From an uncultured delta proteobacterium (GTDB taxonomy: Bacteria > Desulfobacterota > Binatia > Binatales > Binataceae), in assembly GCA_963842085.1 (NCBI GenBank), contig CAWJET010000002.1:832001-896000 (forward strand): a DNA stretch of 64,000 nucleotides. Reading direction: 5' to 3'. Both the position numbers and the translations under genes were made by a program. The notes under the pieces are model-generated. The model did no database searches. It was not told where the DNA came from and was given only the letters and a program-made list of their open reading frames with translations. Of the stretch, positions 1 through 64,000 are shown piece by piece; the first letter of the stretch is position 1, and every line of letters begins with the position of its first letter.

Positions 1-491
1 TTGATCTTCGTCGTCGCCGACGCGCCCGCGCGCGTGTTGCCCATCGGATCGTGAATCGGCGGCCCGCTTTGTTCAACCTCGAGCACGACCGGCCTGGTCA
101 CGCCGTGAATCGTCAGGTCGCCGGTCACCTTCCACTGGTCCGGTCCGGCGGCTTCGACCTTGGTCGATTTGAACGTGATGGTCGGATACTTGGCGACATC
201 GAGAAAGTCGTGACTCTTCAGATGAGCGTCGCGCATCTCGACCCGCGTATCGACCGACGACGCGTCGATGATCGCGTCGATCTTTGCCGAGGCCGGATCG
301 TTGCCGCTGGCGGTAATCGTTCCCGAGGTCTTTTGGAATTGGCCTTTCACGTTCGAAATCATCATGTGGCGCACGGTGAACTCGACGTTGGTGTGCGCGG
401 GATCGATTTGCCAGGTATCGGCCTGCGCGAGCACCGGGAGCGCGACCACCATCGTAACCGTGATTGCTGTTTTGGAGAGCCAGGCCTTCAT
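1..491 (-). CDS. yceI: YceI family lipid/polyisoprenoid-binding periplasmic protein (3' end runs off the window)
   Basis: Not in the ORF track; read by hand on the - strand from ATG 491 (GGAG upstream): MKAWLSKTAITVTMVVALPVLAQADTWQIDPAHTNVEFTVRHMMISNVKGQF...RDAHLKSHDFLDVAKYPTITFKST...GDLTIHGVTRPV, which are YceI signature segments. Confidence 0.92.
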   Translation of the reverse strand, partial: MKAWLSKTAITVTMVVALPVLAQADTWQIDPAHTNVEFTVRHMMISNVKGQFQKTSGTITASGNDPASAKIDAIIDASSVDTRVEMRDAHLKSHDFLDVAKYPTITFKSTKVEAAGPDQWKVTGDLTIHGVTRPVVLEVEQSGPPIHDPMGNTRAGASATTKI

Positions 492-569
492 AGGAGCTCC
501 TTGCGTTGAACGCGAATCAATATAGCTGCGGTATTGAACACGCAGAGTGGGCGTCTGGCAAGCATGAAA

Positions 570-1868
570 TTACGAAGCGACCGCGTGCATCCCGACCGAC
601 TTGAGGCGCGTGAGCAGCACGATTCCGCTGAGCAGCGTGATCGCGCCGCATAAAACTACCGTTTGCATCGGGCCCAGGTGCGTGCCCATGTAGCCGACCT
701 CGAGCGCGCCGAGCGGGGTCATCCCGACGGCTGCGAGCTGATAGGTGCTCATTACGCGACCGCGCAGATCGTCGCTGACGAACAGTTGCACGAGGGTGTT
801 GTTGCTCGCTCTGAAGTTGGTCAGTCCGGTGCCGATCACAAATTGCGCGGCCAGCGAAAGCGCTATCGAGCGCGATAGTCCGAAGACCAGGATTCCAGCC
901 GCGGAAAGAAAAAGCCCCGCGATGAGATTGTTCCTGATTCCCCGTGTCGTCACGCGCGAGGCCAGCGTCGCCGCGCCGACCACCGAACCCAGGCCCTGGA
1001 TCGCGACCAGGAATCCGTAAGTGCGGGCACCGCCGTGCAGCACGTTTTTGGCGAACAGCGGAACCAGCACCAGGTACTGGTAGCCGAAGCCGTTGGTCAC
1101 TGCTGCCAACGCCATCTGGTAGAAGATCGGGCGGTTGCGCCAGACGTAGGCAAGACCTTCGCGCGCCTGATGGTACATGCGCATCCCCACGCCGCTTATC
1201 ACGCGGGCCGGGATGTCCATCTGGACCAGGCTCCAGATCACGGCGAGGAAACTCACGCCGTTGATGAAAAAACATGTGCCGATGCCGAGCCACGCGATCA
1301 GCAATCCCGCGGCTGCCGGACCCAGCATGCGCGCGCTGTTGAACATCATCGAGTTGAGCGCGATCGCGTTGGCGAGATCTTCGTAGCCCACCATCTCGAC
1401 CACGAACGACTGGCGTCCGGGCATGTCAAACGAGCCGACGGTGCCGTTGAATGCGGCGAGCAGGATCACGTGCTCGACGCGCACCGTGCCAGTCCAGGTC
1501 AGCACCGCGAGCGTGAAGGCGCTCAGCATCAGCAGGATTTGCGTCGCGATTATCAGGCGGCGGCGATCGACGCGGTCCACCATCACGCCGGCGAACAAGC
1601 CGACCAGCAGGATTGGAGTGAATTGCGCGAACGATACTACCCCGAGCATCGTCGCCGAGTTCGTCAGCTTCAGCACCAGCCACGCCTGCGCAGCGCTCTG
1701 CATCCAGGTGCCGGCCAGGGAGATGAGCTGGCCGAAGAAATACAGCCGATAGTTGCGATGGCGCAGCGCGCGAAACGCCCCGCGGCTCTCGCTCGAAACC
1801 TCGCCCGGCGATTGAAGCTGAACGCTCCGGCTATTCTTTGCCTCGGGCGCGACGTCGCTATCAGCCAC
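570..1868 (-). CDS. MFS transporter (MFS_3/DHA3-like)
   Basis: About 12 hydrophobic segments; FRALRHRNYRLYFFGQLISLAGTWMQ and GVMVDRVDRRR (motif A). Probable GTG start at 1868 overlapping the upstream stop. Confidence 0.9.
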   Translation of the reverse strand: MADSDVAPEAKNSRSVQLQSPGEVSSESRGAFRALRHRNYRLYFFGQLISLAGTWMQSAAQAWLVLKLTNSATMLGVVSFAQFTPILLVGLFAGVMVDRVDRRRLIIATQILLMLSAFTLAVLTWTGTVRVEHVILLAAFNGTVGSFDMPGRQSFVVEMVGYEDLANAIALNSMMFNSARMLGPAAAGLLIAWLGIGTCFFINGVSFLAVIWSLVQMDIPARVISGVGMRMYHQAREGLAYVWRNRPIFYQMALAAVTNGFGYQYLVLVPLFAKNVLHGGARTYGFLVAIQGLGSVVGAATLASRVTTRGIRNNLIAGLFLSAAGILVFGLSRSIALSLAAQFVIGTGLTNFRASNNTLVQLFVSDDLRGRVMSTYQLAAVGMTPLGALEVGYMGTHLGPMQTVVLCGAITLLSGIVLLTRLKSVGMHAVAS

Positions 1869-2616
1869 GGCGCGCCGATTTGTTGGTGAAGGCCGCGAGC
1901 CGCTCGCGCATGTCGGGACCGACGCCGGGGCTTCGGTACACCTCATGCGCCAGGCCGGCGGCCAGCGGCAAGCCGTCGGTCTCGATCAACAGACGCTTGT
2001 TGGCGCGATGACTGAACCATGAATTGGCAAGGATCGTGTCGGCCATCGCGCGAAGTTCCCGGTCGAACGAATCGTCGGGCACGCAGAGGTTGGCCAGGCC
2101 CATCGCGGCGGCCTCGGCACCGGAGTAAGTCCGGCAGGTCAGCATCATCTCGCGCGCCTTGGACGGTCCGACGCGTCGCGGCAAACGCTGGCTCATCCCC
2201 CACATTGGAGTCAGCGCCCATCGCGCATGAGTGTCGGCGAATTTCGCGGACTCCGCCGCGACGATCAGATCTGCTGCCAGCGCCAGTTCGAGCGCGCCGG
2301 TGTAGCAATGCCCATGCACGGCGGAAATGACGGGCTGCGGAAGATCCGCGAGCCGCTCGATCGTCTCGGACTGAAAGTTCGGTTTCGGCGGGCGCTCGCC
2401 CTTCGCGATGTCCGCGAGATCGTGCCCCGCGGAGAAGCACTTGCCCGCACCGCGCACGACGACAAGGCCGACGCGCTCGGTTTCGCGCGCAATCTGGTCA
2501 ACGTGCGCCCGCAATTCGACGAACATCCCGACATTGAGCGAGTTGAGTTTCTCGGGGCGATTCAGCGTCAGCGTGGCGAGACCATCCCGGTCTTCGCGAA
2601 GCACTAATCCAGCCAT
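1861..2616 (-). CDS. Enoyl-CoA hydratase/isomerase family protein
   Basis: LTLNRPEKLNSL, FSAGHDL and AVHGHCYTGALELALAAD crotonase motifs; GGAGG RBS. Confidence 0.92.
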   Translation of the reverse strand: MAGLVLREDRDGLATLTLNRPEKLNSLNVGMFVELRAHVDQIARETERVGLVVVRGAGKCFSAGHDLADIAKGERPPKPNFQSETIERLADLPQPVISAVHGHCYTGALELALAADLIVAAESAKFADTHARWALTPMWGMSQRLPRRVGPSKAREMMLTCRTYSGAEAAAMGLANLCVPDDSFDRELRAMADTILANSWFSHRANKRLLIETDGLPLAAGLAHEVYRSPGVGPDMRERLAAFTNKSARRG

Positions 2617-2804
2617 GTTGTCCTCCGATCGACGATCGCAGACTAACCAGCAAGGTGCAGGTTCGCAAATAAGCGAGTCCGAAATTCGCGCGCCGCGTTT
2701 GACGAAGCCCTGCGCTGGTGCTGATCTTCGGCAAGCAGATCGGCGCGCGGTCGATCACGCGTTCCCGACGACGACCGCGCTTCCGATCCTCGAGGAGGCC
2801 GCTA

Positions 2805-4310
2805 ATGGGAGCACGCACGGGGAAAGAGTTTCTGGCCGGACTGTCGAAGCCACGCGAAGTCTGGGTCGGCGACGACAAGGTGACCGACATCGTGTCGCAT
2901 CCCGCTTTCGCCGGGGCAGCGCAAACTCTGGCGCAGATTTTCGACCTGCAGCATCAAGCGCGCGACGTCTGCCTGATGCCGGATCCTGAGACTGGCGAGC
3001 CGATCAACCTGAGTCACATGATTCCGCGCTCGCTCGCCGACCTCGAACGGCGCCACGCATGCCTCCAAACAATCGCGGAGTTCACCGTCGGCCTGATGGG
3101 CCGCACGCCCGACTATATGAACGTCACCTTCGCCGGCTTTGCCGGACGCGCCGCGGAGTGGGCCGTCAACGGCAACGAGCGCGGCGCGGCGAACCTGGTC
3201 GCGTATCAGAAGTTCCTCGCGCGCAACGACATCTCGCTGACGCACACGATCATTCATCCCACCATCGACAAGTCCAAAGGCGACGTTCCTGAGCCTGGCA
3301 ACGACGTCGCGCTGCACAAGGTCGCGGACACTGCGCACGGGATCGTTGTACGCGGCGCGAGGATCCTCGCGACGCTGGCGCCCTTCGCCGACGAAATCGC
3401 GGTTTACCCCGCCGTGCCTTTATCCGAAGGCACCGAAGCGTACGCGCTGTCATTTTGCATTCCGATGGACACGCCGGGGCTGAAGTTCCTGTGCCGCGAC
3501 AGTTGCTCGACTCCCCCCAATCGCTTCGATCATCCGCTGTCGAGCCGCTTCGACGAGCAGGACGCGTTCGTGATTTTCGACGATGTCGAGGTCCCACGCG
3601 ATCGCGTCTTCATCAACGCCAATCGCGACGCCTACAACACCGTGATGATGACCGGCTGGTATCCGAACATCATGCAGCAGACGATGATTCGGGCGCAGAC
3701 CAAGCTCGAGTTCGCCTACGGGCTCGCGACCCGGATGGCGGAAGCGATCAACGATTTTTCGCCGGCGACCAGGCAGATGCTCGGCGAAATCTGGACCTAC
3801 GCGGAGTTCGCGCGCGCCGCGATCCGCAGCGCGGAGGTCGAGGCCTTCGATTACGGCAACGGCGTGTGGTTCCCCAACGGCAGTCCGATGGCAGCATTGC
3901 GCGCCGCGCTGCCGACCTGGTTCCCGCGCGTCGGCGAGATCATCACACTGATCGGCTCGCACAATCTGCTCGCCGCGCCCACGCATGCACAGCTCGACGA
4001 CCCCAAGCTCCGCCCTCTCATCGACAGGTATCTGCGCGGCGCCGGCCAGATGGGATCTGAGGAGCGCGCGCGAATCTTCCGGCTGGCGTGGGACTTCGTC
4101 GGCAGCGCCCTTGCCAGTCGCAACGAATTGTACGAGCGCTTCTACCTGGCGTCGGGCGCGCGAAATTATCAGCTGGCAAATGCGCTCGCGCCAAAGGAAC
4201 GGGCGCGGCGGCTCGTCGACGGTATTCTCGGCGAGCGTCCGGTTGCGGCCGACGTTCAAGCGAGCCCGCCAAAACGGAAAATCAATCTCACCATGGAGAC
4301 TCTCAGATGA
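2805..4310 (+). CDS. hpaB: 4-hydroxyphenylacetate 3-hydroxylase family (group D flavin monooxygenase, oxygenase component)
   Basis: MGARTGKEFLAGL, GRTPDYMN, HPLSSRFDEQDA, RNELYERFY; GAGGAGG RBS before ATG 2805. Symbol is family-level only. Confidence 0.88.
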   Translation: MGARTGKEFLAGLSKPREVWVGDDKVTDIVSHPAFAGAAQTLAQIFDLQHQARDVCLMPDPETGEPINLSHMIPRSLADLERRHACLQTIAEFTVGLMGRTPDYMNVTFAGFAGRAAEWAVNGNERGAANLVAYQKFLARNDISLTHTIIHPTIDKSKGDVPEPGNDVALHKVADTAHGIVVRGARILATLAPFADEIAVYPAVPLSEGTEAYALSFCIPMDTPGLKFLCRDSCSTPPNRFDHPLSSRFDEQDAFVIFDDVEVPRDRVFINANRDAYNTVMMTGWYPNIMQQTMIRAQTKLEFAYGLATRMAEAINDFSPATRQMLGEIWTYAEFARAAIRSAEVEAFDYGNGVWFPNGSPMAALRAALPTWFPRVGEIITLIGSHNLLAAPTHAQLDDPKLRPLIDRYLRGAGQMGSEERARIFRLAWDFVGSALASRNELYERFYLASGARNYQLANALAPKERARRLVDGILGERPVAADVQASPPKRKINLTMETLR

Positions 4311-5759
4311 GCACCGCGAAAATCGCCGGCGTTGACGTATCGACCGGGCACTTCATCGGCGGCAGGCGGGTCGGGTCAAAGCAAACTTTCGAGGTCCATT
4401 CACCGATCGACGGAAAACATCTCGCCGACGTAAGCGCCGGCGGCGCAGCGGAAATCGATGCGGCGGTGGCCGCCGCGCGGCGCGCATTTCCAAAGTGGGC
4501 CGGGCTCGGACCCGACGGACGCCATCGCGTCTTGAAGCGCTTCGCACAAGTGATCCGCGATCATGCCAAAGAACTCGCGGCGGTCGAGACTGCCGACAAC
4601 GGCTCGTTGTTGATGGGCAATCTCGCGCGCGTGATTCCGCGCGCAGCCCACAACATCGAGTTCTTCGCGGACCGGGCGCTGAAGCTAGGCCACGAGCAAA
4701 TCGATTCGCCCGAGGTGATCAATCACGTACTCTACGATCCGGCCGGCGTCGCGGCACTCATCACGCCGTGGAACGCGCCGTTCATGCTGACGACGTGGAA
4801 GGTCGGGCCGGCTCTGGCGGCGGGCGACACCGTCGTCGTCAAACCGCCCGAATGGGCGCCACTCACTTGCTCGATGATGGCGGATCTCGCCGACGAGGCC
4901 GGCATCCCCACGGGCGTCCTCAACGTCGTGCAGGGTATCGGCGAAGAAGCGGGCGCGGCGCTCGCGGCCCATCCCGATATAGACAGGCTGAGCTTCACCG
5001 GCTCGACCGACACTGCCAAGCTGATCGGGCAGTCTACCGCGCGCTCGCTGACTCCCGTCAGCTTCGAGCTCGGCGGCAAGTCTCCCTACATCGTATGCGC
5101 CGACGCCGACCTCGACGCGGCCGCGCAGACCGCCGCGGGACAGTACATCAACGCGGGTCAGGTTTGCCTGGCGGGTACGCGCCTGCTCGTTGACGCCTCA
5201 GTCGCCGACGATTTTCAGGGCCGGTTTCGCGGCGGCCGCACACATGACGGTTGGCGATCCGCGCGAGAAAAGCACGCGCGTCGGTCCACTCATCACGCCC
5301 GAACACTTCCGTCGCGTCGAAGGCTTCGTCGATCGCGCGCTCAAGTCCGGGGTCAAACGGCTTTGGGGAGGCAAGCGTCACAGCGCCGGCGAGCTGTACT
5401 TCGAACCCACTTTGCTCGAAGGCGTGCGGCAGGACATGGAGATAGTGCAGCGCGAAGTCTTTGGCCCCGTGCTGACGTGGCAAACGTTTCGCGACGAGGA
5501 CGAGCTGCTCGAACTCGCCAACGGAACCCATTATGGTCTCGCCGCGATGGTCTTCAGCAGGAATGAGGAACGCGCGATGCGGATCGCCGACCGCGTCACC
5601 GCCGGCACGGTGTGGGTAAACTGCTTCTTTGTTCGCGAGCTGGCCGCCCCATTCGGCGGCAGCCGCGATTCCGGCATCGGACGCGAAGGCGGCAACTGGA
5701 GCTTCGACTTCTACTGCGACGTCAAGAACATCGCAGCATTGAAAGGATCGTTTGCCTGA
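4307..5759 (+). pseudogene. Aldehyde dehydrogenase, HpaE/2-hydroxymuconic semialdehyde dehydrogenase-like, with a frameshift near 5225
   Basis: N-part (PWNAPF, FTGS, ELGGKSP, GQVCLAG) is in the 4088..5566 frame; C-part (EVFGPV, PFGGSRDSGIGREGG) is in the 5190..5759 frame. ATGA overlap with hpaB. May be an assembly indel. Confidence 0.85.
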
Positions 5760-5795
5760 GCGGGCGACCACAACTGAGTTATCGGAGAATAGCCA

Positions 5796-6647
5796 ATGAG
5801 TGTACTTGACGGACCGAGGGAAGAATGGCGGCGAGTCCTTCACGAAGGACAGCCTAAGTGGGTGCGTCCGGATGGCGATCGTCTTGTGCTTGGCGACGGC
5901 CGGCGTATCGCCGATGCGGAGGCGACCTACCTGCCGCCGTGCGACCCGACTAAAATCCTATGCATTCATTTGAACTACGATTCGCGCCGAGTCGAGTTCA
6001 AAGCGCCGATGCTCGAGACGCCAACCTACTTTCAGAAGCCCGTAACCGCCTTGAACTCTCACCGCGGCGTGCTATGCCGCCCGGCCGGACACAAGTACCT
6101 CAACTATGAAGGCGAAGTAGGCGTGATCATCGGCAAGCCCGCGCGCAATGTCAGTCGCGAAGAGGCCTGGGACTATATCGCCGGGTTCGCGCCCGCGAAT
6201 GACGTCGGATGCCAGGACTATCGCGACACCGATGCCGGCTCGATGCTGCGGGTAAAAGGTCAGGACGGCTTCTGCCCTATAGGTCCCGGAATAGTCAGTG
6301 GAGTTGATATTCGCAAATCGACTTTGCGCACCTACATCAACGGCAAGATGGTCCAGGAGGGAGCAATCTCGGAAATGCTATTTCCAATTGACTATATACT
6401 CGCCGACCTGTCCCGGTTCATCACTCTGCTTCCCGGCGACATCATACTATCCGGCACGCCGAAGAACTCCCGCCCGATGAACGTCGGTGACCTGGTCGAA
6501 GTCGAGGTGAGCGGTCTCGGGCGTCTGTCAAATAAGGTTGTAGAAACCCCTGCGCCCGTGCATAAAGTTGGTCATCAGCCGACCGACACAGATTCGGTAC
6601 GGCGTGTCGCACTCGGTTCCGACTGGGTTCGCAGCGACGCTCGATAA
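5796..6647 (+). CDS. Fumarylacetoacetate hydrolase family protein (HpaG-like)
   Basis: KILCIHLNY, YEGEVGVIIG, NDV, KGQDGFCPIGP, LLPGDIILSGTP. Confidence 0.9.
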   Translation: MSVLDGPREEWRRVLHEGQPKWVRPDGDRLVLGDGRRIADAEATYLPPCDPTKILCIHLNYDSRRVEFKAPMLETPTYFQKPVTALNSHRGVLCRPAGHKYLNYEGEVGVIIGKPARNVSREEAWDYIAGFAPANDVGCQDYRDTDAGSMLRVKGQDGFCPIGPGIVSGVDIRKSTLRTYINGKMVQEGAISEMLFPIDYILADLSRFITLLPGDIILSGTPKNSRPMNVGDLVEVEVSGLGRLSNKVVETPAPVHKVGHQPTDTDSVRRVALGSDWVRSDAR

Positions 6648-6663
6648 ATGCTCGGAGGAAAAT

Positions 6664-7560
6664 ATGATCCAGGTAACAGAGTTGGGCTACATGGGTGTCG
6701 GGGTGAAGGATCTCGACGCGTGGAAGAATTTCGCGACCAGCATAGTCGGCTTCGAACTCGCCGAAGAAGGCGAGCCCGATCGATGCTACCTGCGAATGGA
6801 CTACCTGCATCATCGGCTCGTCCTGCATGCCGACGGCAGCGACGACCTTGCCTACCTGGGCTTCCGCGTCGCCGGCGCCGACGAATTCGCACAAATGCAG
6901 CGACAGCTATCGGAAGCGGGGATAAAGTTTCGCGTCGGTTCCGAGGACGAAGCTGACGAGCGTCGAGTGCTCGAAGTTCTCAAGCTCAACGACCCCGACG
7001 GCAATCCGATCGAAATCTTCCACGGCCCGATGACGCAGTTCAGCAAGCCGTTCCATCCCGGCCGCGCGATGCACGGGCGATTCAAGACCGGCGCCGGTGG
7101 ATTGGGACATTGCATCATTCGCGAGCGCGACGTCGATGCGGCCCAGCGGTTCTATGCTCAGCTCGGAATGCGCGGTGGCGTCGAGTACAAGTTCGGCGGC
7201 GGCAAGCGCGCCGTCGCCCTCGTCTTCATGCATTGCAACGAACGCGACCACACCGTTGCCTTCGGAATCCCGGGAGCCGATCGCCGACTCAACCACATCA
7301 TGCTCGAGGTGGACAACCTCGACGACGTAGGCATGACCTATGACCTGGTTCGCAAGAACAACATCCCGGTCACGATCACGCCCGGCAAGCACTCAAACGA
7401 TCACATGTACTCATTTTATTTCCGCAATCCGTCGGGATGGATGTTCGAATATGGATGGGGCGCACGGCCGGCCACCTATCAGTCCGAATACTTTGTCGAA
7501 GACGTTTACGGGCATCGTCCTGAAGCGGGCGGCTTCGATCTGCCCGGTGAAAAGAAGTAG
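6664..7560 (+). CDS. Type I extradiol dioxygenase (VOC family, BphC/HsaC-like)
   Basis: ELGYMGVGV, YLRMDYLHHR, GLGH, HCNERDHT, HIMLEV, GKHSNDHMYSFYFRNPSGWMFEYG; GGAGG RBS. Confidence 0.9.
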   Translation: MIQVTELGYMGVGVKDLDAWKNFATSIVGFELAEEGEPDRCYLRMDYLHHRLVLHADGSDDLAYLGFRVAGADEFAQMQRQLSEAGIKFRVGSEDEADERRVLEVLKLNDPDGNPIEIFHGPMTQFSKPFHPGRAMHGRFKTGAGGLGHCIIRERDVDAAQRFYAQLGMRGGVEYKFGGGKRAVALVFMHCNERDHTVAFGIPGADRRLNHIMLEVDNLDDVGMTYDLVRKNNIPVTITPGKHSNDHMYSFYFRNPSGWMFEYGWGARPATYQSEYFVEDVYGHRPEAGGFDLPGEKK

Positions 7561-7625
7561 ATGAGCCGCGCTCCAACTCAAAACCTTGAATCGCCGGCGC
7601 AGACCGATTAACACCTGATGTAGCT

Positions 7626-8807
7626 ATGGAAAATCTTGAAAGCTTTCGCAAAGAAACGCGCGCATGGCTCGAAGCGAATTGCCCGCCCGAGATGCGACGC
7701 CCGACGCAGACCGAACAAGACACCTGCTGGGGCGGCAGGCATTGGAAATTTCAATCCGACGCGCAGCGACAGTGGCTCGAGCGCATGGCGAAAAAGGGCT
7801 GGACCGTGCCTGAATGGCCGCGCGAGTATGGCGGCGGCGGCCTCTCGCGCGACCAGGCCAAAATTCTGCGCCAGGAGATGCGCGCGCTCGGCTGCCGCTC
7901 GCCGCTGGACAGCTTCGGCATCTGGATGCTCGGACCTGCACTGCTCAAGTACGGCTCCGAAGAACAGAAACGCGAGCATCTGCCGAAGATTGCCCGCGGC
8001 GAGATTCGATGGTGCCAGGGCTACTCCGAACCCGGCTCCGGTTCCGACCTCGCATCGCTGCAAACCCGCGCCGAAGACAAGGGCGATCAGTTCCTCGTCA
8101 ACGGCTCGAAGATTTGGACCTCGTACGCGGACAAGGCGGATTGGATTTTCTGCCTGGTGCGCACGGATCCCAACGCGCCCAAGCACGAAGGAATCAGCTT
8201 CCTGCTGTTCGACATGGAAAGTCCAGGCGTCTCGACCAAGCCGATCACTTTGATCTCCGGCGCGTCGCCCTTCTGCCAGACTTTTTTTGACGACGTGCTC
8301 GTGCCGAAGGCGAACCTCGTCGGCAAGCTCAACAAGGGATGGGACATCGCGAAGTACCTGCTGACGCATGAGCGCGACATGATCGGCGGCATGGGCACCA
8401 CCTCCGAAAACCGTTCGCTCGGGCAGATTGCGACGGACACGGTTGGGACCGACAACGGGATTCTCGCAGACACCGTTCTGCGCGGACAGATCGCGGCGTT
8501 CGAGATCGACGCGCTCGCCTTCCGGCTCACGATGGATCGCGCGGGTGACATGGCCAAGGTCGGGCAGGCTCATCCGGCGGTGTCGTCGCTGCTGAAATAC
8601 TACGGCACCGAACTCAATAAGCGGCGGATGGAACTGGTGATGTCGGCCGGTGGCACTGACGCGCTGGAATGGGAAGGCGAACGCTCGCGCGAAGGCCGCA
8701 CCGCGCGCGCGTGGCTGCGTTCCAAAGCCAATTCGATCGAAGGCGGGACCAGCGAGATTCAGCTCAACATCATCGCCAAACGCATACTGGGCCTGCCCGG
8801 TGCGTAG
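7626..8807 (+). CDS. Acyl-CoA dehydrogenase (PimC-like large subunit)
   Basis: WPREYGGGG, WCQGYSEPGSGSDLASL, NGSKIWTS, SIEGGTSEIQLNII. Confidence 0.92.
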   Translation: MENLESFRKETRAWLEANCPPEMRRPTQTEQDTCWGGRHWKFQSDAQRQWLERMAKKGWTVPEWPREYGGGGLSRDQAKILRQEMRALGCRSPLDSFGIWMLGPALLKYGSEEQKREHLPKIARGEIRWCQGYSEPGSGSDLASLQTRAEDKGDQFLVNGSKIWTSYADKADWIFCLVRTDPNAPKHEGISFLLFDMESPGVSTKPITLISGASPFCQTFFDDVLVPKANLVGKLNKGWDIAKYLLTHERDMIGGMGTTSENRSLGQIATDTVGTDNGILADTVLRGQIAAFEIDALAFRLTMDRAGDMAKVGQAHPAVSSLLKYYGTELNKRRMELVMSAGGTDALEWEGERSREGRTARAWLRSKANSIEGGTSEIQLNIIAKRILGLPGA

Positions 8808-8813
8808 CCGAGC

Positions 8814-9953
8814 ATGGCGCTAGTTCTCAACGACGAACAAACGATGCTGCGCGACAATGCGCGCGGCTTCCTGGCCAAGAATGCGCCAATCGCCCATCTG
8901 CGCGCGCTGCGTGACAATCGCGACACCGACGGATTCTCACGCTCGCTCTGGAAAAACTTCGTCGAGATGGGGTGGGCGGGAATCCTCGTCCCCCAGGACT
9001 ACGGCGGCCTTGGCCTTGGCCATGTCGAGGCCAGCGTCGTGATGGAAGAATTGGGCCGCACGCTTACGCCCTCCCCTTTTCTCTCGACCGCGATTCTGGC
9101 CGCGACCGCGATTGCGCGAGCCGGCACTGACAAGCAGAAAGAAAAGCACCTGCCGCAAATTGTTGCCGGCGAATTGATCGCAACGCTGGCCGTTGACGAA
9201 ACCGCAAAGCATCATCCCGAAAGAACCGCGATGCCCGCCGCTCGCGCCGGTAATGGCTTCAAACTCAACGGCGCCAAGACGTTCGTACTCGATGGCCACG
9301 TCGCAAACCTTCTGATCGTGGTCGGTCGCACAGCGGGCAAAGCGGGCGATACAACTGGGCTGACACTGTTCCTGATCGACGCGAGTGCGCCCGGAGTTCG
9401 CATCGAGCGCACGCCAACCGTGGATTCACACAACGCTGCGCGGCTCACCTTCGAGGAGGTGAATGTCAGCGCCGACAACGTGCTCGGCAAGGCCGACGCG
9501 GGCTGGGAAATCCTCGCGGGCGTGCTGAACGTCGGCCGCGCCGCCCTGGCAGCCGAGATGGCCGGCGCCGGCGAGGAAGCGTTCAGCCGCACAGTCGCCT
9601 ACCTGAAAGAGCGCAAACAATTCGGCAAGGCGATCGGCGAATTTCAGGCGTTGCAACATCGCGCGGCTCACCTCTATTGCGAACTCGAGGTCACGCGCTC
9701 GGCCGTGCTGAAGGCGCTGCAGACGCTCGACGATTCCTTCGACCACGCCGGCGCGATCGTGTCCGTGGCCAAGGCTCGCGCCGGACTCAGCGCCACGCTC
9801 GCCGTGAATGAGGCCGTCCAGATGCATGGCGGTATCGGGATGACCGACGAGTTCGACATCGGCTTGTTCATGAAGCGGGTGCGCGTATGCCAGGAACTGT
9901 TCGGCGATTCGAACTTTCACGCCGATCGGTTGGCCCGGCTGAACCGCTACTGA
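8814..9953 (+). CDS. Acyl-CoA dehydrogenase (PimD-like partner subunit)
   Basis: ERKQFGKAIGEFQALQH and QMHGGIGMTDE; paired with the preceding ACAD. Confidence 0.92.
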   Translation: MALVLNDEQTMLRDNARGFLAKNAPIAHLRALRDNRDTDGFSRSLWKNFVEMGWAGILVPQDYGGLGLGHVEASVVMEELGRTLTPSPFLSTAILAATAIARAGTDKQKEKHLPQIVAGELIATLAVDETAKHHPERTAMPAARAGNGFKLNGAKTFVLDGHVANLLIVVGRTAGKAGDTTGLTLFLIDASAPGVRIERTPTVDSHNAARLTFEEVNVSADNVLGKADAGWEILAGVLNVGRAALAAEMAGAGEEAFSRTVAYLKERKQFGKAIGEFQALQHRAAHLYCELEVTRSAVLKALQTLDDSFDHAGAIVSVAKARAGLSATLAVNEAVQMHGGIGMTDEFDIGLFMKRVRVCQELFGDSNFHADRLARLNRY

Positions 9954-9999
9954 CGCCCGCGCGAAAATCCTACGCTCGTTTCGTGCAAGAGGTAGTCCG

Positions 10000-10827
10000 A
10001 TGAGCGATTCGCATCGAGATCGAGACTCCGTGACGGTAGCTATCGTCGGCGCGGGCGAGATGGGCGCCGCCGTAGGCCGCAGGCTGCGCGAAGCCGGTGC
10101 GCGCGTAGTGACCTCTCTTGCCGGCCGCAGCGCGGAGAGCGTCGCACGCGTTCGAAATGCAGGCCTCGAAGTCGTCGACGATGACGATTCACTCGTGCGC
10201 GACGCGAGCTTCGTGCTTTCGATCGTTCCGCCGGGCGTCGCCGTCGAGGTCGCCGAACGCCTTCGCGGTCCGCTCGGCCGAGCGCAAGCAATGCCGGTCT
10301 GTGTTGAATGCAACGCGATCTCTCCCGCGACTTGCCGGCGCATCCGCAACCTGCTCGGCACCACGACCTTCATCGACGCCGGCATTATCGGAGGCCCACC
10401 CGTCGCCGGGACTCAGGATCCGGCAAAGGGTCCGCGCTTCTATGCATCAGGGCCCGACGCTCGCCTGCTGATGCGACTGGCCGACTTCGGTCTCGATATC
10501 GCGATCCTCGACGGCCCGGTTGGCGATGCTTCAGGTTTGAAGCTCTGCTACGCGGGACTGACCAAGGGTTTCACCGCGCTGTGCGCAACGATGCTGGGTG
10601 CCGCGGAACGCGAGGACCTTGCCGACGCGCTCCGCGCCGAACTCGCGCGCAGTCAGCCCGGCTTCCTCGCACGTCTGGATCGCGCCGTTCCCGCAATGCG
10701 CCCGAAGGCGTACCGCTGGGTCGCTGAGATGCGACAGATCGCGGAGTTCGTCGGCGCTCCCGAAGACGGCGCGACGATATACGAAGGAACCGCCATCCTC
10801 TATCAACGAATCGCCAGGTCATCTTGA
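10000..10827 (+). CDS. NAD(P)-dependent oxidoreductase, 6-phosphogluconate dehydrogenase-like (DUF1932-type C-terminus)
   Basis: GAGEMG Rossmann motif, DAGIIGGPP, LKLCYAGLTKG, KAYRWVAEM. Confidence 0.85.
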   Translation: MSDSHRDRDSVTVAIVGAGEMGAAVGRRLREAGARVVTSLAGRSAESVARVRNAGLEVVDDDDSLVRDASFVLSIVPPGVAVEVAERLRGPLGRAQAMPVCVECNAISPATCRRIRNLLGTTTFIDAGIIGGPPVAGTQDPAKGPRFYASGPDARLLMRLADFGLDIAILDGPVGDASGLKLCYAGLTKGFTALCATMLGAAEREDLADALRAELARSQPGFLARLDRAVPAMRPKAYRWVAEMRQIAEFVGAPEDGATIYEGTAILYQRIARSS

Positions 10828-10896
10828 CACGATTAGTCAATGGCGGCGTCCGCGGTTATCGGCGAATCGCTCGCGGCAACGGCCGGCTGCGCCTGA

Positions 10897-11580
10897 TCAC
10901 CCGGTACGCGGCGCGCTGCTCGTTCGACGGTCGTCGGACCGACGCCCTTTTGAATCGGCCTTGCCTGCGGGCTGGATGTGCAACTGATCGGCCATCCGCA
11001 CCAGCTCGGCCAGCGACTCGGCCTCCATTTTGTCCATCACCCGCGCCCGCTGAACTTTGATGGTTTTTTCGCCGGTGCCGAGCTCGGCACCCGCCTGCTT
11101 GTTGAGCAGTCCCGAGGTGATCAGCTGGAACACCTGGCGCTCGCGAGGCGTGAGACGCTCGTATCGGCGCCGAAGGTTGTCAAGCTCGACGAGCGACGTC
11201 CTACGGGCGCGGCTGCGTTCGGCAGCGCGGCGGACCGCTTCGAGCAGGGCAGCGTCATCGACCGGTTTCTCCAGAAAGTCGACGGCGCCTCCCTTCATTG
11301 CCTTGATCCCCGCCGGTACGTCGCCATGACCGGTGACGAACACGAGCGAGAGATGCGGCAGTGTGTGGGCCAGCGTTTCCTGAAGCTTGAAGCCGTCGAC
11401 GCCGGGCATCCGCATGTCGGTCACCGCGCAATCGACCTGATGGTGAGCGGGGTCCTCCAGGAATTCGCCGGCCGAAGAGAAGACGGTCGGCGCAATCCCG
11501 GCCGATTTCATTAGACGGGCAAGCGATTTTCGCGCCGACGGATCGTCATCGATGATGGCGACTTTGATTGGAACATCCAT
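10897..11580 (-). CDS. FixJ/StyR/TodT-family response regulator (REC + LuxR HTH)
   Basis: IIDDD, TDMRMP, TGHGD, GAVDFLEKP, LTPRERQV, GLLNKQAGAELGTGEKTIKVQRARVMDKM. Confidence 0.93.
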   Translation of the reverse strand: MDVPIKVAIIDDDPSARKSLARLMKSAGIAPTVFSSAGEFLEDPAHHQVDCAVTDMRMPGVDGFKLQETLAHTLPHLSLVFVTGHGDVPAGIKAMKGGAVDFLEKPVDDAALLEAVRRAAERSRARRTSLVELDNLRRRYERLTPRERQVFQLITSGLLNKQAGAELGTGEKTIKVQRARVMDKMEAESLAELVRMADQLHIQPAGKADSKGRRSDDRRTSSAPRTG

Positions 11581-11600
11581 TCGAGTGCCGACGCTTCGAG

Positions 11601-12854
11601 TCAGCTCGGGGCACCGGCGTTTGACGCGGCAGGCAATATAAATTCGACGGTGGCGCCGCGACCGGGATTCTGGGTCGCCCACAGCCGGCCGCCGTGAGTC
11701 TCGACGATCGTCCGCACAATAGCCAGTCCCATCCCCATGCCGGTGGGCTTGGTGGTGAAGAAGGGGTCGAACAGCCGGGGCAGAATTTTCGAATCGATAC
11801 CCGTGCCGGAATCGCAAACCGCGACGTGCAAGTGCCCCGCTTCGCGCTCGCTCGCTTGCAGAACCACCGTACGTTCGTCGCTGGTCTCGCAAACGGCATC
11901 AAACGCGTTAGTGACCAGGTTCAACACCGCCTGGGTCAGTTGCGTCCGGTCGCCAAGCACGATTGGCGACGTAGGACGCACATCGATCTGCAAGTCGACT
12001 TGCCTCGATTGCGCGTCCGCTCTGACGATGCGGTCGACGTCCCGGAAAATGCTTTGAATATCAACGCGCAGCATCTGCATTTCGCCGTGCTGAAAGAGTG
12101 CCCGCAATTGCCGGATGGTCTCGACCGCCCTGGAATTGTCACGCACGATGTCGTCAAGGGCCGCCCCAATCTCGGTCAGATCCGGTTTCTTGGCCGCCAG
12201 GAGACGACGCGCCGCGTGTGCATTGTTCAGGATTGCGCCGAGTGGTTGATTCAACTCGTGCGCCAGGGCGGCGGTGAGCTCGCCCATCATCGCGGCGCTC
12301 GAGATCTTGCGCAGATCCTGCTCGAGGTGGTGATGCTCGGCGAAGGCCCGCTTTCGTTCCAGCGCGTTCCCGAAGACCTCTGCCACCAGTTTCAAACGCT
12401 GGACTTCTTTTTCGGACCATCCTCTTTCGCTGAGAAGCTTGGCGAAGGAGACCCCGCCGACAATCTTCCCGCCAATCTTGAGCGGCACGGTGATATGGGA
12501 TTTGATCTTGTCGACCTCCAGTGCGGCGCGCTCATTGGCAGCCTCCGGCGGAAGTCCTTGGGGCAGATTGGACAGTACAACCAGCTCGCCCGAAAAAACC
12601 TTGCTGGCCAGCCAGGGAAAGCTTCTTTCGACGTTCTTTCCTTTATCGACACTGGCGAAGACGCCCTCCCGCGCCCACTGGTGAGTGATAAGCAGGCCGC
12701 CGGTGGCGCGCTCGAACTGCGTCACGGTCCCGCGGTCGACCTCGAGGGCAAGCACGATTCGCTGAAGCCATTGCTCAATCTCGCGGTCGACGTCCTCGGG
12801 CGACACGCGGACAAAGGCGGCCGACAAATCGCCCAAAAGCTTTTCAAAATCCAC
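11601..12854 (-). CDS. Soluble GAF-domain sensor histidine kinase
   Basis: AHELNQPL H-box, NLVTNAFDA N-box, DSGTG, FFTTK, GMGMGL; N-terminal GAF-like region; no TM helix seen. Confidence 0.92.
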   Translation of the reverse strand: MDFEKLLGDLSAAFVRVSPEDVDREIEQWLQRIVLALEVDRGTVTQFERATGGLLITHQWAREGVFASVDKGKNVERSFPWLASKVFSGELVVLSNLPQGLPPEAANERAALEVDKIKSHITVPLKIGGKIVGGVSFAKLLSERGWSEKEVQRLKLVAEVFGNALERKRAFAEHHHLEQDLRKISSAAMMGELTAALAHELNQPLGAILNNAHAARRLLAAKKPDLTEIGAALDDIVRDNSRAVETIRQLRALFQHGEMQMLRVDIQSIFRDVDRIVRADAQSRQVDLQIDVRPTSPIVLGDRTQLTQAVLNLVTNAFDAVCETSDERTVVLQASEREAGHLHVAVCDSGTGIDSKILPRLFDPFFTTKPTGMGMGLAIVRTIVETHGGRLWATQNPGRGATVEFILPAASNAGAPS

Positions 12855-13024
12855 GATTCACGGTTCCGGGGTGACTTCGTATGGGGAAGAATTCGCGGCC
12901 AACGGAGCGACGTTCTCTGCTTCTTCGAAGCGCGCGACCATAGTGTTCACCGCCGGCCTCGAAGCGCTGGGATGAGGTAACCGGACGGGCAATGTTCCGC
13001 CTCGTTGTTATACGTCGGAACGAT

Positions 13025-13470
13025 TTATGTGGAAAGAGCTAAAGCGCGCGCGATCGCGTCGAGGAAGGGCCCCTCGTCGAAGGGCTTGAACAGGACCGCA
13101 ACCGCGTCCGATTTCGCGGCGAGCGAGCGAACGCGGTCGTCGGTGCGGCCCTGATCAGTATCGTCGGCAGGCTGTGCGGCGAGCCTTTTAGAACCTGGCA
13201 CATCTCGATACCGTTCATCTCCGGCAAGTTGATATCAACGACCAGGCAGGCGTTGGAGCGTGGAATGGTCTCGGCCAGCAACGCGCTAGGCCGGTCGAAT
13301 GCCTTTACGAGAAACCCGGCCGCAAGCAGCAGCCGCTTCAGCGAGCGCAGGATCGAGGGATCGTCATCGACGACAATTACGGTTGCTGGATTGTCGGGGC
13401 TGAACCGCTTCGACCTGGGAGTGATCGACTTTCGGGTTTTCGCGCGCTGTCTGTTTGCGTTAGCGGTCAA
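13025..13470 (-). pseudogene. Stand-alone response regulator receiver domain, with a 1-nt frameshift near 13150
   Basis: VVDDD, VDINLPEMNG, PTILI, then continues in another frame as GRTDDRVRSLAAKSDAVAVLFKPFDEGPFLDAIARAL* (stop 13025-13027); collinear with the paralog at 48200..48592. Confidence 0.8.
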
Positions 13471-13561
13471 CGTTGCACCGGCTTACCTATCGAGGATTTG
13501 CGGATTCGTTCGGAACGGACCGACCTTAACGATCTTGTCATTCGCGCCGGTGGCGTTGCTA

Positions 13562-13577
13562 TTGGACCAAGGTCCAA
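13562..13577. promoter_or_regulatory. Palindromic regulator box 1 (TTGGACCAAGGTCCAA), between divergent genes
   Basis: ATTGGACC-AA-GGTCCAAT with perfect 8-bp arms; -10-like CAGACT at 13601 (+) and CAAGAT at 13532-13537 (-). Confidence 0.75.
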
Positions 13578-13676
13578 TTTACCGGTATGTAGCAGACGCG
13601 CAGACTGGCCCGTGCGCGTCGCGGCCGGCCCGCGAGCTCGACGCGGAACGCAATACTGCGCGAGGAGGTCGCTTTG

Positions 13677-13832
13677 ATGAGAGTCGCATTTGTAGCGCCA
13701 GCCGTCGCCGCTCCGCTCTGCGGCGCGCTCATGTCGGGATGCGCGCAAACGGTCGAAAGTAAGCCGGCCGTCATGCAGAGAATCACGAGTCGCCTGCTCG
13801 AGCTGCAGGGGCGAGCGCCGGCCGGACAATAG
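13677..13832 (+). CDS. Small putative lipoprotein (51 aa)
   Basis: GAGGAGG RBS at 13662-13668; MRVAFVAPAVAAPLCGALMSGCAQTVESKPAVMQRITSRLLELQGRAPAGQ*; lipobox-like MSGC. Confidence 0.5.
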   Translation: MRVAFVAPAVAAPLCGALMSGCAQTVESKPAVMQRITSRLLELQGRAPAGQ

Positions 13833-13833
13833 G

Positions 13834-14739
13834 GTGAGCGAACCATCGCGCGGCCTCGCTTGTCGTGGCGCCGCGCGCAACCGGCGGCGGGCGATCGCCC
13901 TCAGTGTCGCGCTCTTCACCCTGTTGGCGGGCTGTTCCCTGGGTCTCGCCCAGCAAACCGCGTCAGCCGGCAGCGACGAGGAATCACTGGCGGTTATGGA
14001 AAACGATCCGACCGCGAGCCTGACTCAGCTCAAGATCCAGGACATCTACACGCCGGCCGAGTACGGCACCAATGCTCAGCCGAACACGCTGCAGTTGCGG
14101 CCGCTCTTCGCGGTGCGTCCACAATTGTTCACGCCGCTGGAGCAGCTCATCCGGCCCACGATTCAAGTCGTGACAGTTCCTCGCAACAAGGGCGCGTCAA
14201 CGACCACCGCGCTCGATGACTTCCAACTATTCGACCTGTTCGTGATGCCCTGGCCGAACGAAAAGGAGACTCGCTTCCGGTGGGGGATCGGACCATACTT
14301 CGTATTTCCAACCTCCACGAGTCAATTCACGGGCAAAGGTGCGTGGCAGATGGGGCCGGCCTGGGCTTTCGGCTACCGGGGAATTCCAGGGCTGCAAATT
14401 GCTGGTCTTTTTCAGCAGGCGACGTCGTTCGCGTACACGTCGTCGCATTCGGTTCCGGTAAGCTCGCTCCAGATTCAACCGATCCTCTCGTATCAGCTAG
14501 GTCGCGGATGGTATCTGAAGTCGAGCGACGCGACCTGGAAAATCAATTACCGTCACAAGACTTCGACCGAAATGCCGCTCAGCGCCGGATTTGGGAAAGT
14601 CTGGAAATTCGGCGAGGGCTACGCAATCGACACGTCGTTCTCGGGAGAATGGATGGTCTATCGGCAGTTTGACCCTCAGACCGAGCAATTCACGCTGAGA
14701 TTTCAGGTAAGCCTGCTGTTGCCGCAGGTGCAACTATAA
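13834..14739 (+). CDS. Putative outer-membrane beta-barrel/transporter
   Basis: Signal peptide, NDPTA, WGIGPYFVFPT, GKGAWQMGP, amphipathic C-terminal strands (FTLRFQVSLLLP). Confidence 0.65.
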   Translation: MSEPSRGLACRGAARNRRRAIALSVALFTLLAGCSLGLAQQTASAGSDEESLAVMENDPTASLTQLKIQDIYTPAEYGTNAQPNTLQLRPLFAVRPQLFTPLEQLIRPTIQVVTVPRNKGASTTTALDDFQLFDLFVMPWPNEKETRFRWGIGPYFVFPTSTSQFTGKGAWQMGPAWAFGYRGIPGLQIAGLFQQATSFAYTSSHSVPVSSLQIQPILSYQLGRGWYLKSSDATWKINYRHKTSTEMPLSAGFGKVWKFGEGYAIDTSFSGEWMVYRQFDPQTEQFTLRFQVSLLLPQVQL

Positions 14740-14769
14740 GGTGGGAGCAATTCCGTTCGATGGCACGAC

Positions 14770-14785
14770 TAGGACCAAAGTCCAC
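14770..14785. promoter_or_regulatory. Palindromic regulator box 2 (TAGGACCAAAGTCCAC)
   Basis: GGAC-CAAA-GTCC core upstream of the DUF4410/mla operon; AAGAAT at 14811; a further half-site TAGGACCAAA near 14834. Confidence 0.65.
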
Positions 14786-14885
14786 TTGTAGGAGAACGGC
14801 GTTCCCTGCAAAGAATCGGGGCGACAGGAATCATAGGACCAAAAGAGAGTTAGGAAGTATCAACATCAACCAGTGAGGTACTGTT

Positions 14886-15608
14886 ATGAAGTCACAAATC
14901 CTTAGTCGAATGTACGTGATACTGGCCGTCGCAGCCTTCGGATGCGCGGGCGCACAGGTTACGCAACAGAGTTCCGCGGCGCCGATCTCGACCTCGCCAC
15001 CCACTGCCGTCGTCGTTTATCCATTTGCGGTGGATGCTTCAGATGTCTCGCTGAACTCCAGTATCTTTCAAGTCGCTTACAGAAACATGTCTGGCGAAAA
15101 CCAGACTGACCAACAACTCCAGATCGCCCACCAAACGGCTCAGAATATTTGCGTTCAGGTTGCGGCTAATCTGACGCAAAAGGGCATCACTACCACCTGC
15201 CTGCAGCGTGGTGTGCCTCCCACCGGCAACAACGTCCTCGTCCTGGATGGCGAATTCACCGACATCAGCGAAGGTAACCGGCTACGTCGAATGGTAATCG
15301 GCCTTGGCGCGGGCGCGTCGAAAGTCGATACAGTGGTTCAGGTTATTCAGAAGACGGATCAGGGCTCGACCGAGATAATCGACTTCAGCACCAGCGCCGA
15401 CAGCGGCTATATGCCCGGCGCAGGAATTACCGGACCTGCTGGCGCTGCTGCGGGCGGAGCCGCTGCTGCCGCATCGCTGGGCGTGAACATCGCGGCTGGA
15501 GGCGTCAAGAACGTTACGTCTTCGACCGGCTATCTTGTGGATAAAACTACCGATCAGATCGTCCAGCAGGTAGTCAACTACTACAACCGCCAGGGTTGGA
15601 TGTCCTGA
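14886..15608 (+). CDS. DUF4410-domain lipoprotein
   Basis: Lipobox AFGC; GEFTDISEGNRLRRMVIGLGAGAS motif; Gly/Ala zipper. Confidence 0.75.
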   Translation: MKSQILSRMYVILAVAAFGCAGAQVTQQSSAAPISTSPPTAVVVYPFAVDASDVSLNSSIFQVAYRNMSGENQTDQQLQIAHQTAQNICVQVAANLTQKGITTTCLQRGVPPTGNNVLVLDGEFTDISEGNRLRRMVIGLGAGASKVDTVVQVIQKTDQGSTEIIDFSTSADSGYMPGAGITGPAGAAAGGAAAAASLGVNIAAGGVKNVTSSTGYLVDKTTDQIVQQVVNYYNRQGWMS

Positions 15609-15672
15609 CGCAGCGTTTATTGGCTTGCGGAATGCTATATTCGGTCTATAGGATTCCGCGCTGTACAATTGA

Positions 15673-16824
15673 ATGAGCAACGCCGCCTCTAACATCGAGC
15701 AAGGTACAGTCTCGGTCACCCGGGCAGACGATTCGACCCTGCTGATCAAACTGTCGGGTCCCTGGCATCTGACACGGAACGTTCCCTCGGCTGCGGTTCT
15801 TCGCCAAGAGCTCGAGTCGGCGGCGATGCTCAAAAAGGTTTCGTTCGATACGTCAGGACTGACCAACTGGGACAGCGGCCTGATCGCGTTCCTGGTACAG
15901 ACGAGCGAAGCCTGTCGCGCCCGAGGTATCGACCAGGACCGCCAGGGACTTCCGGAAGGATTGCGGCGCCTGCTCGAACTTGCCGAAGCGGTGCCCGAGA
16001 AGAAGGGAACGCGCAGCGCGACCGTCAAAGCTCCCTTCTTCCAGCGTGTAGGAGAGATGACGCTGGGTTATGGACTCTCGGTAAGCGAGTTCATGAACTT
16101 CCTGGGTCAGCTGGCCGTGGCGTTTGTGAAATTGATTCGCGGGAAGGCCCGTTATCGAAGAGTCGACCTTATAGAAGTTCTCCAGGACTGCGGCGCCAAT
16201 GCGGTCGGGATTGTAACCCTCATCTCGTTCCTGGTAGGTGTGATTCTGGCCTTTATGGGCGCGGTCCAACTCTCCCAGTTTGGCGCGTCGATCTACGTGG
16301 CGGACCTGGTTTGTATCGGGATGACGCGCGATATGGGCGCGATCATGACGGCGATAATCATGTCGGGCCGCACAGGCGCGGCCTTTGCGGCCAAGCTCGG
16401 CACGATGAAGGTGACGCAGGAGATCGACGCTTTAACCACGATGGGCATCTCGCCGATGGAATTCCTGGTATTGCCACGCGTAATCGCCCTGGTTCTGATG
16501 ATGCCGCTGCTCTGCCTGTACGCGGACTTCCTCGGGATACTGGGCGGGTTGTTCGTCGGGGTCGGGATGCTTGGCCTGTCGGCGCGCAGCTACATGCAGG
16601 AAACCATCGCAACGCTGACGTTGACGAACTTGTTCGGCGGTCTGTTCAAGGCGACGTTTTACGGCCTGCTGATAGCGATTGCCGGATGTCTGCGCGGCTT
16701 CCAATGCGGCAACAGCTCTTCGGCGGTTGGCGATGCAGCGACGCAGGCAGTCGTGATGTCGATAGTTATGGGCGTGGTTGCCTGCGGGCTCTTCGCCGTC
16801 GTCTTCAACATCATCGGAATTTGA
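15673..16824 (+). CDS. mlaE: MlaE-family ABC permease with N-terminal STAS-like domain
   Basis: GRTGAAFAAKLGTMKVTQEIDALTTMG, LVLPR, VGDAATQAVV. Confidence 0.9.
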   Translation: MSNAASNIEQGTVSVTRADDSTLLIKLSGPWHLTRNVPSAAVLRQELESAAMLKKVSFDTSGLTNWDSGLIAFLVQTSEACRARGIDQDRQGLPEGLRRLLELAEAVPEKKGTRSATVKAPFFQRVGEMTLGYGLSVSEFMNFLGQLAVAFVKLIRGKARYRRVDLIEVLQDCGANAVGIVTLISFLVGVILAFMGAVQLSQFGASIYVADLVCIGMTRDMGAIMTAIIMSGRTGAAFAAKLGTMKVTQEIDALTTMGISPMEFLVLPRVIALVLMMPLLCLYADFLGILGGLFVGVGMLGLSARSYMQETIATLTLTNLFGGLFKATFYGLLIAIAGCLRGFQCGNSSSAVGDAATQAVVMSIVMGVVACGLFAVVFNIIGI

Positions 16825-16838
16825 TCGCGGAAACGCCA

Positions 16839-17651
16839 ATGGAAAGCGCAAGGGCCAGCAACGGCAAGAAGGCAAACGCAAAGCCGCACATTATCGTGAA
16901 GAATCTCACGATGGCTTATGGCAGCTTCGTCCTTATGCGCGACGTCAATTTCACGGTTCGTCATGGCGACGTCTTCATCATCATGGGCGGCAGCGGATGC
17001 GGCAAAAGCACGCTGCTGCGTCATCTTATAGGACTCAAGGAGCCAGCCACTGGCGAGATCATTTACGGCGACGTTAACTTCACCCGGGCCGATCCGGAGA
17101 CGCGCGAACTAATGCTGCGGCGATTTGGAATCCTGTACCAAAGTGGCGCGCTCTGGAGTTCTATGACACTCGCGCAGAATGTAGGCCTGCCGCTCGGCGA
17201 ATTTACCGACCTGACGCCGTCGCAAATCCGCGAGATCGCGGCGCTTAAACTGGCGCTGGTTGGACTCAACGGATTCGAGGACTTCTATCCAAATGAGATC
17301 AGCGGCGGGATGCAGAAGCGGGCCGGATTGGCGCGGGCGATGGCGCTCGATCCGGAGATCCTGTTCTTCGACGAGCCGTCGGCGGGTCTCGATCCCATCA
17401 GTTCGAGCCTGCTCGACGAGCTGATACTCGAGCTGCGCGACAGCCTTGGTGCGACGATCGTGATCGTTACGCATGAACTCGCCAGTATCTTCGCGATAGG
17501 CAACAACTGCGTCTTCCTCGACGCCGAGTCGCGGGTCCAGATCGCAAGCGGTGATCCCAAGGACCTGCTGGCAAGTTCCCAGGATCCACGGGTGCGCAAG
17601 TTTCTCACCCGCGGCAAAGAGGGAGGCGAAACAGCGAGTCATCATGAGTAA
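16839..17651 (+). CDS. mlaF: MlaF-like ABC ATP-binding protein
   Basis: Walker A GGSGCGKS, signature ISGGMQKR, FFDEPSAGLDP, VTHE. Confidence 0.92.
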   Translation: MESARASNGKKANAKPHIIVKNLTMAYGSFVLMRDVNFTVRHGDVFIIMGGSGCGKSTLLRHLIGLKEPATGEIIYGDVNFTRADPETRELMLRRFGILYQSGALWSSMTLAQNVGLPLGEFTDLTPSQIREIAALKLALVGLNGFEDFYPNEISGGMQKRAGLARAMALDPEILFFDEPSAGLDPISSSLLDELILELRDSLGATIVIVTHELASIFAIGNNCVFLDAESRVQIASGDPKDLLASSQDPRVRKFLTRGKEGGETASHHE

Positions 17652-18624
17652 ACGAATAAGTCCAACCGCCATAGGGATGTTCGTCGTCGGAGGCTTCGCA
17701 CTGGTAATCGCGGCGATTGTAGTTGTCGGTTCAGGGAGCCTGTTCAAGAAGCCGCAACGCTTCGTCTGCATGTTCCAGGGGGACGTCAACGGCCTGAAGG
17801 TCGGGGCACCAGTCAAGTTCAAGGGCGTTCAAATCGGAACGGTCGAAGAAATAGAGATCAACCTATCGCCCGGCGAAGGCGAACTCCGCCCTGATATCAA
17901 GGAATTACGTCTGCCGGTGGTAATCGGCATCGATCGCTCAATGCTCATCCAACGCGGAGGTAGTGGCGAAGCGCTCACCACCCAGGGATTCGATGCGGCT
18001 ATCGCGCGTGGCATGCGCGCGCAACTCAACGTGGAAAGCTTCCTGACCGGACTCCTTTATGTCGATATCGATCTTCATCCTAATGCACCGCTCAATCTTG
18101 CACTGATACCAGGCAGTGGCAGCCTACGGGAGATACCCACTGTGCCGACCACGATGGAGGCAATTCAGAAGCAAGCGGCAGAGGCACTAGCCAAGCTCGA
18201 TAAGATCGATTTCAACGCCCTGGTCGCTTCGATCACAAGCGCCGCCAATTCCATCAACCAGCTAACTAGTTCACCCGACCTGAAGGCCACGCTCGCTTCG
18301 CTCAAGCAGACCGTGCCGAATCTCGACCGGACGATCACCTCCTTAAGAGTCGCTTTGGACAACGCCAACGAACGCATTACGCCGCTGACGGCAAGCCTCC
18401 AGAAGAACTCGGATGAGGCAAACGCCACGATGAAGGATACGCGCGAGGCGTTGCTCGAGGTGAGATCCAGTCTCGATCCCGACTCGCCGTTGTGGGTGAA
18501 CCTGAACACGGCGCTCGATCAATTGGCCGACACCACCCGCTCAATCGGAGAGCTTACGGACTTTTTGCAGAGAAATCCCGCTGCGCTCCTACGCGGAAAG
18601 TATGTGCCTGAGAAGGACCGATGA
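17644..18624 (+). CDS. mlaD: MlaD/MCE family protein with long helical C-terminus
   Basis: N-terminal TM; GLKVGAPVKFKGVQIGTV MCE motif; LQRNPAALLRGK. Confidence 0.9.
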   Translation: MSKRISPTAIGMFVVGGFALVIAAIVVVGSGSLFKKPQRFVCMFQGDVNGLKVGAPVKFKGVQIGTVEEIEINLSPGEGELRPDIKELRLPVVIGIDRSMLIQRGGSGEALTTQGFDAAIARGMRAQLNVESFLTGLLYVDIDLHPNAPLNLALIPGSGSLREIPTVPTTMEAIQKQAAEALAKLDKIDFNALVASITSAANSINQLTSSPDLKATLASLKQTVPNLDRTITSLRVALDNANERITPLTASLQKNSDEANATMKDTREALLEVRSSLDPDSPLWVNLNTALDQLADTTRSIGELTDFLQRNPAALLRGKYVPEKDR

Positions 18625-19307
18625 GAAATACGAATGTTGCAGCCGCGTTGATCGCATTGGGCGCGTGTGTGTTGGCGGCGGGATGCTCGCCTCTGGCGCC
18701 GCAACCCGACCGCTCGAAGTTCTTTATCCTGACGCCACTCGCCGACTCTTCAGGAGCTGCAGCACCGGCGGGCTCGTTCGCCAATTCTCCTCTGACCATC
18801 GGCGTCGGCCCTATCGATTTTCCCGACTACCTGCGGCGCCTGGAAGTAGTAACCCGGGCTTCGCCCAATCAGCTCGATCTTTCCGCGGAGAAGCGCTGGG
18901 GCGAGCCGCTCGACAAAAACTTCGCGCGTGTCTTTTCTGAAAATATATGCGAACTGCTCAACACCCAACAGATCGAAAAATATCCCTGGCCGGTCAGGAC
19001 CCACGTTGACTATCAAATCGCGATCGACGTCCAGCGCTTCGAAACGACCTCCGATGGACAGTCGGAATTGATCGCACGATGGATCATCAAGGACGGTGCT
19101 ACCGGCAAGGACTTGTACGCGTCCGAAACCAGGGCGAGCGCGCCCGTGGGTCCCGGTGAAACGGGCGCGTCGGCGGCGCTCAGCACTGACCTGGGCACGC
19201 TCAGCCGCGAAATTGCCGCGCGCGTGACTGAACTCCGCCAGCATCAAACTCCCATGAGCACGACTGAGAATCTCAATGTTGGCCATCATTCACAAGAGAG
19301 AGGGTGA
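18621..19307 (+). CDS. PqiC/ABC_trans_aux family lipoprotein
   Basis: Lipobox AAGC; VGPIDFPDYL, RWGEPL, IDVQRFE. Confidence 0.85.
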   Translation: MRNTNVAAALIALGACVLAAGCSPLAPQPDRSKFFILTPLADSSGAAAPAGSFANSPLTIGVGPIDFPDYLRRLEVVTRASPNQLDLSAEKRWGEPLDKNFARVFSENICELLNTQQIEKYPWPVRTHVDYQIAIDVQRFETTSDGQSELIARWIIKDGATGKDLYASETRASAPVGPGETGASAALSTDLGTLSREIAARVTELRQHQTPMSTTENLNVGHHSQERG

Positions 19308-19310
19308 GTT

Positions 19311-19832
19311 ATGGAAAGGAAATCCAGCACGGAGTTTGACCTTAGGAAGCATGCTCCTATCTTCCTTGGTCTCTTAGGCGCTCTGCTTATGGATACTACC
19401 GCGCGCGCTCAGGAGCTATACATCTATCCGTCCAAGGGGCAAAGCCAGGCGCAGCAGGACAAGGATCGTTACGAGTGCCATACGTGGGCTGTAAAGCAGA
19501 CTGGTTTTGACCCGAGCAGGCCTGCACCGCCACCATCGAATTCTTCTGCGTCAAATCAGTATCAGCCCTCACAGCCCCACGTTCTCAAGGGCGCCGCCCG
19601 AGGTGCTGCCCTAGGCGCGGTCGGCGGCGCAATAGCCGGCGATGCGGGCAAGGGAGCAGGTGCGGGTGCCGCGATGGGAGGCCTGGCAGGTGGATTTCGC
19701 CGGCGCGACGAAAGAATACAGCAATCTAAGTCACAGCAAGCAGACACTCACGCTGCTGCCTCTAATCAACGGAATTCGTACAACCGGGCTATGGCAGCCT
19801 GTCTGCAGGGGCGTGGCTACACCGTAAACTAG
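19311..19832 (+). CDS. Secreted glycine-zipper protein
   Basis: YIYPSKGQSQAQQDKDRYECHTWA, GAARGAALGAVGGAIAG, ACLQGRGYTV. Confidence 0.75.
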   Translation: MERKSSTEFDLRKHAPIFLGLLGALLMDTTARAQELYIYPSKGQSQAQQDKDRYECHTWAVKQTGFDPSRPAPPPSNSSASNQYQPSQPHVLKGAARGAALGAVGGAIAGDAGKGAGAGAAMGGLAGGFRRRDERIQQSKSQQADTHAAASNQRNSYNRAMAACLQGRGYTVN

Positions 19833-19860
19833 ACTTAGTCGTGGGAGGATATAGCCACTC

Positions 19861-21336
19861 TCAGAGAGAGCTGACGACGGACGCGAAGCGGCGGATGCCT
19901 GCTGCGATTTGCTTCTCCGGCATCGACGCGTAGCCCAGCAGCAGCCCAACCTGGGTCGGCGGGTTCAGGTAAAACGGCTCGACCGAGTACACGCCGACGC
20001 CCGCGCGCGCTGCCCTTATCTGCAACTCGCGCGCTTTCGACCCCGGCAAATCGCGGAGCCACAGCACCAGATGAAGACCGGCATTGACGCCCGACACCTG
20101 CGCGCGGCTGCCCAGGTGGCGCTCGATCGCTTCGAGCATCGCGGCCCGGCGGCGCGCGTTGCGCGTGCGCATCCGATGCAGATGCCGTTCGAAGTGGCCG
20201 TCGCGGATGAAATCGACCAATGCGGCCTGCGTGAGGCTGGGTCCTCCCGTGTCCATCAGGGCCTTGGCCGAGCGGAGCGGCTCGATCAGCCGCTCAGGAA
20301 GAATCATGTATCCGAGCCGCAGCGAAGGAAACATCACTTTCGAGAACGTGGCCGCGTAGAGCACGCAGCCACTGTCGTCGAGTGCGGCAAGCGCCTCGAT
20401 GGGACGGCCCGAGTAGCGATACTCGCTGTCGTAGTCGTCCTCGAATATGCAGGCGCCGGTTCGCCGCGCCCATGAGAGCAACTCCAGCCGCCGCCCCAGC
20501 GGCATCACCGCGCCGGTCGGAAACTGATGCGACGGTGTCACGATGGCCAGCCGGCTGAGCGTACGCCGAGCCGCAAGCTCCTCGGTTCGCAAGCCGTGCT
20601 CGTCCACGGCGATCGTTTCGATCCTCGCGCCGGCGGCTCTCATCACGGTGCGCGCACCGCGATAGTGCGGCTCCTCCATCAGGACGACGTCGCCGGGGTC
20701 GACGAGTACGCGTGCCGCCAGGTCCAGGGCCTGCTGCGAGCCGTTGACCACGAGAACCTGCTCTGGCGAGCACGCGATCGCGCGCGCACGAGCGACATAA
20801 TCGGCAATCGCCTCGCGCAGCGCGGGCAACCCCTCCGGCGGGCCGTAGTCGAGCTCGCGAAGCGTGACGCGGCGCGCGCAACGCGCCATCACGCGGCACC
20901 ACGTTTCGTGCGGGAAATCGGTGAACGAGGGCCGGCCGTAGCGGAAGTCGTAAGGCAACACGTCGCGCCGCGGCTCCCAGGTGAACTGCACGCCCTGCGA
21001 CGCATCCCGCACGCGTCGCGCGTAGGCCGACAGATGCAGTGGCGCGGAAGTCCGCGCCGCGGCGGGCCGGCGTCCTGCGTCGGTAGTAGTGAGAGCGCGC
21101 GGCAGTTCGCGCGCGACAAACGTGCCCGCACCCTTGCGCGGGGTAAGGTAGCCCTCGTCGAGCAGTTGCCGATACGCCATTATCGCGACGTTGCGCGAAA
21201 CGCCCAATTCGAGCGCGAGGTCGCGCGTGGCCGGCACACGCGAGCCCGCGGACAATCGCCCCTTGAGTATCTGACCTCTCAGCGCCCGGTAAATCTGATC
21301 GTACAGGGCGCCGTCGGTATCGAGTTTCAGGAACAT
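19861..21336 (-). CDS. MocR/GabR-type GntR regulator with PLP-dependent aminotransferase domain
   Basis: wHTH PATRDLALELGVSRN; TPSHQFPTG, EDDYDSEY, TFSKVMFPSLRLG. Confidence 0.93.
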   Translation of the reverse strand: MFLKLDTDGALYDQIYRALRGQILKGRLSAGSRVPATRDLALELGVSRNVAIMAYRQLLDEGYLTPRKGAGTFVARELPRALTTTDAGRRPAAARTSAPLHLSAYARRVRDASQGVQFTWEPRRDVLPYDFRYGRPSFTDFPHETWCRVMARCARRVTLRELDYGPPEGLPALREAIADYVARARAIACSPEQVLVVNGSQQALDLAARVLVDPGDVVLMEEPHYRGARTVMRAAGARIETIAVDEHGLRTEELAARRTLSRLAIVTPSHQFPTGAVMPLGRRLELLSWARRTGACIFEDDYDSEYRYSGRPIEALAALDDSGCVLYAATFSKVMFPSLRLGYMILPERLIEPLRSAKALMDTGGPSLTQAALVDFIRDGHFERHLHRMRTRNARRRAAMLEAIERHLGSRAQVSGVNAGLHLVLWLRDLPGSKARELQIRAARAGVGVYSVEPFYLNPPTQVGLLLGYASMPEKQIAAGIRRFASVVSSL

Positions 21337-21383
21337 CCGGGCACCTCTGGGAGCGACCGTACTACGCCGATATACATTGACGG

Positions 21384-21431
21384 AAGTGGATCCATATTTA
21401 TTTCCTAAAGTGGAGCCATTGCTGGTCCACT
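21384..21431. promoter_or_regulatory. Candidate MocR operator: two direct repeats and one inverted copy
   Basis: AAGTGGATCCAT (21384), AAGTGGAGCCAT (21408) and inverted TGGTCCACT (21423), between the MocR gene and the divergent operon. Confidence 0.6.
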
Positions 21432-21460
21432 CATGTTAGCCGCCGAGCACATCATGCTCA

Positions 21461-21877
21461 ATGATGGACGCAAGCGAACAACTCAACCGCGACCTGCTTC
21501 CATTCGCAAAGCTGCTCGGAATCAAGTTTCTCACGGCGACGGCGGAATGCGTGAGGGCGGAGATGAAGGTTCGCGAGGACATGTGCACGCGGCCCGCGGT
21601 GCTGCACGGCGGTGCGATGATGGCGCTGGCCGACACGCTCGGCGGCTGTGCGACTGCGCTGAATCTGCGCGACGGCGCCACGACCACCACGATCGAATCG
21701 AAGACCAACTTCCTCGCGCAGGCGATGGCCGGCACGACGGTGCGGGCGGAGTGCGTCGCGATTCATCGCGGACGGCGCACGATGGTCTGGCAGACGCGAG
21801 TGACGTCGGAGAACGGCAAGCTGCTCGCACTCGTCACGCAAACGCAGATGGTTATCCCGAGCAAACCCCAAAAGTGA
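21461..21877 (+). CDS. PaaI family thioesterase
   Basis: LHGGAMMALADTLG and TIESKTNFL hotdog-fold motifs. Confidence 0.9.
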   Translation: MMDASEQLNRDLLPFAKLLGIKFLTATAECVRAEMKVREDMCTRPAVLHGGAMMALADTLGGCATALNLRDGATTTTIESKTNFLAQAMAGTTVRAECVAIHRGRRTMVWQTRVTSENGKLLALVTQTQMVIPSKPQK

Positions 21878-21910
21878 TCTCAAATATCTCGCATGGAATG
21901 GAGGAAGACG

Positions 21911-22582
21911 ATGCAGCTCTATTACTCTCCGCTCAGCGTGTACAGCGCCAAACCGCGGATCGCAATGTACGAGAAGGCGATCGCGCACGAGACCCGGCTG
22001 GTCAACTGGACGCCCGCCGCCGGATGGATCAAGCCGGCGGAACTGCCGCGGTTGAATCCCAAAGCGCAGATTCCGGTGCTGGTCGATGGCGACGCGGTGA
22101 TCTACGACTCGACGATCATCCTGGAATACCTTGAGGAGCGCTTTCCCAAGACGCCGCTGTTCCCCACCGGCGCCGCCGAGCGCGCGCGATGCAGGATCCT
22201 CGAGGATCTCGGCGACACGCTGCTGGCGCCGAACCTCGGCGTGCTGGTGCGCGAAGTGTTCATGAAGCCGGACCCGTCCACGCGGGACAGCAGCGCGGTC
22301 GCGCAGACGAAGGCCGAGCTCGCGCGACAGTACGAGCGGCTCGATCGCGAGCTTGGCGTGCGCAAGTACCTGTGCGGTGAATTCAGCGTCGCGGATATCT
22401 CGTGCTTCTCGCCAATCAACATCGCCTCGCTGATGGAGGGCGCGCCGCCGCCTGAGTGTGAGAAGGTGGCGACGTGGCTGGCGGCGATGCGCAGCCGGCC
22501 GAGCGTGTCGCGTTACCTGGCCGAGTTCGCTGAGGCGTTGAAGCAACTGGGCGCGCCGGCGCCGGCATCCGCGCACGCCTGA
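21911..22582 (+). CDS. Glutathione S-transferase family protein
   Basis: LNPKAQIPVLVD, YDSTIILEYLEE, FSVADI; GGAGG RBS. Confidence 0.9.
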   Translation: MQLYYSPLSVYSAKPRIAMYEKAIAHETRLVNWTPAAGWIKPAELPRLNPKAQIPVLVDGDAVIYDSTIILEYLEERFPKTPLFPTGAAERARCRILEDLGDTLLAPNLGVLVREVFMKPDPSTRDSSAVAQTKAELARQYERLDRELGVRKYLCGEFSVADISCFSPINIASLMEGAPPPECEKVATWLAAMRSRPSVSRYLAEFAEALKQLGAPAPASAHA

Positions 22583-22612
22583 TGGTTCGACGGACAAGCC
22601 TCTAAAGCACAA

Positions 22613-22653
22613 GGCGGAGTGAGCGAGCGCCACGGGGGTTCGCTTACTCCGCC
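22613..22653. repeat. Intergenic inverted repeat/hairpin
   Basis: GGCGGAGTGAGCGA-N13-TCGCTTACTCCGCC, a 14-bp stem with one G-U pair. Confidence 0.6.
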
Positions 22654-22726
22654 CCGCCAGATACTCCAAAACAAATTGGCTGATCCGGTTTGCACGAACG
22701 CGACAACCGTCCGATGATCCGGTGCT

Positions 22727-23344
22727 ATGAGTACGCTCCTGGTCGATGGGCCACAGACAGCGGCTAGGTCGTTCTTGTTTGCGCATGGCGCCGGAGCGCC
22801 GATGGATTCGCCGTTCATGCAGCGGGTAGCTGAAGGAGTGGCAGCGTCGGGCGTACGCGTGATCCGGTTCGAGTTTCCGTACATGCAACGGCGGCGGGAG
22901 ACTGGCAAAGGAGGGGCGCCCGATCAGACGCGCCTGCTGATGCAATCCTTCCTCGATATGATCGAAGAAGTGGGTGGCGGGAGCAGGCTTGTGATCGGCG
23001 GGAAGTCGCTTGGCGGCAGGATCGCGAGCATGGTGGCGGATGAAGCCGCGGTGCTCGGTGTGGTGTGCCTCGGCTATCCGTTTCATCCTCCTGGCAAGGC
23101 TGAGAAGACGCGCACGAAGCATCTCGAAAACCTGCGGACGCCGACATTGATTCTCCAGGGGACACGAGACAGCCTGGGACGCCCGGAAGAAGTCGGCAGC
23201 TACAAGCTATCGCCCGCATTACGGATTGAATGGCTCGAAGATGGCGATCACTCCTTCAAGCCGCGAGCACGCAGCGGCCGCACCGAAGCCGACAACATGC
23301 GCGCGGCCATCGCACTCACCGCTGACTTCATAGCCCGTTGTTGA
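22727..23344 (+). CDS. Alpha/beta hydrolase (KANL3/Tex30-like)
   Basis: HGAGAPMDS, GKSLGGR nucleophile elbow, GYPFHPPG, QGTRD, GDHS. Confidence 0.88.
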   Translation: MSTLLVDGPQTAARSFLFAHGAGAPMDSPFMQRVAEGVAASGVRVIRFEFPYMQRRRETGKGGAPDQTRLLMQSFLDMIEEVGGGSRLVIGGKSLGGRIASMVADEAAVLGVVCLGYPFHPPGKAEKTRTKHLENLRTPTLILQGTRDSLGRPEEVGSYKLSPALRIEWLEDGDHSFKPRARSGRTEADNMRAAIALTADFIARC

Positions 23345-23458
23345 GTGCCTTACGAGCAACACGACGGTCAGACGGGCGGATTCTGACTGACCGAATAGCG
23401 AGAAAAGAGCGACCGAAACCTAAGGATGAAGGATGGGCTGAGTGATGGGACGCCGGTG

Positions 23459-24214
23459 CTACTTTCCCATTTGAGCAACGGCGTTGTGCAGTGGAACACT
23501 GGAAATTTGAATCAGCCCCGCGAACGGGCGGTCGAGCTCGAGGATCATGAAGATCGCGCCGGAAACGGAAAGGGCGCACAGGAAAAGGGTGAAGATTACG
23601 GTCGCATTCGGCGGCGCGAAAAGTCCGAAGCTAAGGAAGATAATAGTCACCCAGAAGATCAGCAGCACGAGAAACGGCATCGGGATCGAGTGGCCGCCCT
23701 GCTCGAACAGCAGCCAGCGCGTCTGTCCAATGTCGATACTCATCTTTACGGCCTGGGCCTGGAGCGAGCGTTGAACTTCGTTCTGCGGCGAGAGTTCCTG
23801 TATCTTATCATAGAAGGCTTCGGCCGCAGTCGCGGTCGGCGCCGTCTCCGCGTTTCCCGAACGGTTTTCGGACCAAATCAGATCGATCATTCCGGCGGCG
23901 GAACGGCGGAGCAGAGCGCGAGCTTCTTTCGTCTCCGGCCCGTAATGTTCGAGTACGCGATCGAGCAGGATGATGTTAGCCGAGAGCTGAGTAATTTCAT
24001 TTCTTTGCGTGTCGTAAGAACCCTTTGCCGAGTTGATCAGAAGCGCGAGAACCAGGGCCGACATCGTTGCGGTTAGAGCCATGCCAAGCTTGATTACATC
24101 CTTGGAATCCGGACTCAGATGATGCTCGGGCAGAATCCGGTGAAGGGCCATCCCGAGAAGCGCGCCGCCAAAAACACACGACAGCACGATCCAACCGACG
24201 TCGATTGGGCTCAC
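23459..24214 (-). CDS. DUF4239/bestrophin-like membrane protein
   Basis: LPEHHLSPDSKDVIKLGM, ALVLALLINSAK, ILELDRPFAGLIQISS. Confidence 0.7.
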   Translation of the reverse strand: MSPIDVGWIVLSCVFGGALLGMALHRILPEHHLSPDSKDVIKLGMALTATMSALVLALLINSAKGSYDTQRNEITQLSANIILLDRVLEHYGPETKEARALLRRSAAGMIDLIWSENRSGNAETAPTATAAEAFYDKIQELSPQNEVQRSLQAQAVKMSIDIGQTRWLLFEQGGHSIPMPFLVLLIFWVTIIFLSFGLFAPPNATVIFTLFLCALSVSGAIFMILELDRPFAGLIQISSVPLHNAVAQMGK

Positions 24215-24484
24215 GAGTAGTTCCTCCGAACCGCGGTTTCCTGAACGGGCCGCTGGACCTTTAGAAGTGATCGATCCACAGAGCTACCGTGCCAGGGATC
24301 GCCAGAAATTGGGATACAGCAAGGCGAATCCGAACGTGATCGCGTATCTCGGAACCGGCCCTTCGCCCGACACCTTCCGGACGGGCTCGGCGAAGCAGTT
24401 AACCATTGGCAGCCTGCGCGACACACGCTCGCATACTGGCGCCTAAGAATAAAGCCAGCATCGGGGCTATTGCACGACCACTCA

Positions 24485-25267
24485 TTAACCCGAGGCATCG
24501 GAACGGCGGGACTTATCTGCTGCATGCGTATCTGCAGATTGGCTCATCTGCATCCCCACCAGTCGGGCGACCAGGATCGCGAGATAGAACTGTCCGGTGA
24601 TACCTTCCGCCACCGCCGCGTAGCGGGCCTGGAGAGTTAAAGGGGTGATGTCGCCAAAGCCGATAGTAGAGAGCGTGGTGAGGCTGAAATAGATAAGAAC
24701 CGGGATAACTTGTTGTTCGGAAAGGGGTCCTACCGTACCGAAGCTGAAGGCATTGGGTTGCAGGTCGTGAAGGACGATGTAGAACAGCCCGCAGGTCAAG
24801 CCGAGCAGCAGATAGGTCGAAATTGACATGCTGATTACTTCCCTCGTAACCTCCTTCTGCTTCAATACGGCGCGCAATTCATTCCAGGTAATGTAGACAA
24901 AGAGCAGCAGCCAGAGAATCGAACCGGCCAGGTAGATCGAACGGCTAGGTGTAAAGAGAACGACCAACCGTTCCGCGATTGCGGGGATTCCCAGTGTCCA
25001 GGCAATAATGCTCCTCCGCCTCCGCTGGGCCAGGAGCACTTCCCGCTCGCCCACCAGTTCATCGACGTCGATGTTGTACAGGGCCAGCAGCAGCAGCACC
25101 AAGATCGCGCTGCTGAACATGATCGGGCCGGCTCCCGAATCGCCGACCAAAGGCCGCACCAGGAACGCGGCTATGAGCGCGACAAGCAACGCGGTATGCC
25201 TGTGCGGCGCCAGACGAAGGTGGAGTTCGTCTCGCAGTTGGCCGAGAAGACTAGTCTCAATTGACAT
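24485..25267 (-). CDS. Potassium channel family protein (Ion_trans_2)
   Basis: YFSLTTLSTIGFGDITP pore/filter; EGITGQFYLAILVARLVG. Confidence 0.88.
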   Translation of the reverse strand: MSIETSLLGQLRDELHLRLAPHRHTALLVALIAAFLVRPLVGDSGAGPIMFSSAILVLLLLALYNIDVDELVGEREVLLAQRRRRSIIAWTLGIPAIAERLVVLFTPSRSIYLAGSILWLLLFVYITWNELRAVLKQKEVTREVISMSISTYLLLGLTCGLFYIVLHDLQPNAFSFGTVGPLSEQQVIPVLIYFSLTTLSTIGFGDITPLTLQARYAAVAEGITGQFYLAILVARLVGMQMSQSADTHAADKSRRSDASG

Positions 25268-25282
25268 AGAACCCGGGGCGCC

Positions 25283-26236
25283 CTACTCGTCTACTTCATC
25301 CCAGGTCTTGTCGGGATTGTATTCGCTAATTTCGACCGCCAACCTGGCGGTATCGGGCCCTAGGTCCTTTTGAACGATGACACCATCCTGATTGATCATG
25401 AATGTCATCACTCCCGAAGCCCGATATTCGGCGGGATAGGCGAGGAATGCGAAGCCCTTGGTCATTTTGCCATCAACCAGGTAGTCCTTGGCCCCGCCCG
25501 GAGCATTTCTGCCCTGCCTTGTCAGTACTCGGTAGTAGTACCCGTGAAACGGGACAGGATTTCCGCCGCTGTCCTTTTTGTACCCCTCGGCGGTGGCACG
25601 CGCGACGAGTGCTCCAATAGGACTCTCGGGCTGTCCTTCGGCGGCTTCCCAATACAAACCGTTTTGCTTGCCGCTATCGCTCAGAATTTTTCGAGCGAAC
25701 TGACCGGCGTTTTCGCCATCGTGCGCTTCGCTGGCATACTCCGACTGAGCGTCAGCCAGATCTTCGAGAACCTTGATCGTGAACAGCTCGTTTCGACCTA
25801 TTCGCCTGTACAGCAGTTCTTCTTTGCCGGCCGCCGTATCGAAGACCCAGCCGCCGTTTTTCTTTACGAGCGGAATTGGGACCGGCCAGTTATCGGCGCC
25901 GATATAGAGAATGACGCGGCCCTGATCGTCGTACTCGAGCCGATGCATCTCCTGGTAGCGGCGCACGAAGTTATCGCGCGCGTTCTTGTCGGCGACCGGG
26001 TCTCCCGATGACAGGACCTGATCCGCGTCTGGGCCCAATATTGCGCTCAGTGTCTTCATGTCGTCCGCTTTACCGGCGGTGACCAGAGCAGTGGCGGCAG
26101 CGTCCGGCGATGGGAACACCTGTTGCGTGGCGGTTTCTTCGGCGGAGGCGAAAGGCACAACCAGCAAGCATGCCAAAAGGAGCACGGAAAGGACGAGCGC
26201 GTTCCTAACTCCGGAATAGTTGAAAAGTTCGGACAT
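25283..26236 (-). CDS. DUF2950 family periplasmic protein
   Basis: WPVPIPLVK, WVFDTAAGKEELLYRRIGRNE, GLYW, PFHGYYY, PAEYRASGVMTF. Confidence 0.88.
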   Translation of the reverse strand: MSELFNYSGVRNALVLSVLLLACLLVVPFASAEETATQQVFPSPDAAATALVTAGKADDMKTLSAILGPDADQVLSSGDPVADKNARDNFVRRYQEMHRLEYDDQGRVILYIGADNWPVPIPLVKKNGGWVFDTAAGKEELLYRRIGRNELFTIKVLEDLADAQSEYASEAHDGENAGQFARKILSDSGKQNGLYWEAAEGQPESPIGALVARATAEGYKKDSGGNPVPFHGYYYRVLTRQGRNAPGGAKDYLVDGKMTKGFAFLAYPAEYRASGVMTFMINQDGVIVQKDLGPDTARLAVEISEYNPDKTWDEVDE

Positions 26237-26323
26237 GGACGTTTCCCCTGTGCCATCAGCGGCGCGGCGCAGATTGAGGTCGAGGCATTCCTTCAGCATT
26301 TCATTCGGCTTCATTGGAATTCC

Positions 26324-27886
26324 TCATCGACCTTTTTTTCCGCCGCCTCGATTCCCACCACCTCCGCCGTTACCGCCCGCGCCGCGCTTGGCATTACCGC
26401 CGCCACCGGCGGTGCCACGTCCGCCGGCGGGTTTTTGGTTTCCCTTGAAGCTTGCTTGTCCGCGGTCGCTGTTGGCGCGAGCGGCGCCGCCGGCTTCATA
26501 TCCTCCCCCCAAGGCGCTATTGCGGCCGCCCGCGCTGCCTTTGTCTTTCGCGAACCCTCGGGCTGGATCCGCTGCACGATTCTCGGGCTTGGCCGCGGGT
26601 CGATTTGACGCGACGGGATTGGAAGGTTGATTGGGCCTATTCTTCGCGACCTCCTTCCTGCCCGGATTGGGCCCGCCTGGATTGTTGGGAAGTGTACTCG
26701 CCTTGGGAAAATTGGGCTTGGCGATGTTGGGATTGGCTGGCCTGGCGGTTGCGGGGTTGTATGGCCGCGTTGCCGGAATTGCGCCGTTGTTCGGACGATT
26801 GTATCCGCCGCCGTTGTAGGGAGGCTTGGCACCCGGGGGTGGCATCGGTCGCGCCGGGTATCCTGGACGCGGATATCCTCCGTTGGGGGGATAACCCCCG
26901 TTGGGTGGCCGGTAGGCAGGAGGCCGTCCTGGGTACACGTTGTTGTTGGTGACGTAAACGTTGTTGTTGTACTTGACCGAGCTGCCGCCGCCCCCGTACC
27001 AATTGCAGCCCCAGTTGTTGTGCCCATTGTTAATCAGCGACCCGAGCAGGATTCCGGCGCCGAACGACAAGACACCGGTAAGAAGCAGATCACTCCCGGT
27101 GTATCCCGGCGGCGCCGCGACCGGCGCGCCGTAAGCACTGGTCGGATTGTACTGCGGGACGTAAACCGTATTGGGCTGCGCCGGCTGAATGATGACCGTC
27201 TGCTGCACCGAGGGCTGTGCGGCGCCCTGAGCGGCGGGAGGCGCCGGCTCGACCTCAACTTTCTGCTGCGCCGTGGACTTCAGAGTTCCCGCGTCGATCG
27301 CCATCTTGCGCAGGACCTGGATAGCATTCATCACGTCGGCGGGCTGATTGTAGTACGCCTCGCCCAGCGCCGAGGTCCACGCCAGGTTGTCGTTCATCGT
27401 TTGAAGCACGGTAGGGAACTGGGTCAGCGACTTGATGCTGGGATCCCAGGGCTGCTGATTCACTTGCGCGGCTAACTGGTCGCCGGTCAGGTTGGGGTTC
27501 TGCTTCAGCCATCTATCTGCTTCCACCACCTGAGTCGGGTAGGTGGATCCGGCCAGTATCTGCGCCACCAGCACGTCAGGGTAGAGCGCGATAGGTGAGA
27601 CCAGCTCCTGCAGCTCATGCGCGGTAGCAGCGCCCGGCGGAGGACCGGGTTCGGCGGCCGCTGCGGGAGGCGGAGCATCCGGCGCCACGGTAGGCGCGAC
27701 GCTGGGTTGCGCCTGCGATGACGGCTCCGGCGCCGGTTGGTCCTCGCCACGCGAGCAACCGGTGACCATCGGCGACGTGGAGAGCAAAACCGCCGCCGCC
27801 AGTATCAGTGGCAGTGTTCGGCCCTCAGGCCTGGATAGTAGTTTCGTTCCAGAAGAACCTCGGCGTCGATCGACCGAAAATTTCAC
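26324..27886 (-). CDS. DUF3300 family lipoprotein with Pro/Gly/Asn-rich tail
   Basis: LVSPIALYPDVLVAQILAGSTYP, WDPSIKSL, VYVPQYNP; lipobox VTGC. Confidence 0.88.
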   Translation of the reverse strand: MKFSVDRRRGSSGTKLLSRPEGRTLPLILAAAVLLSTSPMVTGCSRGEDQPAPEPSSQAQPSVAPTVAPDAPPPAAAAEPGPPPGAATAHELQELVSPIALYPDVLVAQILAGSTYPTQVVEADRWLKQNPNLTGDQLAAQVNQQPWDPSIKSLTQFPTVLQTMNDNLAWTSALGEAYYNQPADVMNAIQVLRKMAIDAGTLKSTAQQKVEVEPAPPAAQGAAQPSVQQTVIIQPAQPNTVYVPQYNPTSAYGAPVAAPPGYTGSDLLLTGVLSFGAGILLGSLINNGHNNWGCNWYGGGGSSVKYNNNVYVTNNNVYPGRPPAYRPPNGGYPPNGGYPRPGYPARPMPPPGAKPPYNGGGYNRPNNGAIPATRPYNPATARPANPNIAKPNFPKASTLPNNPGGPNPGRKEVAKNRPNQPSNPVASNRPAAKPENRAADPARGFAKDKGSAGGRNSALGGGYEAGGAARANSDRGQASFKGNQKPAGGRGTAGGGGNAKRGAGGNGGGGGNRGGGKKGR

Positions 27887-27952
27887 TATCGTCTCCTTGC
27901 TCGCGAGGTCGGTTTGGACTTCGCATTGGAGAAATCAGTTTCCATATTTGCC

Positions 27953-28546
27953 CTACGACTTTTGCTCGGCTTCCGCGCGAATTGCTGCCGCTATGTCGGC
28001 GCTCAGCTTCGTCAGCGCCTGGCTGTGCGCGGCCGCGAGCGCATCGAAGCCCTGACCCTGCACGGGCTCGCGCGCGACGGTGCGGCCTGAGCGGGTCACT
28101 CCGTCCGCGGTCTTGCGCACCGTCCACACTGCCTCGACCGTCGCGGCCTGGCCCTGAACCGACTCGAAGCGCTGGACGTCGATCGTCACCCTGTAGTCCG
28201 GCGTGAAGTTAGCTAGCTGGGCCGTGGCCACGTCCGGCGTGCCGAGCAGCACGACCAGGTCGCCGGCGACGGCGCGCGCGACGGCGTCGTTCAGCGGTGC
28301 GACCCATCGGTTGAACTCGTCAACCTCGACGCGGTTCGGCGCGACCTGGACCACGAACTCCGGCTGATCGACCGAAGCAGGTATCGTGACCGGCCCGACC
28401 GCTACGGTCGCAGGCGTGGACGGGGTGCCGTCGGCGGTGGCGGTGGAGGCCAGCGAGTAGAAGCGCGACGGGGCCGTGCTGCATCCGGCGGCCAACGCTG
28501 CCGCCAACGCGATCGAGATCAGTTGCGTGATACGCCGTGCCGTCAC
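27953..28546 (-). CDS. pqiC: PqiC family lipoprotein
   Basis: Lipobox AAGC; VGPVTIPASVDQP, RWVAPL; directly follows pqiB. Confidence 0.85.
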   Translation of the reverse strand: MTARRITQLISIALAAALAAGCSTAPSRFYSLASTATADGTPSTPATVAVGPVTIPASVDQPEFVVQVAPNRVEVDEFNRWVAPLNDAVARAVAGDLVVLLGTPDVATAQLANFTPDYRVTIDVQRFESVQGQAATVEAVWTVRKTADGVTRSGRTVAREPVQGQGFDALAAAHSQALTKLSADIAAAIRAEAEQKS

Positions 28547-30132
28547 TTCGCTTCTCCCTTCTTGCCGCGAACGAGCGCCTCGGGATGGCGCTCGAGGTAG
28601 TCTGCCAGCACGCGCAACGACCTTGCCGCGCGGCTCACCTCCTGCAGCGTGCTGCTGAGCTGCTGCACCTGGACGGAATTCGGTCCGGTGAGATCTCTGG
28701 TGTTATCGAGAGTGCCTTGCGCGCTGGTCATCGTGCCCTGCGCAATCACCAGCGTCTTATCCAGCTGGTCGATCGCCTTGTGCAGGTCGTCGCCAATCTC
28801 TTTGAAGTCAATCTGGTCAAGTTTCTTGACGATGTTCTCGACGGTGGCCTCGGTCGCCTCCAACTGGCCCGAAGTGGTCGGCAGTTCCACTGGCTTCTGC
28901 GACCAGTCTACCCTCGCCGGCGGAGCGCCGGGGAAAAAGTCGAGCGCCACGTAGAGGGAGCCGGTTAGCAGGTTACCCGACCGCAGTTGCGCCCTGACAC
29001 CGTGGGCGACCAGCGCGTCAACCAGCTTCCTGCGCATGGCCTCGAGATCGGCCCCGGATTCTATGTCCAGAAACTTGACGCCGAGTCTCTGCGGGTCGAG
29101 GTGAATGGTTACCGGCACCGAGAACTGAAAGGTCTTCAGATCGACTTGCGCGCGAATGTCGGCAACTTCGCCCACAGGAATACCGCGAAATTCAACCGGC
29201 GCTCCGGGCGCCAACCCCCGCACCGAGCCCTTGAAGATAAGTTGATAGGTCTGAGGATTGCGCGGCGGCGGGTTGAAAGCCTGAGTCCGATTGGCGAACA
29301 GGGTAAAGACTGTGTTCTCCTCGGCCGGCGGTAAGACCGGGTCGGTTGCGGCCGTCTCGAACGCGATACCACCTATAAGTATCGACAGGACCGACTGGGT
29401 CTGCACGCTAAGGCCGCTCGCCGAGAGCGACACGTCGAACCCGCTCGCATGCCAGAAACGGGTGTCATGATTGACGTACTGGTCATAGGGCGTCTGCACG
29501 AACACCTTGACGGTCAGGTTCTTGCCGTCCTTGTCGAGCGCGTATGACGCAACCTGGCCGACCTGCAGCCGCCGAAAGTAAATAGGCGTACCGGTGTCCA
29601 GCGAGCCCAAGTCAGGAGTTTTCAAGATGAAAAAGCGGCCGGGAGTTTCGCCGGTTATCACCGGCGGTATCTCGAGCGCGACAAAGTCGCGCCTGTCTAT
29701 CTTCGAAGTTCCTATCTCCACGCCTATATAGGCGCCCGAGATCAGCGTGCCCAGCCCGGTCACGTTGGCGCCCGATATTCGCGGCCGCACTACCCAGAAC
29801 TTCGTGTCATCGACCAGAAAGGCTTCCGTCTTGGGCGCCATCTGCGCCGTCAGGATCACGGTCTCGTGATCGCCCGACAGTTCTATGGTCGTGACCGTGC
29901 CGATATCGACTCCGTTGTAATGAATCTTGGTCTTGCCTGCCTCCAGTCCTTCGGCTGATTTCATGACGATCGTTATCTTGGGCCCTTCGCTCATGATCCT
30001 CGTCACTGCCACCCACACGCCGACAACCGCCGCCACGATCGGTATGAACCAGACCAGCGAGAGCCGCGTGCGTTTCCTGGGCACAGCCCTCGACTGAGGG
30101 ACTGATGGGGTTGGTGGATCGCGATCAGGCAT
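28543..30132 (-). CDS. pqiB: PqiB multi-MCE intermembrane transport protein
   Basis: SLVWFIP, AEGLEAGKT, FWVVRPRI, GTPIYFR, GLAPGAPVEFRG: three MCE repeats. Confidence 0.92.
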   Translation of the reverse strand: MPDRDPPTPSVPQSRAVPRKRTRLSLVWFIPIVAAVVGVWVAVTRIMSEGPKITIVMKSAEGLEAGKTKIHYNGVDIGTVTTIELSGDHETVILTAQMAPKTEAFLVDDTKFWVVRPRISGANVTGLGTLISGAYIGVEIGTSKIDRRDFVALEIPPVITGETPGRFFILKTPDLGSLDTGTPIYFRRLQVGQVASYALDKDGKNLTVKVFVQTPYDQYVNHDTRFWHASGFDVSLSASGLSVQTQSVLSILIGGIAFETAATDPVLPPAEENTVFTLFANRTQAFNPPPRNPQTYQLIFKGSVRGLAPGAPVEFRGIPVGEVADIRAQVDLKTFQFSVPVTIHLDPQRLGVKFLDIESGADLEAMRRKLVDALVAHGVRAQLRSGNLLTGSLYVALDFFPGAPPARVDWSQKPVELPTTSGQLEATEATVENIVKKLDQIDFKEIGDDLHKAIDQLDKTLVIAQGTMTSAQGTLDNTRDLTGPNSVQVQQLSSTLQEVSRAARSLRVLADYLERHPEALVRGKKGEAK

Positions 30133-30781
30133 ATGAAACCTCTTTCGAATCTGCCTCTTTCGAACTTACCGAATCCCAGATCAGCCGCGGATCGAAGGCC
30201 TCGACCGCGAGCATCGTAAACACCACCACCGCGGCAAAAAAGATCAAGCCGGGTCCCGGCTCCACCGACATGAGTGGCTGAAGCTGAATCAGGGCGGCGG
30301 TAAAGGTATCGACGAATACGTCGACCATCGACCAGCGTCCGATGAACTCGACCATCCGATACAGTTGCACCCGTTGCTCGTTGTTCGCGACCGAGCCCCG
30401 CTGCGCGGTGACAAGCAGGTAGGCGAGCGCCAGGATCTTCGCGCTGGGAATGATGATGCTCGCGACGAGCACGATGATCGACAGCGGCCATCCGGTCGGC
30501 GACCACAGCAGCACCACACCTTGCAGGATGGTGTCAGACTCGGCGCCGGCGGCCGTCGTCGTTGTCAACACGGGAAGCACGTTGGCGGGGATGTAACAGA
30601 TCGCCGCGGCAATCAGGTATGCCCACGTGCGCTGGAAGCTGCCGGGCTTGCGGAAAGCGAGCTCCTCGCCACATCGCGGACAGCGTCCTTCTTCCTCGCT
30701 GCGTGCCGGACGCGAGAGCAGGCCGCAGCCTTCGCAGCTCTGCAGGCCTCGTTGCATTGCGGTCATTGCGGCCGGATTCAT
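30125..30781 (-). CDS. pqiA: PqiA family protein (second half)
   Basis: CEGC/CPRC, YIPANVLPV, IGRWSMVDVFV, FDPRLIWD. Confidence 0.9.
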   Translation of the reverse strand: MNPAAMTAMQRGLQSCEGCGLLSRPARSEEEGRCPRCGEELAFRKPGSFQRTWAYLIAAAICYIPANVLPVLTTTTAAGAESDTILQGVVLLWSPTGWPLSIIVLVASIIIPSAKILALAYLLVTAQRGSVANNEQRVQLYRMVEFIGRWSMVDVFVDTFTAALIQLQPLMSVEPGPGLIFFAAVVVFTMLAVEAFDPRLIWDSVSSKEADSKEVSYA

Positions 30782-31452
30782 GACGTTCCCTCCGCCAGAC
30801 TGTCGCCGGCGGCATCGCGTTGCGCTTCGTCCGTCCACTGGATCCGCTCCCACACTTCCCGGGAGTCGAAGCTGGCTGACATCCCGGCCAGGACGAAGAC
30901 CAGCACCCAGAGCACAAACAGCGCCATTCCCGGAATCACCGTCGCGTAATCCGCAATCTTGACCAATGCGACCAGCACGCCGACCATCATGACCTCGATC
31001 ATGCTCCAGATGCGGGTCGTCGGGTGATAGCGTAGCAGCATCCCCACCCAACTCGGCGGCCGCTCGCGCATCGCTCCGAGCACGATCGCCAGCATCAAGC
31101 CGATCTGGAGCGCCGGCGCGATAACCGCTGTAAACAGGACCAGCACACCGACAATCTTCTGATCGTTGTTCCACAGGTGCATCGCGCCGCCGATCACCGT
31201 GGTGGAAGCATCGCGCCCGACAATCGTGAGACCAAGCATAGGTACTGAGTTCGCCACGATGTACAGCAATGCGGCCGCGAGCGTCAGTGCTAGCGTCCGG
31301 TTGAGCGAGTCCTCACGATGGCGCCATAGCTCCTTGTTGCATCGCGGGCAGCGTGCGGAGGCACCCGGCGGAAGGTCCGGAATGCGCTGCAGCAAATCGC
31401 AATGCAGGCAGGCGATGAGCGAGGTCTCCCCGACCGGTTGGTTATAACCCAT
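30778..31452 (-). CDS. pqiA: PqiA family protein (first half)
   Basis: CLHCDLL, ARCPRC, WSMIEV, LVALVKIA. Confidence 0.9.
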   Translation of the reverse strand: MGYNQPVGETSLIACLHCDLLQRIPDLPPGASARCPRCNKELWRHREDSLNRTLALTLAAALLYIVANSVPMLGLTIVGRDASTTVIGGAMHLWNNDQKIVGVLVLFTAVIAPALQIGLMLAIVLGAMRERPPSWVGMLLRYHPTTRIWSMIEVMMVGVLVALVKIADYATVIPGMALFVLWVLVFVLAGMSASFDSREVWERIQWTDEAQRDAAGDSLAEGTS

Positions 31453-31462
31453 TGCGCGATTG

Positions 31463-31906
31463 CTACTGCTTGAGGTTTCCCGGCCTTTCGGCGACGCTCA
31501 AATATCGAACATTCATAATGCACCAGGCGGTCATGGCAGTATGCAACACGACGGCGGGCCACAAGGCTACGCCGACGCGCCCCGAGCCGATACCGACGGC
31601 CCCAAGGATAAATACTACGCCGAGATTATACAGCACCATCGCCGCCACCAGTCCTCTCGCCGCGCGGCTTTGCGTGTCGCCGCGCGCAAGCCAGAATACT
31701 GCTCCCAGCGTAAGCAGCGCGGCTCCGCCGACGCGCGCCACGGTCACGGCGTCAGACGTCTCCAGCGGGGCGCCGAGCAGGAGTTCCACTGCTGTCGATG
31801 GAAAACTCAACAGCGCGAGGCCGGCTCCTGCTTCGATCACCGCGGTCGCGGTCTGCAGGGCGTCCACCGACGATGCACTGCCGAACAGGACACCCGCGGG
31901 TTTCAT
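31463..31906 (-). CDS. Hypothetical membrane protein (about 4 TM)
   Basis: Hydrophobic ORF in operon position (IEAGAGLALL...LWPAVVLH). Confidence 0.7.
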   Translation of the reverse strand: MKPAGVLFGSASSVDALQTATAVIEAGAGLALLSFPSTAVELLLGAPLETSDAVTVARVGGAALLTLGAVFWLARGDTQSRAARGLVAAMVLYNLGVVFILGAVGIGSGRVGVALWPAVVLHTAMTAWCIMNVRYLSVAERPGNLKQ

Positions 31907-31922
31907 GACCAGTATTGCCTGC

Positions 31923-34445
31923 CTAGTCCCTTGCCCTCGCCAGTCGCTCCGCAATGGCCTTTCGATCCGCATCCGTCAATTGCTCCGGCCCGAGGTTGAA
32001 CGTCAGCTTGTCGATCGTGCCGGTGAAGTGGAACGGCAGCTTGTAATCGTCGTTCACCGGAGTGCGGGTATCGCTCCCTATATCGAAGGTCTCGTCTACC
32101 GTCATGAGCAGAGGGATCGTGTGCGGGATCTTCTTGCGGGCGATTTCGTTGCCATCGACCTTCAACACTCCTTCGCCACCCTTGCCGGGGCCGGGGCCGT
32201 CGTATTTGAAGTCGAACACTATCGTGTGCTTGCCCGGCTTGAGTGAATCGGCCAGCACGCCGTGGCCCAACGGTCCGCCCTCCCAGCGGTAGTGCGTCAT
32301 GTCGAGAAGGTTGTAGTCGAAGACCGGCTTGCCTTTGAGCAGGTAGAGGCCGTAGCCGCCGAAGCGGCCGCCCAGGGTCACGATCATTCCTTCCGCCCCG
32401 CCTTGGGGAATTGTTACATCGGCCGTGATTGTATAGTCCCGGTCAAGGATGCTAGGAGCATTTCCGAAGGGAATGCCGGTATTCTCACCCGAGTAGGTGA
32501 AGACCGTTCGCCCGGCGACGGCGCTTGGCCGCGGCGTCAACAGACGTGCGAAACCCGAGTTATCCAGCGGCAGGACCTGGTATTTTGCGGCTTCGGTGAT
32601 GAACAACGCCTGCATTTCTTTCAGATTGTCCGGCATTTTCGACGCCAAGTCGTTGTATTGCGAGTAGTCGTCGGCGATGTTGTAAAGCTCCCACTTATAG
32701 TCGTTGATGTCGGGCATCTTACCCGTCGCCAGGAGCCAGGGCGCCTCGGCAGGAGTCGTGGATGCAATCCAACCGTCGTGGTAAATCGCGCGGTTGCCGA
32801 CCATCTCGAAATACTGTGTATCGTGCTTCGACGGTGCGTTGGCGTTCGCCTTGTCGAATGTGTAAGCCATGCTCACGCCTTCGATCGGCTTCTGCTTGAT
32901 GCCATTGACCTCTTCAGGCGCCTTGATGCCGGTGGCTTCCAGGATAGTCGGCACGATATCAATGACATGATGGAACTGCGTGCGAATGCCGCCGGGATCG
33001 TTGATGTGACCGGGCCATGAAATGGCCAGTCCCTGCCGAGTGCCTCCGAAATGCGATGCCACCTGCTTGGTCCACTTGAACGGAGTGTCGAACGCCCACG
33101 CCCATCCGACGGACATGTGCGGATAGGTTTTGTCCGAGCCCCACTCTCTATAGTGCAGTAACTGCAAAGGCATTGGTACGTCGAATATGCCGTTGTAGGC
33201 GGTCAAATCGTTGAATGTGCCCTCCAGGGTGCCTTCGGCGCTGGTGCCGTTGTCACCGCAGATGTAGATGATGAGGGTGTTGTCCAGCTTGCCTTCATCC
33301 TGAACTTCCTGAACTACCCTGCCAATCTCATAGTCGGTGTAGGCCGCGTAAGCCGCAAACACCTCCGCCTCGCGCGCATAGAGTTTCTTCTGCAGGACTG
33401 AAAGCGAGTCCCACCGCGGCAGCTTTGCGCCACCGTACGCAGCCTGTCCGTCCGGCCACGGGGTAAGCTGGGTATCCGCCGGGATCACGCCGAGCCGTTT
33501 CTGGTTGGCGAAGATCACGTCGCGAAGCTTTTCATAGCCCATGTCGAACTTGCCTTTGAACTTATCGATCCATTCTTTCGTCGGTTGATGCGGCGAGTGG
33601 GTGCCACCGGGCACGTAATAAAGAAAGAACGGCTTGTCGGGTGCAACTGCGTTCAGATCGCGCATGTACTTGATAGCGTCGTCCGCCATGTCGGTGGTGA
33701 AGTTGTAGTCAGGCTTGCCGATCCATGGATACACCTGGGTCGTATTGCGAAAAAGATAGGGCGTCCATTGGTCGGTTTCGCCGCCCATGAACCCGTAAAA
33801 ATACTGGAAGCCCATGCCGACCGGCCATTGATCGAAAGGGCCGGCCGCGCTGTACTGAAAGCTGGGAGTGTTATGCTCTTTGCCGAACCACGAGGTGGCG
33901 TAACCGTTGTCTCGCAGGATCGTGCCGATGGTGGCATTATCCGGCCCGATGACCGAATCGTAGCCCGGGTAACCAGTAGATATTTCGGTGACTACGCCGA
34001 AGCCAACCGAGTGATGATTCCGTCCAGTGATCAGAGCGGCGCGGGTGGGCGAACACAGCGCGGTGGAATGGAACTGCGTGTAGCGCAATCCAGCCTTGGC
34101 TATGCGATCCAGCGTTGGCGTCGGGATGACACCGCCGAAAGTGCTGGAGACCCCGTAGCCCTGGTCGTCGGTCATGATGAGCACGATGTTGGGCGCACCC
34201 TTGGGCGGCACCACGCGCGGCGGCCACCACGGCGTCGAATCCTTGGCGCTCTCCTTGATCACGCCGCCGAACCGCATCGGGGGCGGCGGGAGCTGCTTGC
34301 CGTCAAGCGTAACGGTGGCGTTGGCTGAACCCGGCGCGCCGTTGATCTGCTGGGCCCGGACTGCAGATGAGCCCAAAAAACCGGCGATGATCACCAGAGC
34401 AAATGCAGTCAGAGTCAGAACAGTCCTTCGTCGTCGTGCGTCCAT
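31923..34445 (-). CDS. Arylsulfatase (Cys-type, AtsA-like) with C-terminal beta-sandwich domain
   Basis: PNIVLIMTDD; CSPTRAALITG (CxPxR formylglycine motif); GKEH; GDNG; Arg-rich, possibly Tat, leader MDARRRR. Confidence 0.93.
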   Translation of the reverse strand: MDARRRRTVLTLTAFALVIIAGFLGSSAVRAQQINGAPGSANATVTLDGKQLPPPPMRFGGVIKESAKDSTPWWPPRVVPPKGAPNIVLIMTDDQGYGVSSTFGGVIPTPTLDRIAKAGLRYTQFHSTALCSPTRAALITGRNHHSVGFGVVTEISTGYPGYDSVIGPDNATIGTILRDNGYATSWFGKEHNTPSFQYSAAGPFDQWPVGMGFQYFYGFMGGETDQWTPYLFRNTTQVYPWIGKPDYNFTTDMADDAIKYMRDLNAVAPDKPFFLYYVPGGTHSPHQPTKEWIDKFKGKFDMGYEKLRDVIFANQKRLGVIPADTQLTPWPDGQAAYGGAKLPRWDSLSVLQKKLYAREAEVFAAYAAYTDYEIGRVVQEVQDEGKLDNTLIIYICGDNGTSAEGTLEGTFNDLTAYNGIFDVPMPLQLLHYREWGSDKTYPHMSVGWAWAFDTPFKWTKQVASHFGGTRQGLAISWPGHINDPGGIRTQFHHVIDIVPTILEATGIKAPEEVNGIKQKPIEGVSMAYTFDKANANAPSKHDTQYFEMVGNRAIYHDGWIASTTPAEAPWLLATGKMPDINDYKWELYNIADDYSQYNDLASKMPDNLKEMQALFITEAAKYQVLPLDNSGFARLLTPRPSAVAGRTVFTYSGENTGIPFGNAPSILDRDYTITADVTIPQGGAEGMIVTLGGRFGGYGLYLLKGKPVFDYNLLDMTHYRWEGGPLGHGVLADSLKPGKHTIVFDFKYDGPGPGKGGEGVLKVDGNEIARKKIPHTIPLLMTVDETFDIGSDTRTPVNDDYKLPFHFTGTIDKLTFNLGPEQLTDADRKAIAERLARARD

Positions 34446-34486
34446 CAGTCGATCTCCTCCCTCAGCTCTCGTTTTAGAACGCAAAC

Positions 34487-35311
34487 CTAGTAGTAGTTCG
34501 TAGGTGGCGGCGCATAGGTCACCTGGCTGCCGTTGTAGTATGGCTGGTATCCAGGGGGCGGCGGAGGAGGTGGATAGTAGCCGTAGGGATTATTCTCGAT
34601 AATCGTCGTTTGAGGCTTAGGTTGCGAATTGGCTGTTATCATTGAACCAACTGCCATGCCGCCTATAGCACCCAACGCGGCCGCACCTGCAACCTCACCA
34701 TTACTCGAACCGCCAACCGATCCGCCGTAATAATATCCACCGCCTCCGTTGTAGTTGGTGTCGCCCACATTGTTGTTTATTGTGTTCTCGGTATTGCTCT
34801 GCATCTGCTTTTCGGTCTTTTCGTTGTTTTCCTGGAGAGTATTCGCTTCGTTGTACTGGGCCTGCTTTTGAGCCTCCTGGTTTGCATTATACTCGTTGTA
34901 GTCCGCCTGCTTGTTAGATGAGCTGGAGCTGCTCGAGGCGCTCCCGTAGGTACTCCCGGATTCTGACGGAGGCTTGTTGTAGCTATTATATTGCGAGGAT
35001 GATTTGTTGTAGTTGTAGGTATTCCCCGAGTCTGAGGGCGATTTGTACTGGCTCCCTGAACCGCTGGAAGAGTGTTGCCACGAATTTCCGCCCGACGAGC
35101 CGAAGCTGCCGCGATCGAACCCGTCCGAGCCGCCGTGGTATCCGCCTCCGCCGCCGCTATAGCCTCCACGGCCGCCGCCACCATAGCCCCCTCCTCCGCC
35201 GCCCCATCGTGCGAGCGCATTGGGCGCGCTGGCGAGAGCTAGTACAGCGCCCAAGACAAATACCCGTGATGAGAATTTAGCTGTGATGCGCGAACTTGAC
35301 GCGTGTTTCAT
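34487..35311 (-). CDS. Secreted low-complexity Gly/Ser/Tyr/Asn-rich protein
   Basis: Signal peptide, then GGGGGYGGGGRGG, S/Y/N-rich tract, Gly zipper and poly-Pro. Confidence 0.7.
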   Translation of the reverse strand: MKHASSSRITAKFSSRVFVLGAVLALASAPNALARWGGGGGGYGGGGRGGYSGGGGGYHGGSDGFDRGSFGSSGGNSWQHSSSGSGSQYKSPSDSGNTYNYNKSSSQYNSYNKPPSESGSTYGSASSSSSSSNKQADYNEYNANQEAQKQAQYNEANTLQENNEKTEKQMQSNTENTINNNVGDTNYNGGGGYYYGGSVGGSSNGEVAGAAALGAIGGMAVGSMITANSQPKPQTTIIENNPYGYYPPPPPPPGYQPYYNGSQVTYAPPPTNYY

Positions 35312-35316
35312 GGCTG

Positions 35317-36117
35317 TTACTCCTTGACCTTCAGAAACTCGATTCGCTTTGCACCCTTGGGAAGCTGCGGGACGAAATGGCTATCGGAGATCTGTTTTGG
35401 AAATTTCCAGTCGGACAGCACCGCCATGTATTCCGGTGATCCCGGCTCGGTTCGGTAGTTGATCACGATCTTGCGCGGAACCGGCTTTCCCGAACGATCG
35501 AGCCAAAGCTGCAGGTCGATGTTGCTTGACGAATAGGCGACGTGATCGCAATCGACGCCATTGACGTCATTCACTCCGACATACCCGCCATAGATGATCT
35601 GTTTGCGGATTCTCGCGCACGGATCGCTATAGGCGAGGTTCGAAAGCGGCAGCGTCAAGTGCTCGGTTCGTGCTACATCGTCGAGCATCGCATCAATCGA
35701 AGACGGCACTTTCATGCTCGCATACATCTGGTGCGGCTGGTCAAAAATCGTCAATGTATCGTTCTGATACCAAAGCTGTTTACCTCCGAGATCGCTGTGG
35801 TAATCGACTGCCAGCTCGTCCGGCCGCTCGAGCGCGAAATTCATTTCCGCTGCGTACTGAACTTTCACGGCGTGCGGAAGCACCTTGTCGAAGAGTATCT
35901 CTGCATGAAAGCTGAATGCGTCGGCCGAGCCCAATGCGTCGCAGGTTTGGCTGAGCAGTTTGTCAGCTTCGGGCGCGATTCTCGGAAGCGGCGCAGCCTG
36001 GACGGGCGGCGCGACTTGAGTGGGCGACGCAGACGGGTCCGCGGCCGATGCAACATTCAAGGCTAACGCGATTCCCATCGCAGCCGCGCAAGCGGCGGCT
36101 GCAAGTTTGAAGCTCAT
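35317..36117 (-). CDS. DUF2092 family periplasmic protein (LolA-like)
   Basis: Signal peptide; LERPDEL, LTLPLSNL, CDHVAY, QLWLD, PRKIVI, SDW. Confidence 0.82.
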   Translation of the reverse strand: MSFKLAAAACAAAMGIALALNVASAADPSASPTQVAPPVQAAPLPRIAPEADKLLSQTCDALGSADAFSFHAEILFDKVLPHAVKVQYAAEMNFALERPDELAVDYHSDLGGKQLWYQNDTLTIFDQPHQMYASMKVPSSIDAMLDDVARTEHLTLPLSNLAYSDPCARIRKQIIYGGYVGVNDVNGVDCDHVAYSSSNIDLQLWLDRSGKPVPRKIVINYRTEPGSPEYMAVLSDWKFPKQISDSHFVPQLPKGAKRIEFLKVKE

Positions 36118-36175
36118 TTTTTGCCTCCAGCTGATTGTCGTTGCTAATCAGTCAATTCCGATTGGCCTATGACGA

Positions 36176-36493
36176 TCACGGGATCATGCCGCATTCAAAC
36201 AACTTGTTAGCGATCGGCGCCGCCACTCGGTCGATGAACATGGCGCGCATCTGCGGATCGCTGCGGAGAAAATTTACGGCTTCCTGTTCTCGCTGCGAGC
36301 GCGGCTGCCCTCGCTGCTGCCACAACTGTTCGCAGGACGAATTCTGGTACTTCTGGATGACCTTGTTAGCGGCGGCATCCAGCAGCGGATGCTGGCCGTA
36401 CTGGGCACTAGCTACGCCGGAGAATACGAGCAAGGAAAGCCCGCCCAGCACAGGTAAAGAAATTTGCAGCAGCGTCGATTTTACGTTCCACAT
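36176..36493 (-). CDS. Small secreted hypothetical protein with two Cys
   Basis: GTG start with GAGGAG RBS; signal peptide; SSCEQLW...IANKLFECGMIP. Confidence 0.75.
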   Translation of the reverse strand: MWNVKSTLLQISLPVLGGLSLLVFSGVASAQYGQHPLLDAAANKVIQKYQNSSCEQLWQQRGQPRSQREQEAVNFLRSDPQMRAMFIDRVAAPIANKLFECGMIP

Positions 36494-36527
36494 AAGTAGT
36501 TCTCCTCGATTCTCACTTCGTTTTATC

Positions 36528-36563
36528 CCGGTCTCAGAGCCACTGCCGGTCTCAGAGCCACTG
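36528..36563. repeat. Perfect 18-bp tandem duplication
   Basis: CCGGTCTCAGAGCCACTG twice. Confidence 0.9.
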
Positions 36564-36623
36564 AGAGATGCAGAGCTTGAGTTTCAGGAGAACATTCTGG
36601 ATCGCAAACAGGTTTTACGGCTA

Positions 36624-36639
36624 TTGTACCAAAGTACAA
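36624..36639. promoter_or_regulatory. Palindromic regulator box 3 (TTGTACCAAAGTACAA), between divergent genes
   Basis: 24 bp GCTATTGTACCAAAGTACAATATC, identical to 48681-48704; -10-like AAATCT at 36663 (+) and CAGAAT at 36594-36599 (-). Confidence 0.8.
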
Positions 36640-36684
36640 TATCTCTGCGGGGCGAAACCGACAAATCTCCGTGCCATTGCCGGA

Positions 36685-37386
36685 ATGAACCACGCGAGAA
36701 CAGACTTCAAGCTTCGGCTCGTCTCCGGACGCGCCGACGCTCAGGCGTCGTCAAGCCGGCTCGACGCGAAAACCCTGCTCGCGCTCGTGGGCGGCGGAAT
36801 CTCCCGGGAGTATCGAAAGAGACAAAACGTCTATGCTCAGGGCGCGCCGGCTGACTACGTCTTTTGCATACAAAAAGGCCGGGTCAGGCTGAGTGTAGTA
36901 TCGAGGCAAGGCAAGGAGGCCGTCATTGCAGTTCTGGGCGCGGGAGACTTCTTCGGCCAGGAGTGTCTTGCGGGACAGCGGCTCCGGATTGCTACCGCCA
37001 GCGCGGTGACGGATTGTTCCGTGCTTCGACTGGGCAAGGCAGCGACGATGCGCGCCCTCCATGAGAATCCCGAATTTTCCGAAATGTTCATCGCCTACCT
37101 TCTTTCGCGAAACATTCGCGTTGAGGAAGACCTGGTCGACCAGCTATTCAACACCAGCGAGAAGCGGCTGGCTCGCGTGCTATTGCTCCTGGCCAATTTC
37201 ACTAACGACGGGAAACAGGAGCGGGTGATTCCGAAAATCAGCCAGGAAATCCTCGCTGAAATGGTCGGAACGACGCGGTCAAGAGTGAGCTTCTTCATGA
37301 ACAAGTTCCGGAAGCTCGGCTTGATAGACTACCATCGTGAGCTGGAGGTTCGCCGATCTCTCCTCCGGATTGTCACGCACGATTAG
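36685..37386 (+). CDS. Crp/Fnr family transcriptional regulator
   Basis: GKEAVIAVLGAGDFFGQECL, LFNTSEKRLARVLL, HTH SQEILAEMVGTTRSRVSFFM. Confidence 0.92.
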   Translation: MNHARTDFKLRLVSGRADAQASSSRLDAKTLLALVGGGISREYRKRQNVYAQGAPADYVFCIQKGRVRLSVVSRQGKEAVIAVLGAGDFFGQECLAGQRLRIATASAVTDCSVLRLGKAATMRALHENPEFSEMFIAYLLSRNIRVEEDLVDQLFNTSEKRLARVLLLLANFTNDGKQERVIPKISQEILAEMVGTTRSRVSFFMNKFRKLGLIDYHRELEVRRSLLRIVTHD

Positions 37387-37566
37387 ATCGGCGCTTCAGA
37401 CAGTACTCAGAATTTTCCCAAAACTGTGCAATTTTGACCAGATTCAGGATCTCTCTTGATCCTAATCTCCATATTCTTAACCCCGGCGGTTTACTTCGAT
37501 GAACCGCCGGCGTTGTTGGGTCGAATCGGGTACTAACAACTAAAATCGGGGGGAACAGGAGACATT

Positions 37567-37932
37567 ATGGCATCGGGTAAAGCAATCGGGGAATTTTCAC
37601 TGAAGATGATCACTATCGGTCACGCGGCCGGACCTGCCGGTAGCATTCTCACCCAGGTCAATTTTGAAGGAACAGCGACCGGATTTGGAGCGGTCTATGA
37701 AACGGCCACCTTCATAGGGGGCGGCAAGGACGGGAGTTTCAGTATTGTCGGGCAAGCATTCCTTGATAACGGCGACGTTATCGGCGGAGTCGGTCAAGGG
37801 ACCTACGAGAGCAAGGGCAAGCATCGGTGGACGACCGCGAACACCATGGAGCTTTCGGACGGCCGTCGAATCGGAGGCAGCGGTGAGATCGACCTGGCCT
37901 CGCGGACCTGGAAGGGGACGATTAGCGAATAG
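37567..37932 (+). CDS. Hypothetical beta-rich protein
   Basis: AGGAG RBS; 121-aa Gly/Thr-rich ORF. Confidence 0.7.
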   Translation: MASGKAIGEFSLKMITIGHAAGPAGSILTQVNFEGTATGFGAVYETATFIGGGKDGSFSIVGQAFLDNGDVIGGVGQGTYESKGKHRWTTANTMELSDGRRIGGSGEIDLASRTWKGTISE

Positions 37933-37979
37933 AGCTACCGAACCGCGTTCCCATAACGAAAGAATCGAAGGAGACACCA

Positions 37980-38297
37980 ATGGCTGTAGCACATGTACGA
38001 GTCGTTCGGCCGAGGGCAGGCAAGCGGCAAGAACTGATGAACGCCTTTTCTCACTCAAAGAAGTTTCACGAGCGCAATGGCGCAAGCGTGCGGGTATACG
38101 AAGCTTCAACCGGACCCAACACTGGAGCATTGCTCCACATCGTCGAGACCCCCAATTGGAAGGCTTACGGCGAATACCGCACGAAGATCGAGGCCGACCC
38201 TGAGTTTCGCGCGTATATGACCGAGATTCGCAACAGCCGCGACCCGCTCGCCGACATAGTTTCGAGCGAGGTGGTCGAGGAATTACCGCTCGGCTGA
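37980..38297 (+). CDS. NIPSNAP/ABM-like dimeric alpha-beta barrel protein
   Basis: AAGGAG RBS; VVRPRAGKRQE, ferredoxin-like pattern. Confidence 0.6.
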   Translation: MAVAHVRVVRPRAGKRQELMNAFSHSKKFHERNGASVRVYEASTGPNTGALLHIVETPNWKAYGEYRTKIEADPEFRAYMTEIRNSRDPLADIVSSEVVEELPLG

Positions 38298-38408
38298 CGA
38301 CTTGATCCCGCCTTGAAAGGCGCTGCGGCAGGTTCCTGCCGCAGCGCCCTGATTGCCCTTGCCGCCCTTTGCTCGAGGCTGCCGTCAAGCTATACATTTT
38401 GTAGCGCT

Positions 38409-40937
38409 ATGGTGCAGGTTGTGACATTGCGGGGGACGGTGCGATCTCTGCTCCCGGTTTTGCTGCCGCTTCTTTGCTGCCTCGCTCGGCCCACTGTCGC
38501 GGGCGCAAACGGACCAGTCCGTTTACGCCGACGCGCTCGTCAACGGCTGGCAGAATTGGAGTTGGGCGACGGTGAATCTAAGCAACACCACGCCAGTTCA
38601 ATCCGGCACCGACTCTATCAGCGTAGGCGCAGGGCCCTACCAGGCGCTTTACCTGCATCACGACGCTTTCGATTCCACCCTCTACACCGGTCTGGTTTTC
38701 TGGATTAACGGCGGCTCGACCGGCGGCCAGCTGCTGCAAGTCCAGGCGACGCTTAACGGCTCGGCGCAGACTGTCGTGACTCTGCCTGCCCTCGCGGCTA
38801 ACACATGGCAGCAAGTGACAATTCCGCTGTCCTCGCTCGGCGTGCAGAGCCAACCGGACCTCGACGGATTCTGGATCCAGGACCGCAGCGGCATGACACT
38901 TCCAACATTTTTCGTGGATACCGTCTCATTCAAAGCACAGCCTGCGCCCAGCGCGGTGAACGTCACGGTCGACGCAGCGCAGGCGGTCCGAGTGGTCGAC
39001 GCGCGCGATTTCGCCGTCAATGCAGCCGTGTGGGACGCTGACTTCGACACGAATAACACGATCAACCTGCTGACCGAAATGGGCGCTCAGGCGATGCGGT
39101 TCCCCAGCGGTTCGCTCTCCGACGATTACCACTGGGCGACCAACACGACGGACAGCAACACCTGGCAATGGGCTACGTCGTTCGATAGTTTTGCCCAGGT
39201 TGCGACCACTGTCGGCGCGCAGGCCTTCATTACCGCCAACTACGATTCGGGCACGTCGGCGGAGGCGGCCGCCTGGGTCCAGGAATCCAACATCACCAAG
39301 CACTACGGCTTCAAGTATTGGGAAATCGGCAATGAGTGCTATGGCTCATGGGAGACTGACAATAACACTGTCCCACACGATCCCTACACCTACGCGCAGC
39401 GCTTCCAGCAATACTACACGCAGATGAAGGCGGTTGACCCTACGATCAAGATTGGCGCAGTGGCGGTCACGGGCGAGGACAGTTACGCAAACTACACAAC
39501 TCATCCTGCGGTCAATCCGCGAACCGGGCAAACGCACTATGGCTGGACGCCTGTGATGCTCACAACCATGCGCAGCCTGGGCGTTACCCGGACTTCCTGA
39601 TCTATCATCGCTATGCGCAAGCGCCGGGTGCGGAGAGCGACCAGGGACTGCTGCTTTCCAACGGCACCTGGAGGACCGACGCCGCCGACCTTCGCCAGCA
39701 GTTGAACGATTATCTGGGCGCTGCCGCCCCGGGCGTCGAACTGGACTGCACCGAAAACAACTCCGTCTATTCCAACCCCGGCAAGCAGACTACCAGCCTG
39801 GTGAATGGGCTGTTCCTGGCCGACAGCATTTGCGCCGCGATGAACACCGAGTTCAACTCAGTTGTATGGTGGGACCTGCGCAACGGCCAGGATACGACCA
39901 ACAACAATTCCTCGTCGCTCTACGGATGGCGTCAGTACGGCGACTACGGCGTAGTTGACAGCGCCGACCCCGCCGGACCGGCTGACACCTATCCAACGTT
40001 TTACGTCGCAAGGCTGCTGCAACACTTCGCCCGCGGCGGCGACCAGCTGGTCAGCTCCACGAGCGACTATCCGCTCCTCAGCGTGTGCGCCGCCCAGCGT
40101 ACCAACGGAATGTTGACGCTGCTGGTCGTGAACAAGAGTGCGAGCAACGCGCTCAACGCCAATATCACTATCGGCGGCGCATCACCGGGAAGCACCGGCA
40201 CTTTGTATTCCTACGGTATCCCGCAAGACAACGCGGCGGAGACGGGCGTCGGCTCCGCCGACATCGCGACCAGTCTCACGACCGGCCTATCGAACAATTT
40301 CTCGTTCACCTTCCCGGCCTACTCCGCCAACGTCATAGCATTTGGCGCCGGCGGAGCACCTTCGCCAACGCCGACCGCTACCAGCACGGCCACTCCGACC
40401 GCAACTGCCACGGCAACTGGAACGCCAACAGCCACCAGCACAGCTACAAGCACCGCAACGGGAACGGCAACACCTACTGCCACTGCAACTAATACAGCCA
40501 CAGCTACGCGAACCGCGACAGCTACGCCCACTGCGACTGCCACGGCCACGATTACGGCCACCGCGACTGGCACGGCAACCCCTACGGCCACGCGCACAGC
40601 CACGCCGACCGCGACTCCGACGCCGGTGGCTGTCGGTGCAGTCAAGCCCACCAGTTTGAGCTTTGGGAAGAGCGCCATCGGTACGACCAGTGCCGCCAAG
40701 ACCGTCACTCTTACCAACAGCGGAGCCGGTTCACTCAGCGTATCAAGTATTTCCGCCACCGCGGGCTTCATCCAGACCAACACCTGCAGCTCGCCTCTCC
40801 TAGCTGGAAAAAGCTGCAGTATTTCGGTGAAGTTCGCGCCAACCGTCATAGGCACTATCAGCGGGTCTCTAACGATTAACGACAACGCGGCCAACACGCC
40901 GCAGGTCGTCAGTTTGAGCGGAAAAGGCATCAAGTGA
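38409..40937 (+). pseudogene. Secreted glycoside hydrolase (clan GH-A, GH44/GH51-like) with N-terminal CBM-like module, T/A/P linker and C-terminal ASH/choice-of-anchor-D-like domain; two frameshifts
   Basis: Signal peptide from ATG 38409, shift to AQTDQSVYADALVNGWQNWSW; RFPSGSLSDDYHW; YWEIGNE; shift near 39590 (GVT/PDFLIYHRY) into the 39702 frame. Confidence 0.75.
40363..40626 (+). repeat. Coding low-complexity repeat (Thr-Ala/Thr-Pro linker)
   Basis: PSPTPTATSTATPTATATATGTPTAT... with varied codons. Confidence 0.85.
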
Positions 40938-40980
40938 GTGTGGCGCCTTTAATGGCGCACTCGACTTGCCACTTCCAAGA

Positions 40981-41107
40981 CTAGCAGGTTGCGGAAAAAC
41001 TCAATGAAAGACGATTTCGGCGAAGAGTAAGCATTACTACGATCACGAGAATGCGTCTTGGATCAATGTCATCAGGAGTCAAAAACCCTTTTTCCGCAAC
41101 CTGCTAG
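40981..41107. mobile_element. MITE, 127 bp, with perfect 19-bp terminal inverted repeats including CTAG ends
   Basis: CTAGCAGGTTGCGGAAAAA (40981-40999) and TTTTTCCGCAACCTGCTAG (41089-41107); AT-rich interior with no transposase. Confidence 0.8.
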
Positions 41108-41201
41108 CGCCCGGACACGCTAATTCTGCATTTGAGCCGGCATTCTGTCGTTGGCCCCGTTCACGGCAGGATTGAACAGCGATATGACCAAAATGCGGCC
41201 A

Positions 41202-41217
41202 ATGTACTAAGGTACAG
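41202..41217. promoter_or_regulatory. Palindromic regulator box 4 (ATGTACTAAGGTACAG)
   Basis: TGTAC-TAAG-GTACA, followed by TATCTCTGC as in box 3; GAAATT at 41241; upstream of the second K-channel gene. Confidence 0.7.
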
Positions 41218-41358
41218 TATCTCTGCTTAAAGAGATGAGGGAAATTGTGAACGAGTCTTTGAAGAAAATGCCGGCCAGGGCGTAGTGGTCTTCTATGGCA
41301 TCGCAGAGCCCGTTCGCGTGCCGATGATCGGTCCTCCACGCCAGCCGTAGGCAATTCA

Positions 41359-42108
41359 TTGGAAAAACTGGGCGCAGCGATCCACCGACGTTTCGCACCG
41401 CATCGACACAGCGCCCTGCTCGGGGCGCTCATAGCTGCGTTCGCGGTGCGCCCACTGATCGGAGACACTGGAGCGGGTTTCCTCGTATTCGGCATTGCAT
41501 TGGTGGTCGTGTTACTGGTGGCCCTCTACAACATCAACGTCGATGAGTTGGTGGGTGAAAGAGGACGCCTGCTGGCCCAAGGCAGGCGGCGACGAATTTT
41601 GGGTTGGGTGCTCGCCTCGGCAGCCGGAGCAGAACGAATAGCAACCATCTTTGTGCAGACCCCGATGCTCAACCTGGCAGGCACTATCTGCTGGCTGTTA
41701 TTCGTAGCGTTTGTCACGGTCAGCGAGTTGCGCAGCGTTCTGAAGCAACGAGAGGTCACCGGGGAAACCATTTGCATGGCAGTTTCCGTCTACCTCTTGC
41801 TCGGTTTTTCCTGGGCTCTTCTGTACGCAATTATATTCGAGCGGCATCCGGAGTCCTTTGCCGGCATCGTGACCGCAAACCCCAGCCAGCCGACCGGGTT
41901 TCAACACTTTTTCCCGATTCTCGGCTACTTCAGCCTGACTACGCTGTCCACTATCGGCTTTGGCGACATTACGCCGCTGACTCTTCAAGCACGCTACGCA
42001 GCAGTCGCCGAAGGCATAACCGGTCAATTCTATCTGGCGATTCTGGTCGCGCGGCTGGTCGGACTGCAGATGACTAAATCAGCGAGTCAACGCGCGGAAA
42101 AACCATGA
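41359..42108 (+). CDS. Potassium channel family protein (paralog of 24485..25267)
   Basis: YFSLTTLSTIGFGDITPLTLQARYAAVAEGITGQFYLAILVARLVG, identical to the paralog. Confidence 0.88.
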   Translation: MEKLGAAIHRRFAPHRHSALLGALIAAFAVRPLIGDTGAGFLVFGIALVVVLLVALYNINVDELVGERGRLLAQGRRRRILGWVLASAAGAERIATIFVQTPMLNLAGTICWLLFVAFVTVSELRSVLKQREVTGETICMAVSVYLLLGFSWALLYAIIFERHPESFAGIVTANPSQPTGFQHFFPILGYFSLTTLSTIGFGDITPLTLQARYAAVAEGITGQFYLAILVARLVGLQMTKSASQRAEKP

Positions 42109-42184
42109 TGTTCCAGCGAGCGAATCGACACGCACCGTCGCGGCGAAAGGATGAGCCAGGCGCGGCTTCAGAACTACCCCCAAG

Positions 42185-43273
42185 TCAGACTGGCGTGTTA
42201 TTCTCTGGGCTTACAGCCACAGACGCGGTCCACTGCTCTAAAAGGCTGTAGCCCAATGCTACCAGCGTCGGCCCAAGGAACATCCCGATAACACCGAACG
42301 CGAGTGCTCCACCGAGCACTCCTAGCATCACGAGAATCATCGGCGTCGAGCCGCCATGGCTGATGAGCAACGGCTTCACGACATTGTCCAGCATTCCGAC
42401 CATCACTCCCCATGTCATGATAAACACCGCCCACGCGGTCGAGCCTTGTCGATACAGCCAGAACGCAGCCGGCGCCGCGACGAGCGGCGGTCCGCCCGGG
42501 AGAAATGACAGCACAAAGGTGATGAACCCCAGGGACACGGAGCCAGGGACTCCGGCGACAGCGAAGCCAATCGCTGCGACCACGCCCTGGAGAAGCGCGG
42601 TTCCCAGAACGCCGTAAACGACCGCCCGAATCGTCGCACCCGCCAGAGCGAGAAGACGATCGCCTCTCTCCCCGGCGAGCCGATGAAGCGCGCCCTGGAG
42701 TTGATCGGCTGCGGCATGTCCATCGCGATAGAAAAAGAACGCGATCAGCAGGCTCAAAGCGATCTGGAAGCTACCCTCGGCCAGCCTGCTTCCGCCCCAC
42801 AAGACGACCGTCTTCGCCGCGGGCAGCAGCCTGGCCAATTCCCGGATTCTCACCGAACTGCTCTCGTTCAGGTAGTTCCAGTAGTCGGCGATATGGCTGC
42901 CGACCAGCGGGACGCTCGCGACCCAATCGGGCGGACTCGGCGGACCCTCCTGGATCAGTTTCTGGCTCGCCGAGATCAGCGCCGATACGTTGTCGGCCAG
43001 CGTAGCTCCCAGGATCGCAACCGGCACAACTATGATCGCGGCCAGGAACAGCGTGGCAAGCAACGCCGACAGTGTCCGTCGTCCGCCAAGCATCTTTTCA
43101 AGCCTGAGAAACAGCGGCCAGGTCGTGAAACAGAGAATCACGGCCCATAGCGCCGCGGATATAAATGGACGCAGGACCAGCAGGCATAAGAGTCCCAGCA
43201 TCACCACAGCCGTGCCGCCAATCCACAGCTCGACCTGGCTTCGCCCCGCGCGCTCGACCGGAGTATCAGCCAT
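42185..43273 (-). CDS. AI-2E family transporter
   Basis: PFISAALWA, FFFYRDG, DNVVKPLL, GVLGGALAFG, GMFLGP. Confidence 0.9.
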   Translation of the reverse strand: MADTPVERAGRSQVELWIGGTAVVMLGLLCLLVLRPFISAALWAVILCFTTWPLFLRLEKMLGGRRTLSALLATLFLAAIIVVPVAILGATLADNVSALISASQKLIQEGPPSPPDWVASVPLVGSHIADYWNYLNESSSVRIRELARLLPAAKTVVLWGGSRLAEGSFQIALSLLIAFFFYRDGHAAADQLQGALHRLAGERGDRLLALAGATIRAVVYGVLGTALLQGVVAAIGFAVAGVPGSVSLGFITFVLSFLPGGPPLVAAPAAFWLYRQGSTAWAVFIMTWGVMVGMLDNVVKPLLISHGGSTPMILVMLGVLGGALAFGVIGMFLGPTLVALGYSLLEQWTASVAVSPENNTPV

Positions 43274-45707
43274 GTGAACGCTCGCGTAGCTCTTGCAGCA
43301 TCTGGCGGACTTGCGGATTGTTCGGCTCGAGCTCGTCGAGGCGCTGCGCATAGATCAGCGCTTTGGCGGGCTCGCCGGACTGTTCCAGGAAGTTCACCAG
43401 CGCCGCCAGCGAGTCGCGGTCGTAAGGATGCACTTTGATGGACCTCTCCAGCGTCTCGATGGCGGCGCCAGTCTTGCCCGCGTCGTTCAACGCGACCGCA
43501 TACACGTAAACATAACGGGCATTGCCCGGATCGCTGCGCGCGGCGGCGCCGAGCAGCTCGAGCCCTTGCGCGCCGCGCTTCTGACGCACCATCAGCAGAC
43601 CGAGCGCATGCTCGAGCGACGCGTCGTCTGGCGAGCGCCTGATGGCGTCCTCGAGGACGCGTTCGCCCTCTTCGTCCCGGTTCTGTCCGCGATAAAGGTC
43701 CGCCAGGTTGACGGCCGCGGGCGCGAAACTCGAGTCGAGCGACAATGCGGTCTTGAGTTCCGCCTCAGCCTGGTCGAAGTGTTTCTCCCGGGCGTACAGC
43801 AATCCCAGATTCATATGCGCCTCGGGACGGTCCGCGTCCAATTCCTGCGCGCTGACGTACTCGTCGGTAGCGCGACTGAAGGCAGCGGCAACATCTGGGG
43901 GCAGTTCGTCCGCGGGCAACCCAACCAGCACTTCTGCCGCCTCGATCCGCGCGGCGCGGACAGGATCGCCCAGGAGCGGCGCCAGAATGGTTGCGCTGGC
44001 GGCTGGATCGGAGTTTGACATGGCGCGGGCGGCAGCGCGTCTCACCAGCGTCGAATCGTCGGCGACTCCGGCGCGAACCGCCGCATCAGTCGGAGGCGGA
44101 GCGTAGGCAGCGAGCATCGAGAGCGCAGTGGCGCGAGCGATTGCAGGCTGCTGACGGTCCGCGACCAATCGTTCGAGCGATTGAGCCGCGCCAGGTGCAC
44201 CGGCCGCTCCGCCATCCAGCGTCTCAGCGAATCGCTGAAACCCCTCAGGTGTGCGCCCGTACCACTTGTTCACGGCATCCAACGCCCACTGGGCCGACTT
44301 GTCCGTGTGGCAATTCGTGCACGCGTTGGGAGTGCCCAGCTTCACGGATAGATCGGGCCTCGGGATCCGGATGCTGTGGTCGCGACGCGGATCGACGACC
44401 ATGTATGTGCGCGTTGGCATGTGACACTCGACGCATCGCGCGCCCGCCGATCCCACTTTGTGGAAATGATGCCGCGGCGAATCGTACTTACCCGCCGAAT
44501 GGCACTGCATACAAACATCGTTGCCCTCGGCCCGAAGCCTGGAACTGTGTGGCTCGTGACAATCGCTGCAAGTCACACCTGCATGAAACATCCGGCTCTG
44601 GATGAAGGAGCCGTATTCGTAGTCCTCCGCCTTTATCTGCCCATCCGGGTAATAGAGGTCTTCATCCAGCAGCGCAACTCGATAATCGTCGCCCACCGGC
44701 TGGCCATGCACGCAGTCTTCGTGAATCTCGCCGCGCCGCGCGTGGCATCGCGCGCACATCTGGATCTCCCGCTCGGTGAGTCGCGGCGCGCTGCGACGCA
44801 CGTTGCCGCTGGCAGGGTCGATCGCCCAGGCGACGCCTTTCCGCTCGTCAAGCGCGATCGTCAAGCCTTCGTTGTCAAAGTTCTTCCCATCGCCCTGCTT
44901 ATTCGCCCACGCCACGTGATTGGAGCCGGGACCGTGGCAAGCTTCGCACGCAACATTAATCTCGGCATAGGCGGTGGCGAAGGTACGCGTCCGCAGGTCG
45001 TAGTTCTTGCGCACGTTGGTCGAATGGCAATCGGCACACATGTAGTTCCAGTTCTGATCGATGCCGGTCCAATGCCTCGAGTCCCGCGCCGCGATCTTCT
45101 GGCCCGGATAGAGAAAGAACCATCGCTGGCCGCCGCGTTCGCGTGGCCGGGTGTCCCAGGCGATGCCGAATGCCTGCAGGCGTCCGCCGGGCATCGCGAT
45201 GAGATACTGCTGCAGCGGATACACGCCGAACGTGTATTCGATTTCGTAGTCATGAAGCGCGCCGTCGGGACCGTCGGTGCGGACCATGAACTTCGAGCCA
45301 TTGCGAAAGAAACTCGACGTGACGCCATTGTTGTCGAAACCCGCGTGGTTGAAATCGCCCAGGACCGTGGAAACTGCTGCCGTTTGCATGGCCAGTTGAT
45401 GATGCGAGCCGCGCCAGAGGACGGCTTCGCGCTCGTGACAGGTCGCGCACTGCGCGGCGCCGACGAATTTCGCGCCGACCAACGGGGATGTCGTCATTGG
45501 AACCACGGCACGCGCCGTTTCGCGGTTCCGTAGCGCCAGGAGGACTAAGGCAATCACGGACAGGGCAAGTATCGGCAGCAGCCAGGCAAAAGATGTGAGC
45601 CCGCGACGCGACTTTGGCAACGCCGCGGACGGCTGCGCTCGCGCCACGGTCCTTTCGGTTCCAGCAGTGTTAGCCCGCTTGTTCCGGTCCTTTTTCTTCC
45701 TGCTCAA
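43266..45707 (-). CDS. Membrane-anchored octaheme c-type cytochrome with HEAT and TPR repeats
   Basis: Eight CxxCH motifs: CATCH, CADCH, CEACH, CARCH, CSDCH, CMQCH, CVECH, CTNCH; N-terminal TM; C-terminal TPRs. Confidence 0.9.
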   Translation of the reverse strand: MSRKKKDRNKRANTAGTERTVARAQPSAALPKSRRGLTSFAWLLPILALSVIALVLLALRNRETARAVVPMTTSPLVGAKFVGAAQCATCHEREAVLWRGSHHQLAMQTAAVSTVLGDFNHAGFDNNGVTSSFFRNGSKFMVRTDGPDGALHDYEIEYTFGVYPLQQYLIAMPGGRLQAFGIAWDTRPRERGGQRWFFLYPGQKIAARDSRHWTGIDQNWNYMCADCHSTNVRKNYDLRTRTFATAYAEINVACEACHGPGSNHVAWANKQGDGKNFDNEGLTIALDERKGVAWAIDPASGNVRRSAPRLTEREIQMCARCHARRGEIHEDCVHGQPVGDDYRVALLDEDLYYPDGQIKAEDYEYGSFIQSRMFHAGVTCSDCHEPHSSRLRAEGNDVCMQCHSAGKYDSPRHHFHKVGSAGARCVECHMPTRTYMVVDPRRDHSIRIPRPDLSVKLGTPNACTNCHTDKSAQWALDAVNKWYGRTPEGFQRFAETLDGGAAGAPGAAQSLERLVADRQQPAIARATALSMLAAYAPPPTDAAVRAGVADDSTLVRRAAARAMSNSDPAASATILAPLLGDPVRAARIEAAEVLVGLPADELPPDVAAAFSRATDEYVSAQELDADRPEAHMNLGLLYAREKHFDQAEAELKTALSLDSSFAPAAVNLADLYRGQNRDEEGERVLEDAIRRSPDDASLEHALGLLMVRQKRGAQGLELLGAAARSDPGNARYVYVYAVALNDAGKTGAAIETLERSIKVHPYDRDSLAALVNFLEQSGEPAKALIYAQRLDELEPNNPQVRQMLQELRERSHG

Positions 45708-45802
45708 CGATCAACTCTTGAAAAACGAGCCTCGGGCGCCTCTGGCCGGGCGCTTCGTGACGAACAAGCTTACGATCTGCTTGGAACCAGGTTCATGTCA
45801 TA

Positions 45803-45818
45803 TGCGACCAAAGTCCAA
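45803..45818. promoter_or_regulatory. Palindromic regulator box 5 (TGCGACCAAAGTCCAA), between divergent genes
   Basis: GAC-CAAA-GTCCAAT; TACTAT at 45843; weaker copy GGAACCAGGTTC near 45783. Confidence 0.65.
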
Positions 45819-45886
45819 TTGCCCGACTCCCTCTGCGGTTCGTACTATTCCCCCAAGTGTCGCGGCGAAAAGATCGGGAGGGAAGA

Positions 45887-46579
45887 ATGGTGCCGACTGC
45901 CAAGATCAGCGTTGGACCTCAAAATGGCACCGCGAAGGAAGCCCTGAATATCAAACCAGATGCGACAATCGGACGCATCAGGGTCGCAATAATCGAAGAT
46001 GACGAGCGCGTGCGGCACGCACTCGCCTTTCAGCTCAGCACGGCCGGCTTCGAGGTCGCTGCTTACTCTTCCGCGGAAGAACTTCTCGACGAGGTTGATG
46101 CGAAGGATTGCGATTGCATCGTGGCCGACATTTACCTGCCGAGAATGAACGGGCTTCAGCTTCAGGAGGAACTCAGTCGCACCGTTCCTTACGCGTCGAT
46201 AGTTTTCATCACCGGTCATGGCGATCTTTCACTCGGAATGCAGGCGATGAGGAAAGGCGCCGTGGATTTCCTCGAAAAGCCGGTTGACGATCAAGCTCTG
46301 CTGAGCTCGATAGCGCGCGGCGCCCATCTTTCGCGCCGACTGCGCGCCGAACAATTGCAGCGGATCGAACTTGAAGAACTCCAGCGCTCGCTGACCCCCC
46401 GCGAACGCGAAGTCTTCGGCCTGATAACCACCGGTTTGCTCAACAAGCAAGTCGCCAGCGAATTGGGAACAACCGAACGGACCGTCAAAGCTCATCGCGC
46501 AAGTGTGATGAGCAAAATGGGCGCCGGCTCACTCGCCGACCTGGTGCGCATGTCTGGCATCCTCCACATTCACGCCTAA
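45887..46579 (+). CDS. FixJ/StyR/TodT-family response regulator
   Basis: IIEDD, ADIYLP, TGHGD, GAVDFLEKP, LTPREREV, GLLNKQVASELGTTERTVKAHR. Confidence 0.93.
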   Translation: MVPTAKISVGPQNGTAKEALNIKPDATIGRIRVAIIEDDERVRHALAFQLSTAGFEVAAYSSAEELLDEVDAKDCDCIVADIYLPRMNGLQLQEELSRTVPYASIVFITGHGDLSLGMQAMRKGAVDFLEKPVDDQALLSSIARGAHLSRRLRAEQLQRIELEELQRSLTPREREVFGLITTGLLNKQVASELGTTERTVKAHRASVMSKMGAGSLADLVRMSGILHIHA

Positions 46580-46653
46580 GTAAAATGACGGATTTGGCGC
46601 ACCTCGCCGTTCTCGCCGTGCCTCTGAGCACTTCGCGCAATTGACGGTCAGCG

Positions 46654-48000
46654 CTATGCGCGCCTCAATGCTCTGACTCGATTTCTTTCGGCAACCGGGA
46701 GTGTGAAGCTGAACGTCGCGCCGCGGTCGGGATTCGGCGTCGCCCAGATTCTGCCGCCGTGACTCTCTACTATCGATCGGGTCACGAGCAGACCCAGTCC
46801 CATGCCGTCGCTCTTGGTCGTAATAAATGGCTCGAACAGCCGGTTCGCGACGGCAGGGTCAATCCCTCCACCGCTGTCGCATACGCTCAGGGCGACCCAT
46901 CCGGTCTTCTCGGGGGCGACCTTGATGGTTACGTCGCGGCGGTCAGACTTGGCCTCGGCGATCGCGTCGAAGGCGTTCATGACCAGATTCAGCACGCACT
47001 GCTGCAACTGGATAGCGTCGCCGATGACGCGCTGCCCCGATGGCGAAACCTCGATCTGCACCGAGATCTTCCGGACTGCGGCCTCTCCGGCAACCAGCTT
47101 CACTACTTCGCCGACCATCGCGCCGATCGCGATTGCGGTTTTGTGCTCCACGTGGTTCTTGAACATGAAGCGAATCCGCCGAACGAGCTCAGCCGTTCGT
47201 TTGGTGTCTTCAATCGCACTCTTGACCGCCTCCAAGGCCATGGCGGGCTCTGGATTTCCCCGGGACAGCAGCCGCGCGACACCTCCGAGGTTGCTCAAAA
47301 TCGCGCCGAGCGGCTGGTTGATTTCGTGCGAAAGCGAGGCCACCAGTTCGCTCATCAGGTTGCGGCGCGTGGCCGTCCTGAGTTCAGCGCGAGCCGCTTG
47401 GATTGTCACTACTGACTGCTTGCGCTCGATCGCGCTTCCAAAGAGTCGTACCGCGAGGGCCAGGCGATCGAGCAGCTCGGGCGGCCATTGCCGGGCCGAA
47501 CGGAACTTGCCGAAACTCGCTGCTCCAATGACTCGGCCGCCAGCCCACATCGGGATCACCGCCGACGCCTTGGGCCCATACCGTTCTACAAAACGCCTTG
47601 CATCCTCCAGTTCAGCCGGAATTTCACTTGGCCGCGAGAACGTAATCGGATTGCCGGCCATGACCCATTCGATGGTGGCCTGGAAGACCTTCTCCGGATC
47701 GTAGCTCCGCGGAAAGGGCGGGAAATCCGCTCGACGCCAGGTATGTGTCGTACGCACGGGCCCGCCAGGCTCATCACGCTCGTAGATTCCGCTTCTATCG
47801 AGATCCAGCGCATGACAGATCTTGCCCAGCCAGGATTCGATTTCGCGGTCGACTGCGTCAGCCGGCACGCGCGCCATCGCCGCCGATAGTTCGCCCACCA
47901 GTGATTCGAAGCGCTGAACCTCTTTCCGTTCGCGGCCGACGCGCGCGGTCCTGCCAGGTTTCGGCTCGATAGTGGCAGTGGTCGCTCGTCGTTGCATCAA
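46654..48000 (-). CDS. Soluble GAF-domain sensor histidine kinase (paralog of 11601..12854)
   Basis: SHEINQPL, NLVMNAFDA, DSGGG, FITTK, GMGLGL; no TM helix seen. Confidence 0.92.
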   Translation of the reverse strand: MMQRRATTATIEPKPGRTARVGRERKEVQRFESLVGELSAAMARVPADAVDREIESWLGKICHALDLDRSGIYERDEPGGPVRTTHTWRRADFPPFPRSYDPEKVFQATIEWVMAGNPITFSRPSEIPAELEDARRFVERYGPKASAVIPMWAGGRVIGAASFGKFRSARQWPPELLDRLALAVRLFGSAIERKQSVVTIQAARAELRTATRRNLMSELVASLSHEINQPLGAILSNLGGVARLLSRGNPEPAMALEAVKSAIEDTKRTAELVRRIRFMFKNHVEHKTAIAIGAMVGEVVKLVAGEAAVRKISVQIEVSPSGQRVIGDAIQLQQCVLNLVMNAFDAIAEAKSDRRDVTIKVAPEKTGWVALSVCDSGGGIDPAVANRLFEPFITTKSDGMGLGLLVTRSIVESHGGRIWATPNPDRGATFSFTLPVAERNRVRALRRA

Positions 48001-48199
48001 GGTAGAGTGGCGTCGGGGTCAAATACCGGGGCTGGAGGAGCGGTACCCGGAATGCGGGACGAAATCTGATCCCTTCGCTGCGCACCTTAACAAGAATAGA
48101 AAGTTGCATCAAAGGGGATCGTCGCGAACAAACAGATGGCAGCAAACTGGATCGTCGCGAAGATTTAACGAAAGAATCGCGGGAGCGCCTTGACAGCGC

Positions 48200-48592
48200 C
48201 TAGTGAGGCGAATTTACGGGGGTCCGCAACGCCTTGCGAATCGCTCGTAGCAAGTCTTTTTCATCGAAAGGCTTCAGCAAGCTCGCAATCGGGTGCGCCT
48301 CGCGCATCATTTTCCTGGTCTGCGGATCGTCGCGGCCGCTTATCAAGATCGTCGGCAGGCACCGTCCTGACGCAGTCATTTCCCGGCATAGTTCAAAGCC
48401 GGTCATTCCCGGCATGTAAACGTCCAGCAGCAGGCACGCGCTGCCAGTCGGGACCTCGCTCGTCAGGAATTCCTCCGCGTTCTGAAAGTCCAAAACGTCG
48501 AATCCCAAAATCCGCAGTTGCCTTCGCAGCGCCCCACGGATGGACGCGTCGTCATCTACCACAATCACTGTCGCCGCCGATTTGTTTCCCAA
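48200..48592 (-). CDS. Stand-alone response regulator receiver domain
   Basis: VVDDD, LDVYMPGMTG, ISG, LLKPF. Confidence 0.88.
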   Translation of the reverse strand: MGNKSAATVIVVDDDASIRGALRRQLRILGFDVLDFQNAEEFLTSEVPTGSACLLLDVYMPGMTGFELCREMTASGRCLPTILISGRDDPQTRKMMREAHPIASLLKPFDEKDLLRAIRKALRTPVNSPH

Positions 48593-48684
48593 CTGACAAT
48601 ACCAAGTCCGCGGAAGAATAGTCGGCCATCATCCGCGTCGTTTCCTGCCACAACATTGTGAATCGTGCGGAGACCACTGCGCTA

Positions 48685-48700
48685 TTGTACCAAAGTACAA
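48685..48700. promoter_or_regulatory. Palindromic regulator box 6 (TTGTACCAAAGTACAA), between divergent genes
   Basis: Identical 24-mer to box 3; GAATCT at 48724 (+) and CACAAT at 48655-48660 (-). Confidence 0.8.
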
Positions 48701-48878
48701 TATCGCTCCCCGGAAAAATCGACGAATCTTTCGCGAGAACTCGCGAGATAAAAGCGCCGACTCGTCATCGCGGGCATCGAGTTGTTCGGACACGCTGGAG
48801 CCTGGTGCCGATAGCCGGAAACAGCGGTGCGCGCGATTCAAGAAGCAGCATCGAGAAGAAGCAACTCGAGGAGAAAAA

Positions 48879-50243
48879 ATGAATCTCAACCCTGGAAACA
48901 TGAAGCACGCGACCGGTTTGGTGTCCGTTCTGCTCGCAGGACTTTTGCTGGCCGGTTGCTCCCAAACCGCGCCGCCCGAACCAACCCAGACCGCACAGGC
49001 ACCGAGCCAACAGGCAGCGCCGCCTCCGCAGATGACTAGTGTCCAGCCGCCTCAAGCCGCCGCACCGGGAGGCCAGTACGAGGCACCGCCCGTCATAAAC
49101 GTGGCCGACCTTATGCCGGCGAGTGCGCTGTCGGGGCCGGGATTTTCGGTTCAGCCGCAAGTACCGACTAACGGCGCGATGGGCCAATACACGATCGTCG
49201 CCGACGCCAGCGTATTTCGCGGCGACGCCGGCACCTACTACATCGAAAGCCTCGACATGTTGAATATACGCCTCTCCGAGATACCCGCGATCGCACAGTT
49301 GGAGAACATAAGTGAGACTGGCGTGTTCGCCAAGGCCCTGGCCTCGAGCGCAGAACGTCCGGTTACGGATGCCGCAAATATGGTTATCCATCCGATGGAT
49401 ACTGTCACGGGGCTGCCCAGCGGAGTCGGGGAATTTTTCGGCCGGGTCAGTCTCGGCGCTGGAGAAATAGCTTCGTCGGCCACCAGTTCCTTCGGCAGCG
49501 GGCAAGCCGCCGGTGAGACGGCCAACGCCACGCTCACGGCTTTGGGCTATGAGCAGGTCCGTCGCGACCTGGCAAAAAAGTTACACGTCGATCCCTATTC
49601 TTCCGATCCTATTCTCACGAAGAAGCTGAATCATGTCGCCTGGGTCATGTTCTCCGCGCGCATGACGGTCGACGCGGCCATGATGGCGGTGCCCGGCTCC
49701 ATGATCATTACGAGCGTGGAGTTCACCGACGATCTGGTTTATCAGACTCCGAAAGCAGACCTTATCCTTCTAGTTCAGAAGAAGCTTAAGAACATAGGAC
49801 TCTCGCAGGAAGAGATCGCCGCCTTCACCAGTAATACCGCGATCCCGTTGAGCCTACAGGTTACCGCGGTCAAAAATCTCGAAGCTCTCGGCGACATTCC
49901 GGGGCGTCACGCGGCTGCGGTCGCGCTCGGCAACGTGATGACGGAGTACCAGGCGCGTTTCCTCGTTACTTCGCTGCACATGCTCGGTCAATGGAGCCAG
50001 CAGAGGAGTCCTATCACCCGAATCCAGGTCGCCGGCGCTCTGATCGCGCGCGATCAGAACGGCACCGCGATTATGGCCGCCGCGGTCGATTACCTGTCGT
50101 GGACGTCGCGGATTGCCGGTTTTGCGACCGATCCACAGTTGATGGCCGTGCCGAATCGCGTTCTTTGGATCACCGGCAAAATGACGCCGCTGGCGCGCCA
50201 GCAACTGGCGGCTAATGGCTGGTCGGTGCGCGAGGGCGAGTAA
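48879..50243 (+). CDS. Hypothetical lipoprotein
   Basis: GAGGAG RBS; lipobox LAGC; P/Q-rich linker; LHVDPYSSDPIL. Confidence 0.8.
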   Translation: MNLNPGNMKHATGLVSVLLAGLLLAGCSQTAPPEPTQTAQAPSQQAAPPPQMTSVQPPQAAAPGGQYEAPPVINVADLMPASALSGPGFSVQPQVPTNGAMGQYTIVADASVFRGDAGTYYIESLDMLNIRLSEIPAIAQLENISETGVFAKALASSAERPVTDAANMVIHPMDTVTGLPSGVGEFFGRVSLGAGEIASSATSSFGSGQAAGETANATLTALGYEQVRRDLAKKLHVDPYSSDPILTKKLNHVAWVMFSARMTVDAAMMAVPGSMIITSVEFTDDLVYQTPKADLILLVQKKLKNIGLSQEEIAAFTSNTAIPLSLQVTAVKNLEALGDIPGRHAAAVALGNVMTEYQARFLVTSLHMLGQWSQQRSPITRIQVAGALIARDQNGTAIMAAAVDYLSWTSRIAGFATDPQLMAVPNRVLWITGKMTPLARQQLAANGWSVREGE

Positions 50244-50420
50244 TCACAGCAGCGCGCAGCCCTTACAATCGAGGAGAAAATGGAGCGATGCGAACGCGAT
50301 GGACTACTGGGCGTTTAATGGATCAGCGCCTGGCATCGTGTGGCATTCAACCGTGAGCGCGGCAGCGGCCTCCAATTAATTAAGAAGAGACCAAAGAGCC
50401 AATACAAGAGGAACATTCTT

Positions 50421-52067
50421 ATGCCTGATTGGAAAAGTAGATATTTCGCGCTCGCGCTCTTAATCGGCGCAATCATCGGCTTGGCGGCCGCACACACGGC
50501 CTGGGCTCAGGACAAGAAGCCCAACATCCTCGTCATCATGGGTGATGATGTCGGTTGGTTTAACATTGGCGCTTATAACCGCGGGATCATGGCGGGCAAG
50601 ACACCTAATATCGACAAGATCGCGGAAAAAGGCATGTTGTTCACCGACTACTATGCCGAGCCGAGCTGTACGGCGGGACGAGCAAATTTTATCACCGGCG
50701 AATTGCCAATCCGAACAGGGCTCACGACCGTTGGACAAGCCGGAGCCAAGGTGGGAATGCCCGATCAAGCGCCGACGATTGCTACCGCACTCAAAGCGAT
50801 GGGCTACGAGACTGGTCAGTTCGGCAAGAACCATCTAGGCGACCTGAACGAGTATCTGCCGTGCGTTCATGGCTTCGACGAGTACTTCGGATATCTCTAC
50901 CATCTGGACGCGATGGAAGATCCGTTCTGGCACTCCTATCCGCCCGCGTTGATTAACACCGTCGGGCCGCGAAACATCGTGCAATGCACGGCGACCGAGA
51001 CCGACGACACAACCGTACAGCCGCGGTGGGGCAAGATCGGCAAGCAACAAATCGTGGATGAAGGCCCTCTGCCGCCGCGGCCGATGCCCGGCATCAAGTA
51101 CAGCATGCCAGGCTTCGATGAAGTCGTCCGCGACCGCACCATCGACTTTATCGACAAGGCGCACAAAGACGGCAAGCCATTTTTCGTCTGGTGGAACCCG
51201 ACGCGGGTTCATGTTTATACGCACCTCTCCGAGAAGTACCAGAAGATGATGACGCCGGAGAACAGTTGGTACCTGGAAGAAGCCGCGATGGCGCAGTTCG
51301 ACGATGTAATCGGCGACGTGATGAAGCACCTCGAGGAGCAAGGCCTGGCTGACAACACCATCGTGGTCGTGACCGCCGACAATGGCGCAGAGAATTTCAG
51401 CTGGCCCGATGGCGGACAGACTCCGTTCGCAGGTGGTAAGGGGCAGATCCTGGAAGGCGGGATGCGCGTGCCGGCGATAATCAGTTGGCCGGGAAAGGTG
51501 CCCGCCGGCAAAGTCGAGAATGGCATCATCTCGGGCCTGGATTGGTTTCCGACGCTGGTGGCGGCCGCGGGTAATCCGGATATCGTCGGCGAACTCAAGC
51601 AGGGCAAACAACTCGGTGACCGGACGTACAAGGTGCATCTCGACGGCTACAACCAGATGAACCTGATCACGGGCAAGGGTCCGTCGAACCGGCACGAGAT
51701 TCTCTATTTCGCCGAGGGAACATTGGGCGCGATACGCATCGACGACTTCAAATACCGCTTCATCGATCAGCCGAACGGCTGGTTTGGCGGAACAGTCAAG
51801 GTCGATTGGCCGATCATTACCGATCTACGCCTGGATCCCTTCGAGCGTACCGGTTGGCCGACCGGAACTAATGGCGCGTTTCCTTATCCATTTGAATTCT
51901 TCGGCCACGAGTTCTGGCGCTTCACTTATGTTCAGAAGCTTGTCGGGGAGTATGCGCAGACGTTCATCCAGTTTCCGCCGATGCAGCGTGGGGCCAGCTT
52001 CAACATCGAAGAGGTAAAGAAGGAAGTACAGCACGCGATCGAAACGCAGAGCCGCCTCGGTCAGTGA
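50421..52067 (+). CDS. Arylsulfatase (Cys-type, CxAxR)
   Basis: KPNILVIMGDD, SCTAGRANFITG, FGKNHLGD, DNG, EGGMRVP; Sec-type signal peptide. Confidence 0.93.
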   Translation: MPDWKSRYFALALLIGAIIGLAAAHTAWAQDKKPNILVIMGDDVGWFNIGAYNRGIMAGKTPNIDKIAEKGMLFTDYYAEPSCTAGRANFITGELPIRTGLTTVGQAGAKVGMPDQAPTIATALKAMGYETGQFGKNHLGDLNEYLPCVHGFDEYFGYLYHLDAMEDPFWHSYPPALINTVGPRNIVQCTATETDDTTVQPRWGKIGKQQIVDEGPLPPRPMPGIKYSMPGFDEVVRDRTIDFIDKAHKDGKPFFVWWNPTRVHVYTHLSEKYQKMMTPENSWYLEEAAMAQFDDVIGDVMKHLEEQGLADNTIVVVTADNGAENFSWPDGGQTPFAGGKGQILEGGMRVPAIISWPGKVPAGKVENGIISGLDWFPTLVAAAGNPDIVGELKQGKQLGDRTYKVHLDGYNQMNLITGKGPSNRHEILYFAEGTLGAIRIDDFKYRFIDQPNGWFGGTVKVDWPIITDLRLDPFERTGWPTGTNGAFPYPFEFFGHEFWRFTYVQKLVGEYAQTFIQFPPMQRGASFNIEEVKKEVQHAIETQSRLGQ

Positions 52068-52114
52068 AATCGCGGCCCGCAGATAAGGGTATCAGTTGTC
52101 TAAATCGAGGATCG

Positions 52115-52681
52115 ATGAAGTACAGAAAATCAGTAGCACTATTGGCTTTACTGCTCATTTCGGGATGCGTGCCACAACAGCAATACAACCAGGAAGTCCA
52201 ACAGGTGCAGCACCTATCCTACATGGACAACACCTATAAACAACTAAATCAGAATCTTCAGACCGAGGTGAACGCCGACCAGGTGCAGATCAAGCAGCTC
52301 CAGAACCGTCTCCAGGTGACGATGGTCAACGCCATCCTGTTCCCGGAAGGCGGATGGGAACTCAGCCAGAACGGAAGGCAGGAGCTGGGCAAAATCGTGC
52401 CGACCCTGGAAGGTGTTACCGGCAAACAGATTGTGATCGAAGGCTATACCGACAACGAGCCCATCCTGGCGCCACTGGCTACCCGTTTCCCGAACAACTG
52501 GTATCTTTCGGCCGCCCGCGCGATCTCGGTCGTAAGCTATCTGGAGAAGCAAGGGCTTGATCCTAACCAACTGTCGGCGGTGGCCTTCGGCAAGTATCAC
52601 CCGATAGCCTCGAATGACACCCCCGCGGGTCGCGCTCAGAATCGCCGCATCAACATCGTAATTCAGGACGAGACGCCGTAA
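52115..52681 (+). CDS. OmpA/MotB-family peptidoglycan-binding lipoprotein
   Basis: Lipobox ISGC; EGYTDN, NWYLSAARA, GRAQNRRINI. Confidence 0.88.
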   Translation: MKYRKSVALLALLLISGCVPQQQYNQEVQQVQHLSYMDNTYKQLNQNLQTEVNADQVQIKQLQNRLQVTMVNAILFPEGGWELSQNGRQELGKIVPTLEGVTGKQIVIEGYTDNEPILAPLATRFPNNWYLSAARAISVVSYLEKQGLDPNQLSAVAFGKYHPIASNDTPAGRAQNRRINIVIQDETP

Positions 52682-52708
52682 GAGAGAGGAACGGGGAAAG
52701 GAATCCTA

Positions 52709-53470
52709 ATGCGAACAATTTTAACTGCAACGCTCGGCCTCCTGTTGCTTGCTTCGGGATCGGTCTGCGCCCAGGGCGTCGTGCTACCCCTGCCGCCTCA
52801 AGATCAGCAGAAGATAACCGCTCAACTCGGGCCTGGCGTTGTAGGTATCGCACTACCCAGCAAGCCAATCACCGATCCCGCCGCATTCTTTCCACTCCAA
52901 GCCAAGGCCATGACCTACCAGGTCATGGCCGGCCCGAACGCTGGCAATACGCAATCGCTGGGTCTGGCGAAGACGCGGCGCCCGGTTGGGAGGTCGGCGT
53001 GGCGTTTTCAGCTTTCGCCGTCGCTCGCCGGGTTCCTTCGTCAGACCGCGGAAGGCGACATCATCATGCCCGCTGTGAGCGACGCGGGTGAAGGTGTGGT
53101 GGTCGTCACCACGCCGGCAAATCCATTCGTGCCAAAAGGGATGCAGCCCGGGGAGACGCGGACGTACTTCCAACAAGTCTCGGTGAACTATCTCGACGAT
53201 CCATCGGACCAGAGATATTCCGGCTCGGTCACCGGAACTTACACCTACGTCGGTACCTATCAGGTCACTGTACCCGCGGGCACGTTCCCGGCGGTGCTGT
53301 TCCGCGTCTATTGCGACGGCAAGGTCGGCCCAGCGCATACGGTGAACACCGGCTATAACTTTTTTGCGAGCGGCGTCGGCATGGTCGCAATGATTCTGCA
53401 GGAAGATGTGACAGCGTTCTGGCTCTTCAACATCGACAGCACAACTGGCAAGATACTGATGTCGAGATAA
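52709..53470 (+). CDS. Secreted hypothetical protein
   Basis: Signal peptide; beta-rich; VTVPAGTFPA motif. Confidence 0.75.
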   Translation: MRTILTATLGLLLLASGSVCAQGVVLPLPPQDQQKITAQLGPGVVGIALPSKPITDPAAFFPLQAKAMTYQVMAGPNAGNTQSLGLAKTRRPVGRSAWRFQLSPSLAGFLRQTAEGDIIMPAVSDAGEGVVVVTTPANPFVPKGMQPGETRTYFQQVSVNYLDDPSDQRYSGSVTGTYTYVGTYQVTVPAGTFPAVLFRVYCDGKVGPAHTVNTGYNFFASGVGMVAMILQEDVTAFWLFNIDSTTGKILMSR

Positions 53471-53508
53471 CTGTTGCGGGCCGGCACATTGGCTACAACC
53501 CGAATACG

Positions 53509-54843
53509 ATGACCTCACGAGTGCGGGATAATGGCGAACGGCTGGAGGTGATTGTGGGGACGGTGTCGCGCAAGGTTCATAAGGCCATCTCGCTTGCGAC
53601 AGTTATTTTGCTGGCATTTGTAACTTCCGCGTTCGGTGCCGTGCTGGAGCTGTATCCAACTGATTTAGGCACGGCACATGCCGGACAAGCGGCTTTGGCG
53701 GAGAATGCCTCGACCGCAGCCTCCAATCCAGCTGGGATGACTCTACTCGACCGTTCACAATTGATGACCGCTCCCGGCGCCCTCCTCCCCTCGACCAACT
53801 TCGACGTTGCCCCGGAAACTACCACCAAGGGCGGTGGCGGCGGCAACGCTGGCGTGTTTTTCCCGTATGGAGGGTTTTTCTACGTCCGCAAGCTCTCCGA
53901 GCGCCTGCGCTTCGGGGTCGCGGTCTATTCTGATTACGGCCTTGGCGGCGACTACGGCAAAACGTGGGTTGGACGCTACTACGCAACCTCAGAGCAGCTC
54001 GTAACCGGCAAGATCAACCCATCGCTGGCCTACGAAGTAAACGACTGGTTCTCGGTGGGGGCGGGTTTCAGCTTTGGGGTCGGCCGTTTCACGTTTCAAT
54101 CGAAGGTTAATCAAACGAGGGCTAACCCCATACTGCCGCCCGTGCCCGATGGCGGCCTGGCGATGGAGTCATGGGATGCAGCGTTTGGCGCTAAGGTCGG
54201 CATTCTGCTCAGACCGATTTCCAAACTTCGCATCGGACTCACCTATCAGTCACCGGAAGATTATAAGTTCGGCTTCCGACCGCATGTCACGGGGCTCCGT
54301 CCGGTTCTCAACCTTCTTCGCCGGAGAATTGGCGGAGTAAAGGTCAATGTTCCTTTGACCGAGCCACAGCAAGTGATGTTGAGCGGCGTCTACGAAGTCC
54401 TGCCCAAGTGGAGTCTGCTGGCTGACGTCGGATGGCAGAACTGGTCGGCATTCGCAGAGTTCCCGGTCGGGATCTCTTCGCCCAAGCAAACGACGGTTGT
54501 CGACACCAACCTGCATTTCTCGGACACGTGTCATACTGCGATTGGGCAACAATTGCAGATCGGTGAAAAGTGGACGTGGTCGGCGGGATTTGCGTATGAC
54601 AGTTCGCCGGTTTCGAGAGCGAATCGTGTTGCCGTCCTGCCCGCAGATCGCCAGTTGCGATATGGCACGGGGCTCCAGTATGAGGTCAACAATGACATCG
54701 CAGCCGGCTTTGCGTGGACGGCGATGGACGCAGGGCCCGGTCCTTTCAGTAATAACCGTGGACCGCTCGCTGGAGTATTACAGGGCCACTTCTCGACAAA
54801 CTGGCTCAACTTCGTCGCGCTCAATATCATCTGGAAATTCTAG
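53509..54843 (+). CDS. FadL/OmpP1/TodX family outer-membrane transporter
   Basis: ENASTAASNPAGM (NPA motif), INPSLAYEVNDWFSVGAG, C-terminal Phe. Start codon uncertain. Confidence 0.88.
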   Translation: MTSRVRDNGERLEVIVGTVSRKVHKAISLATVILLAFVTSAFGAVLELYPTDLGTAHAGQAALAENASTAASNPAGMTLLDRSQLMTAPGALLPSTNFDVAPETTTKGGGGGNAGVFFPYGGFFYVRKLSERLRFGVAVYSDYGLGGDYGKTWVGRYYATSEQLVTGKINPSLAYEVNDWFSVGAGFSFGVGRFTFQSKVNQTRANPILPPVPDGGLAMESWDAAFGAKVGILLRPISKLRIGLTYQSPEDYKFGFRPHVTGLRPVLNLLRRRIGGVKVNVPLTEPQQVMLSGVYEVLPKWSLLADVGWQNWSAFAEFPVGISSPKQTTVVDTNLHFSDTCHTAIGQQLQIGEKWTWSAGFAYDSSPVSRANRVAVLPADRQLRYGTGLQYEVNNDIAAGFAWTAMDAGPGPFSNNRGPLAGVLQGHFSTNWLNFVALNIIWKF

Positions 54844-54969
54844 ACGTAACACGATTGCCACGAGCGTCGCCGCCAACTAGGATTCAACGCGCCGGAGTCG
54901 AAACGCAATGCGTTTGCGTCTCAACCGGGGCTCCACGACTTTGCCAAATTCATCGGAGTATGGTGATCC

Positions 54970-55854
54970 ATGGACAAGCACATAAGCAAGCATCCCGAAA
55001 CGCAGCATCTTGCCAACGATGTCGTTCATTACCGCGAATACAAAATTCTACTGCAGCCCGACCGGTTTACCAGCAAGAATGGTTTTCTCGAATTTTGGGA
55101 AACGGCGTCAAAAACTCTCAAGAAACTGGGCCTTAAGGTGGAAGTCGATAGCGACGCATTTAACAGCCAAGTTCGGGAAGTGCTCTTTTACGACACCCCG
55201 GAGTTTGACCTCTACAATCATCACTTCATTTTGCGGAAGCGGACTTTTTACGACCAGGGATGGCCCCGTCCCGGCCACGAGCTGACCTTCAAGTACCGCG
55301 ACCCGGAGCTCAAGTCCGCAGCGGCCGTAGACGTCCGTCCGCAATTGGGCGGACACGATGAGATAAAGTTCAAAGAGGAGTTGCTGCTCGAGCGCGACCG
55401 TCTTGGCGGGATGCGCAGCGTCTATTCCCACGGATGCGTCCTTACGTCGCCGAAGATTGAGCTCGATCGCGGTATCGAGGACATCGCCCGTGCCTTCCCA
55501 ACCCTCAAACGCATAGACATACGGCCGAGAACCAAAATGATGCTGGTCAACAACGTCGCGGTCGAGGAAGTGCAGAACACCATGGGCATCATCCACTTCG
55601 GCCACCACTTCAAGGGTAAGACCACCATCGCCATATGGCGGAGCCGGGCGCTGGAAAAATCGCTATCAGGCGAGTTCGCCTTTCAGTGCAAGTTCGATCG
55701 GTACGACGAGGTGAGCAAGGAGTCCCTTGAGCTCTCCGAAGAGTTCTACAAAAGAGTCCAGCTCAATTGCGCGGAATGGATCAAACTCGGCACCACGAAG
55801 ACCGCGATGGTGTACGGACTCGGCGATAGTCAGCAACTAAAGAACCGTGAATGA
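54970..55854 (+). CDS. CYTH-like (triphosphate tunnel) hypothetical protein
   Basis: N-terminal YREYK (ExExK-like), FYDTPEFDL, ILRKR, LTFKYR, FKEE. Confidence 0.6.
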   Translation: MDKHISKHPETQHLANDVVHYREYKILLQPDRFTSKNGFLEFWETASKTLKKLGLKVEVDSDAFNSQVREVLFYDTPEFDLYNHHFILRKRTFYDQGWPRPGHELTFKYRDPELKSAAAVDVRPQLGGHDEIKFKEELLLERDRLGGMRSVYSHGCVLTSPKIELDRGIEDIARAFPTLKRIDIRPRTKMMLVNNVAVEEVQNTMGIIHFGHHFKGKTTIAIWRSRALEKSLSGEFAFQCKFDRYDEVSKESLELSEEFYKRVQLNCAEWIKLGTTKTAMVYGLGDSQQLKNRE

Positions 55855-55855
55855 A

Positions 55856-55930
<75 letters not shown>

Positions 55931-56021
55931 TCTGAGGCGAGTCTAGGTACTGCCCTGCACACTGTCAATTGACTTCCCCGCAAGCTCGCGCCTGAGGAAC
56001 TTTGCGGGACGCGCTTCGCCA

Positions 56022-56681
56022 TTGACTTCGTTGCCGTCGATCAAGCAACTCTCCCTTATGGTCCTCCGCTTTTCGGCCGTCTCAGTGCTCGGGCGTCAAC
56101 GTATTTTTCATCGAACCGCTCTTTCGCTCATCATGGGATGCCTGGCTGTTGCGTCCGCCGGCTGCTTCCATTTCGGCGTCAAGCCGCTTCCCGCGAATCC
56201 CCCGACCCAGCAACAGTTGGAGGCTTACGCCGAACAGCAGACCGCGCTTCGAAGAGAGGCGAGCCATCCCAAGGCGGAAGCGGGGGAATATTGCGATCAA
56301 CTTGCCGCGGCCACGCCCGGTGTCGAAGAGCTTCGAATCAACCACGGCTCCGTCGAGAGCCGCCAATGGACGCTGATCGCCAATGGCTCTGCGCGGCGTT
56401 GGGTTTTCGTGAGACCCGTGGATGGTCCACCTGACGGCTGGGCGCCGAAGCCCGGCCTCGACAAGCTGAATTTCCAACCGTCGCTCGAGCCTGCGCTCAC
56501 GGCGGGATCCAGCGTCTTTCTCGCCTACGCTCCGATCGAGAGCCAGACCCTCGATGACAGCCAGAAATCTGCGACCGAGAGAGAGGTATTCGGTCCCGCG
56601 CAAGGCAATTTCACGTGGCGCGGACGGAAGTATAGCTACACTCTGACGCCCGAGTTGCCCTGCTTTCCCCGGCTTCAGTGA
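56022..56681 (+). CDS. Hypothetical lipoprotein
   Basis: Lipobox-like SAGC; start uncertain, possibly later. Confidence 0.6.
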   Translation: MTSLPSIKQLSLMVLRFSAVSVLGRQRIFHRTALSLIMGCLAVASAGCFHFGVKPLPANPPTQQQLEAYAEQQTALRREASHPKAEAGEYCDQLAAATPGVEELRINHGSVESRQWTLIANGSARRWVFVRPVDGPPDGWAPKPGLDKLNFQPSLEPALTAGSSVFLAYAPIESQTLDDSQKSATEREVFGPAQGNFTWRGRKYSYTLTPELPCFPRLQ

Positions 56682-56697
56682 ACGCCGGAATTTCCCG

Positions 56698-57318
56698 ATG
56701 CGGCGTTTTGCGATGGCTCAATCGATGAAGCTGACGCGTGAATTCTACGCCCGCCCCGTCCTGCTGGTGGCGCGCGAATGCATCGGTAAACTCCTCGTCC
56801 ATCGGACCGCCCAGGGCGTAGCCGCCGGCCGAATCGTAGAGGTCGAGGCGTATCGCGGCCCTCTCGACCTTGCCGCGCATAGCGCGCGCGGTCTGACCAG
56901 GCGAACCGCTGCCATGTTCGGGCCGCCGGGCTACGCATACGTGTACCTGCTCTACGGAATCAGTTGGGCCATGAACCTGGTAACTACCGCCGATGGCGAG
57001 CCGCACGCGGTGCTGATTAGAGCGCTCGAGCCGATACGAGGCATCGAATTGATGGCGCGGCGGCGGCGCAAGCCTCCGGATTCCCGTGAACTGACTAATG
57101 GCCCCGGCAAACTGACTAATGCACTGGCTATTACCGGCGCCGACTATGGACGCGATCTGTGCGGTGGGCGGCTCTACCTGGAACACTGCGATCTTCCGCT
57201 CGGACGAATCGGCCGGTCGCCAAGGATCAACGTCGATTACGCCGGCCGCTGGGCGTCGAAGAGATGGCGCTTCTACGAACGCGGCAACCGTTACGTGTCG
57301 GTAGTACCGCGCGATTAG
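56698..57318 (+). CDS. mpg: DNA-3-methyladenine glycosylase (MPG/AAG family)
   Basis: GRIVEVEAY, MFGPPGYAYVY, AVLIRALEP, NGPGKL, WRFY. Confidence 0.93.
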   Translation: MRRFAMAQSMKLTREFYARPVLLVARECIGKLLVHRTAQGVAAGRIVEVEAYRGPLDLAAHSARGLTRRTAAMFGPPGYAYVYLLYGISWAMNLVTTADGEPHAVLIRALEPIRGIELMARRRRKPPDSRELTNGPGKLTNALAITGADYGRDLCGGRLYLEHCDLPLGRIGRSPRINVDYAGRWASKRWRFYERGNRYVSVVPRD

Positions 57319-57343
57319 CGGGTCGGAGCATCGTGCACCCAAC

Positions 57344-58825
57344 CTAAGGCCGCGACACAACGATCACATTCTTGAACCTAGCCACGAAGACCGGGTACTC
57401 CCGGCGAATCTCGGTGACTTGCGCGGGCGCCGCCGTCGGCGAAACGACCACTACTCTCGGCACCTGGTCCGCGCTTCCGTGGAAGGGGATTCGAACTACC
57501 TGCACACGGTCCCGCTGTGCCGCCGAAATGTAGTAGCTGACGAGATAGTAATCGTGACAGGCGCCGACGCGCCGTTCCGATCCCGCTTTGGTCAGTGCTA
57601 TCTCACATGCATCGCGCCAGCGGTTGTCTCCCGGTCTCAGATCCGACGACACTCGCAGTATGGAAAGACTTACTATCGCGATGATGGCGACAGCGCGAAA
57701 CTTTCGCGATGGCAAAGACTCGATACCTATTGCAGTGAGTATAAATACCGGAACGAAAGAGCTAATCAGGTAGCGCGTTACGAGCATCGGAGTGACCAGG
57801 TATGATCCGGCGAACAGAACCGTCGGCGGCAGCCCGATCCAGAGGATCAGCATAACGGTCTCATCTCGAGCGGAACGCCACAGCCGAACCCCGCCCATGA
57901 TCGCGAACAGCGCGAACAGCGGAAACGGCCAGCTGCCAAGTCCGTTTTCGAAGGTGGCCAGTGGCTCCCACGGCCCCGGGGGTCTGATCCACTCGTAGTC
58001 GCCCCGTTTCACACCCTCGACTCCGTATCGCAGACCGGAAGAAAAGGGCAATAGCAGCACCATCGCGCTAACGAGTGCGGCCGCCATCAGCCATGGTGAT
58101 GCGCTTCGCGCCGCCGCGTCACTTCGGCCCTCGGCATCGGTAACGTACAGGTAGATCAGCCATAGCGCCTCCGCCGCCATCACCAGCACCGCGGTAAAGT
58201 TGGTGGCCAGTGCGATCGCTGAAAAGATTGTAAGACCGGCGTAATTCGCCAGGCCTCCCAGCCGCCGCGCGCGGAACAGGAAAATCACTTGCGCTAGAAT
58301 CCACCCCTGCATCATCGAATACATTCTCGCCTGGCGGGCGATTTCGACCGATGGAAGCCCGACCGCAAACAGCAACGCGCACAACGCCGCCACAATGTAG
58401 ATGCGGCCCTCCTCATACTCCGCCCGTTCTTTCACTGGCGTGCGGAGCTCGGCAGTTGAGGGTTCTGAGGTTTCGCCCGCCGCCAGCATCACTTCCACTG
58501 CCAGAATGAACACAAGCACGATCGACAGCGATCCGATTAGCGCCGACAACGCCCGCATCGCCGCCTCGCTTTCGCCGAAAAACCGCATCCATCCGTGTTG
58601 CGCAAGCTCGTAAATCGGTAACTTGCCGGAATCCAGCTGATGCTGTATCCGCAACACGTCCGTCACGGTCCGGCCCGCCGACTCGGCCCATGAAAGCGAC
58701 TCGTCAATCGACAGCTCCCGCGCACCCAGGCGAAAAAATCGCAACATCGTGCCCACTGCGACGGCCATCAGCAGTACCGCCGCACCCTGTCCTCGCCAGC
58801 CGCCTGGCAGAAAGTTGCGCTTCAT
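57344..58825 (-). CDS. GT-C fold glycosyltransferase (GT39/PMT-like)
   Basis: LSIDESLS, FGESEAAMRALS, ARMYS; multi-TM. Confidence 0.8.
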   Translation of the reverse strand: MKRNFLPGGWRGQGAAVLLMAVAVGTMLRFFRLGARELSIDESLSWAESAGRTVTDVLRIQHQLDSGKLPIYELAQHGWMRFFGESEAAMRALSALIGSLSIVLVFILAVEVMLAAGETSEPSTAELRTPVKERAEYEEGRIYIVAALCALLFAVGLPSVEIARQARMYSMMQGWILAQVIFLFRARRLGGLANYAGLTIFSAIALATNFTAVLVMAAEALWLIYLYVTDAEGRSDAAARSASPWLMAAALVSAMVLLLPFSSGLRYGVEGVKRGDYEWIRPPGPWEPLATFENGLGSWPFPLFALFAIMGGVRLWRSARDETVMLILWIGLPPTVLFAGSYLVTPMLVTRYLISSFVPVFILTAIGIESLPSRKFRAVAIIAIVSLSILRVSSDLRPGDNRWRDACEIALTKAGSERRVGACHDYYLVSYYISAAQRDRVQVVRIPFHGSADQVPRVVVVSPTAAPAQVTEIRREYPVFVARFKNVIVVSRP

Positions 58826-58901
58826 TGATTTGGTGAATATGCGATCGAGCTCGACCCCGGGAAATTGCGCGACGCCGTTGTTTCGCGGTCTACTATCCGT
58901 C

Positions 58902-59732
58902 ATGCCTTTGCTCGCGCGAAGCCCCTTTCCACTCGCCATCATAACCGACTTCGGCTACCACGACCATTATGTCGGTGCGATGAAGGGGGTGATCGCGTCG
59001 ATCGCTCCTGGCGCGGCCGTCATCGACATCACCCACGGCATCCCGGCGCAATCCATCGTGGCCGGGGCGATCGCTCTGCGCGAGTCCTGGCGATACTTTC
59101 CTGCGCGCACGGTCTTCCTGGCGGTCGTCGATCCTGGCGTTGGCACCGCGCGCGTTCCAATTGCCATCGAGACTCGTGCCGGCGCCCGCTTCGTTGGACC
59201 CGACAACGGCCTGCTCTGGCTCGCCGCGAGCCAGGCCGGGATCAGGCGAATCGTGAAACTGACTTCGCGCCGCCATCGTCTTACCAAGGTGAGTGCAACC
59301 TTCCATGGCTGCGACATCTTCGCGCCAGCTGCGGCGTACCTCTGGCGTGGTACGGCAATTTCCGCGCTCGGGCCCGCGATGCGCTCGATTGAGCAACTCG
59401 AGCTGTCGCGTCCCGTCGAGTCGGCGCGCGAGTTGCGCGGTGAAGTGATCTACGTCGACAGCTTCGGCAATCTGGTGAGCAACATCGATCGCGCGACGGC
59501 CGAACGGTTCGCCGCTCGCTTTCGCCAGAAATCCCTTTCGGTTAGGATCGATGGTGGCGCGGCGATGCGAATACTTGACGCTTATGGTGACGCGCCCAAA
59601 GGTGCCCCGCTCGCAATATTCGGAAGTTTCGGCCTGCTCGAGGTCGCGGTTCGCGATGGCAACGCTGCGGCGCACTTTGCCGCCGGACCTGGCTCAAGGG
59701 TATCTCTCGTCGCGGTCCCACGACTCAATTAA
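58902..59732 (+). CDS. SAM hydroxide adenosyltransferase / chlorinase-fluorinase family (DUF62)
   Basis: TDFG, DITH, VVDPGVGTAR, GPDNG, SATFHGCDIFAP, VDSFGN. Confidence 0.92.
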   Translation: MPLLARSPFPLAIITDFGYHDHYVGAMKGVIASIAPGAAVIDITHGIPAQSIVAGAIALRESWRYFPARTVFLAVVDPGVGTARVPIAIETRAGARFVGPDNGLLWLAASQAGIRRIVKLTSRRHRLTKVSATFHGCDIFAPAAAYLWRGTAISALGPAMRSIEQLELSRPVESARELRGEVIYVDSFGNLVSNIDRATAERFAARFRQKSLSVRIDGGAAMRILDAYGDAPKGAPLAIFGSFGLLEVAVRDGNAAAHFAAGPGSRVSLVAVPRLN

Positions 59733-59735
59733 TTC

Positions 59736-60818
59736 ATGGATGAAATAGTCACACACAAGGACGCCCCCACAGTCCTTACCGAAATTCCGCGCTACACCGC
59801 GCCTGAGGAACCGGCTGCCCGCGCGCTCGAACCTCCGCGAATCCAGCCGTTGAATGTCGCGCTGTTTTTGCTGACGCTCCTGACCACTACCACCGCCGGC
59901 GCGTACATGAATGGCGAGGAAGTATCTTTCGCCCACCCGTTCCTTGCGGTCGCGGCGCTGCGTTCGGGACTCTCGTTCTCGATTCCCCTGATGATGATCC
60001 TGTTCGCGCATGAGATGGGGCACTACCTGACCTCGCGCTACCACAACGTCGATACCTCCCTGCCCTACTTCATCCCGGCGCCGCCGTCGCTGTTCATCAT
60101 CGGAACGTTCGGCGCATTCATCCGGATGCGTTCGCCCGCACGCACTCGCCGCGTGATGTTCGACATTGGCGCCGCCGGTCCGTGGGCGGGCGTGATGCTC
60201 GCGATACCCGCTGTCATCATCGGTCTGTATCTTTCCGACGTGACGCCGCTCGACAAATCCGCTGGCGGTCTCGAGCTCGGCAACTCGCTCCTGTTCCTTG
60301 GTCTCGCGCACCTGGTGCTGGGGGTTGATCCTTCGACTGTCAACGTGAATCTCAATCCGATCGCGTTCGCGGGATGGCTCGGGCTGTTCGTCACCACGCT
60401 GAACCTGCTCCCCGTCGGACAGCTCGACGGCGGCCACGTCGTCTACGCGCTCTTCCCGCGCCGCCATCGCACGATCTCGGTGCTGTTCGTTATCTCGTGC
60501 GTGCTGATGGTGCTGGTGCCGCTCGCGCTCGGTTACAGTCTCTGGTGGGGATGGCTTTTATGGGCAGTGCTGGTGCTCGCGCTCGGACTGGGGCATCCGT
60601 CGACGATCGATCGCGACACTCCCCTGAATCCGCGCCGCGCTCTTGCAGCATGGGCTACGGTCGCGCTGTTCATCGTCACGTTCAGCCCCGTGCCGCTCGC
60701 CTTCGTGCAACCCGAAGAGCCTGTGCCGTCGCAGCCGAGCGATCACACTCAGGAAATAATCCACCACGCGCCGAACTACGACGAGATGCTGCGGCAGATC
60801 AGCCACGTCCGAATCTGA
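59736..60818 (+). CDS. Site-2 protease (M50 family)
   Basis: HEMGH, GAAGP, NLLPVGQLDGGH. Confidence 0.92.
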   Translation: MDEIVTHKDAPTVLTEIPRYTAPEEPAARALEPPRIQPLNVALFLLTLLTTTTAGAYMNGEEVSFAHPFLAVAALRSGLSFSIPLMMILFAHEMGHYLTSRYHNVDTSLPYFIPAPPSLFIIGTFGAFIRMRSPARTRRVMFDIGAAGPWAGVMLAIPAVIIGLYLSDVTPLDKSAGGLELGNSLLFLGLAHLVLGVDPSTVNVNLNPIAFAGWLGLFVTTLNLLPVGQLDGGHVVYALFPRRHRTISVLFVISCVLMVLVPLALGYSLWWGWLLWAVLVLALGLGHPSTIDRDTPLNPRRALAAWATVALFIVTFSPVPLAFVQPEEPVPSQPSDHTQEIIHHAPNYDEMLRQISHVRI

Positions 60819-60853
60819 GCGGCGCTTGACCGTCTCGCTTGAGGTGAACCGCA

Positions 60854-61369
60854 TTGGCCGAAAGCCCGACTGACAAACCGAATCCGCAGACCAAGTCCCG
60901 GCGTCCGAGTTGGGACCAGTACTTCATGACGATTACGCGCGAGGTCGCCGAGCGTTCGACCTGCCTGCGCGCCAAGGTCGGCGCCGTAATCGTTCGCGAC
61001 CGCAGCATTTTGGCCACCGGCTACAACGGCTCGCCGGCCGGATTACCGCATTGCACCGAGGCCGGATGCCTCATCTACGAATCGCACACGCCGGACGGCG
61101 AAATCGAGCAGAACTGCTATCGCACCATCCACGCCGAGATCAACGCGATCTCGCAAGCGGCGCGCAACGGCGCCGCCATCCGCGACGCCGACATCTACGT
61201 GACTCACACGCCCTGCATCCATTGCCTCAAGGTGCTCATCAACACCGGCGTGCGCACCGTGTATTACGCGCGCGCCTACAAGCTCCACACCGTCGCCGAG
61301 ATGCTCAAAGGCGCGAGCATCAAGCTCGTCGAGGTCCCGGCTGTGGATCCCGCCTCAGGCGCCGCATGA
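60854..61369 (+). CDS. dCMP deaminase (ComEB-like)
   Basis: RPSWDQYFM, RSTC, TGYNG, HAEINA, PCIHC. Confidence 0.92.
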   Translation: MAESPTDKPNPQTKSRRPSWDQYFMTITREVAERSTCLRAKVGAVIVRDRSILATGYNGSPAGLPHCTEAGCLIYESHTPDGEIEQNCYRTIHAEINAISQAARNGAAIRDADIYVTHTPCIHCLKVLINTGVRTVYYARAYKLHTVAEMLKGASIKLVEVPAVDPASGAA

Positions 61370-61854
61370 CTTCCGACAACCCTGCCTCCGCTTCCACCTG
61401 CGGAATCTGCGCGATGATCGATCGGATCGATGCAGGCGCCTTCCCGGATTTCATAGCTGAGCTGAAGAGCAGCTACGTGATCCTCGGCGATCAGCAATTC
61501 TATCGCGGCTACTGCGTGCTGTTATCGAAGGCACACGCGACTGAGCTTTACCTGATGCCGGCCGACGACGCGCGCCTGCTGTTCGACGAGATGCGCCTGA
61601 CGGCCGAGGCCGTCGCCGCCGTCGTCAAGCCTTGGAAGATGAACTACGAATGCCTGGGCAACTCGGAACCGCACGTGCACTGGCATCTGCTGCCCCGCTA
61701 CGAGACCGACGAAATGCGGCGCGGCCCAATCTGGCTGCGCCCCGAGTCCGAACGAAAGGTAACGCTTGACGAAAATGACCGCCGCGCGCTTGTCGGATCG
61801 ATCCGCCGCCAGCTCACCCTCCGTTTTCCCGACGCACGCATCCCGCCCGGCTAG
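61366..61854 (+). CDS. HIT family hydrolase
   Basis: CGIC, NYECLGNSEPHVHWHLLPR; ATGA overlap with the upstream gene. Confidence 0.9.
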   Translation: MTSDNPASASTCGICAMIDRIDAGAFPDFIAELKSSYVILGDQQFYRGYCVLLSKAHATELYLMPADDARLLFDEMRLTAEAVAAVVKPWKMNYECLGNSEPHVHWHLLPRYETDEMRRGPIWLRPESERKVTLDENDRRALVGSIRRQLTLRFPDARIPPG

Positions 61855-62158
61855 AAATTTCGCGTCGCCAGCCAAATTTTCGCGCGCTGCTCTCGCGCTC
61901 GCATTCCTCGCGATGCTTGCCGCGGGATGCAAACGCGCGCCGCTCCCCGACGCGACCAGTCCCGGCGCGCAGCTCTACGTCAGGCGATGCGGCAAGTGCC
62001 ACGCGCCGTACAACCCCCATGAAATGACCGCCGCGATGTGGGAAACGCAGGTCATGATGATGGAAGTGAAGATGCAAGCCGCGGCGATGCCTCCGCTTAC
62101 TTCCGACGAGCGCGAGTCCATCCTTCAATACCTCAAACGCAACGCCGGCACCGAATAG
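61775..62158 (+). CDS. Monoheme cytochrome c lipoprotein (start uncertain)
   Basis: LAAGC lipobox; CGKCH; Met-rich distal region. Confidence 0.75.
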   Translation: MTAARLSDRSAASSPSVFPTHASRPARNFASPAKFSRAALALAFLAMLAAGCKRAPLPDATSPGAQLYVRRCGKCHAPYNPHEMTAAMWETQVMMMEVKMQAAAMPPLTSDERESILQYLKRNAGTE

Positions 62159-62298
62159 TTCACTAGCATCCGGAAGTGGGGACGCGCGCCAACCCCTGCA
62201 TTTGACTCTGCGACTCGCCTGATCTTAAGTGACCCACAGACGCCGCTGCGCGAAGTTGCGCGCGCACGAGAACAGAAATTCAACGCGAGGAATTCTTC

Positions 62299-62502
62299 AT
62301 GGCTCGAATGGTCAGACACGAAAAGAACGCGCCCTACGAAGTTCCGGAAGGCACCGAGCTGCCAATCTACATCTGCGCGTGCGGACTCTCGAAGAACAAG
62401 CCCTTTTGCGACGGCTCGCACAAAAAAACGCGCGACGAAAATCCCGCCGACGTTTACGTCTACGACGATATCGGCCGCGCCCGCGTCAAGACCGAATACT
62501 AG
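62299..62502 (+). CDS. CDGSH iron-sulfur domain protein
   Basis: [16 protein letters not shown]. Confidence 0.93.
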
Positions 62503-62533
62503 CAGGTCCGCGTCGGTCCTCTCCGCGATTGTT

Positions 62534-62566
62534 CCCCTTCCCACATGGAAGGGGTTAGGGGTTAGG
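62534..62566. repeat. REP-like hairpin with G-rich tail
   Basis: CCCCTTCC-CACAT-GGAAGGGG-TTAGGGGTTAGG. Confidence 0.55.
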
Positions 62567-62585
62567 TTTTCCTACCCATTCCAAA

Positions 62586-64000
62586 TTGAAACTCCCCGAA
62601 GAGATTACCCGCTCTGATTCCGGGCCTGCCTCTCCGCCCGCATGCGAGGCGCCCCGCGATGCGGCTGCTCCGGATTGGCTTCAGTATGTCGCCGAGCCTC
62701 GCCACGCGTGGCCCATCCTGCTGATCGTTGGCGTCGCCCTCTATCTCGTCAATCTGGGCGGCTATCCGCTCTACACCAAGGGCGAACCGCGCGAGGCTGT
62801 CACCGTCTTCGACATCGTCCACGGCGGCGGCGTGATCCTTCCGCAGCGCGCCGGAGTCGAAATTCCATCCAAGCCATTGCTGATGCACTGGATGGCCGCG
62901 CTCGTCTCGCTCGTCGGCGGCGGCGTCAACGAATTCTCCGTGCGGCTGCCTTCGGCCTGCCTCGCTATCGCCGGCGTCATCGTCTGCTACTTTTACGTGC
63001 GCCGGCTGTTCGACAACGTGACCGCACTCATCGCCGCGCTCATCTTCGCCACCACGTTTCAGTATTTGCAAGCCGGGACGGGCGCGCGCGTGGACATGAC
63101 GCTGACCTTCTTCATGGAGGTCGCGTTCTTCGAATTCATTCTCATCGCCGAAGGACTGACGCGCCGCCGGATGCTCCTCTACGTGGCCATCGCGCTTGCC
63201 GTTTTGACCAAAGGCCCCATCGGCTTGATTCTCCCCGGCCTCGTCGCGTTGATTTGGATCATCGCTGAACGACGCTGGACTCTGCTGCGCGAGATGAACC
63301 TCGGGCGCGGTACGATCGTCGTGTTGGTGCTCGCCGGCGGATGGTACGTCGCGGCGTTGATCGAGGGCGGTCCGGATTTCTTCCGCAAGCAGATTCTCGC
63401 CGAAAACGTGCTCCGCTTTGCCGGCGGTGGCGATTTCCACGAGGGCCACATCCATCCGTTCTACTACATGGAACTGGCCCTTCTCGCCGGATTTCTGCCA
63501 TGGACGATTCTGCTCCCGATCGTCGGTATTCAGGCCGCACGGGCACCGCTCGCAGTCGATGCGCGCCTCAAATACATCTTCGTCTGGTTCACCGCGGTGC
63601 TGATCTTCTACAACCTTCCGCAGAGCAAGCGCGGTGTTTACCTGCTCTGCATGTATCCCGCTTTTGCCACCCTGGTCGCGATCTATTTCCGCCAGGCCAT
63701 CGTGCGTCCTGCGCCGGCACGCTCCTTTGTCCATTGGATCGCGCGATTGTCCGGTTTTGCGATGCTGCTGCTCGGTAGCGCTGGCCTGGTTGCGCTCGCG
63801 ATGCTTGTCGCCTCGCCACACGAGTTCGCCGATGTGCTGCAGGCGGCAAGCATTCGCGCCGCCGCCTTCCCGCGCGTATTGGACTCAACCGTCAGCGAGC
63901 ATTGGATGCTCGCGCTCGCGATGCCTCTGGCGGTCGTCGTGCTGGGCGTGCGACTGCTCGTCACGCCCCCCCTGGTCGAACGAACTGTGCTCGCAATCGC
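62586..64000 (+). CDS. ArnT-like GT-C glycosyltransferase (runs off the window)
   Basis: Read by hand from a probable TTG at 62586: YTKGEPREA, SKPLLMHW, RLPSA, ARVDM, LTKGPIG, HPFYY, SKRGVYLL. Confidence 0.85.
   Translation, partial: MKLPEEITRSDSGPASPPACEAPRDAAAPDWLQYVAEPRHAWPILLIVGVALYLVNLGGYPLYTKGEPREAVTVFDIVHGGGVILPQRAGVEIPSKPLLMHWMAALVSLVGGGVNEFSVRLPSACLAIAGVIVCYFYVRRLFDNVTALIAALIFATTFQYLQAGTGARVDMTLTFFMEVAFFEFILIAEGLTRRRMLLYVAIALAVLTKGPIGLILPGLVALIWIIAERRWTLLREMNLGRGTIVVLVLAGGWYVAALIEGGPDFFRKQILAENVLRFAGGGDFHEGHIHPFYYMELALLAGFLPWTILLPIVGIQAARAPLAVDARLKYIFVWFTAVLIFYNLPQSKRGVYLLCMYPAFATLVAIYFRQAIVRPAPARSFVHWIARLSGFAMLLLGSAGLVALAMLVASPHEFADVLQAASIRAAAFPRVLDSTVSEHWMLALAMPLAVVVLGVRLLVTPPLVERTVLAI

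Follow-up and report, generated by a model that had tools for sequence, protein, structure and literature searches.

Two flavours of a conserved promoter palindrome and the FixJ-type response regulators predicted to read them

The six 16-bp palindromic boxes in the stretch of 64,000 nucleotides analysed here (the window) are very probably dimer sites of the local phosphorylated FixJ-type response regulators, with the flavour of each box tracking the recognition helix of its regulator, and they would serve activation of the class-II type. An earlier note on this DNA had taken the boxes for a single six-site regulon. Instead, the GGAC boxes pair with the regulator at 10897-11580 and the GTAC boxes with that at 45887-46579. 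Because box flavour follows the recognition helix, the window appears to hold two regulons, GGAC (13562 and 14770) and GTAC (36624, 41202, and 48685), together with a conserved hybrid site at 45803.

Palindromic boxes in the window and in the genome

The 16-mers were found at all six positions with exactly the letters reported before. W1 and W2 in the list below represent the two local two-component systems.

13562..13577: GGAC-type box TTGGACCAAGGTCCAA, matrix score 34.8, between the W1 receiver-kinase-regulator operon (-) and the 301-aa gene (+)
14770..14785: GGAC-type box TAGGACCAAAGTCCAC, matrix score 23.8, heading the DUF4410/Mla-like operon; right side alone gene-facing
36624..36639: GTAC-type box TTGTACCAAAGTACAA, matrix score 32.9, between the u105/DUF2092/sulfatase/Pqi operon (-) and the Crp/Fnr gene (+)
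41202..41217: GTAC-type box ATGTACTAAGGTACAG, matrix score 22.8, heading the ion-channel gene; right side alone gene-facing
45803..45818: hybrid box TGCGACCAAAGTCCAA, matrix score 24.5, between the TPR/multihaem gene (-) and the W2 regulator gene (+)
48685..48700: GTAC-type box TTGTACCAAAGTACAA, matrix score 32.9, between the W2 receiver-kinase operon (-) and the u454-sulfatase-OmpA-u253-FadL-u294 operon (+)

The general form of the box is TTG-N-AC YWWR GT-N-CAA (16 bp), and the 6-4-6 geometry of the palindrome, extendable to 7-2-7, was observed at all strong sites. GTAC and GGAC boxes differ by one base per arm and are otherwise identical. Five of the six window boxes matched GKACYAARGTMC, for which the chance expectation was 0.03 (mean of 100 dinucleotide shuffles; maximum, 1). 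The sixth, at 45803 (TGCGAC..GTCCAA), has a degenerate left arm and is kept at the same position in 8 of 12 orthologous loci. As had been claimed, divergent genes flank four sites (13562, 36624, 45803, and 48685); the neighbours of 14770 and of 41202 are same-strand genes. The sites 36624 and 48685 indeed share the 24-mer GCTATTGTACCAAAGTACAATATC, which occurs once more at C2:28798. The 48685 box is invariant across 12 aligned loci (window included), and orthologous sites of the 36624 box were found in relatives.

The host of the box system is an uncultured soil bacterium. When its whole 4.93-Mb genome was scanned with a position weight matrix, as the earlier note had proposed, 28 sites scored >21, and all of them were intergenic or lay within the opening codons of ORFs called too long. 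These strong sites are confined to four clusters, each of which contains an operon encoding a FixJ-type regulator along with a GAF histidine kinase and a single receiver. Exactly four paralogues of this regulator are present in the genome, two of them in the window. The six boxes were the only window sites with a score >12. The remaining 22 strong sites lie beyond the window, and the other chromosome has two additional regulator paralogues as well as box arrays at 15-bp phasing. Read off the site list, the 28 strong sites comprise 23 G/G, four T/T, and one mixed, in agreement with the covariation of the arms described earlier. Mixed-flavour boxes occur in genome G004 and at C1:1233879.

Promoter geometry and predicted target genes

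Across 56 flanks, the start of nAnnnT, measured from the box edge, peaked at 24 nt (16 flanks) and 25 nt (15 flanks) over a background of 3.0 per offset. The earlier claim of regularly spaced hexamers in the window was borne out, since nAnnnT was found at 24-26 nt on 10 of 10 gene-facing flanks, including a weak GATCGT to the left of 45803, and on neither of the two non-facing flanks. The -10-like hexamers are as follows.

13532..13537 (-): CAAGAT, 25 nt from box
13601..13606 (+): CAGACT, 24 nt from box
14811..14816 (+): AAGAAT, 26 nt from box
36594..36599 (-): CAGAAT, 25 nt from box; (C/T)AGAAT in 8 of 8 orthologous DUF2092 promoters
36663..36668 (+): AAATCT, 24 nt from box
41241..41246 (+): GAAATT, 24 nt from box
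45772..45777 (-): weak GATCGT, 26 nt from hybrid box, facing the TPR/multihaem gene
45843..45848 (+): TACTAT, 25 nt from hybrid box, before the W2 regulator gene
48655..48660 (-): CACAAT, 25 nt from box; kept in orthologues
48724..48729 (+): GAATCT, 24 nt from box; nAnnCT kept in orthologues

Divergent sites carry nAnnnT on both sides, and these hexamers are kept in orthologous promoters; at the 48685-type locus, the box and both flanking hexamers are kept in 12 aligned loci. Genome-wide, with crude gene calls, the hexamer was found on 27 of 38 gene-facing and 9 of 18 non-facing flanks, which is a modest excess only, and in orthologues two of three non-facing right flanks still carry it.

With a hexamer 24-25 nt from its edge, the box would be centred at about -43.5 or -44.5 relative to the predicted start. 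LuxR-type proteins and other class-II activators have sites centred near -43.5. No consensus sigma-70 promoter was found at any box, as would be expected if the promoters are activator-dependent, as we propose. The -35 regions are poor (e.g., TATCTC and TAGCCG), and TTG, a partial -35, follows several of the GGAC boxes.

The genes expected to be under the control of the boxes are listed below; the transcription-unit extents in 13834..19832 were inferred from gene order.

13834..19832 (+): GGAC-regulon targets, namely the 301-aa protein, DUF4410 lipoprotein, MlaE/ABC ATPase/MlaD/auxiliary lipoprotein, and Gly-zipper protein
23459..36493 (-): candidate GTAC-regulon target string, u105, DUF2092, u274, 853-aa sulfatase-family protein, u169, two PqiA, PqiB-like, auxiliary lipoprotein, DUF3300, DUF2950, ion channel, and bestrophin-like
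36685..37386 (+): gene for a Crp/Fnr-family regulator, immediately after the 36624 box
41359..42108 (+): gene for an ion channel (Ion_trans_2), headed by the 41202 box
42185..45707 (-): 813-aa TPR/multihaem cytochrome protein and AI-2E family transporter, facing the 45803 box
48879..55854 (+): u454, 575-aa sulfatase-family protein, OmpA-like, u253, FadL/TodX-like, and u294, the conserved right-hand operon of the 48685 box

In relatives, only the promoter-proximal part of the string at 23459..36493 stays beside the box. The predicted targets are envelope genes, that is, Mla/Pqi-type lipid transport, OmpA-/FadL-like proteins, lipoproteins, sulfatase-family proteins, and ion channels.

FixJ-type regulators as predicted binders

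The components of the two local systems are as follows.

10897..11580 (-): W1 FixJ-type response regulator (REC + GerE HTH), recognition helix GEKTIKVQRARVM, K/V class
11601..12854 (-): W1 histidine kinase (GAF, HisKA, HATPase_c)
13039..13470 (-): W1 single-domain receiver gene, with a shift of reading frame near 13150
45887..46579 (+): W2 FixJ-type response regulator, recognition helix TERTVKAHRASVM, R/A class
46654..48000 (-): W2 histidine kinase (GAF, HisKA, HATPase_c), kinase core most like FixL
48200..48592 (-): W2 single-domain receiver

The frame shift near 13150 reflects either a pseudogene or an assembly error, and the W2 regulator likely starts at the ATG at 45887, which is preceded by GGGAGG. 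Pfam REC and GerE were found for the regulators of all four clusters. The closest solved relatives are StyR (1yio, 7e-43) and FixJ (5xso, 2e-36).

The proposal that the local FixJ/StyR-type regulators bind the boxes is supported by phyletic co-occurrence and by covariation of box flavour with the recognition helix, both of which point to these proteins as the probable binders. Among 36 same-genus genomes, the strict 16-mer was found in 22 and the regulator in 21. All 21 regulator-positive genomes had the box and 14 of the 15 regulator-negative genomes lacked it, counts that, like those of the covariation, overstate independence because the genomes compared are related to one another and the four clusters are paralogues. 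The reversed-pattern control was found in 0 of 61 genomes searched. Furthermore, E-K-T-x-K-V helices accompany GGAC boxes, E-R-T-x-K-A helices GTAC boxes, and E-Q-T-x-K-V helices GAAC or GCAC boxes. The counts for 51 regulators fitting the helix pattern are given below, with box arms counted by the base at position 5; 13 of the 51 have no box within 5 kb by a search template that presupposes TTG-N-AC.

R/A class: 15 loci; arms T 43, G 13
K/V class: 13 loci; arms G 50, T 3, C 1
K/Q class: 6 loci; arms G 8
Q/V class: 6 loci; arms A 12, C 7, G 3, T 2
R/T class: 1 locus; arms T 3, G 1

The flavours are not strictly insulated from each other. At 45803, the hybrid GTCCAA site is kept before an R/A-class regulator, and it is also kept in genomes with the R/A-class regulator as the only family member found (E<=1e-45).

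In the mechanism that we infer, as to binding, activation rather than repression, start sites, and signal alike, a phosphorylated FixJ-type response regulator (REC + GerE/LuxR HTH) would occupy each box as a dimer. The gene of the regulator lies beside the boxes, along with those of a cytoplasmic GAF histidine kinase and a single-domain receiver. E-K-T-I-K-V regulators would read GGAC..GTCC, with W1 (10897-11580) reading 13562 and 14770, and the E-R-T-V-K-A regulator W2 (45887-46579) would read GTAC..GTAC at 36624, 41202, 48685, and C2:28798. Since the box would border on a weak -35 region and be centred about -43.5 to -44.5 relative to the predicted start, class-II-type activation by the dimer is expected, and by the symmetry of the box one promoter would be served per side at divergent intergenic regions. 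Each system, placed behind its own box, would be autoregulated. The earlier suggestion of autoregulation and two-sided promoters is consistent with the box kept before the receiver-kinase(-regulator) operon in many loci and with the -10-like hexamers kept on both flanks.

The same regulators might act as repressors, their occupancy of boxes beside the -35 blocking RNA polymerase. The box does directly adjoin the -35 position, several GGAC boxes run into the partial -35 mentioned above, and a promoter might be covered by box arrays of 15-bp phasing such as those of the other chromosome. However, we consider repression unlikely, since no box-linked promoter attains the sigma-70 consensus, the -35 regions being as poor as TATCTC and TAGCCG, and the box overlaps neither the -10 hexamer nor the spacer. 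The centre near -43.5 is also that of class-II activators. In addition, the closest relatives StyR, TodT, and TdiR are activators (PMC5874301). Another arrangement is a hierarchy, in which a GGAC-reading paralogue activates the GTAC-reader gene through the hybrid box at 45803, so that the GTAC regulon is subordinate to the GGAC regulon. The right arm of this box, GTCCAA, is a perfect GGAC-type half-site, and it is before the R/A-class regulator gene that the site is kept in its 8 of 12 loci. Seven of these eight, however, are in genomes with the R/A class as the only family member found (E<=1e-45), the arm reads GTACAA in one orthologue (L116), and the hybrid site was undetected in 4 of the 12 loci, which makes a hierarchy quite unlikely.

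It was also considered that the local Crp/Fnr-family protein (36685-37386) reads the GTAC boxes and that the FixJ-type regulators read GGAC only. The palindromes recognized by Crp/Fnr proteins have spacers of 4 to 6 bp, and the gene immediately adjoins the GTAC box at 36624. Nevertheless, only 1 of the 36 same-genus genomes yielded an orthologue (E<=1e-30), whereas GTAC boxes occur in at least 19 of the 36 among the matches listed and at every R/A-class regulator locus examined in the genus. Moreover, the GTAC box equals the GGAC box apart from the one base per arm, and no Crp/Fnr gene was present among the ORFs scanned in the GGAC clusters. This assignment is thus highly improbable. The Crp/Fnr protein as box binder is contradicted by its distribution, and its gene is a predicted target of the FixJ-type regulators, which we continue to regard as the binders.

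Comparison with known systems

For the regulator, the kinase core, and the single receiver alike, the best-scoring models are those of FixJ or FixL, from the alphaproteobacterial FixL-FixJ(-FixK, FixT) system, and in this genome a box immediately precedes the Crp/Fnr-family gene, much as fixK is placed behind FixJ. We take the single-domain receiver to recall Caulobacter FixT. All these scores, however, fall well short of the curated cut-offs: the regulator reached 181.6 bits against the NCBIfam FixJ equivalog cut-off of 255, and the kinase core alone matched FixL, with 172.6 bits against a cut-off of 850. The sensor here is a GAF domain rather than the haem-PAS of FixL, and the Crp/Fnr gene, with an orthologue found in 1 of 36 genus genomes, is not a conserved target of the FixK type.

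StyR/TodT/TmoT boxes of Pseudomonas aromatic-catabolism two-component systems are ATAAAC-N4-GTTTAT, and StyR is an activator (PMC5874301). The likeness noted earlier holds in the same 6-4-6 inverted-repeat geometry, to which the AC-N4-GT core can be added, and among solved structures StyR (1yio, 7e-43) comes closest to the regulator as a whole. In contrast, the outer arm bases are TTGG/TTGT here and ATAA there, so that the arms are not those of StyR/TodT boxes. One variable helix position here aligns with StyR Val176, a putative DNA contact (PMC5874301); StyR has V where the regulators here have K, R, or Q. His179 (H179) of StyR is Ala in all four regulators, and the Lys175/Val176-type K and V are retained in the K/V class. 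The kinases are unrelated, and the genes here are envelope genes whereas those of StyR are for catabolism.

The DosR (DevR) regulon of Mycobacterium tuberculosis has the consensus TTSGGGACTWWAGTCCCSAA, GAF-domain kinases, and divergent units that share sites (PMC2275270). Common to both systems are a GGAC-N4-GTCC core with a WW centre, a LuxR-type regulator fed by a GAF kinase, and sites common to divergent units (PMC2275270). The base contacts of DosR are Lys179, Lys182, and Asn183 (PMC4082495); the Lys179/Asn183 spacing is that of the variable helix positions here, and with Lys182 included it covers an invariant position. The HTH match to DosR, however, is weak (1zlk, 5.5e-06) and does not indicate orthology; the kinase here has a single GAF and a HisKA (PF00512) core most like FixL, in contrast to the tandem-GAF haem kinases of DosR, no sign of haem was found, and the regulon content is unlike. 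We tentatively equate the first variable helix residue with DosR Lys179 on the basis of residue spacing and the DosR helix, rather than of an alignment.

EL222, a LOV-HTH protein of Erythrobacter litoralis, binds the 12-bp RGNCYWWRGNCY, and the GGAC boxes (GGACYWWRGTCC) match 12 of 12 positions of this consensus (PMC10521638). The HTH aligns with that of EL222 at E about 4e-12, and the EL222 helix SEKTVKMHRG has the E-K-T-x-K frame of GGAC-class regulators, with K at the helix position that accompanies G-type boxes here. In contrast, GTAC boxes fail this consensus at positions 2 and 11, and the GTAC regulator helix has R and A at two positions; thus, the GGAC flavour alone is an EL222-type site. 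Here a GAF kinase would feed the input, a phosphorylated receiver domain, whereas the input of EL222 is a LOV domain. The palindromes are thus predicted promoter-attached regulator sites, as the earlier note suggested, but the sequence of the GGAC box agrees with a consensus already in the literature, that of EL222, and as a switch the system is an ordinary one.

Distribution of the boxes and the genes behind them

All six 16-bp palindromic boxes that an earlier note had listed in the window read exactly as quoted, and five of them fitted GKACYAARGTMC, against a mean of 0.03 and never more than one in 100 dinucleotide-preserving shuffles. The pattern had 22 matches across the whole host genome, G000 (two contigs, C1 and C2; 4.93 Mb; 61% G+C). 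A position matrix was built from 23 sites, and in the genome-wide scan that the note had proposed, 28 sites scored >21 with a clear gap below. All 28 were intergenic, as had been claimed for the window, or lay within the initial codons of ORFs that had been called too long. They fell in four places, and nothing beyond the six known boxes was found in the window at scores >12. The 24-mer said to be identical at 36624 and 48685 was indeed so, and a third copy was located at C2:28798. The divergent-gene setting was likewise borne out for four window boxes, 14770 and 41202 lying between same-strand genes. An Rfam scan of the window gave no RNA family at the boxes, the sole match being a tRNA.

Boxes in G000 and the genes beside the C2:28798 box (L006, a fetched locus)
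C1 1.213-1.248 Mb, C1 3.029-3.043 Mb, C2:28798 and the window: the four places of the 28 strong sites
C1 1213185-1213234, 1233864-1233913, 3037043-3037092, 1247465-1247499 and 3042538-3042572: box arrays
L006 8798 (G000:C2:28798): the fourth of the GTAC boxes, sharing the 24-mer, between sulfatase-family and lipoprotein genes
L006 7133-8740, minus strand: 535-aa sulfatase-family gene beside this box
L006 8884-9630, plus strand: lipoprotein gene beside this box, DUF3313-like by eye, missed by the gene caller
9537-12185, after that lipoprotein gene: P-type cation ATPase
G000:C1:547925: isolated weaker match outside the four clusters, score 20.4, a box mixing GGAC and ATAC within a long intergenic stretch
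G000:C2:661651: isolated weaker match outside the four clusters, score 17.0

The C1 arrays consisted of two or three overlapping boxes in exact 15-bp phasing (...GTCCAATGGAC...), which would place successive dimers on opposite helix faces; such arrays were absent from the window.

Every cluster contained an operon of a single-domain receiver, a GAF-HisKA-HATPase kinase and a REC + GerE regulator, as judged by Pfam and ORF inspection, and the genome held exactly four regulator paralogues. The top NCBIfam model was FixJ for the regulator (181.6 bits vs a cut-off of 255) and also for the single receiver, and FixL, in its core only, for the kinase (172.6 bits vs a cut-off of 850). The nearest solved structures to the regulator were StyR 1yio (7e-43) and FixJ 5xso (2e-36). 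Two of these systems, W1 and W2, lie in the window.

Window genes (plain window coordinates; u + number, unnamed protein by length in aa)
13470..10897, minus strand: W1 system
13039-13470, minus strand: W1 single-domain receiver gene, with a frame shift near 13150
48592..48200, minus strand: W2 receiver
48000..46654, minus strand: W2 kinase
45887-46579, plus strand: W2 regulator gene, convergent with the receiver and kinase genes
13834-14739 (u301), 48879-50243 (u454), 52709-53470 (u253), 54970-55854 (u294) and 38572-39600 (u342): conserved regulon members without a Pfam or NCBIfam family
19861-21336, minus strand: MocR-type GntR-HTH/aminotransferase fusion regulator, between the two box-controlled regions
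55859-55930, minus strand: tRNA gene (Rfam, 63 bits), immediately beyond the terminal gene of the operon to the right of 48685

When the W1 receiver was searched by tblastn with the C1b paralogue, two segments were obtained (60% and 85% identity, frames -3 and -2); the frameshift marks a pseudogene, or else a homopolymer error in the assembly of long reads. The box-linked genes are envelope genes. They encode DUF4410 and DUF3313 lipoproteins, Mla-/Pqi-type transporters and ion channels, DUF2092, DUF3300/DUF2950, OmpA-/FadL-like and sulfatase-family proteins, and include one gene each for a TPR/multihaem protein and a Crp/Fnr regulator. The five family-less proteins recurred beside boxes in other genomes. 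The neighbours of the MocR-type gene are thioesterase, GST and hydrolase genes, and a box was found at none of these genes.

The genus layout runs, on the left, from the DUF2092 operon through a GTAC box, (u342, AI-2E), the TPR/multihaem gene and a hybrid box to the regulator, and, on the right, from the regulator, kinase and receiver through a GTAC box to u454, sulfatase, (OmpA), u253, FadL/u301 and u294. The Crp/Fnr gene and a second ion-channel unit are G000 additions to this layout.

Regulators and box flavours

The note had treated the six boxes as one regulon. The shared palindrome held, and the single regulon did not: the boxes come in GGAC and GTAC flavours that go with separate regulator paralogues. 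W1 and the two C1 paralogues carry the recognition helix GEKTIKV(H/Q)RARVM and are surrounded by GGAC boxes, whereas W2 carries TERTVKAHRASVM and is surrounded by GTAC boxes. We tabulated 51 regulators with the helix pattern from four own and about 110 foreign loci, classed by the residues at two variable helix positions, and counted the arms of boxes lying <=5 kb from each; loci L109 and L112, apparently the same DNA as L007 and L008, were excluded. Thirteen of the 51 had no template-type box within 5 kb, the template presupposing TTG-N-AC so that other box types escape the count.

Helix classes and box arms
R/A: 15 loci; arms T 43, G 13
K/V: 13 loci; arms G 50, T 3, C 1
K/Q (E-K-T-T-K-Q): 6 loci; arms G 8; TC..GA flanks, not TT..AA
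Q/V: 6 loci; arms A 12, C 7, G 3, T 2
R/T: 1 locus; arms T 3, G 1

The G arms in the R/A class are due to the conserved hybrid site. At the Q/V-class (E-Q-T-I-K-V) loci L010 8902-8947, L092 7666-7852, L093 7980 and L098 1698-2771 the boxes were TTGAAC or TTGCAC, a third flavour that looks less strict at position 5. The E-K-T-T-K-Q loci (L090 10285; L099 4290; L100 7678 and 7805; L101 19517; L102 11632) had TCGGAC-YWWR-GTCCGA boxes, which leave position 5 as it is and have C in place of T at the outer position 7. Eight more distant regulator loci were also scanned for perfect 7-2-7 palindromes, and nothing recognisable emerged.

The box was searched for in 61 genomes. Within the genus, 22 of 36 genomes carried the strict 16-mer TTGKACYWWRGTMCAA; elsewhere in the class it was present in 2 of 24, and a reversed pattern used as control occurred in 0/61. 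Of the same-genus genomes, 21/36 had the FixJ-type regulator (E<=1e-45); the box was present in all 21 of these and absent from 14 of the 15 regulator-negative ones, the sole exception, G035, being 81% complete, and since the genomes compared are kin this co-occurrence is a pattern and not a statistic. In most cases the regulator gene had two flanking boxes. The Crp/Fnr protein had also been named as a candidate binder, and its gene is itself box-linked in G000; an orthologue (E<=1e-30) was found in only 1/36 same-genus genomes, so that a general binder role is impossible and this candidate is ruled out by distribution. The distribution, the rarity of Crp/Fnr and the helix-box covariation all point to the FixJ-type regulator as the predicted binder, an assignment that is well supported by comparison.

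At 13562 and 48685 in the window, and in both C1 clusters, the receiver-kinase(-regulator) operon is preceded by a box of matching flavour, a placement that suggests autoregulation, and the same layout was found in other lineages (L011, L012, L014, L093, L094, L098, L100). The orthologue of 48685 was present in all 11 genus loci with a located regulator. The hybrid box at 45803 (TGCGAC..GTCCAA), which precedes the W2 regulator gene, was kept as TG-N-GAC CAAA GTCCAA in 8/12 loci. Such a half-GGAC site could mean simple cross-regulation of this gene by the GGAC-class paralogues. The hybrid site was, however, also kept in genomes where an R/A regulator was the sole family member found, which speaks against a simple GGAC-class to GTAC-class cascade and weakens that explanation. 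The retention suggests a tolerance of the R/A regulator for a G half-site, so that the insulation between flavours is not strict.

A joint reading of these results, which we offer tentatively and as falling somewhat short of probable, is a recognition code of the FixJ/EL222/StyR branch, with duplication giving separately addressable GGAC and GTAC envelope regulons and hybrid-site cross-talk or autoregulation. Half-site position 5 would be set by the residue three before the invariant helix Lys together with the residue just after it: K would specify G, R + A would specify T, Q would specify A or C, and V (StyR) would specify A. On this view, duplication together with a change at one or two helix residues would have yielded the two regulons on an identical promoter architecture, and the hybrid site before the GTAC regulator gene would allow graded cross-talk or autoregulation.

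Promoter geometry at the boxes

The note had placed a -10-like nAnnnT hexamer 23-25 nt from the box in nine of ten gene-facing directions of the window. The fixed distance stood; the range proved to be 24-26, and the hexamer was present in 10/10, with no exception, and in 0/2 non-facing flanks (those to the left of 14770 and 41202). Among the 56 flanks belonging to the 28 sites, it started at 24 nt in 16 and at 25 nt in 15, against 3.0 per offset elsewhere; at 23-26 it was found in 36/56, whereas nine control ranges of offsets gave 4 to 18. The C2:28798 box had a hexamer on each flank, GAATCT at 24 and CAGAAT at 25. Genome-wide, gene-facing and non-facing flanks differed weakly (27/38 vs 9/18), a contrast that depends on our own crude gene calls and is too noisy for a verdict, at least two "non-facing" flanks being actually gene-facing owing to missed genes. 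Among orthologues, 2/3 non-facing right flanks had the hexamer. Both observations weigh against the promoter geometry proposed below.

In a 12-locus orthologous alignment of the 48685 region, the box was invariant over 19-20 bp, with conserved hexamers on both sides (CA-N-AAT-like toward the receiver gene, nAnnCT toward u454) and variable leaders with many indels beyond them. On the DUF2092 side of 36624, the hexamer (C/T)AGAAT was found in 8/8 orthologues. Taking the hexamer as the -10 element would put the box between about -51 and -36 and its centre at -43.5 or -44.5. At the boxes, the -35 position was poor (TATCTC, TAGCCG, at best TTG-NNN), and a sigma-70 consensus scan around the six boxes gave a promoter at none; 2 matches lay elsewhere in 13.2 kb vs 4.1 expected, and 2.2 kb gave 0. 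The predicted arrangement is that of class-II-type promoters that depend on an activator. Where the flanking genes diverge, at four sites, a single symmetric box would serve two promoters with starts about 90 bp apart. Among the matches listed, the eight sequencing runs containing this DNA were all soil metagenome DNA from two studies, and none was RNA.

Significance and comparison with known systems

What is new here is the GTAC box as a second flavour, with a separate paralogue assigned to either flavour, the finding that Crp/Fnr is not the binder, and a helix-to-base covariation that takes in the K/Q and Q/V classes as well as published data on EL222 and StyR. To our knowledge, the host phylum is without any cultured member, and the results give it a regulatory map concrete enough to test, with four paralogous two-component systems, about 28 promoters and a target set that coheres around the envelope, lipid transport and channels. 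The covariation amounts to a natural experiment in the post-duplication shift of LuxR-type HTH specificity. EL222 is an optogenetic regulator in wide use, and since its helix and box fall in this class too, a possible route to orthogonal versions is suggested by the R/A and Q/V variants. A response regulator at a palindrome beside the -35 region is a textbook mechanism. Judged from the DNA, the finding is real and comparatively well supported, and the predicted mechanism is conventional. Among the matches listed, the papers with the box 12-mers dealt, by title, with eukaryotes, primers or other unrelated matters and none had a bacterial context; of the listed titles for Binatota, Binatia or Binatus, none was on regulation.

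The EL222 helix SEKTVKMHRG has K at the first variable position, as in the GGAC-class regulators. With residues spaced i, i+3, i+4 in the DosR helix, Lys179 is the presumed counterpart of the K/R/Q position here. The EL222 site is given as RGNCYWWRGNCY in PMC10521638, and the GGAC boxes, as the sole flavour, fit that consensus at 12/12 positions. For StyR, PMC5874301 names Lys175, Val176 and His179 as putative contact residues and ATAAAC-N4-GTTTAT as the box; Val176 of that description aligns with the V/A position of the present helix. For DosR, base contacts by Lys179, Lys182 and Asn183 are described in PMC4082495, and PMC2275270 gives the consensus TTSGGGACTWWAGTCCCSAA, which has the GGAC-N4-GTCC core in common with the GGAC boxes, and divergent use of one site. 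By the tests applied, the system is outside the FixLJ, StyR and DosR families. Its boxes probably function like the EL222, StyR/TodT and DosR operators, and as a whole it resembles FixLJ.
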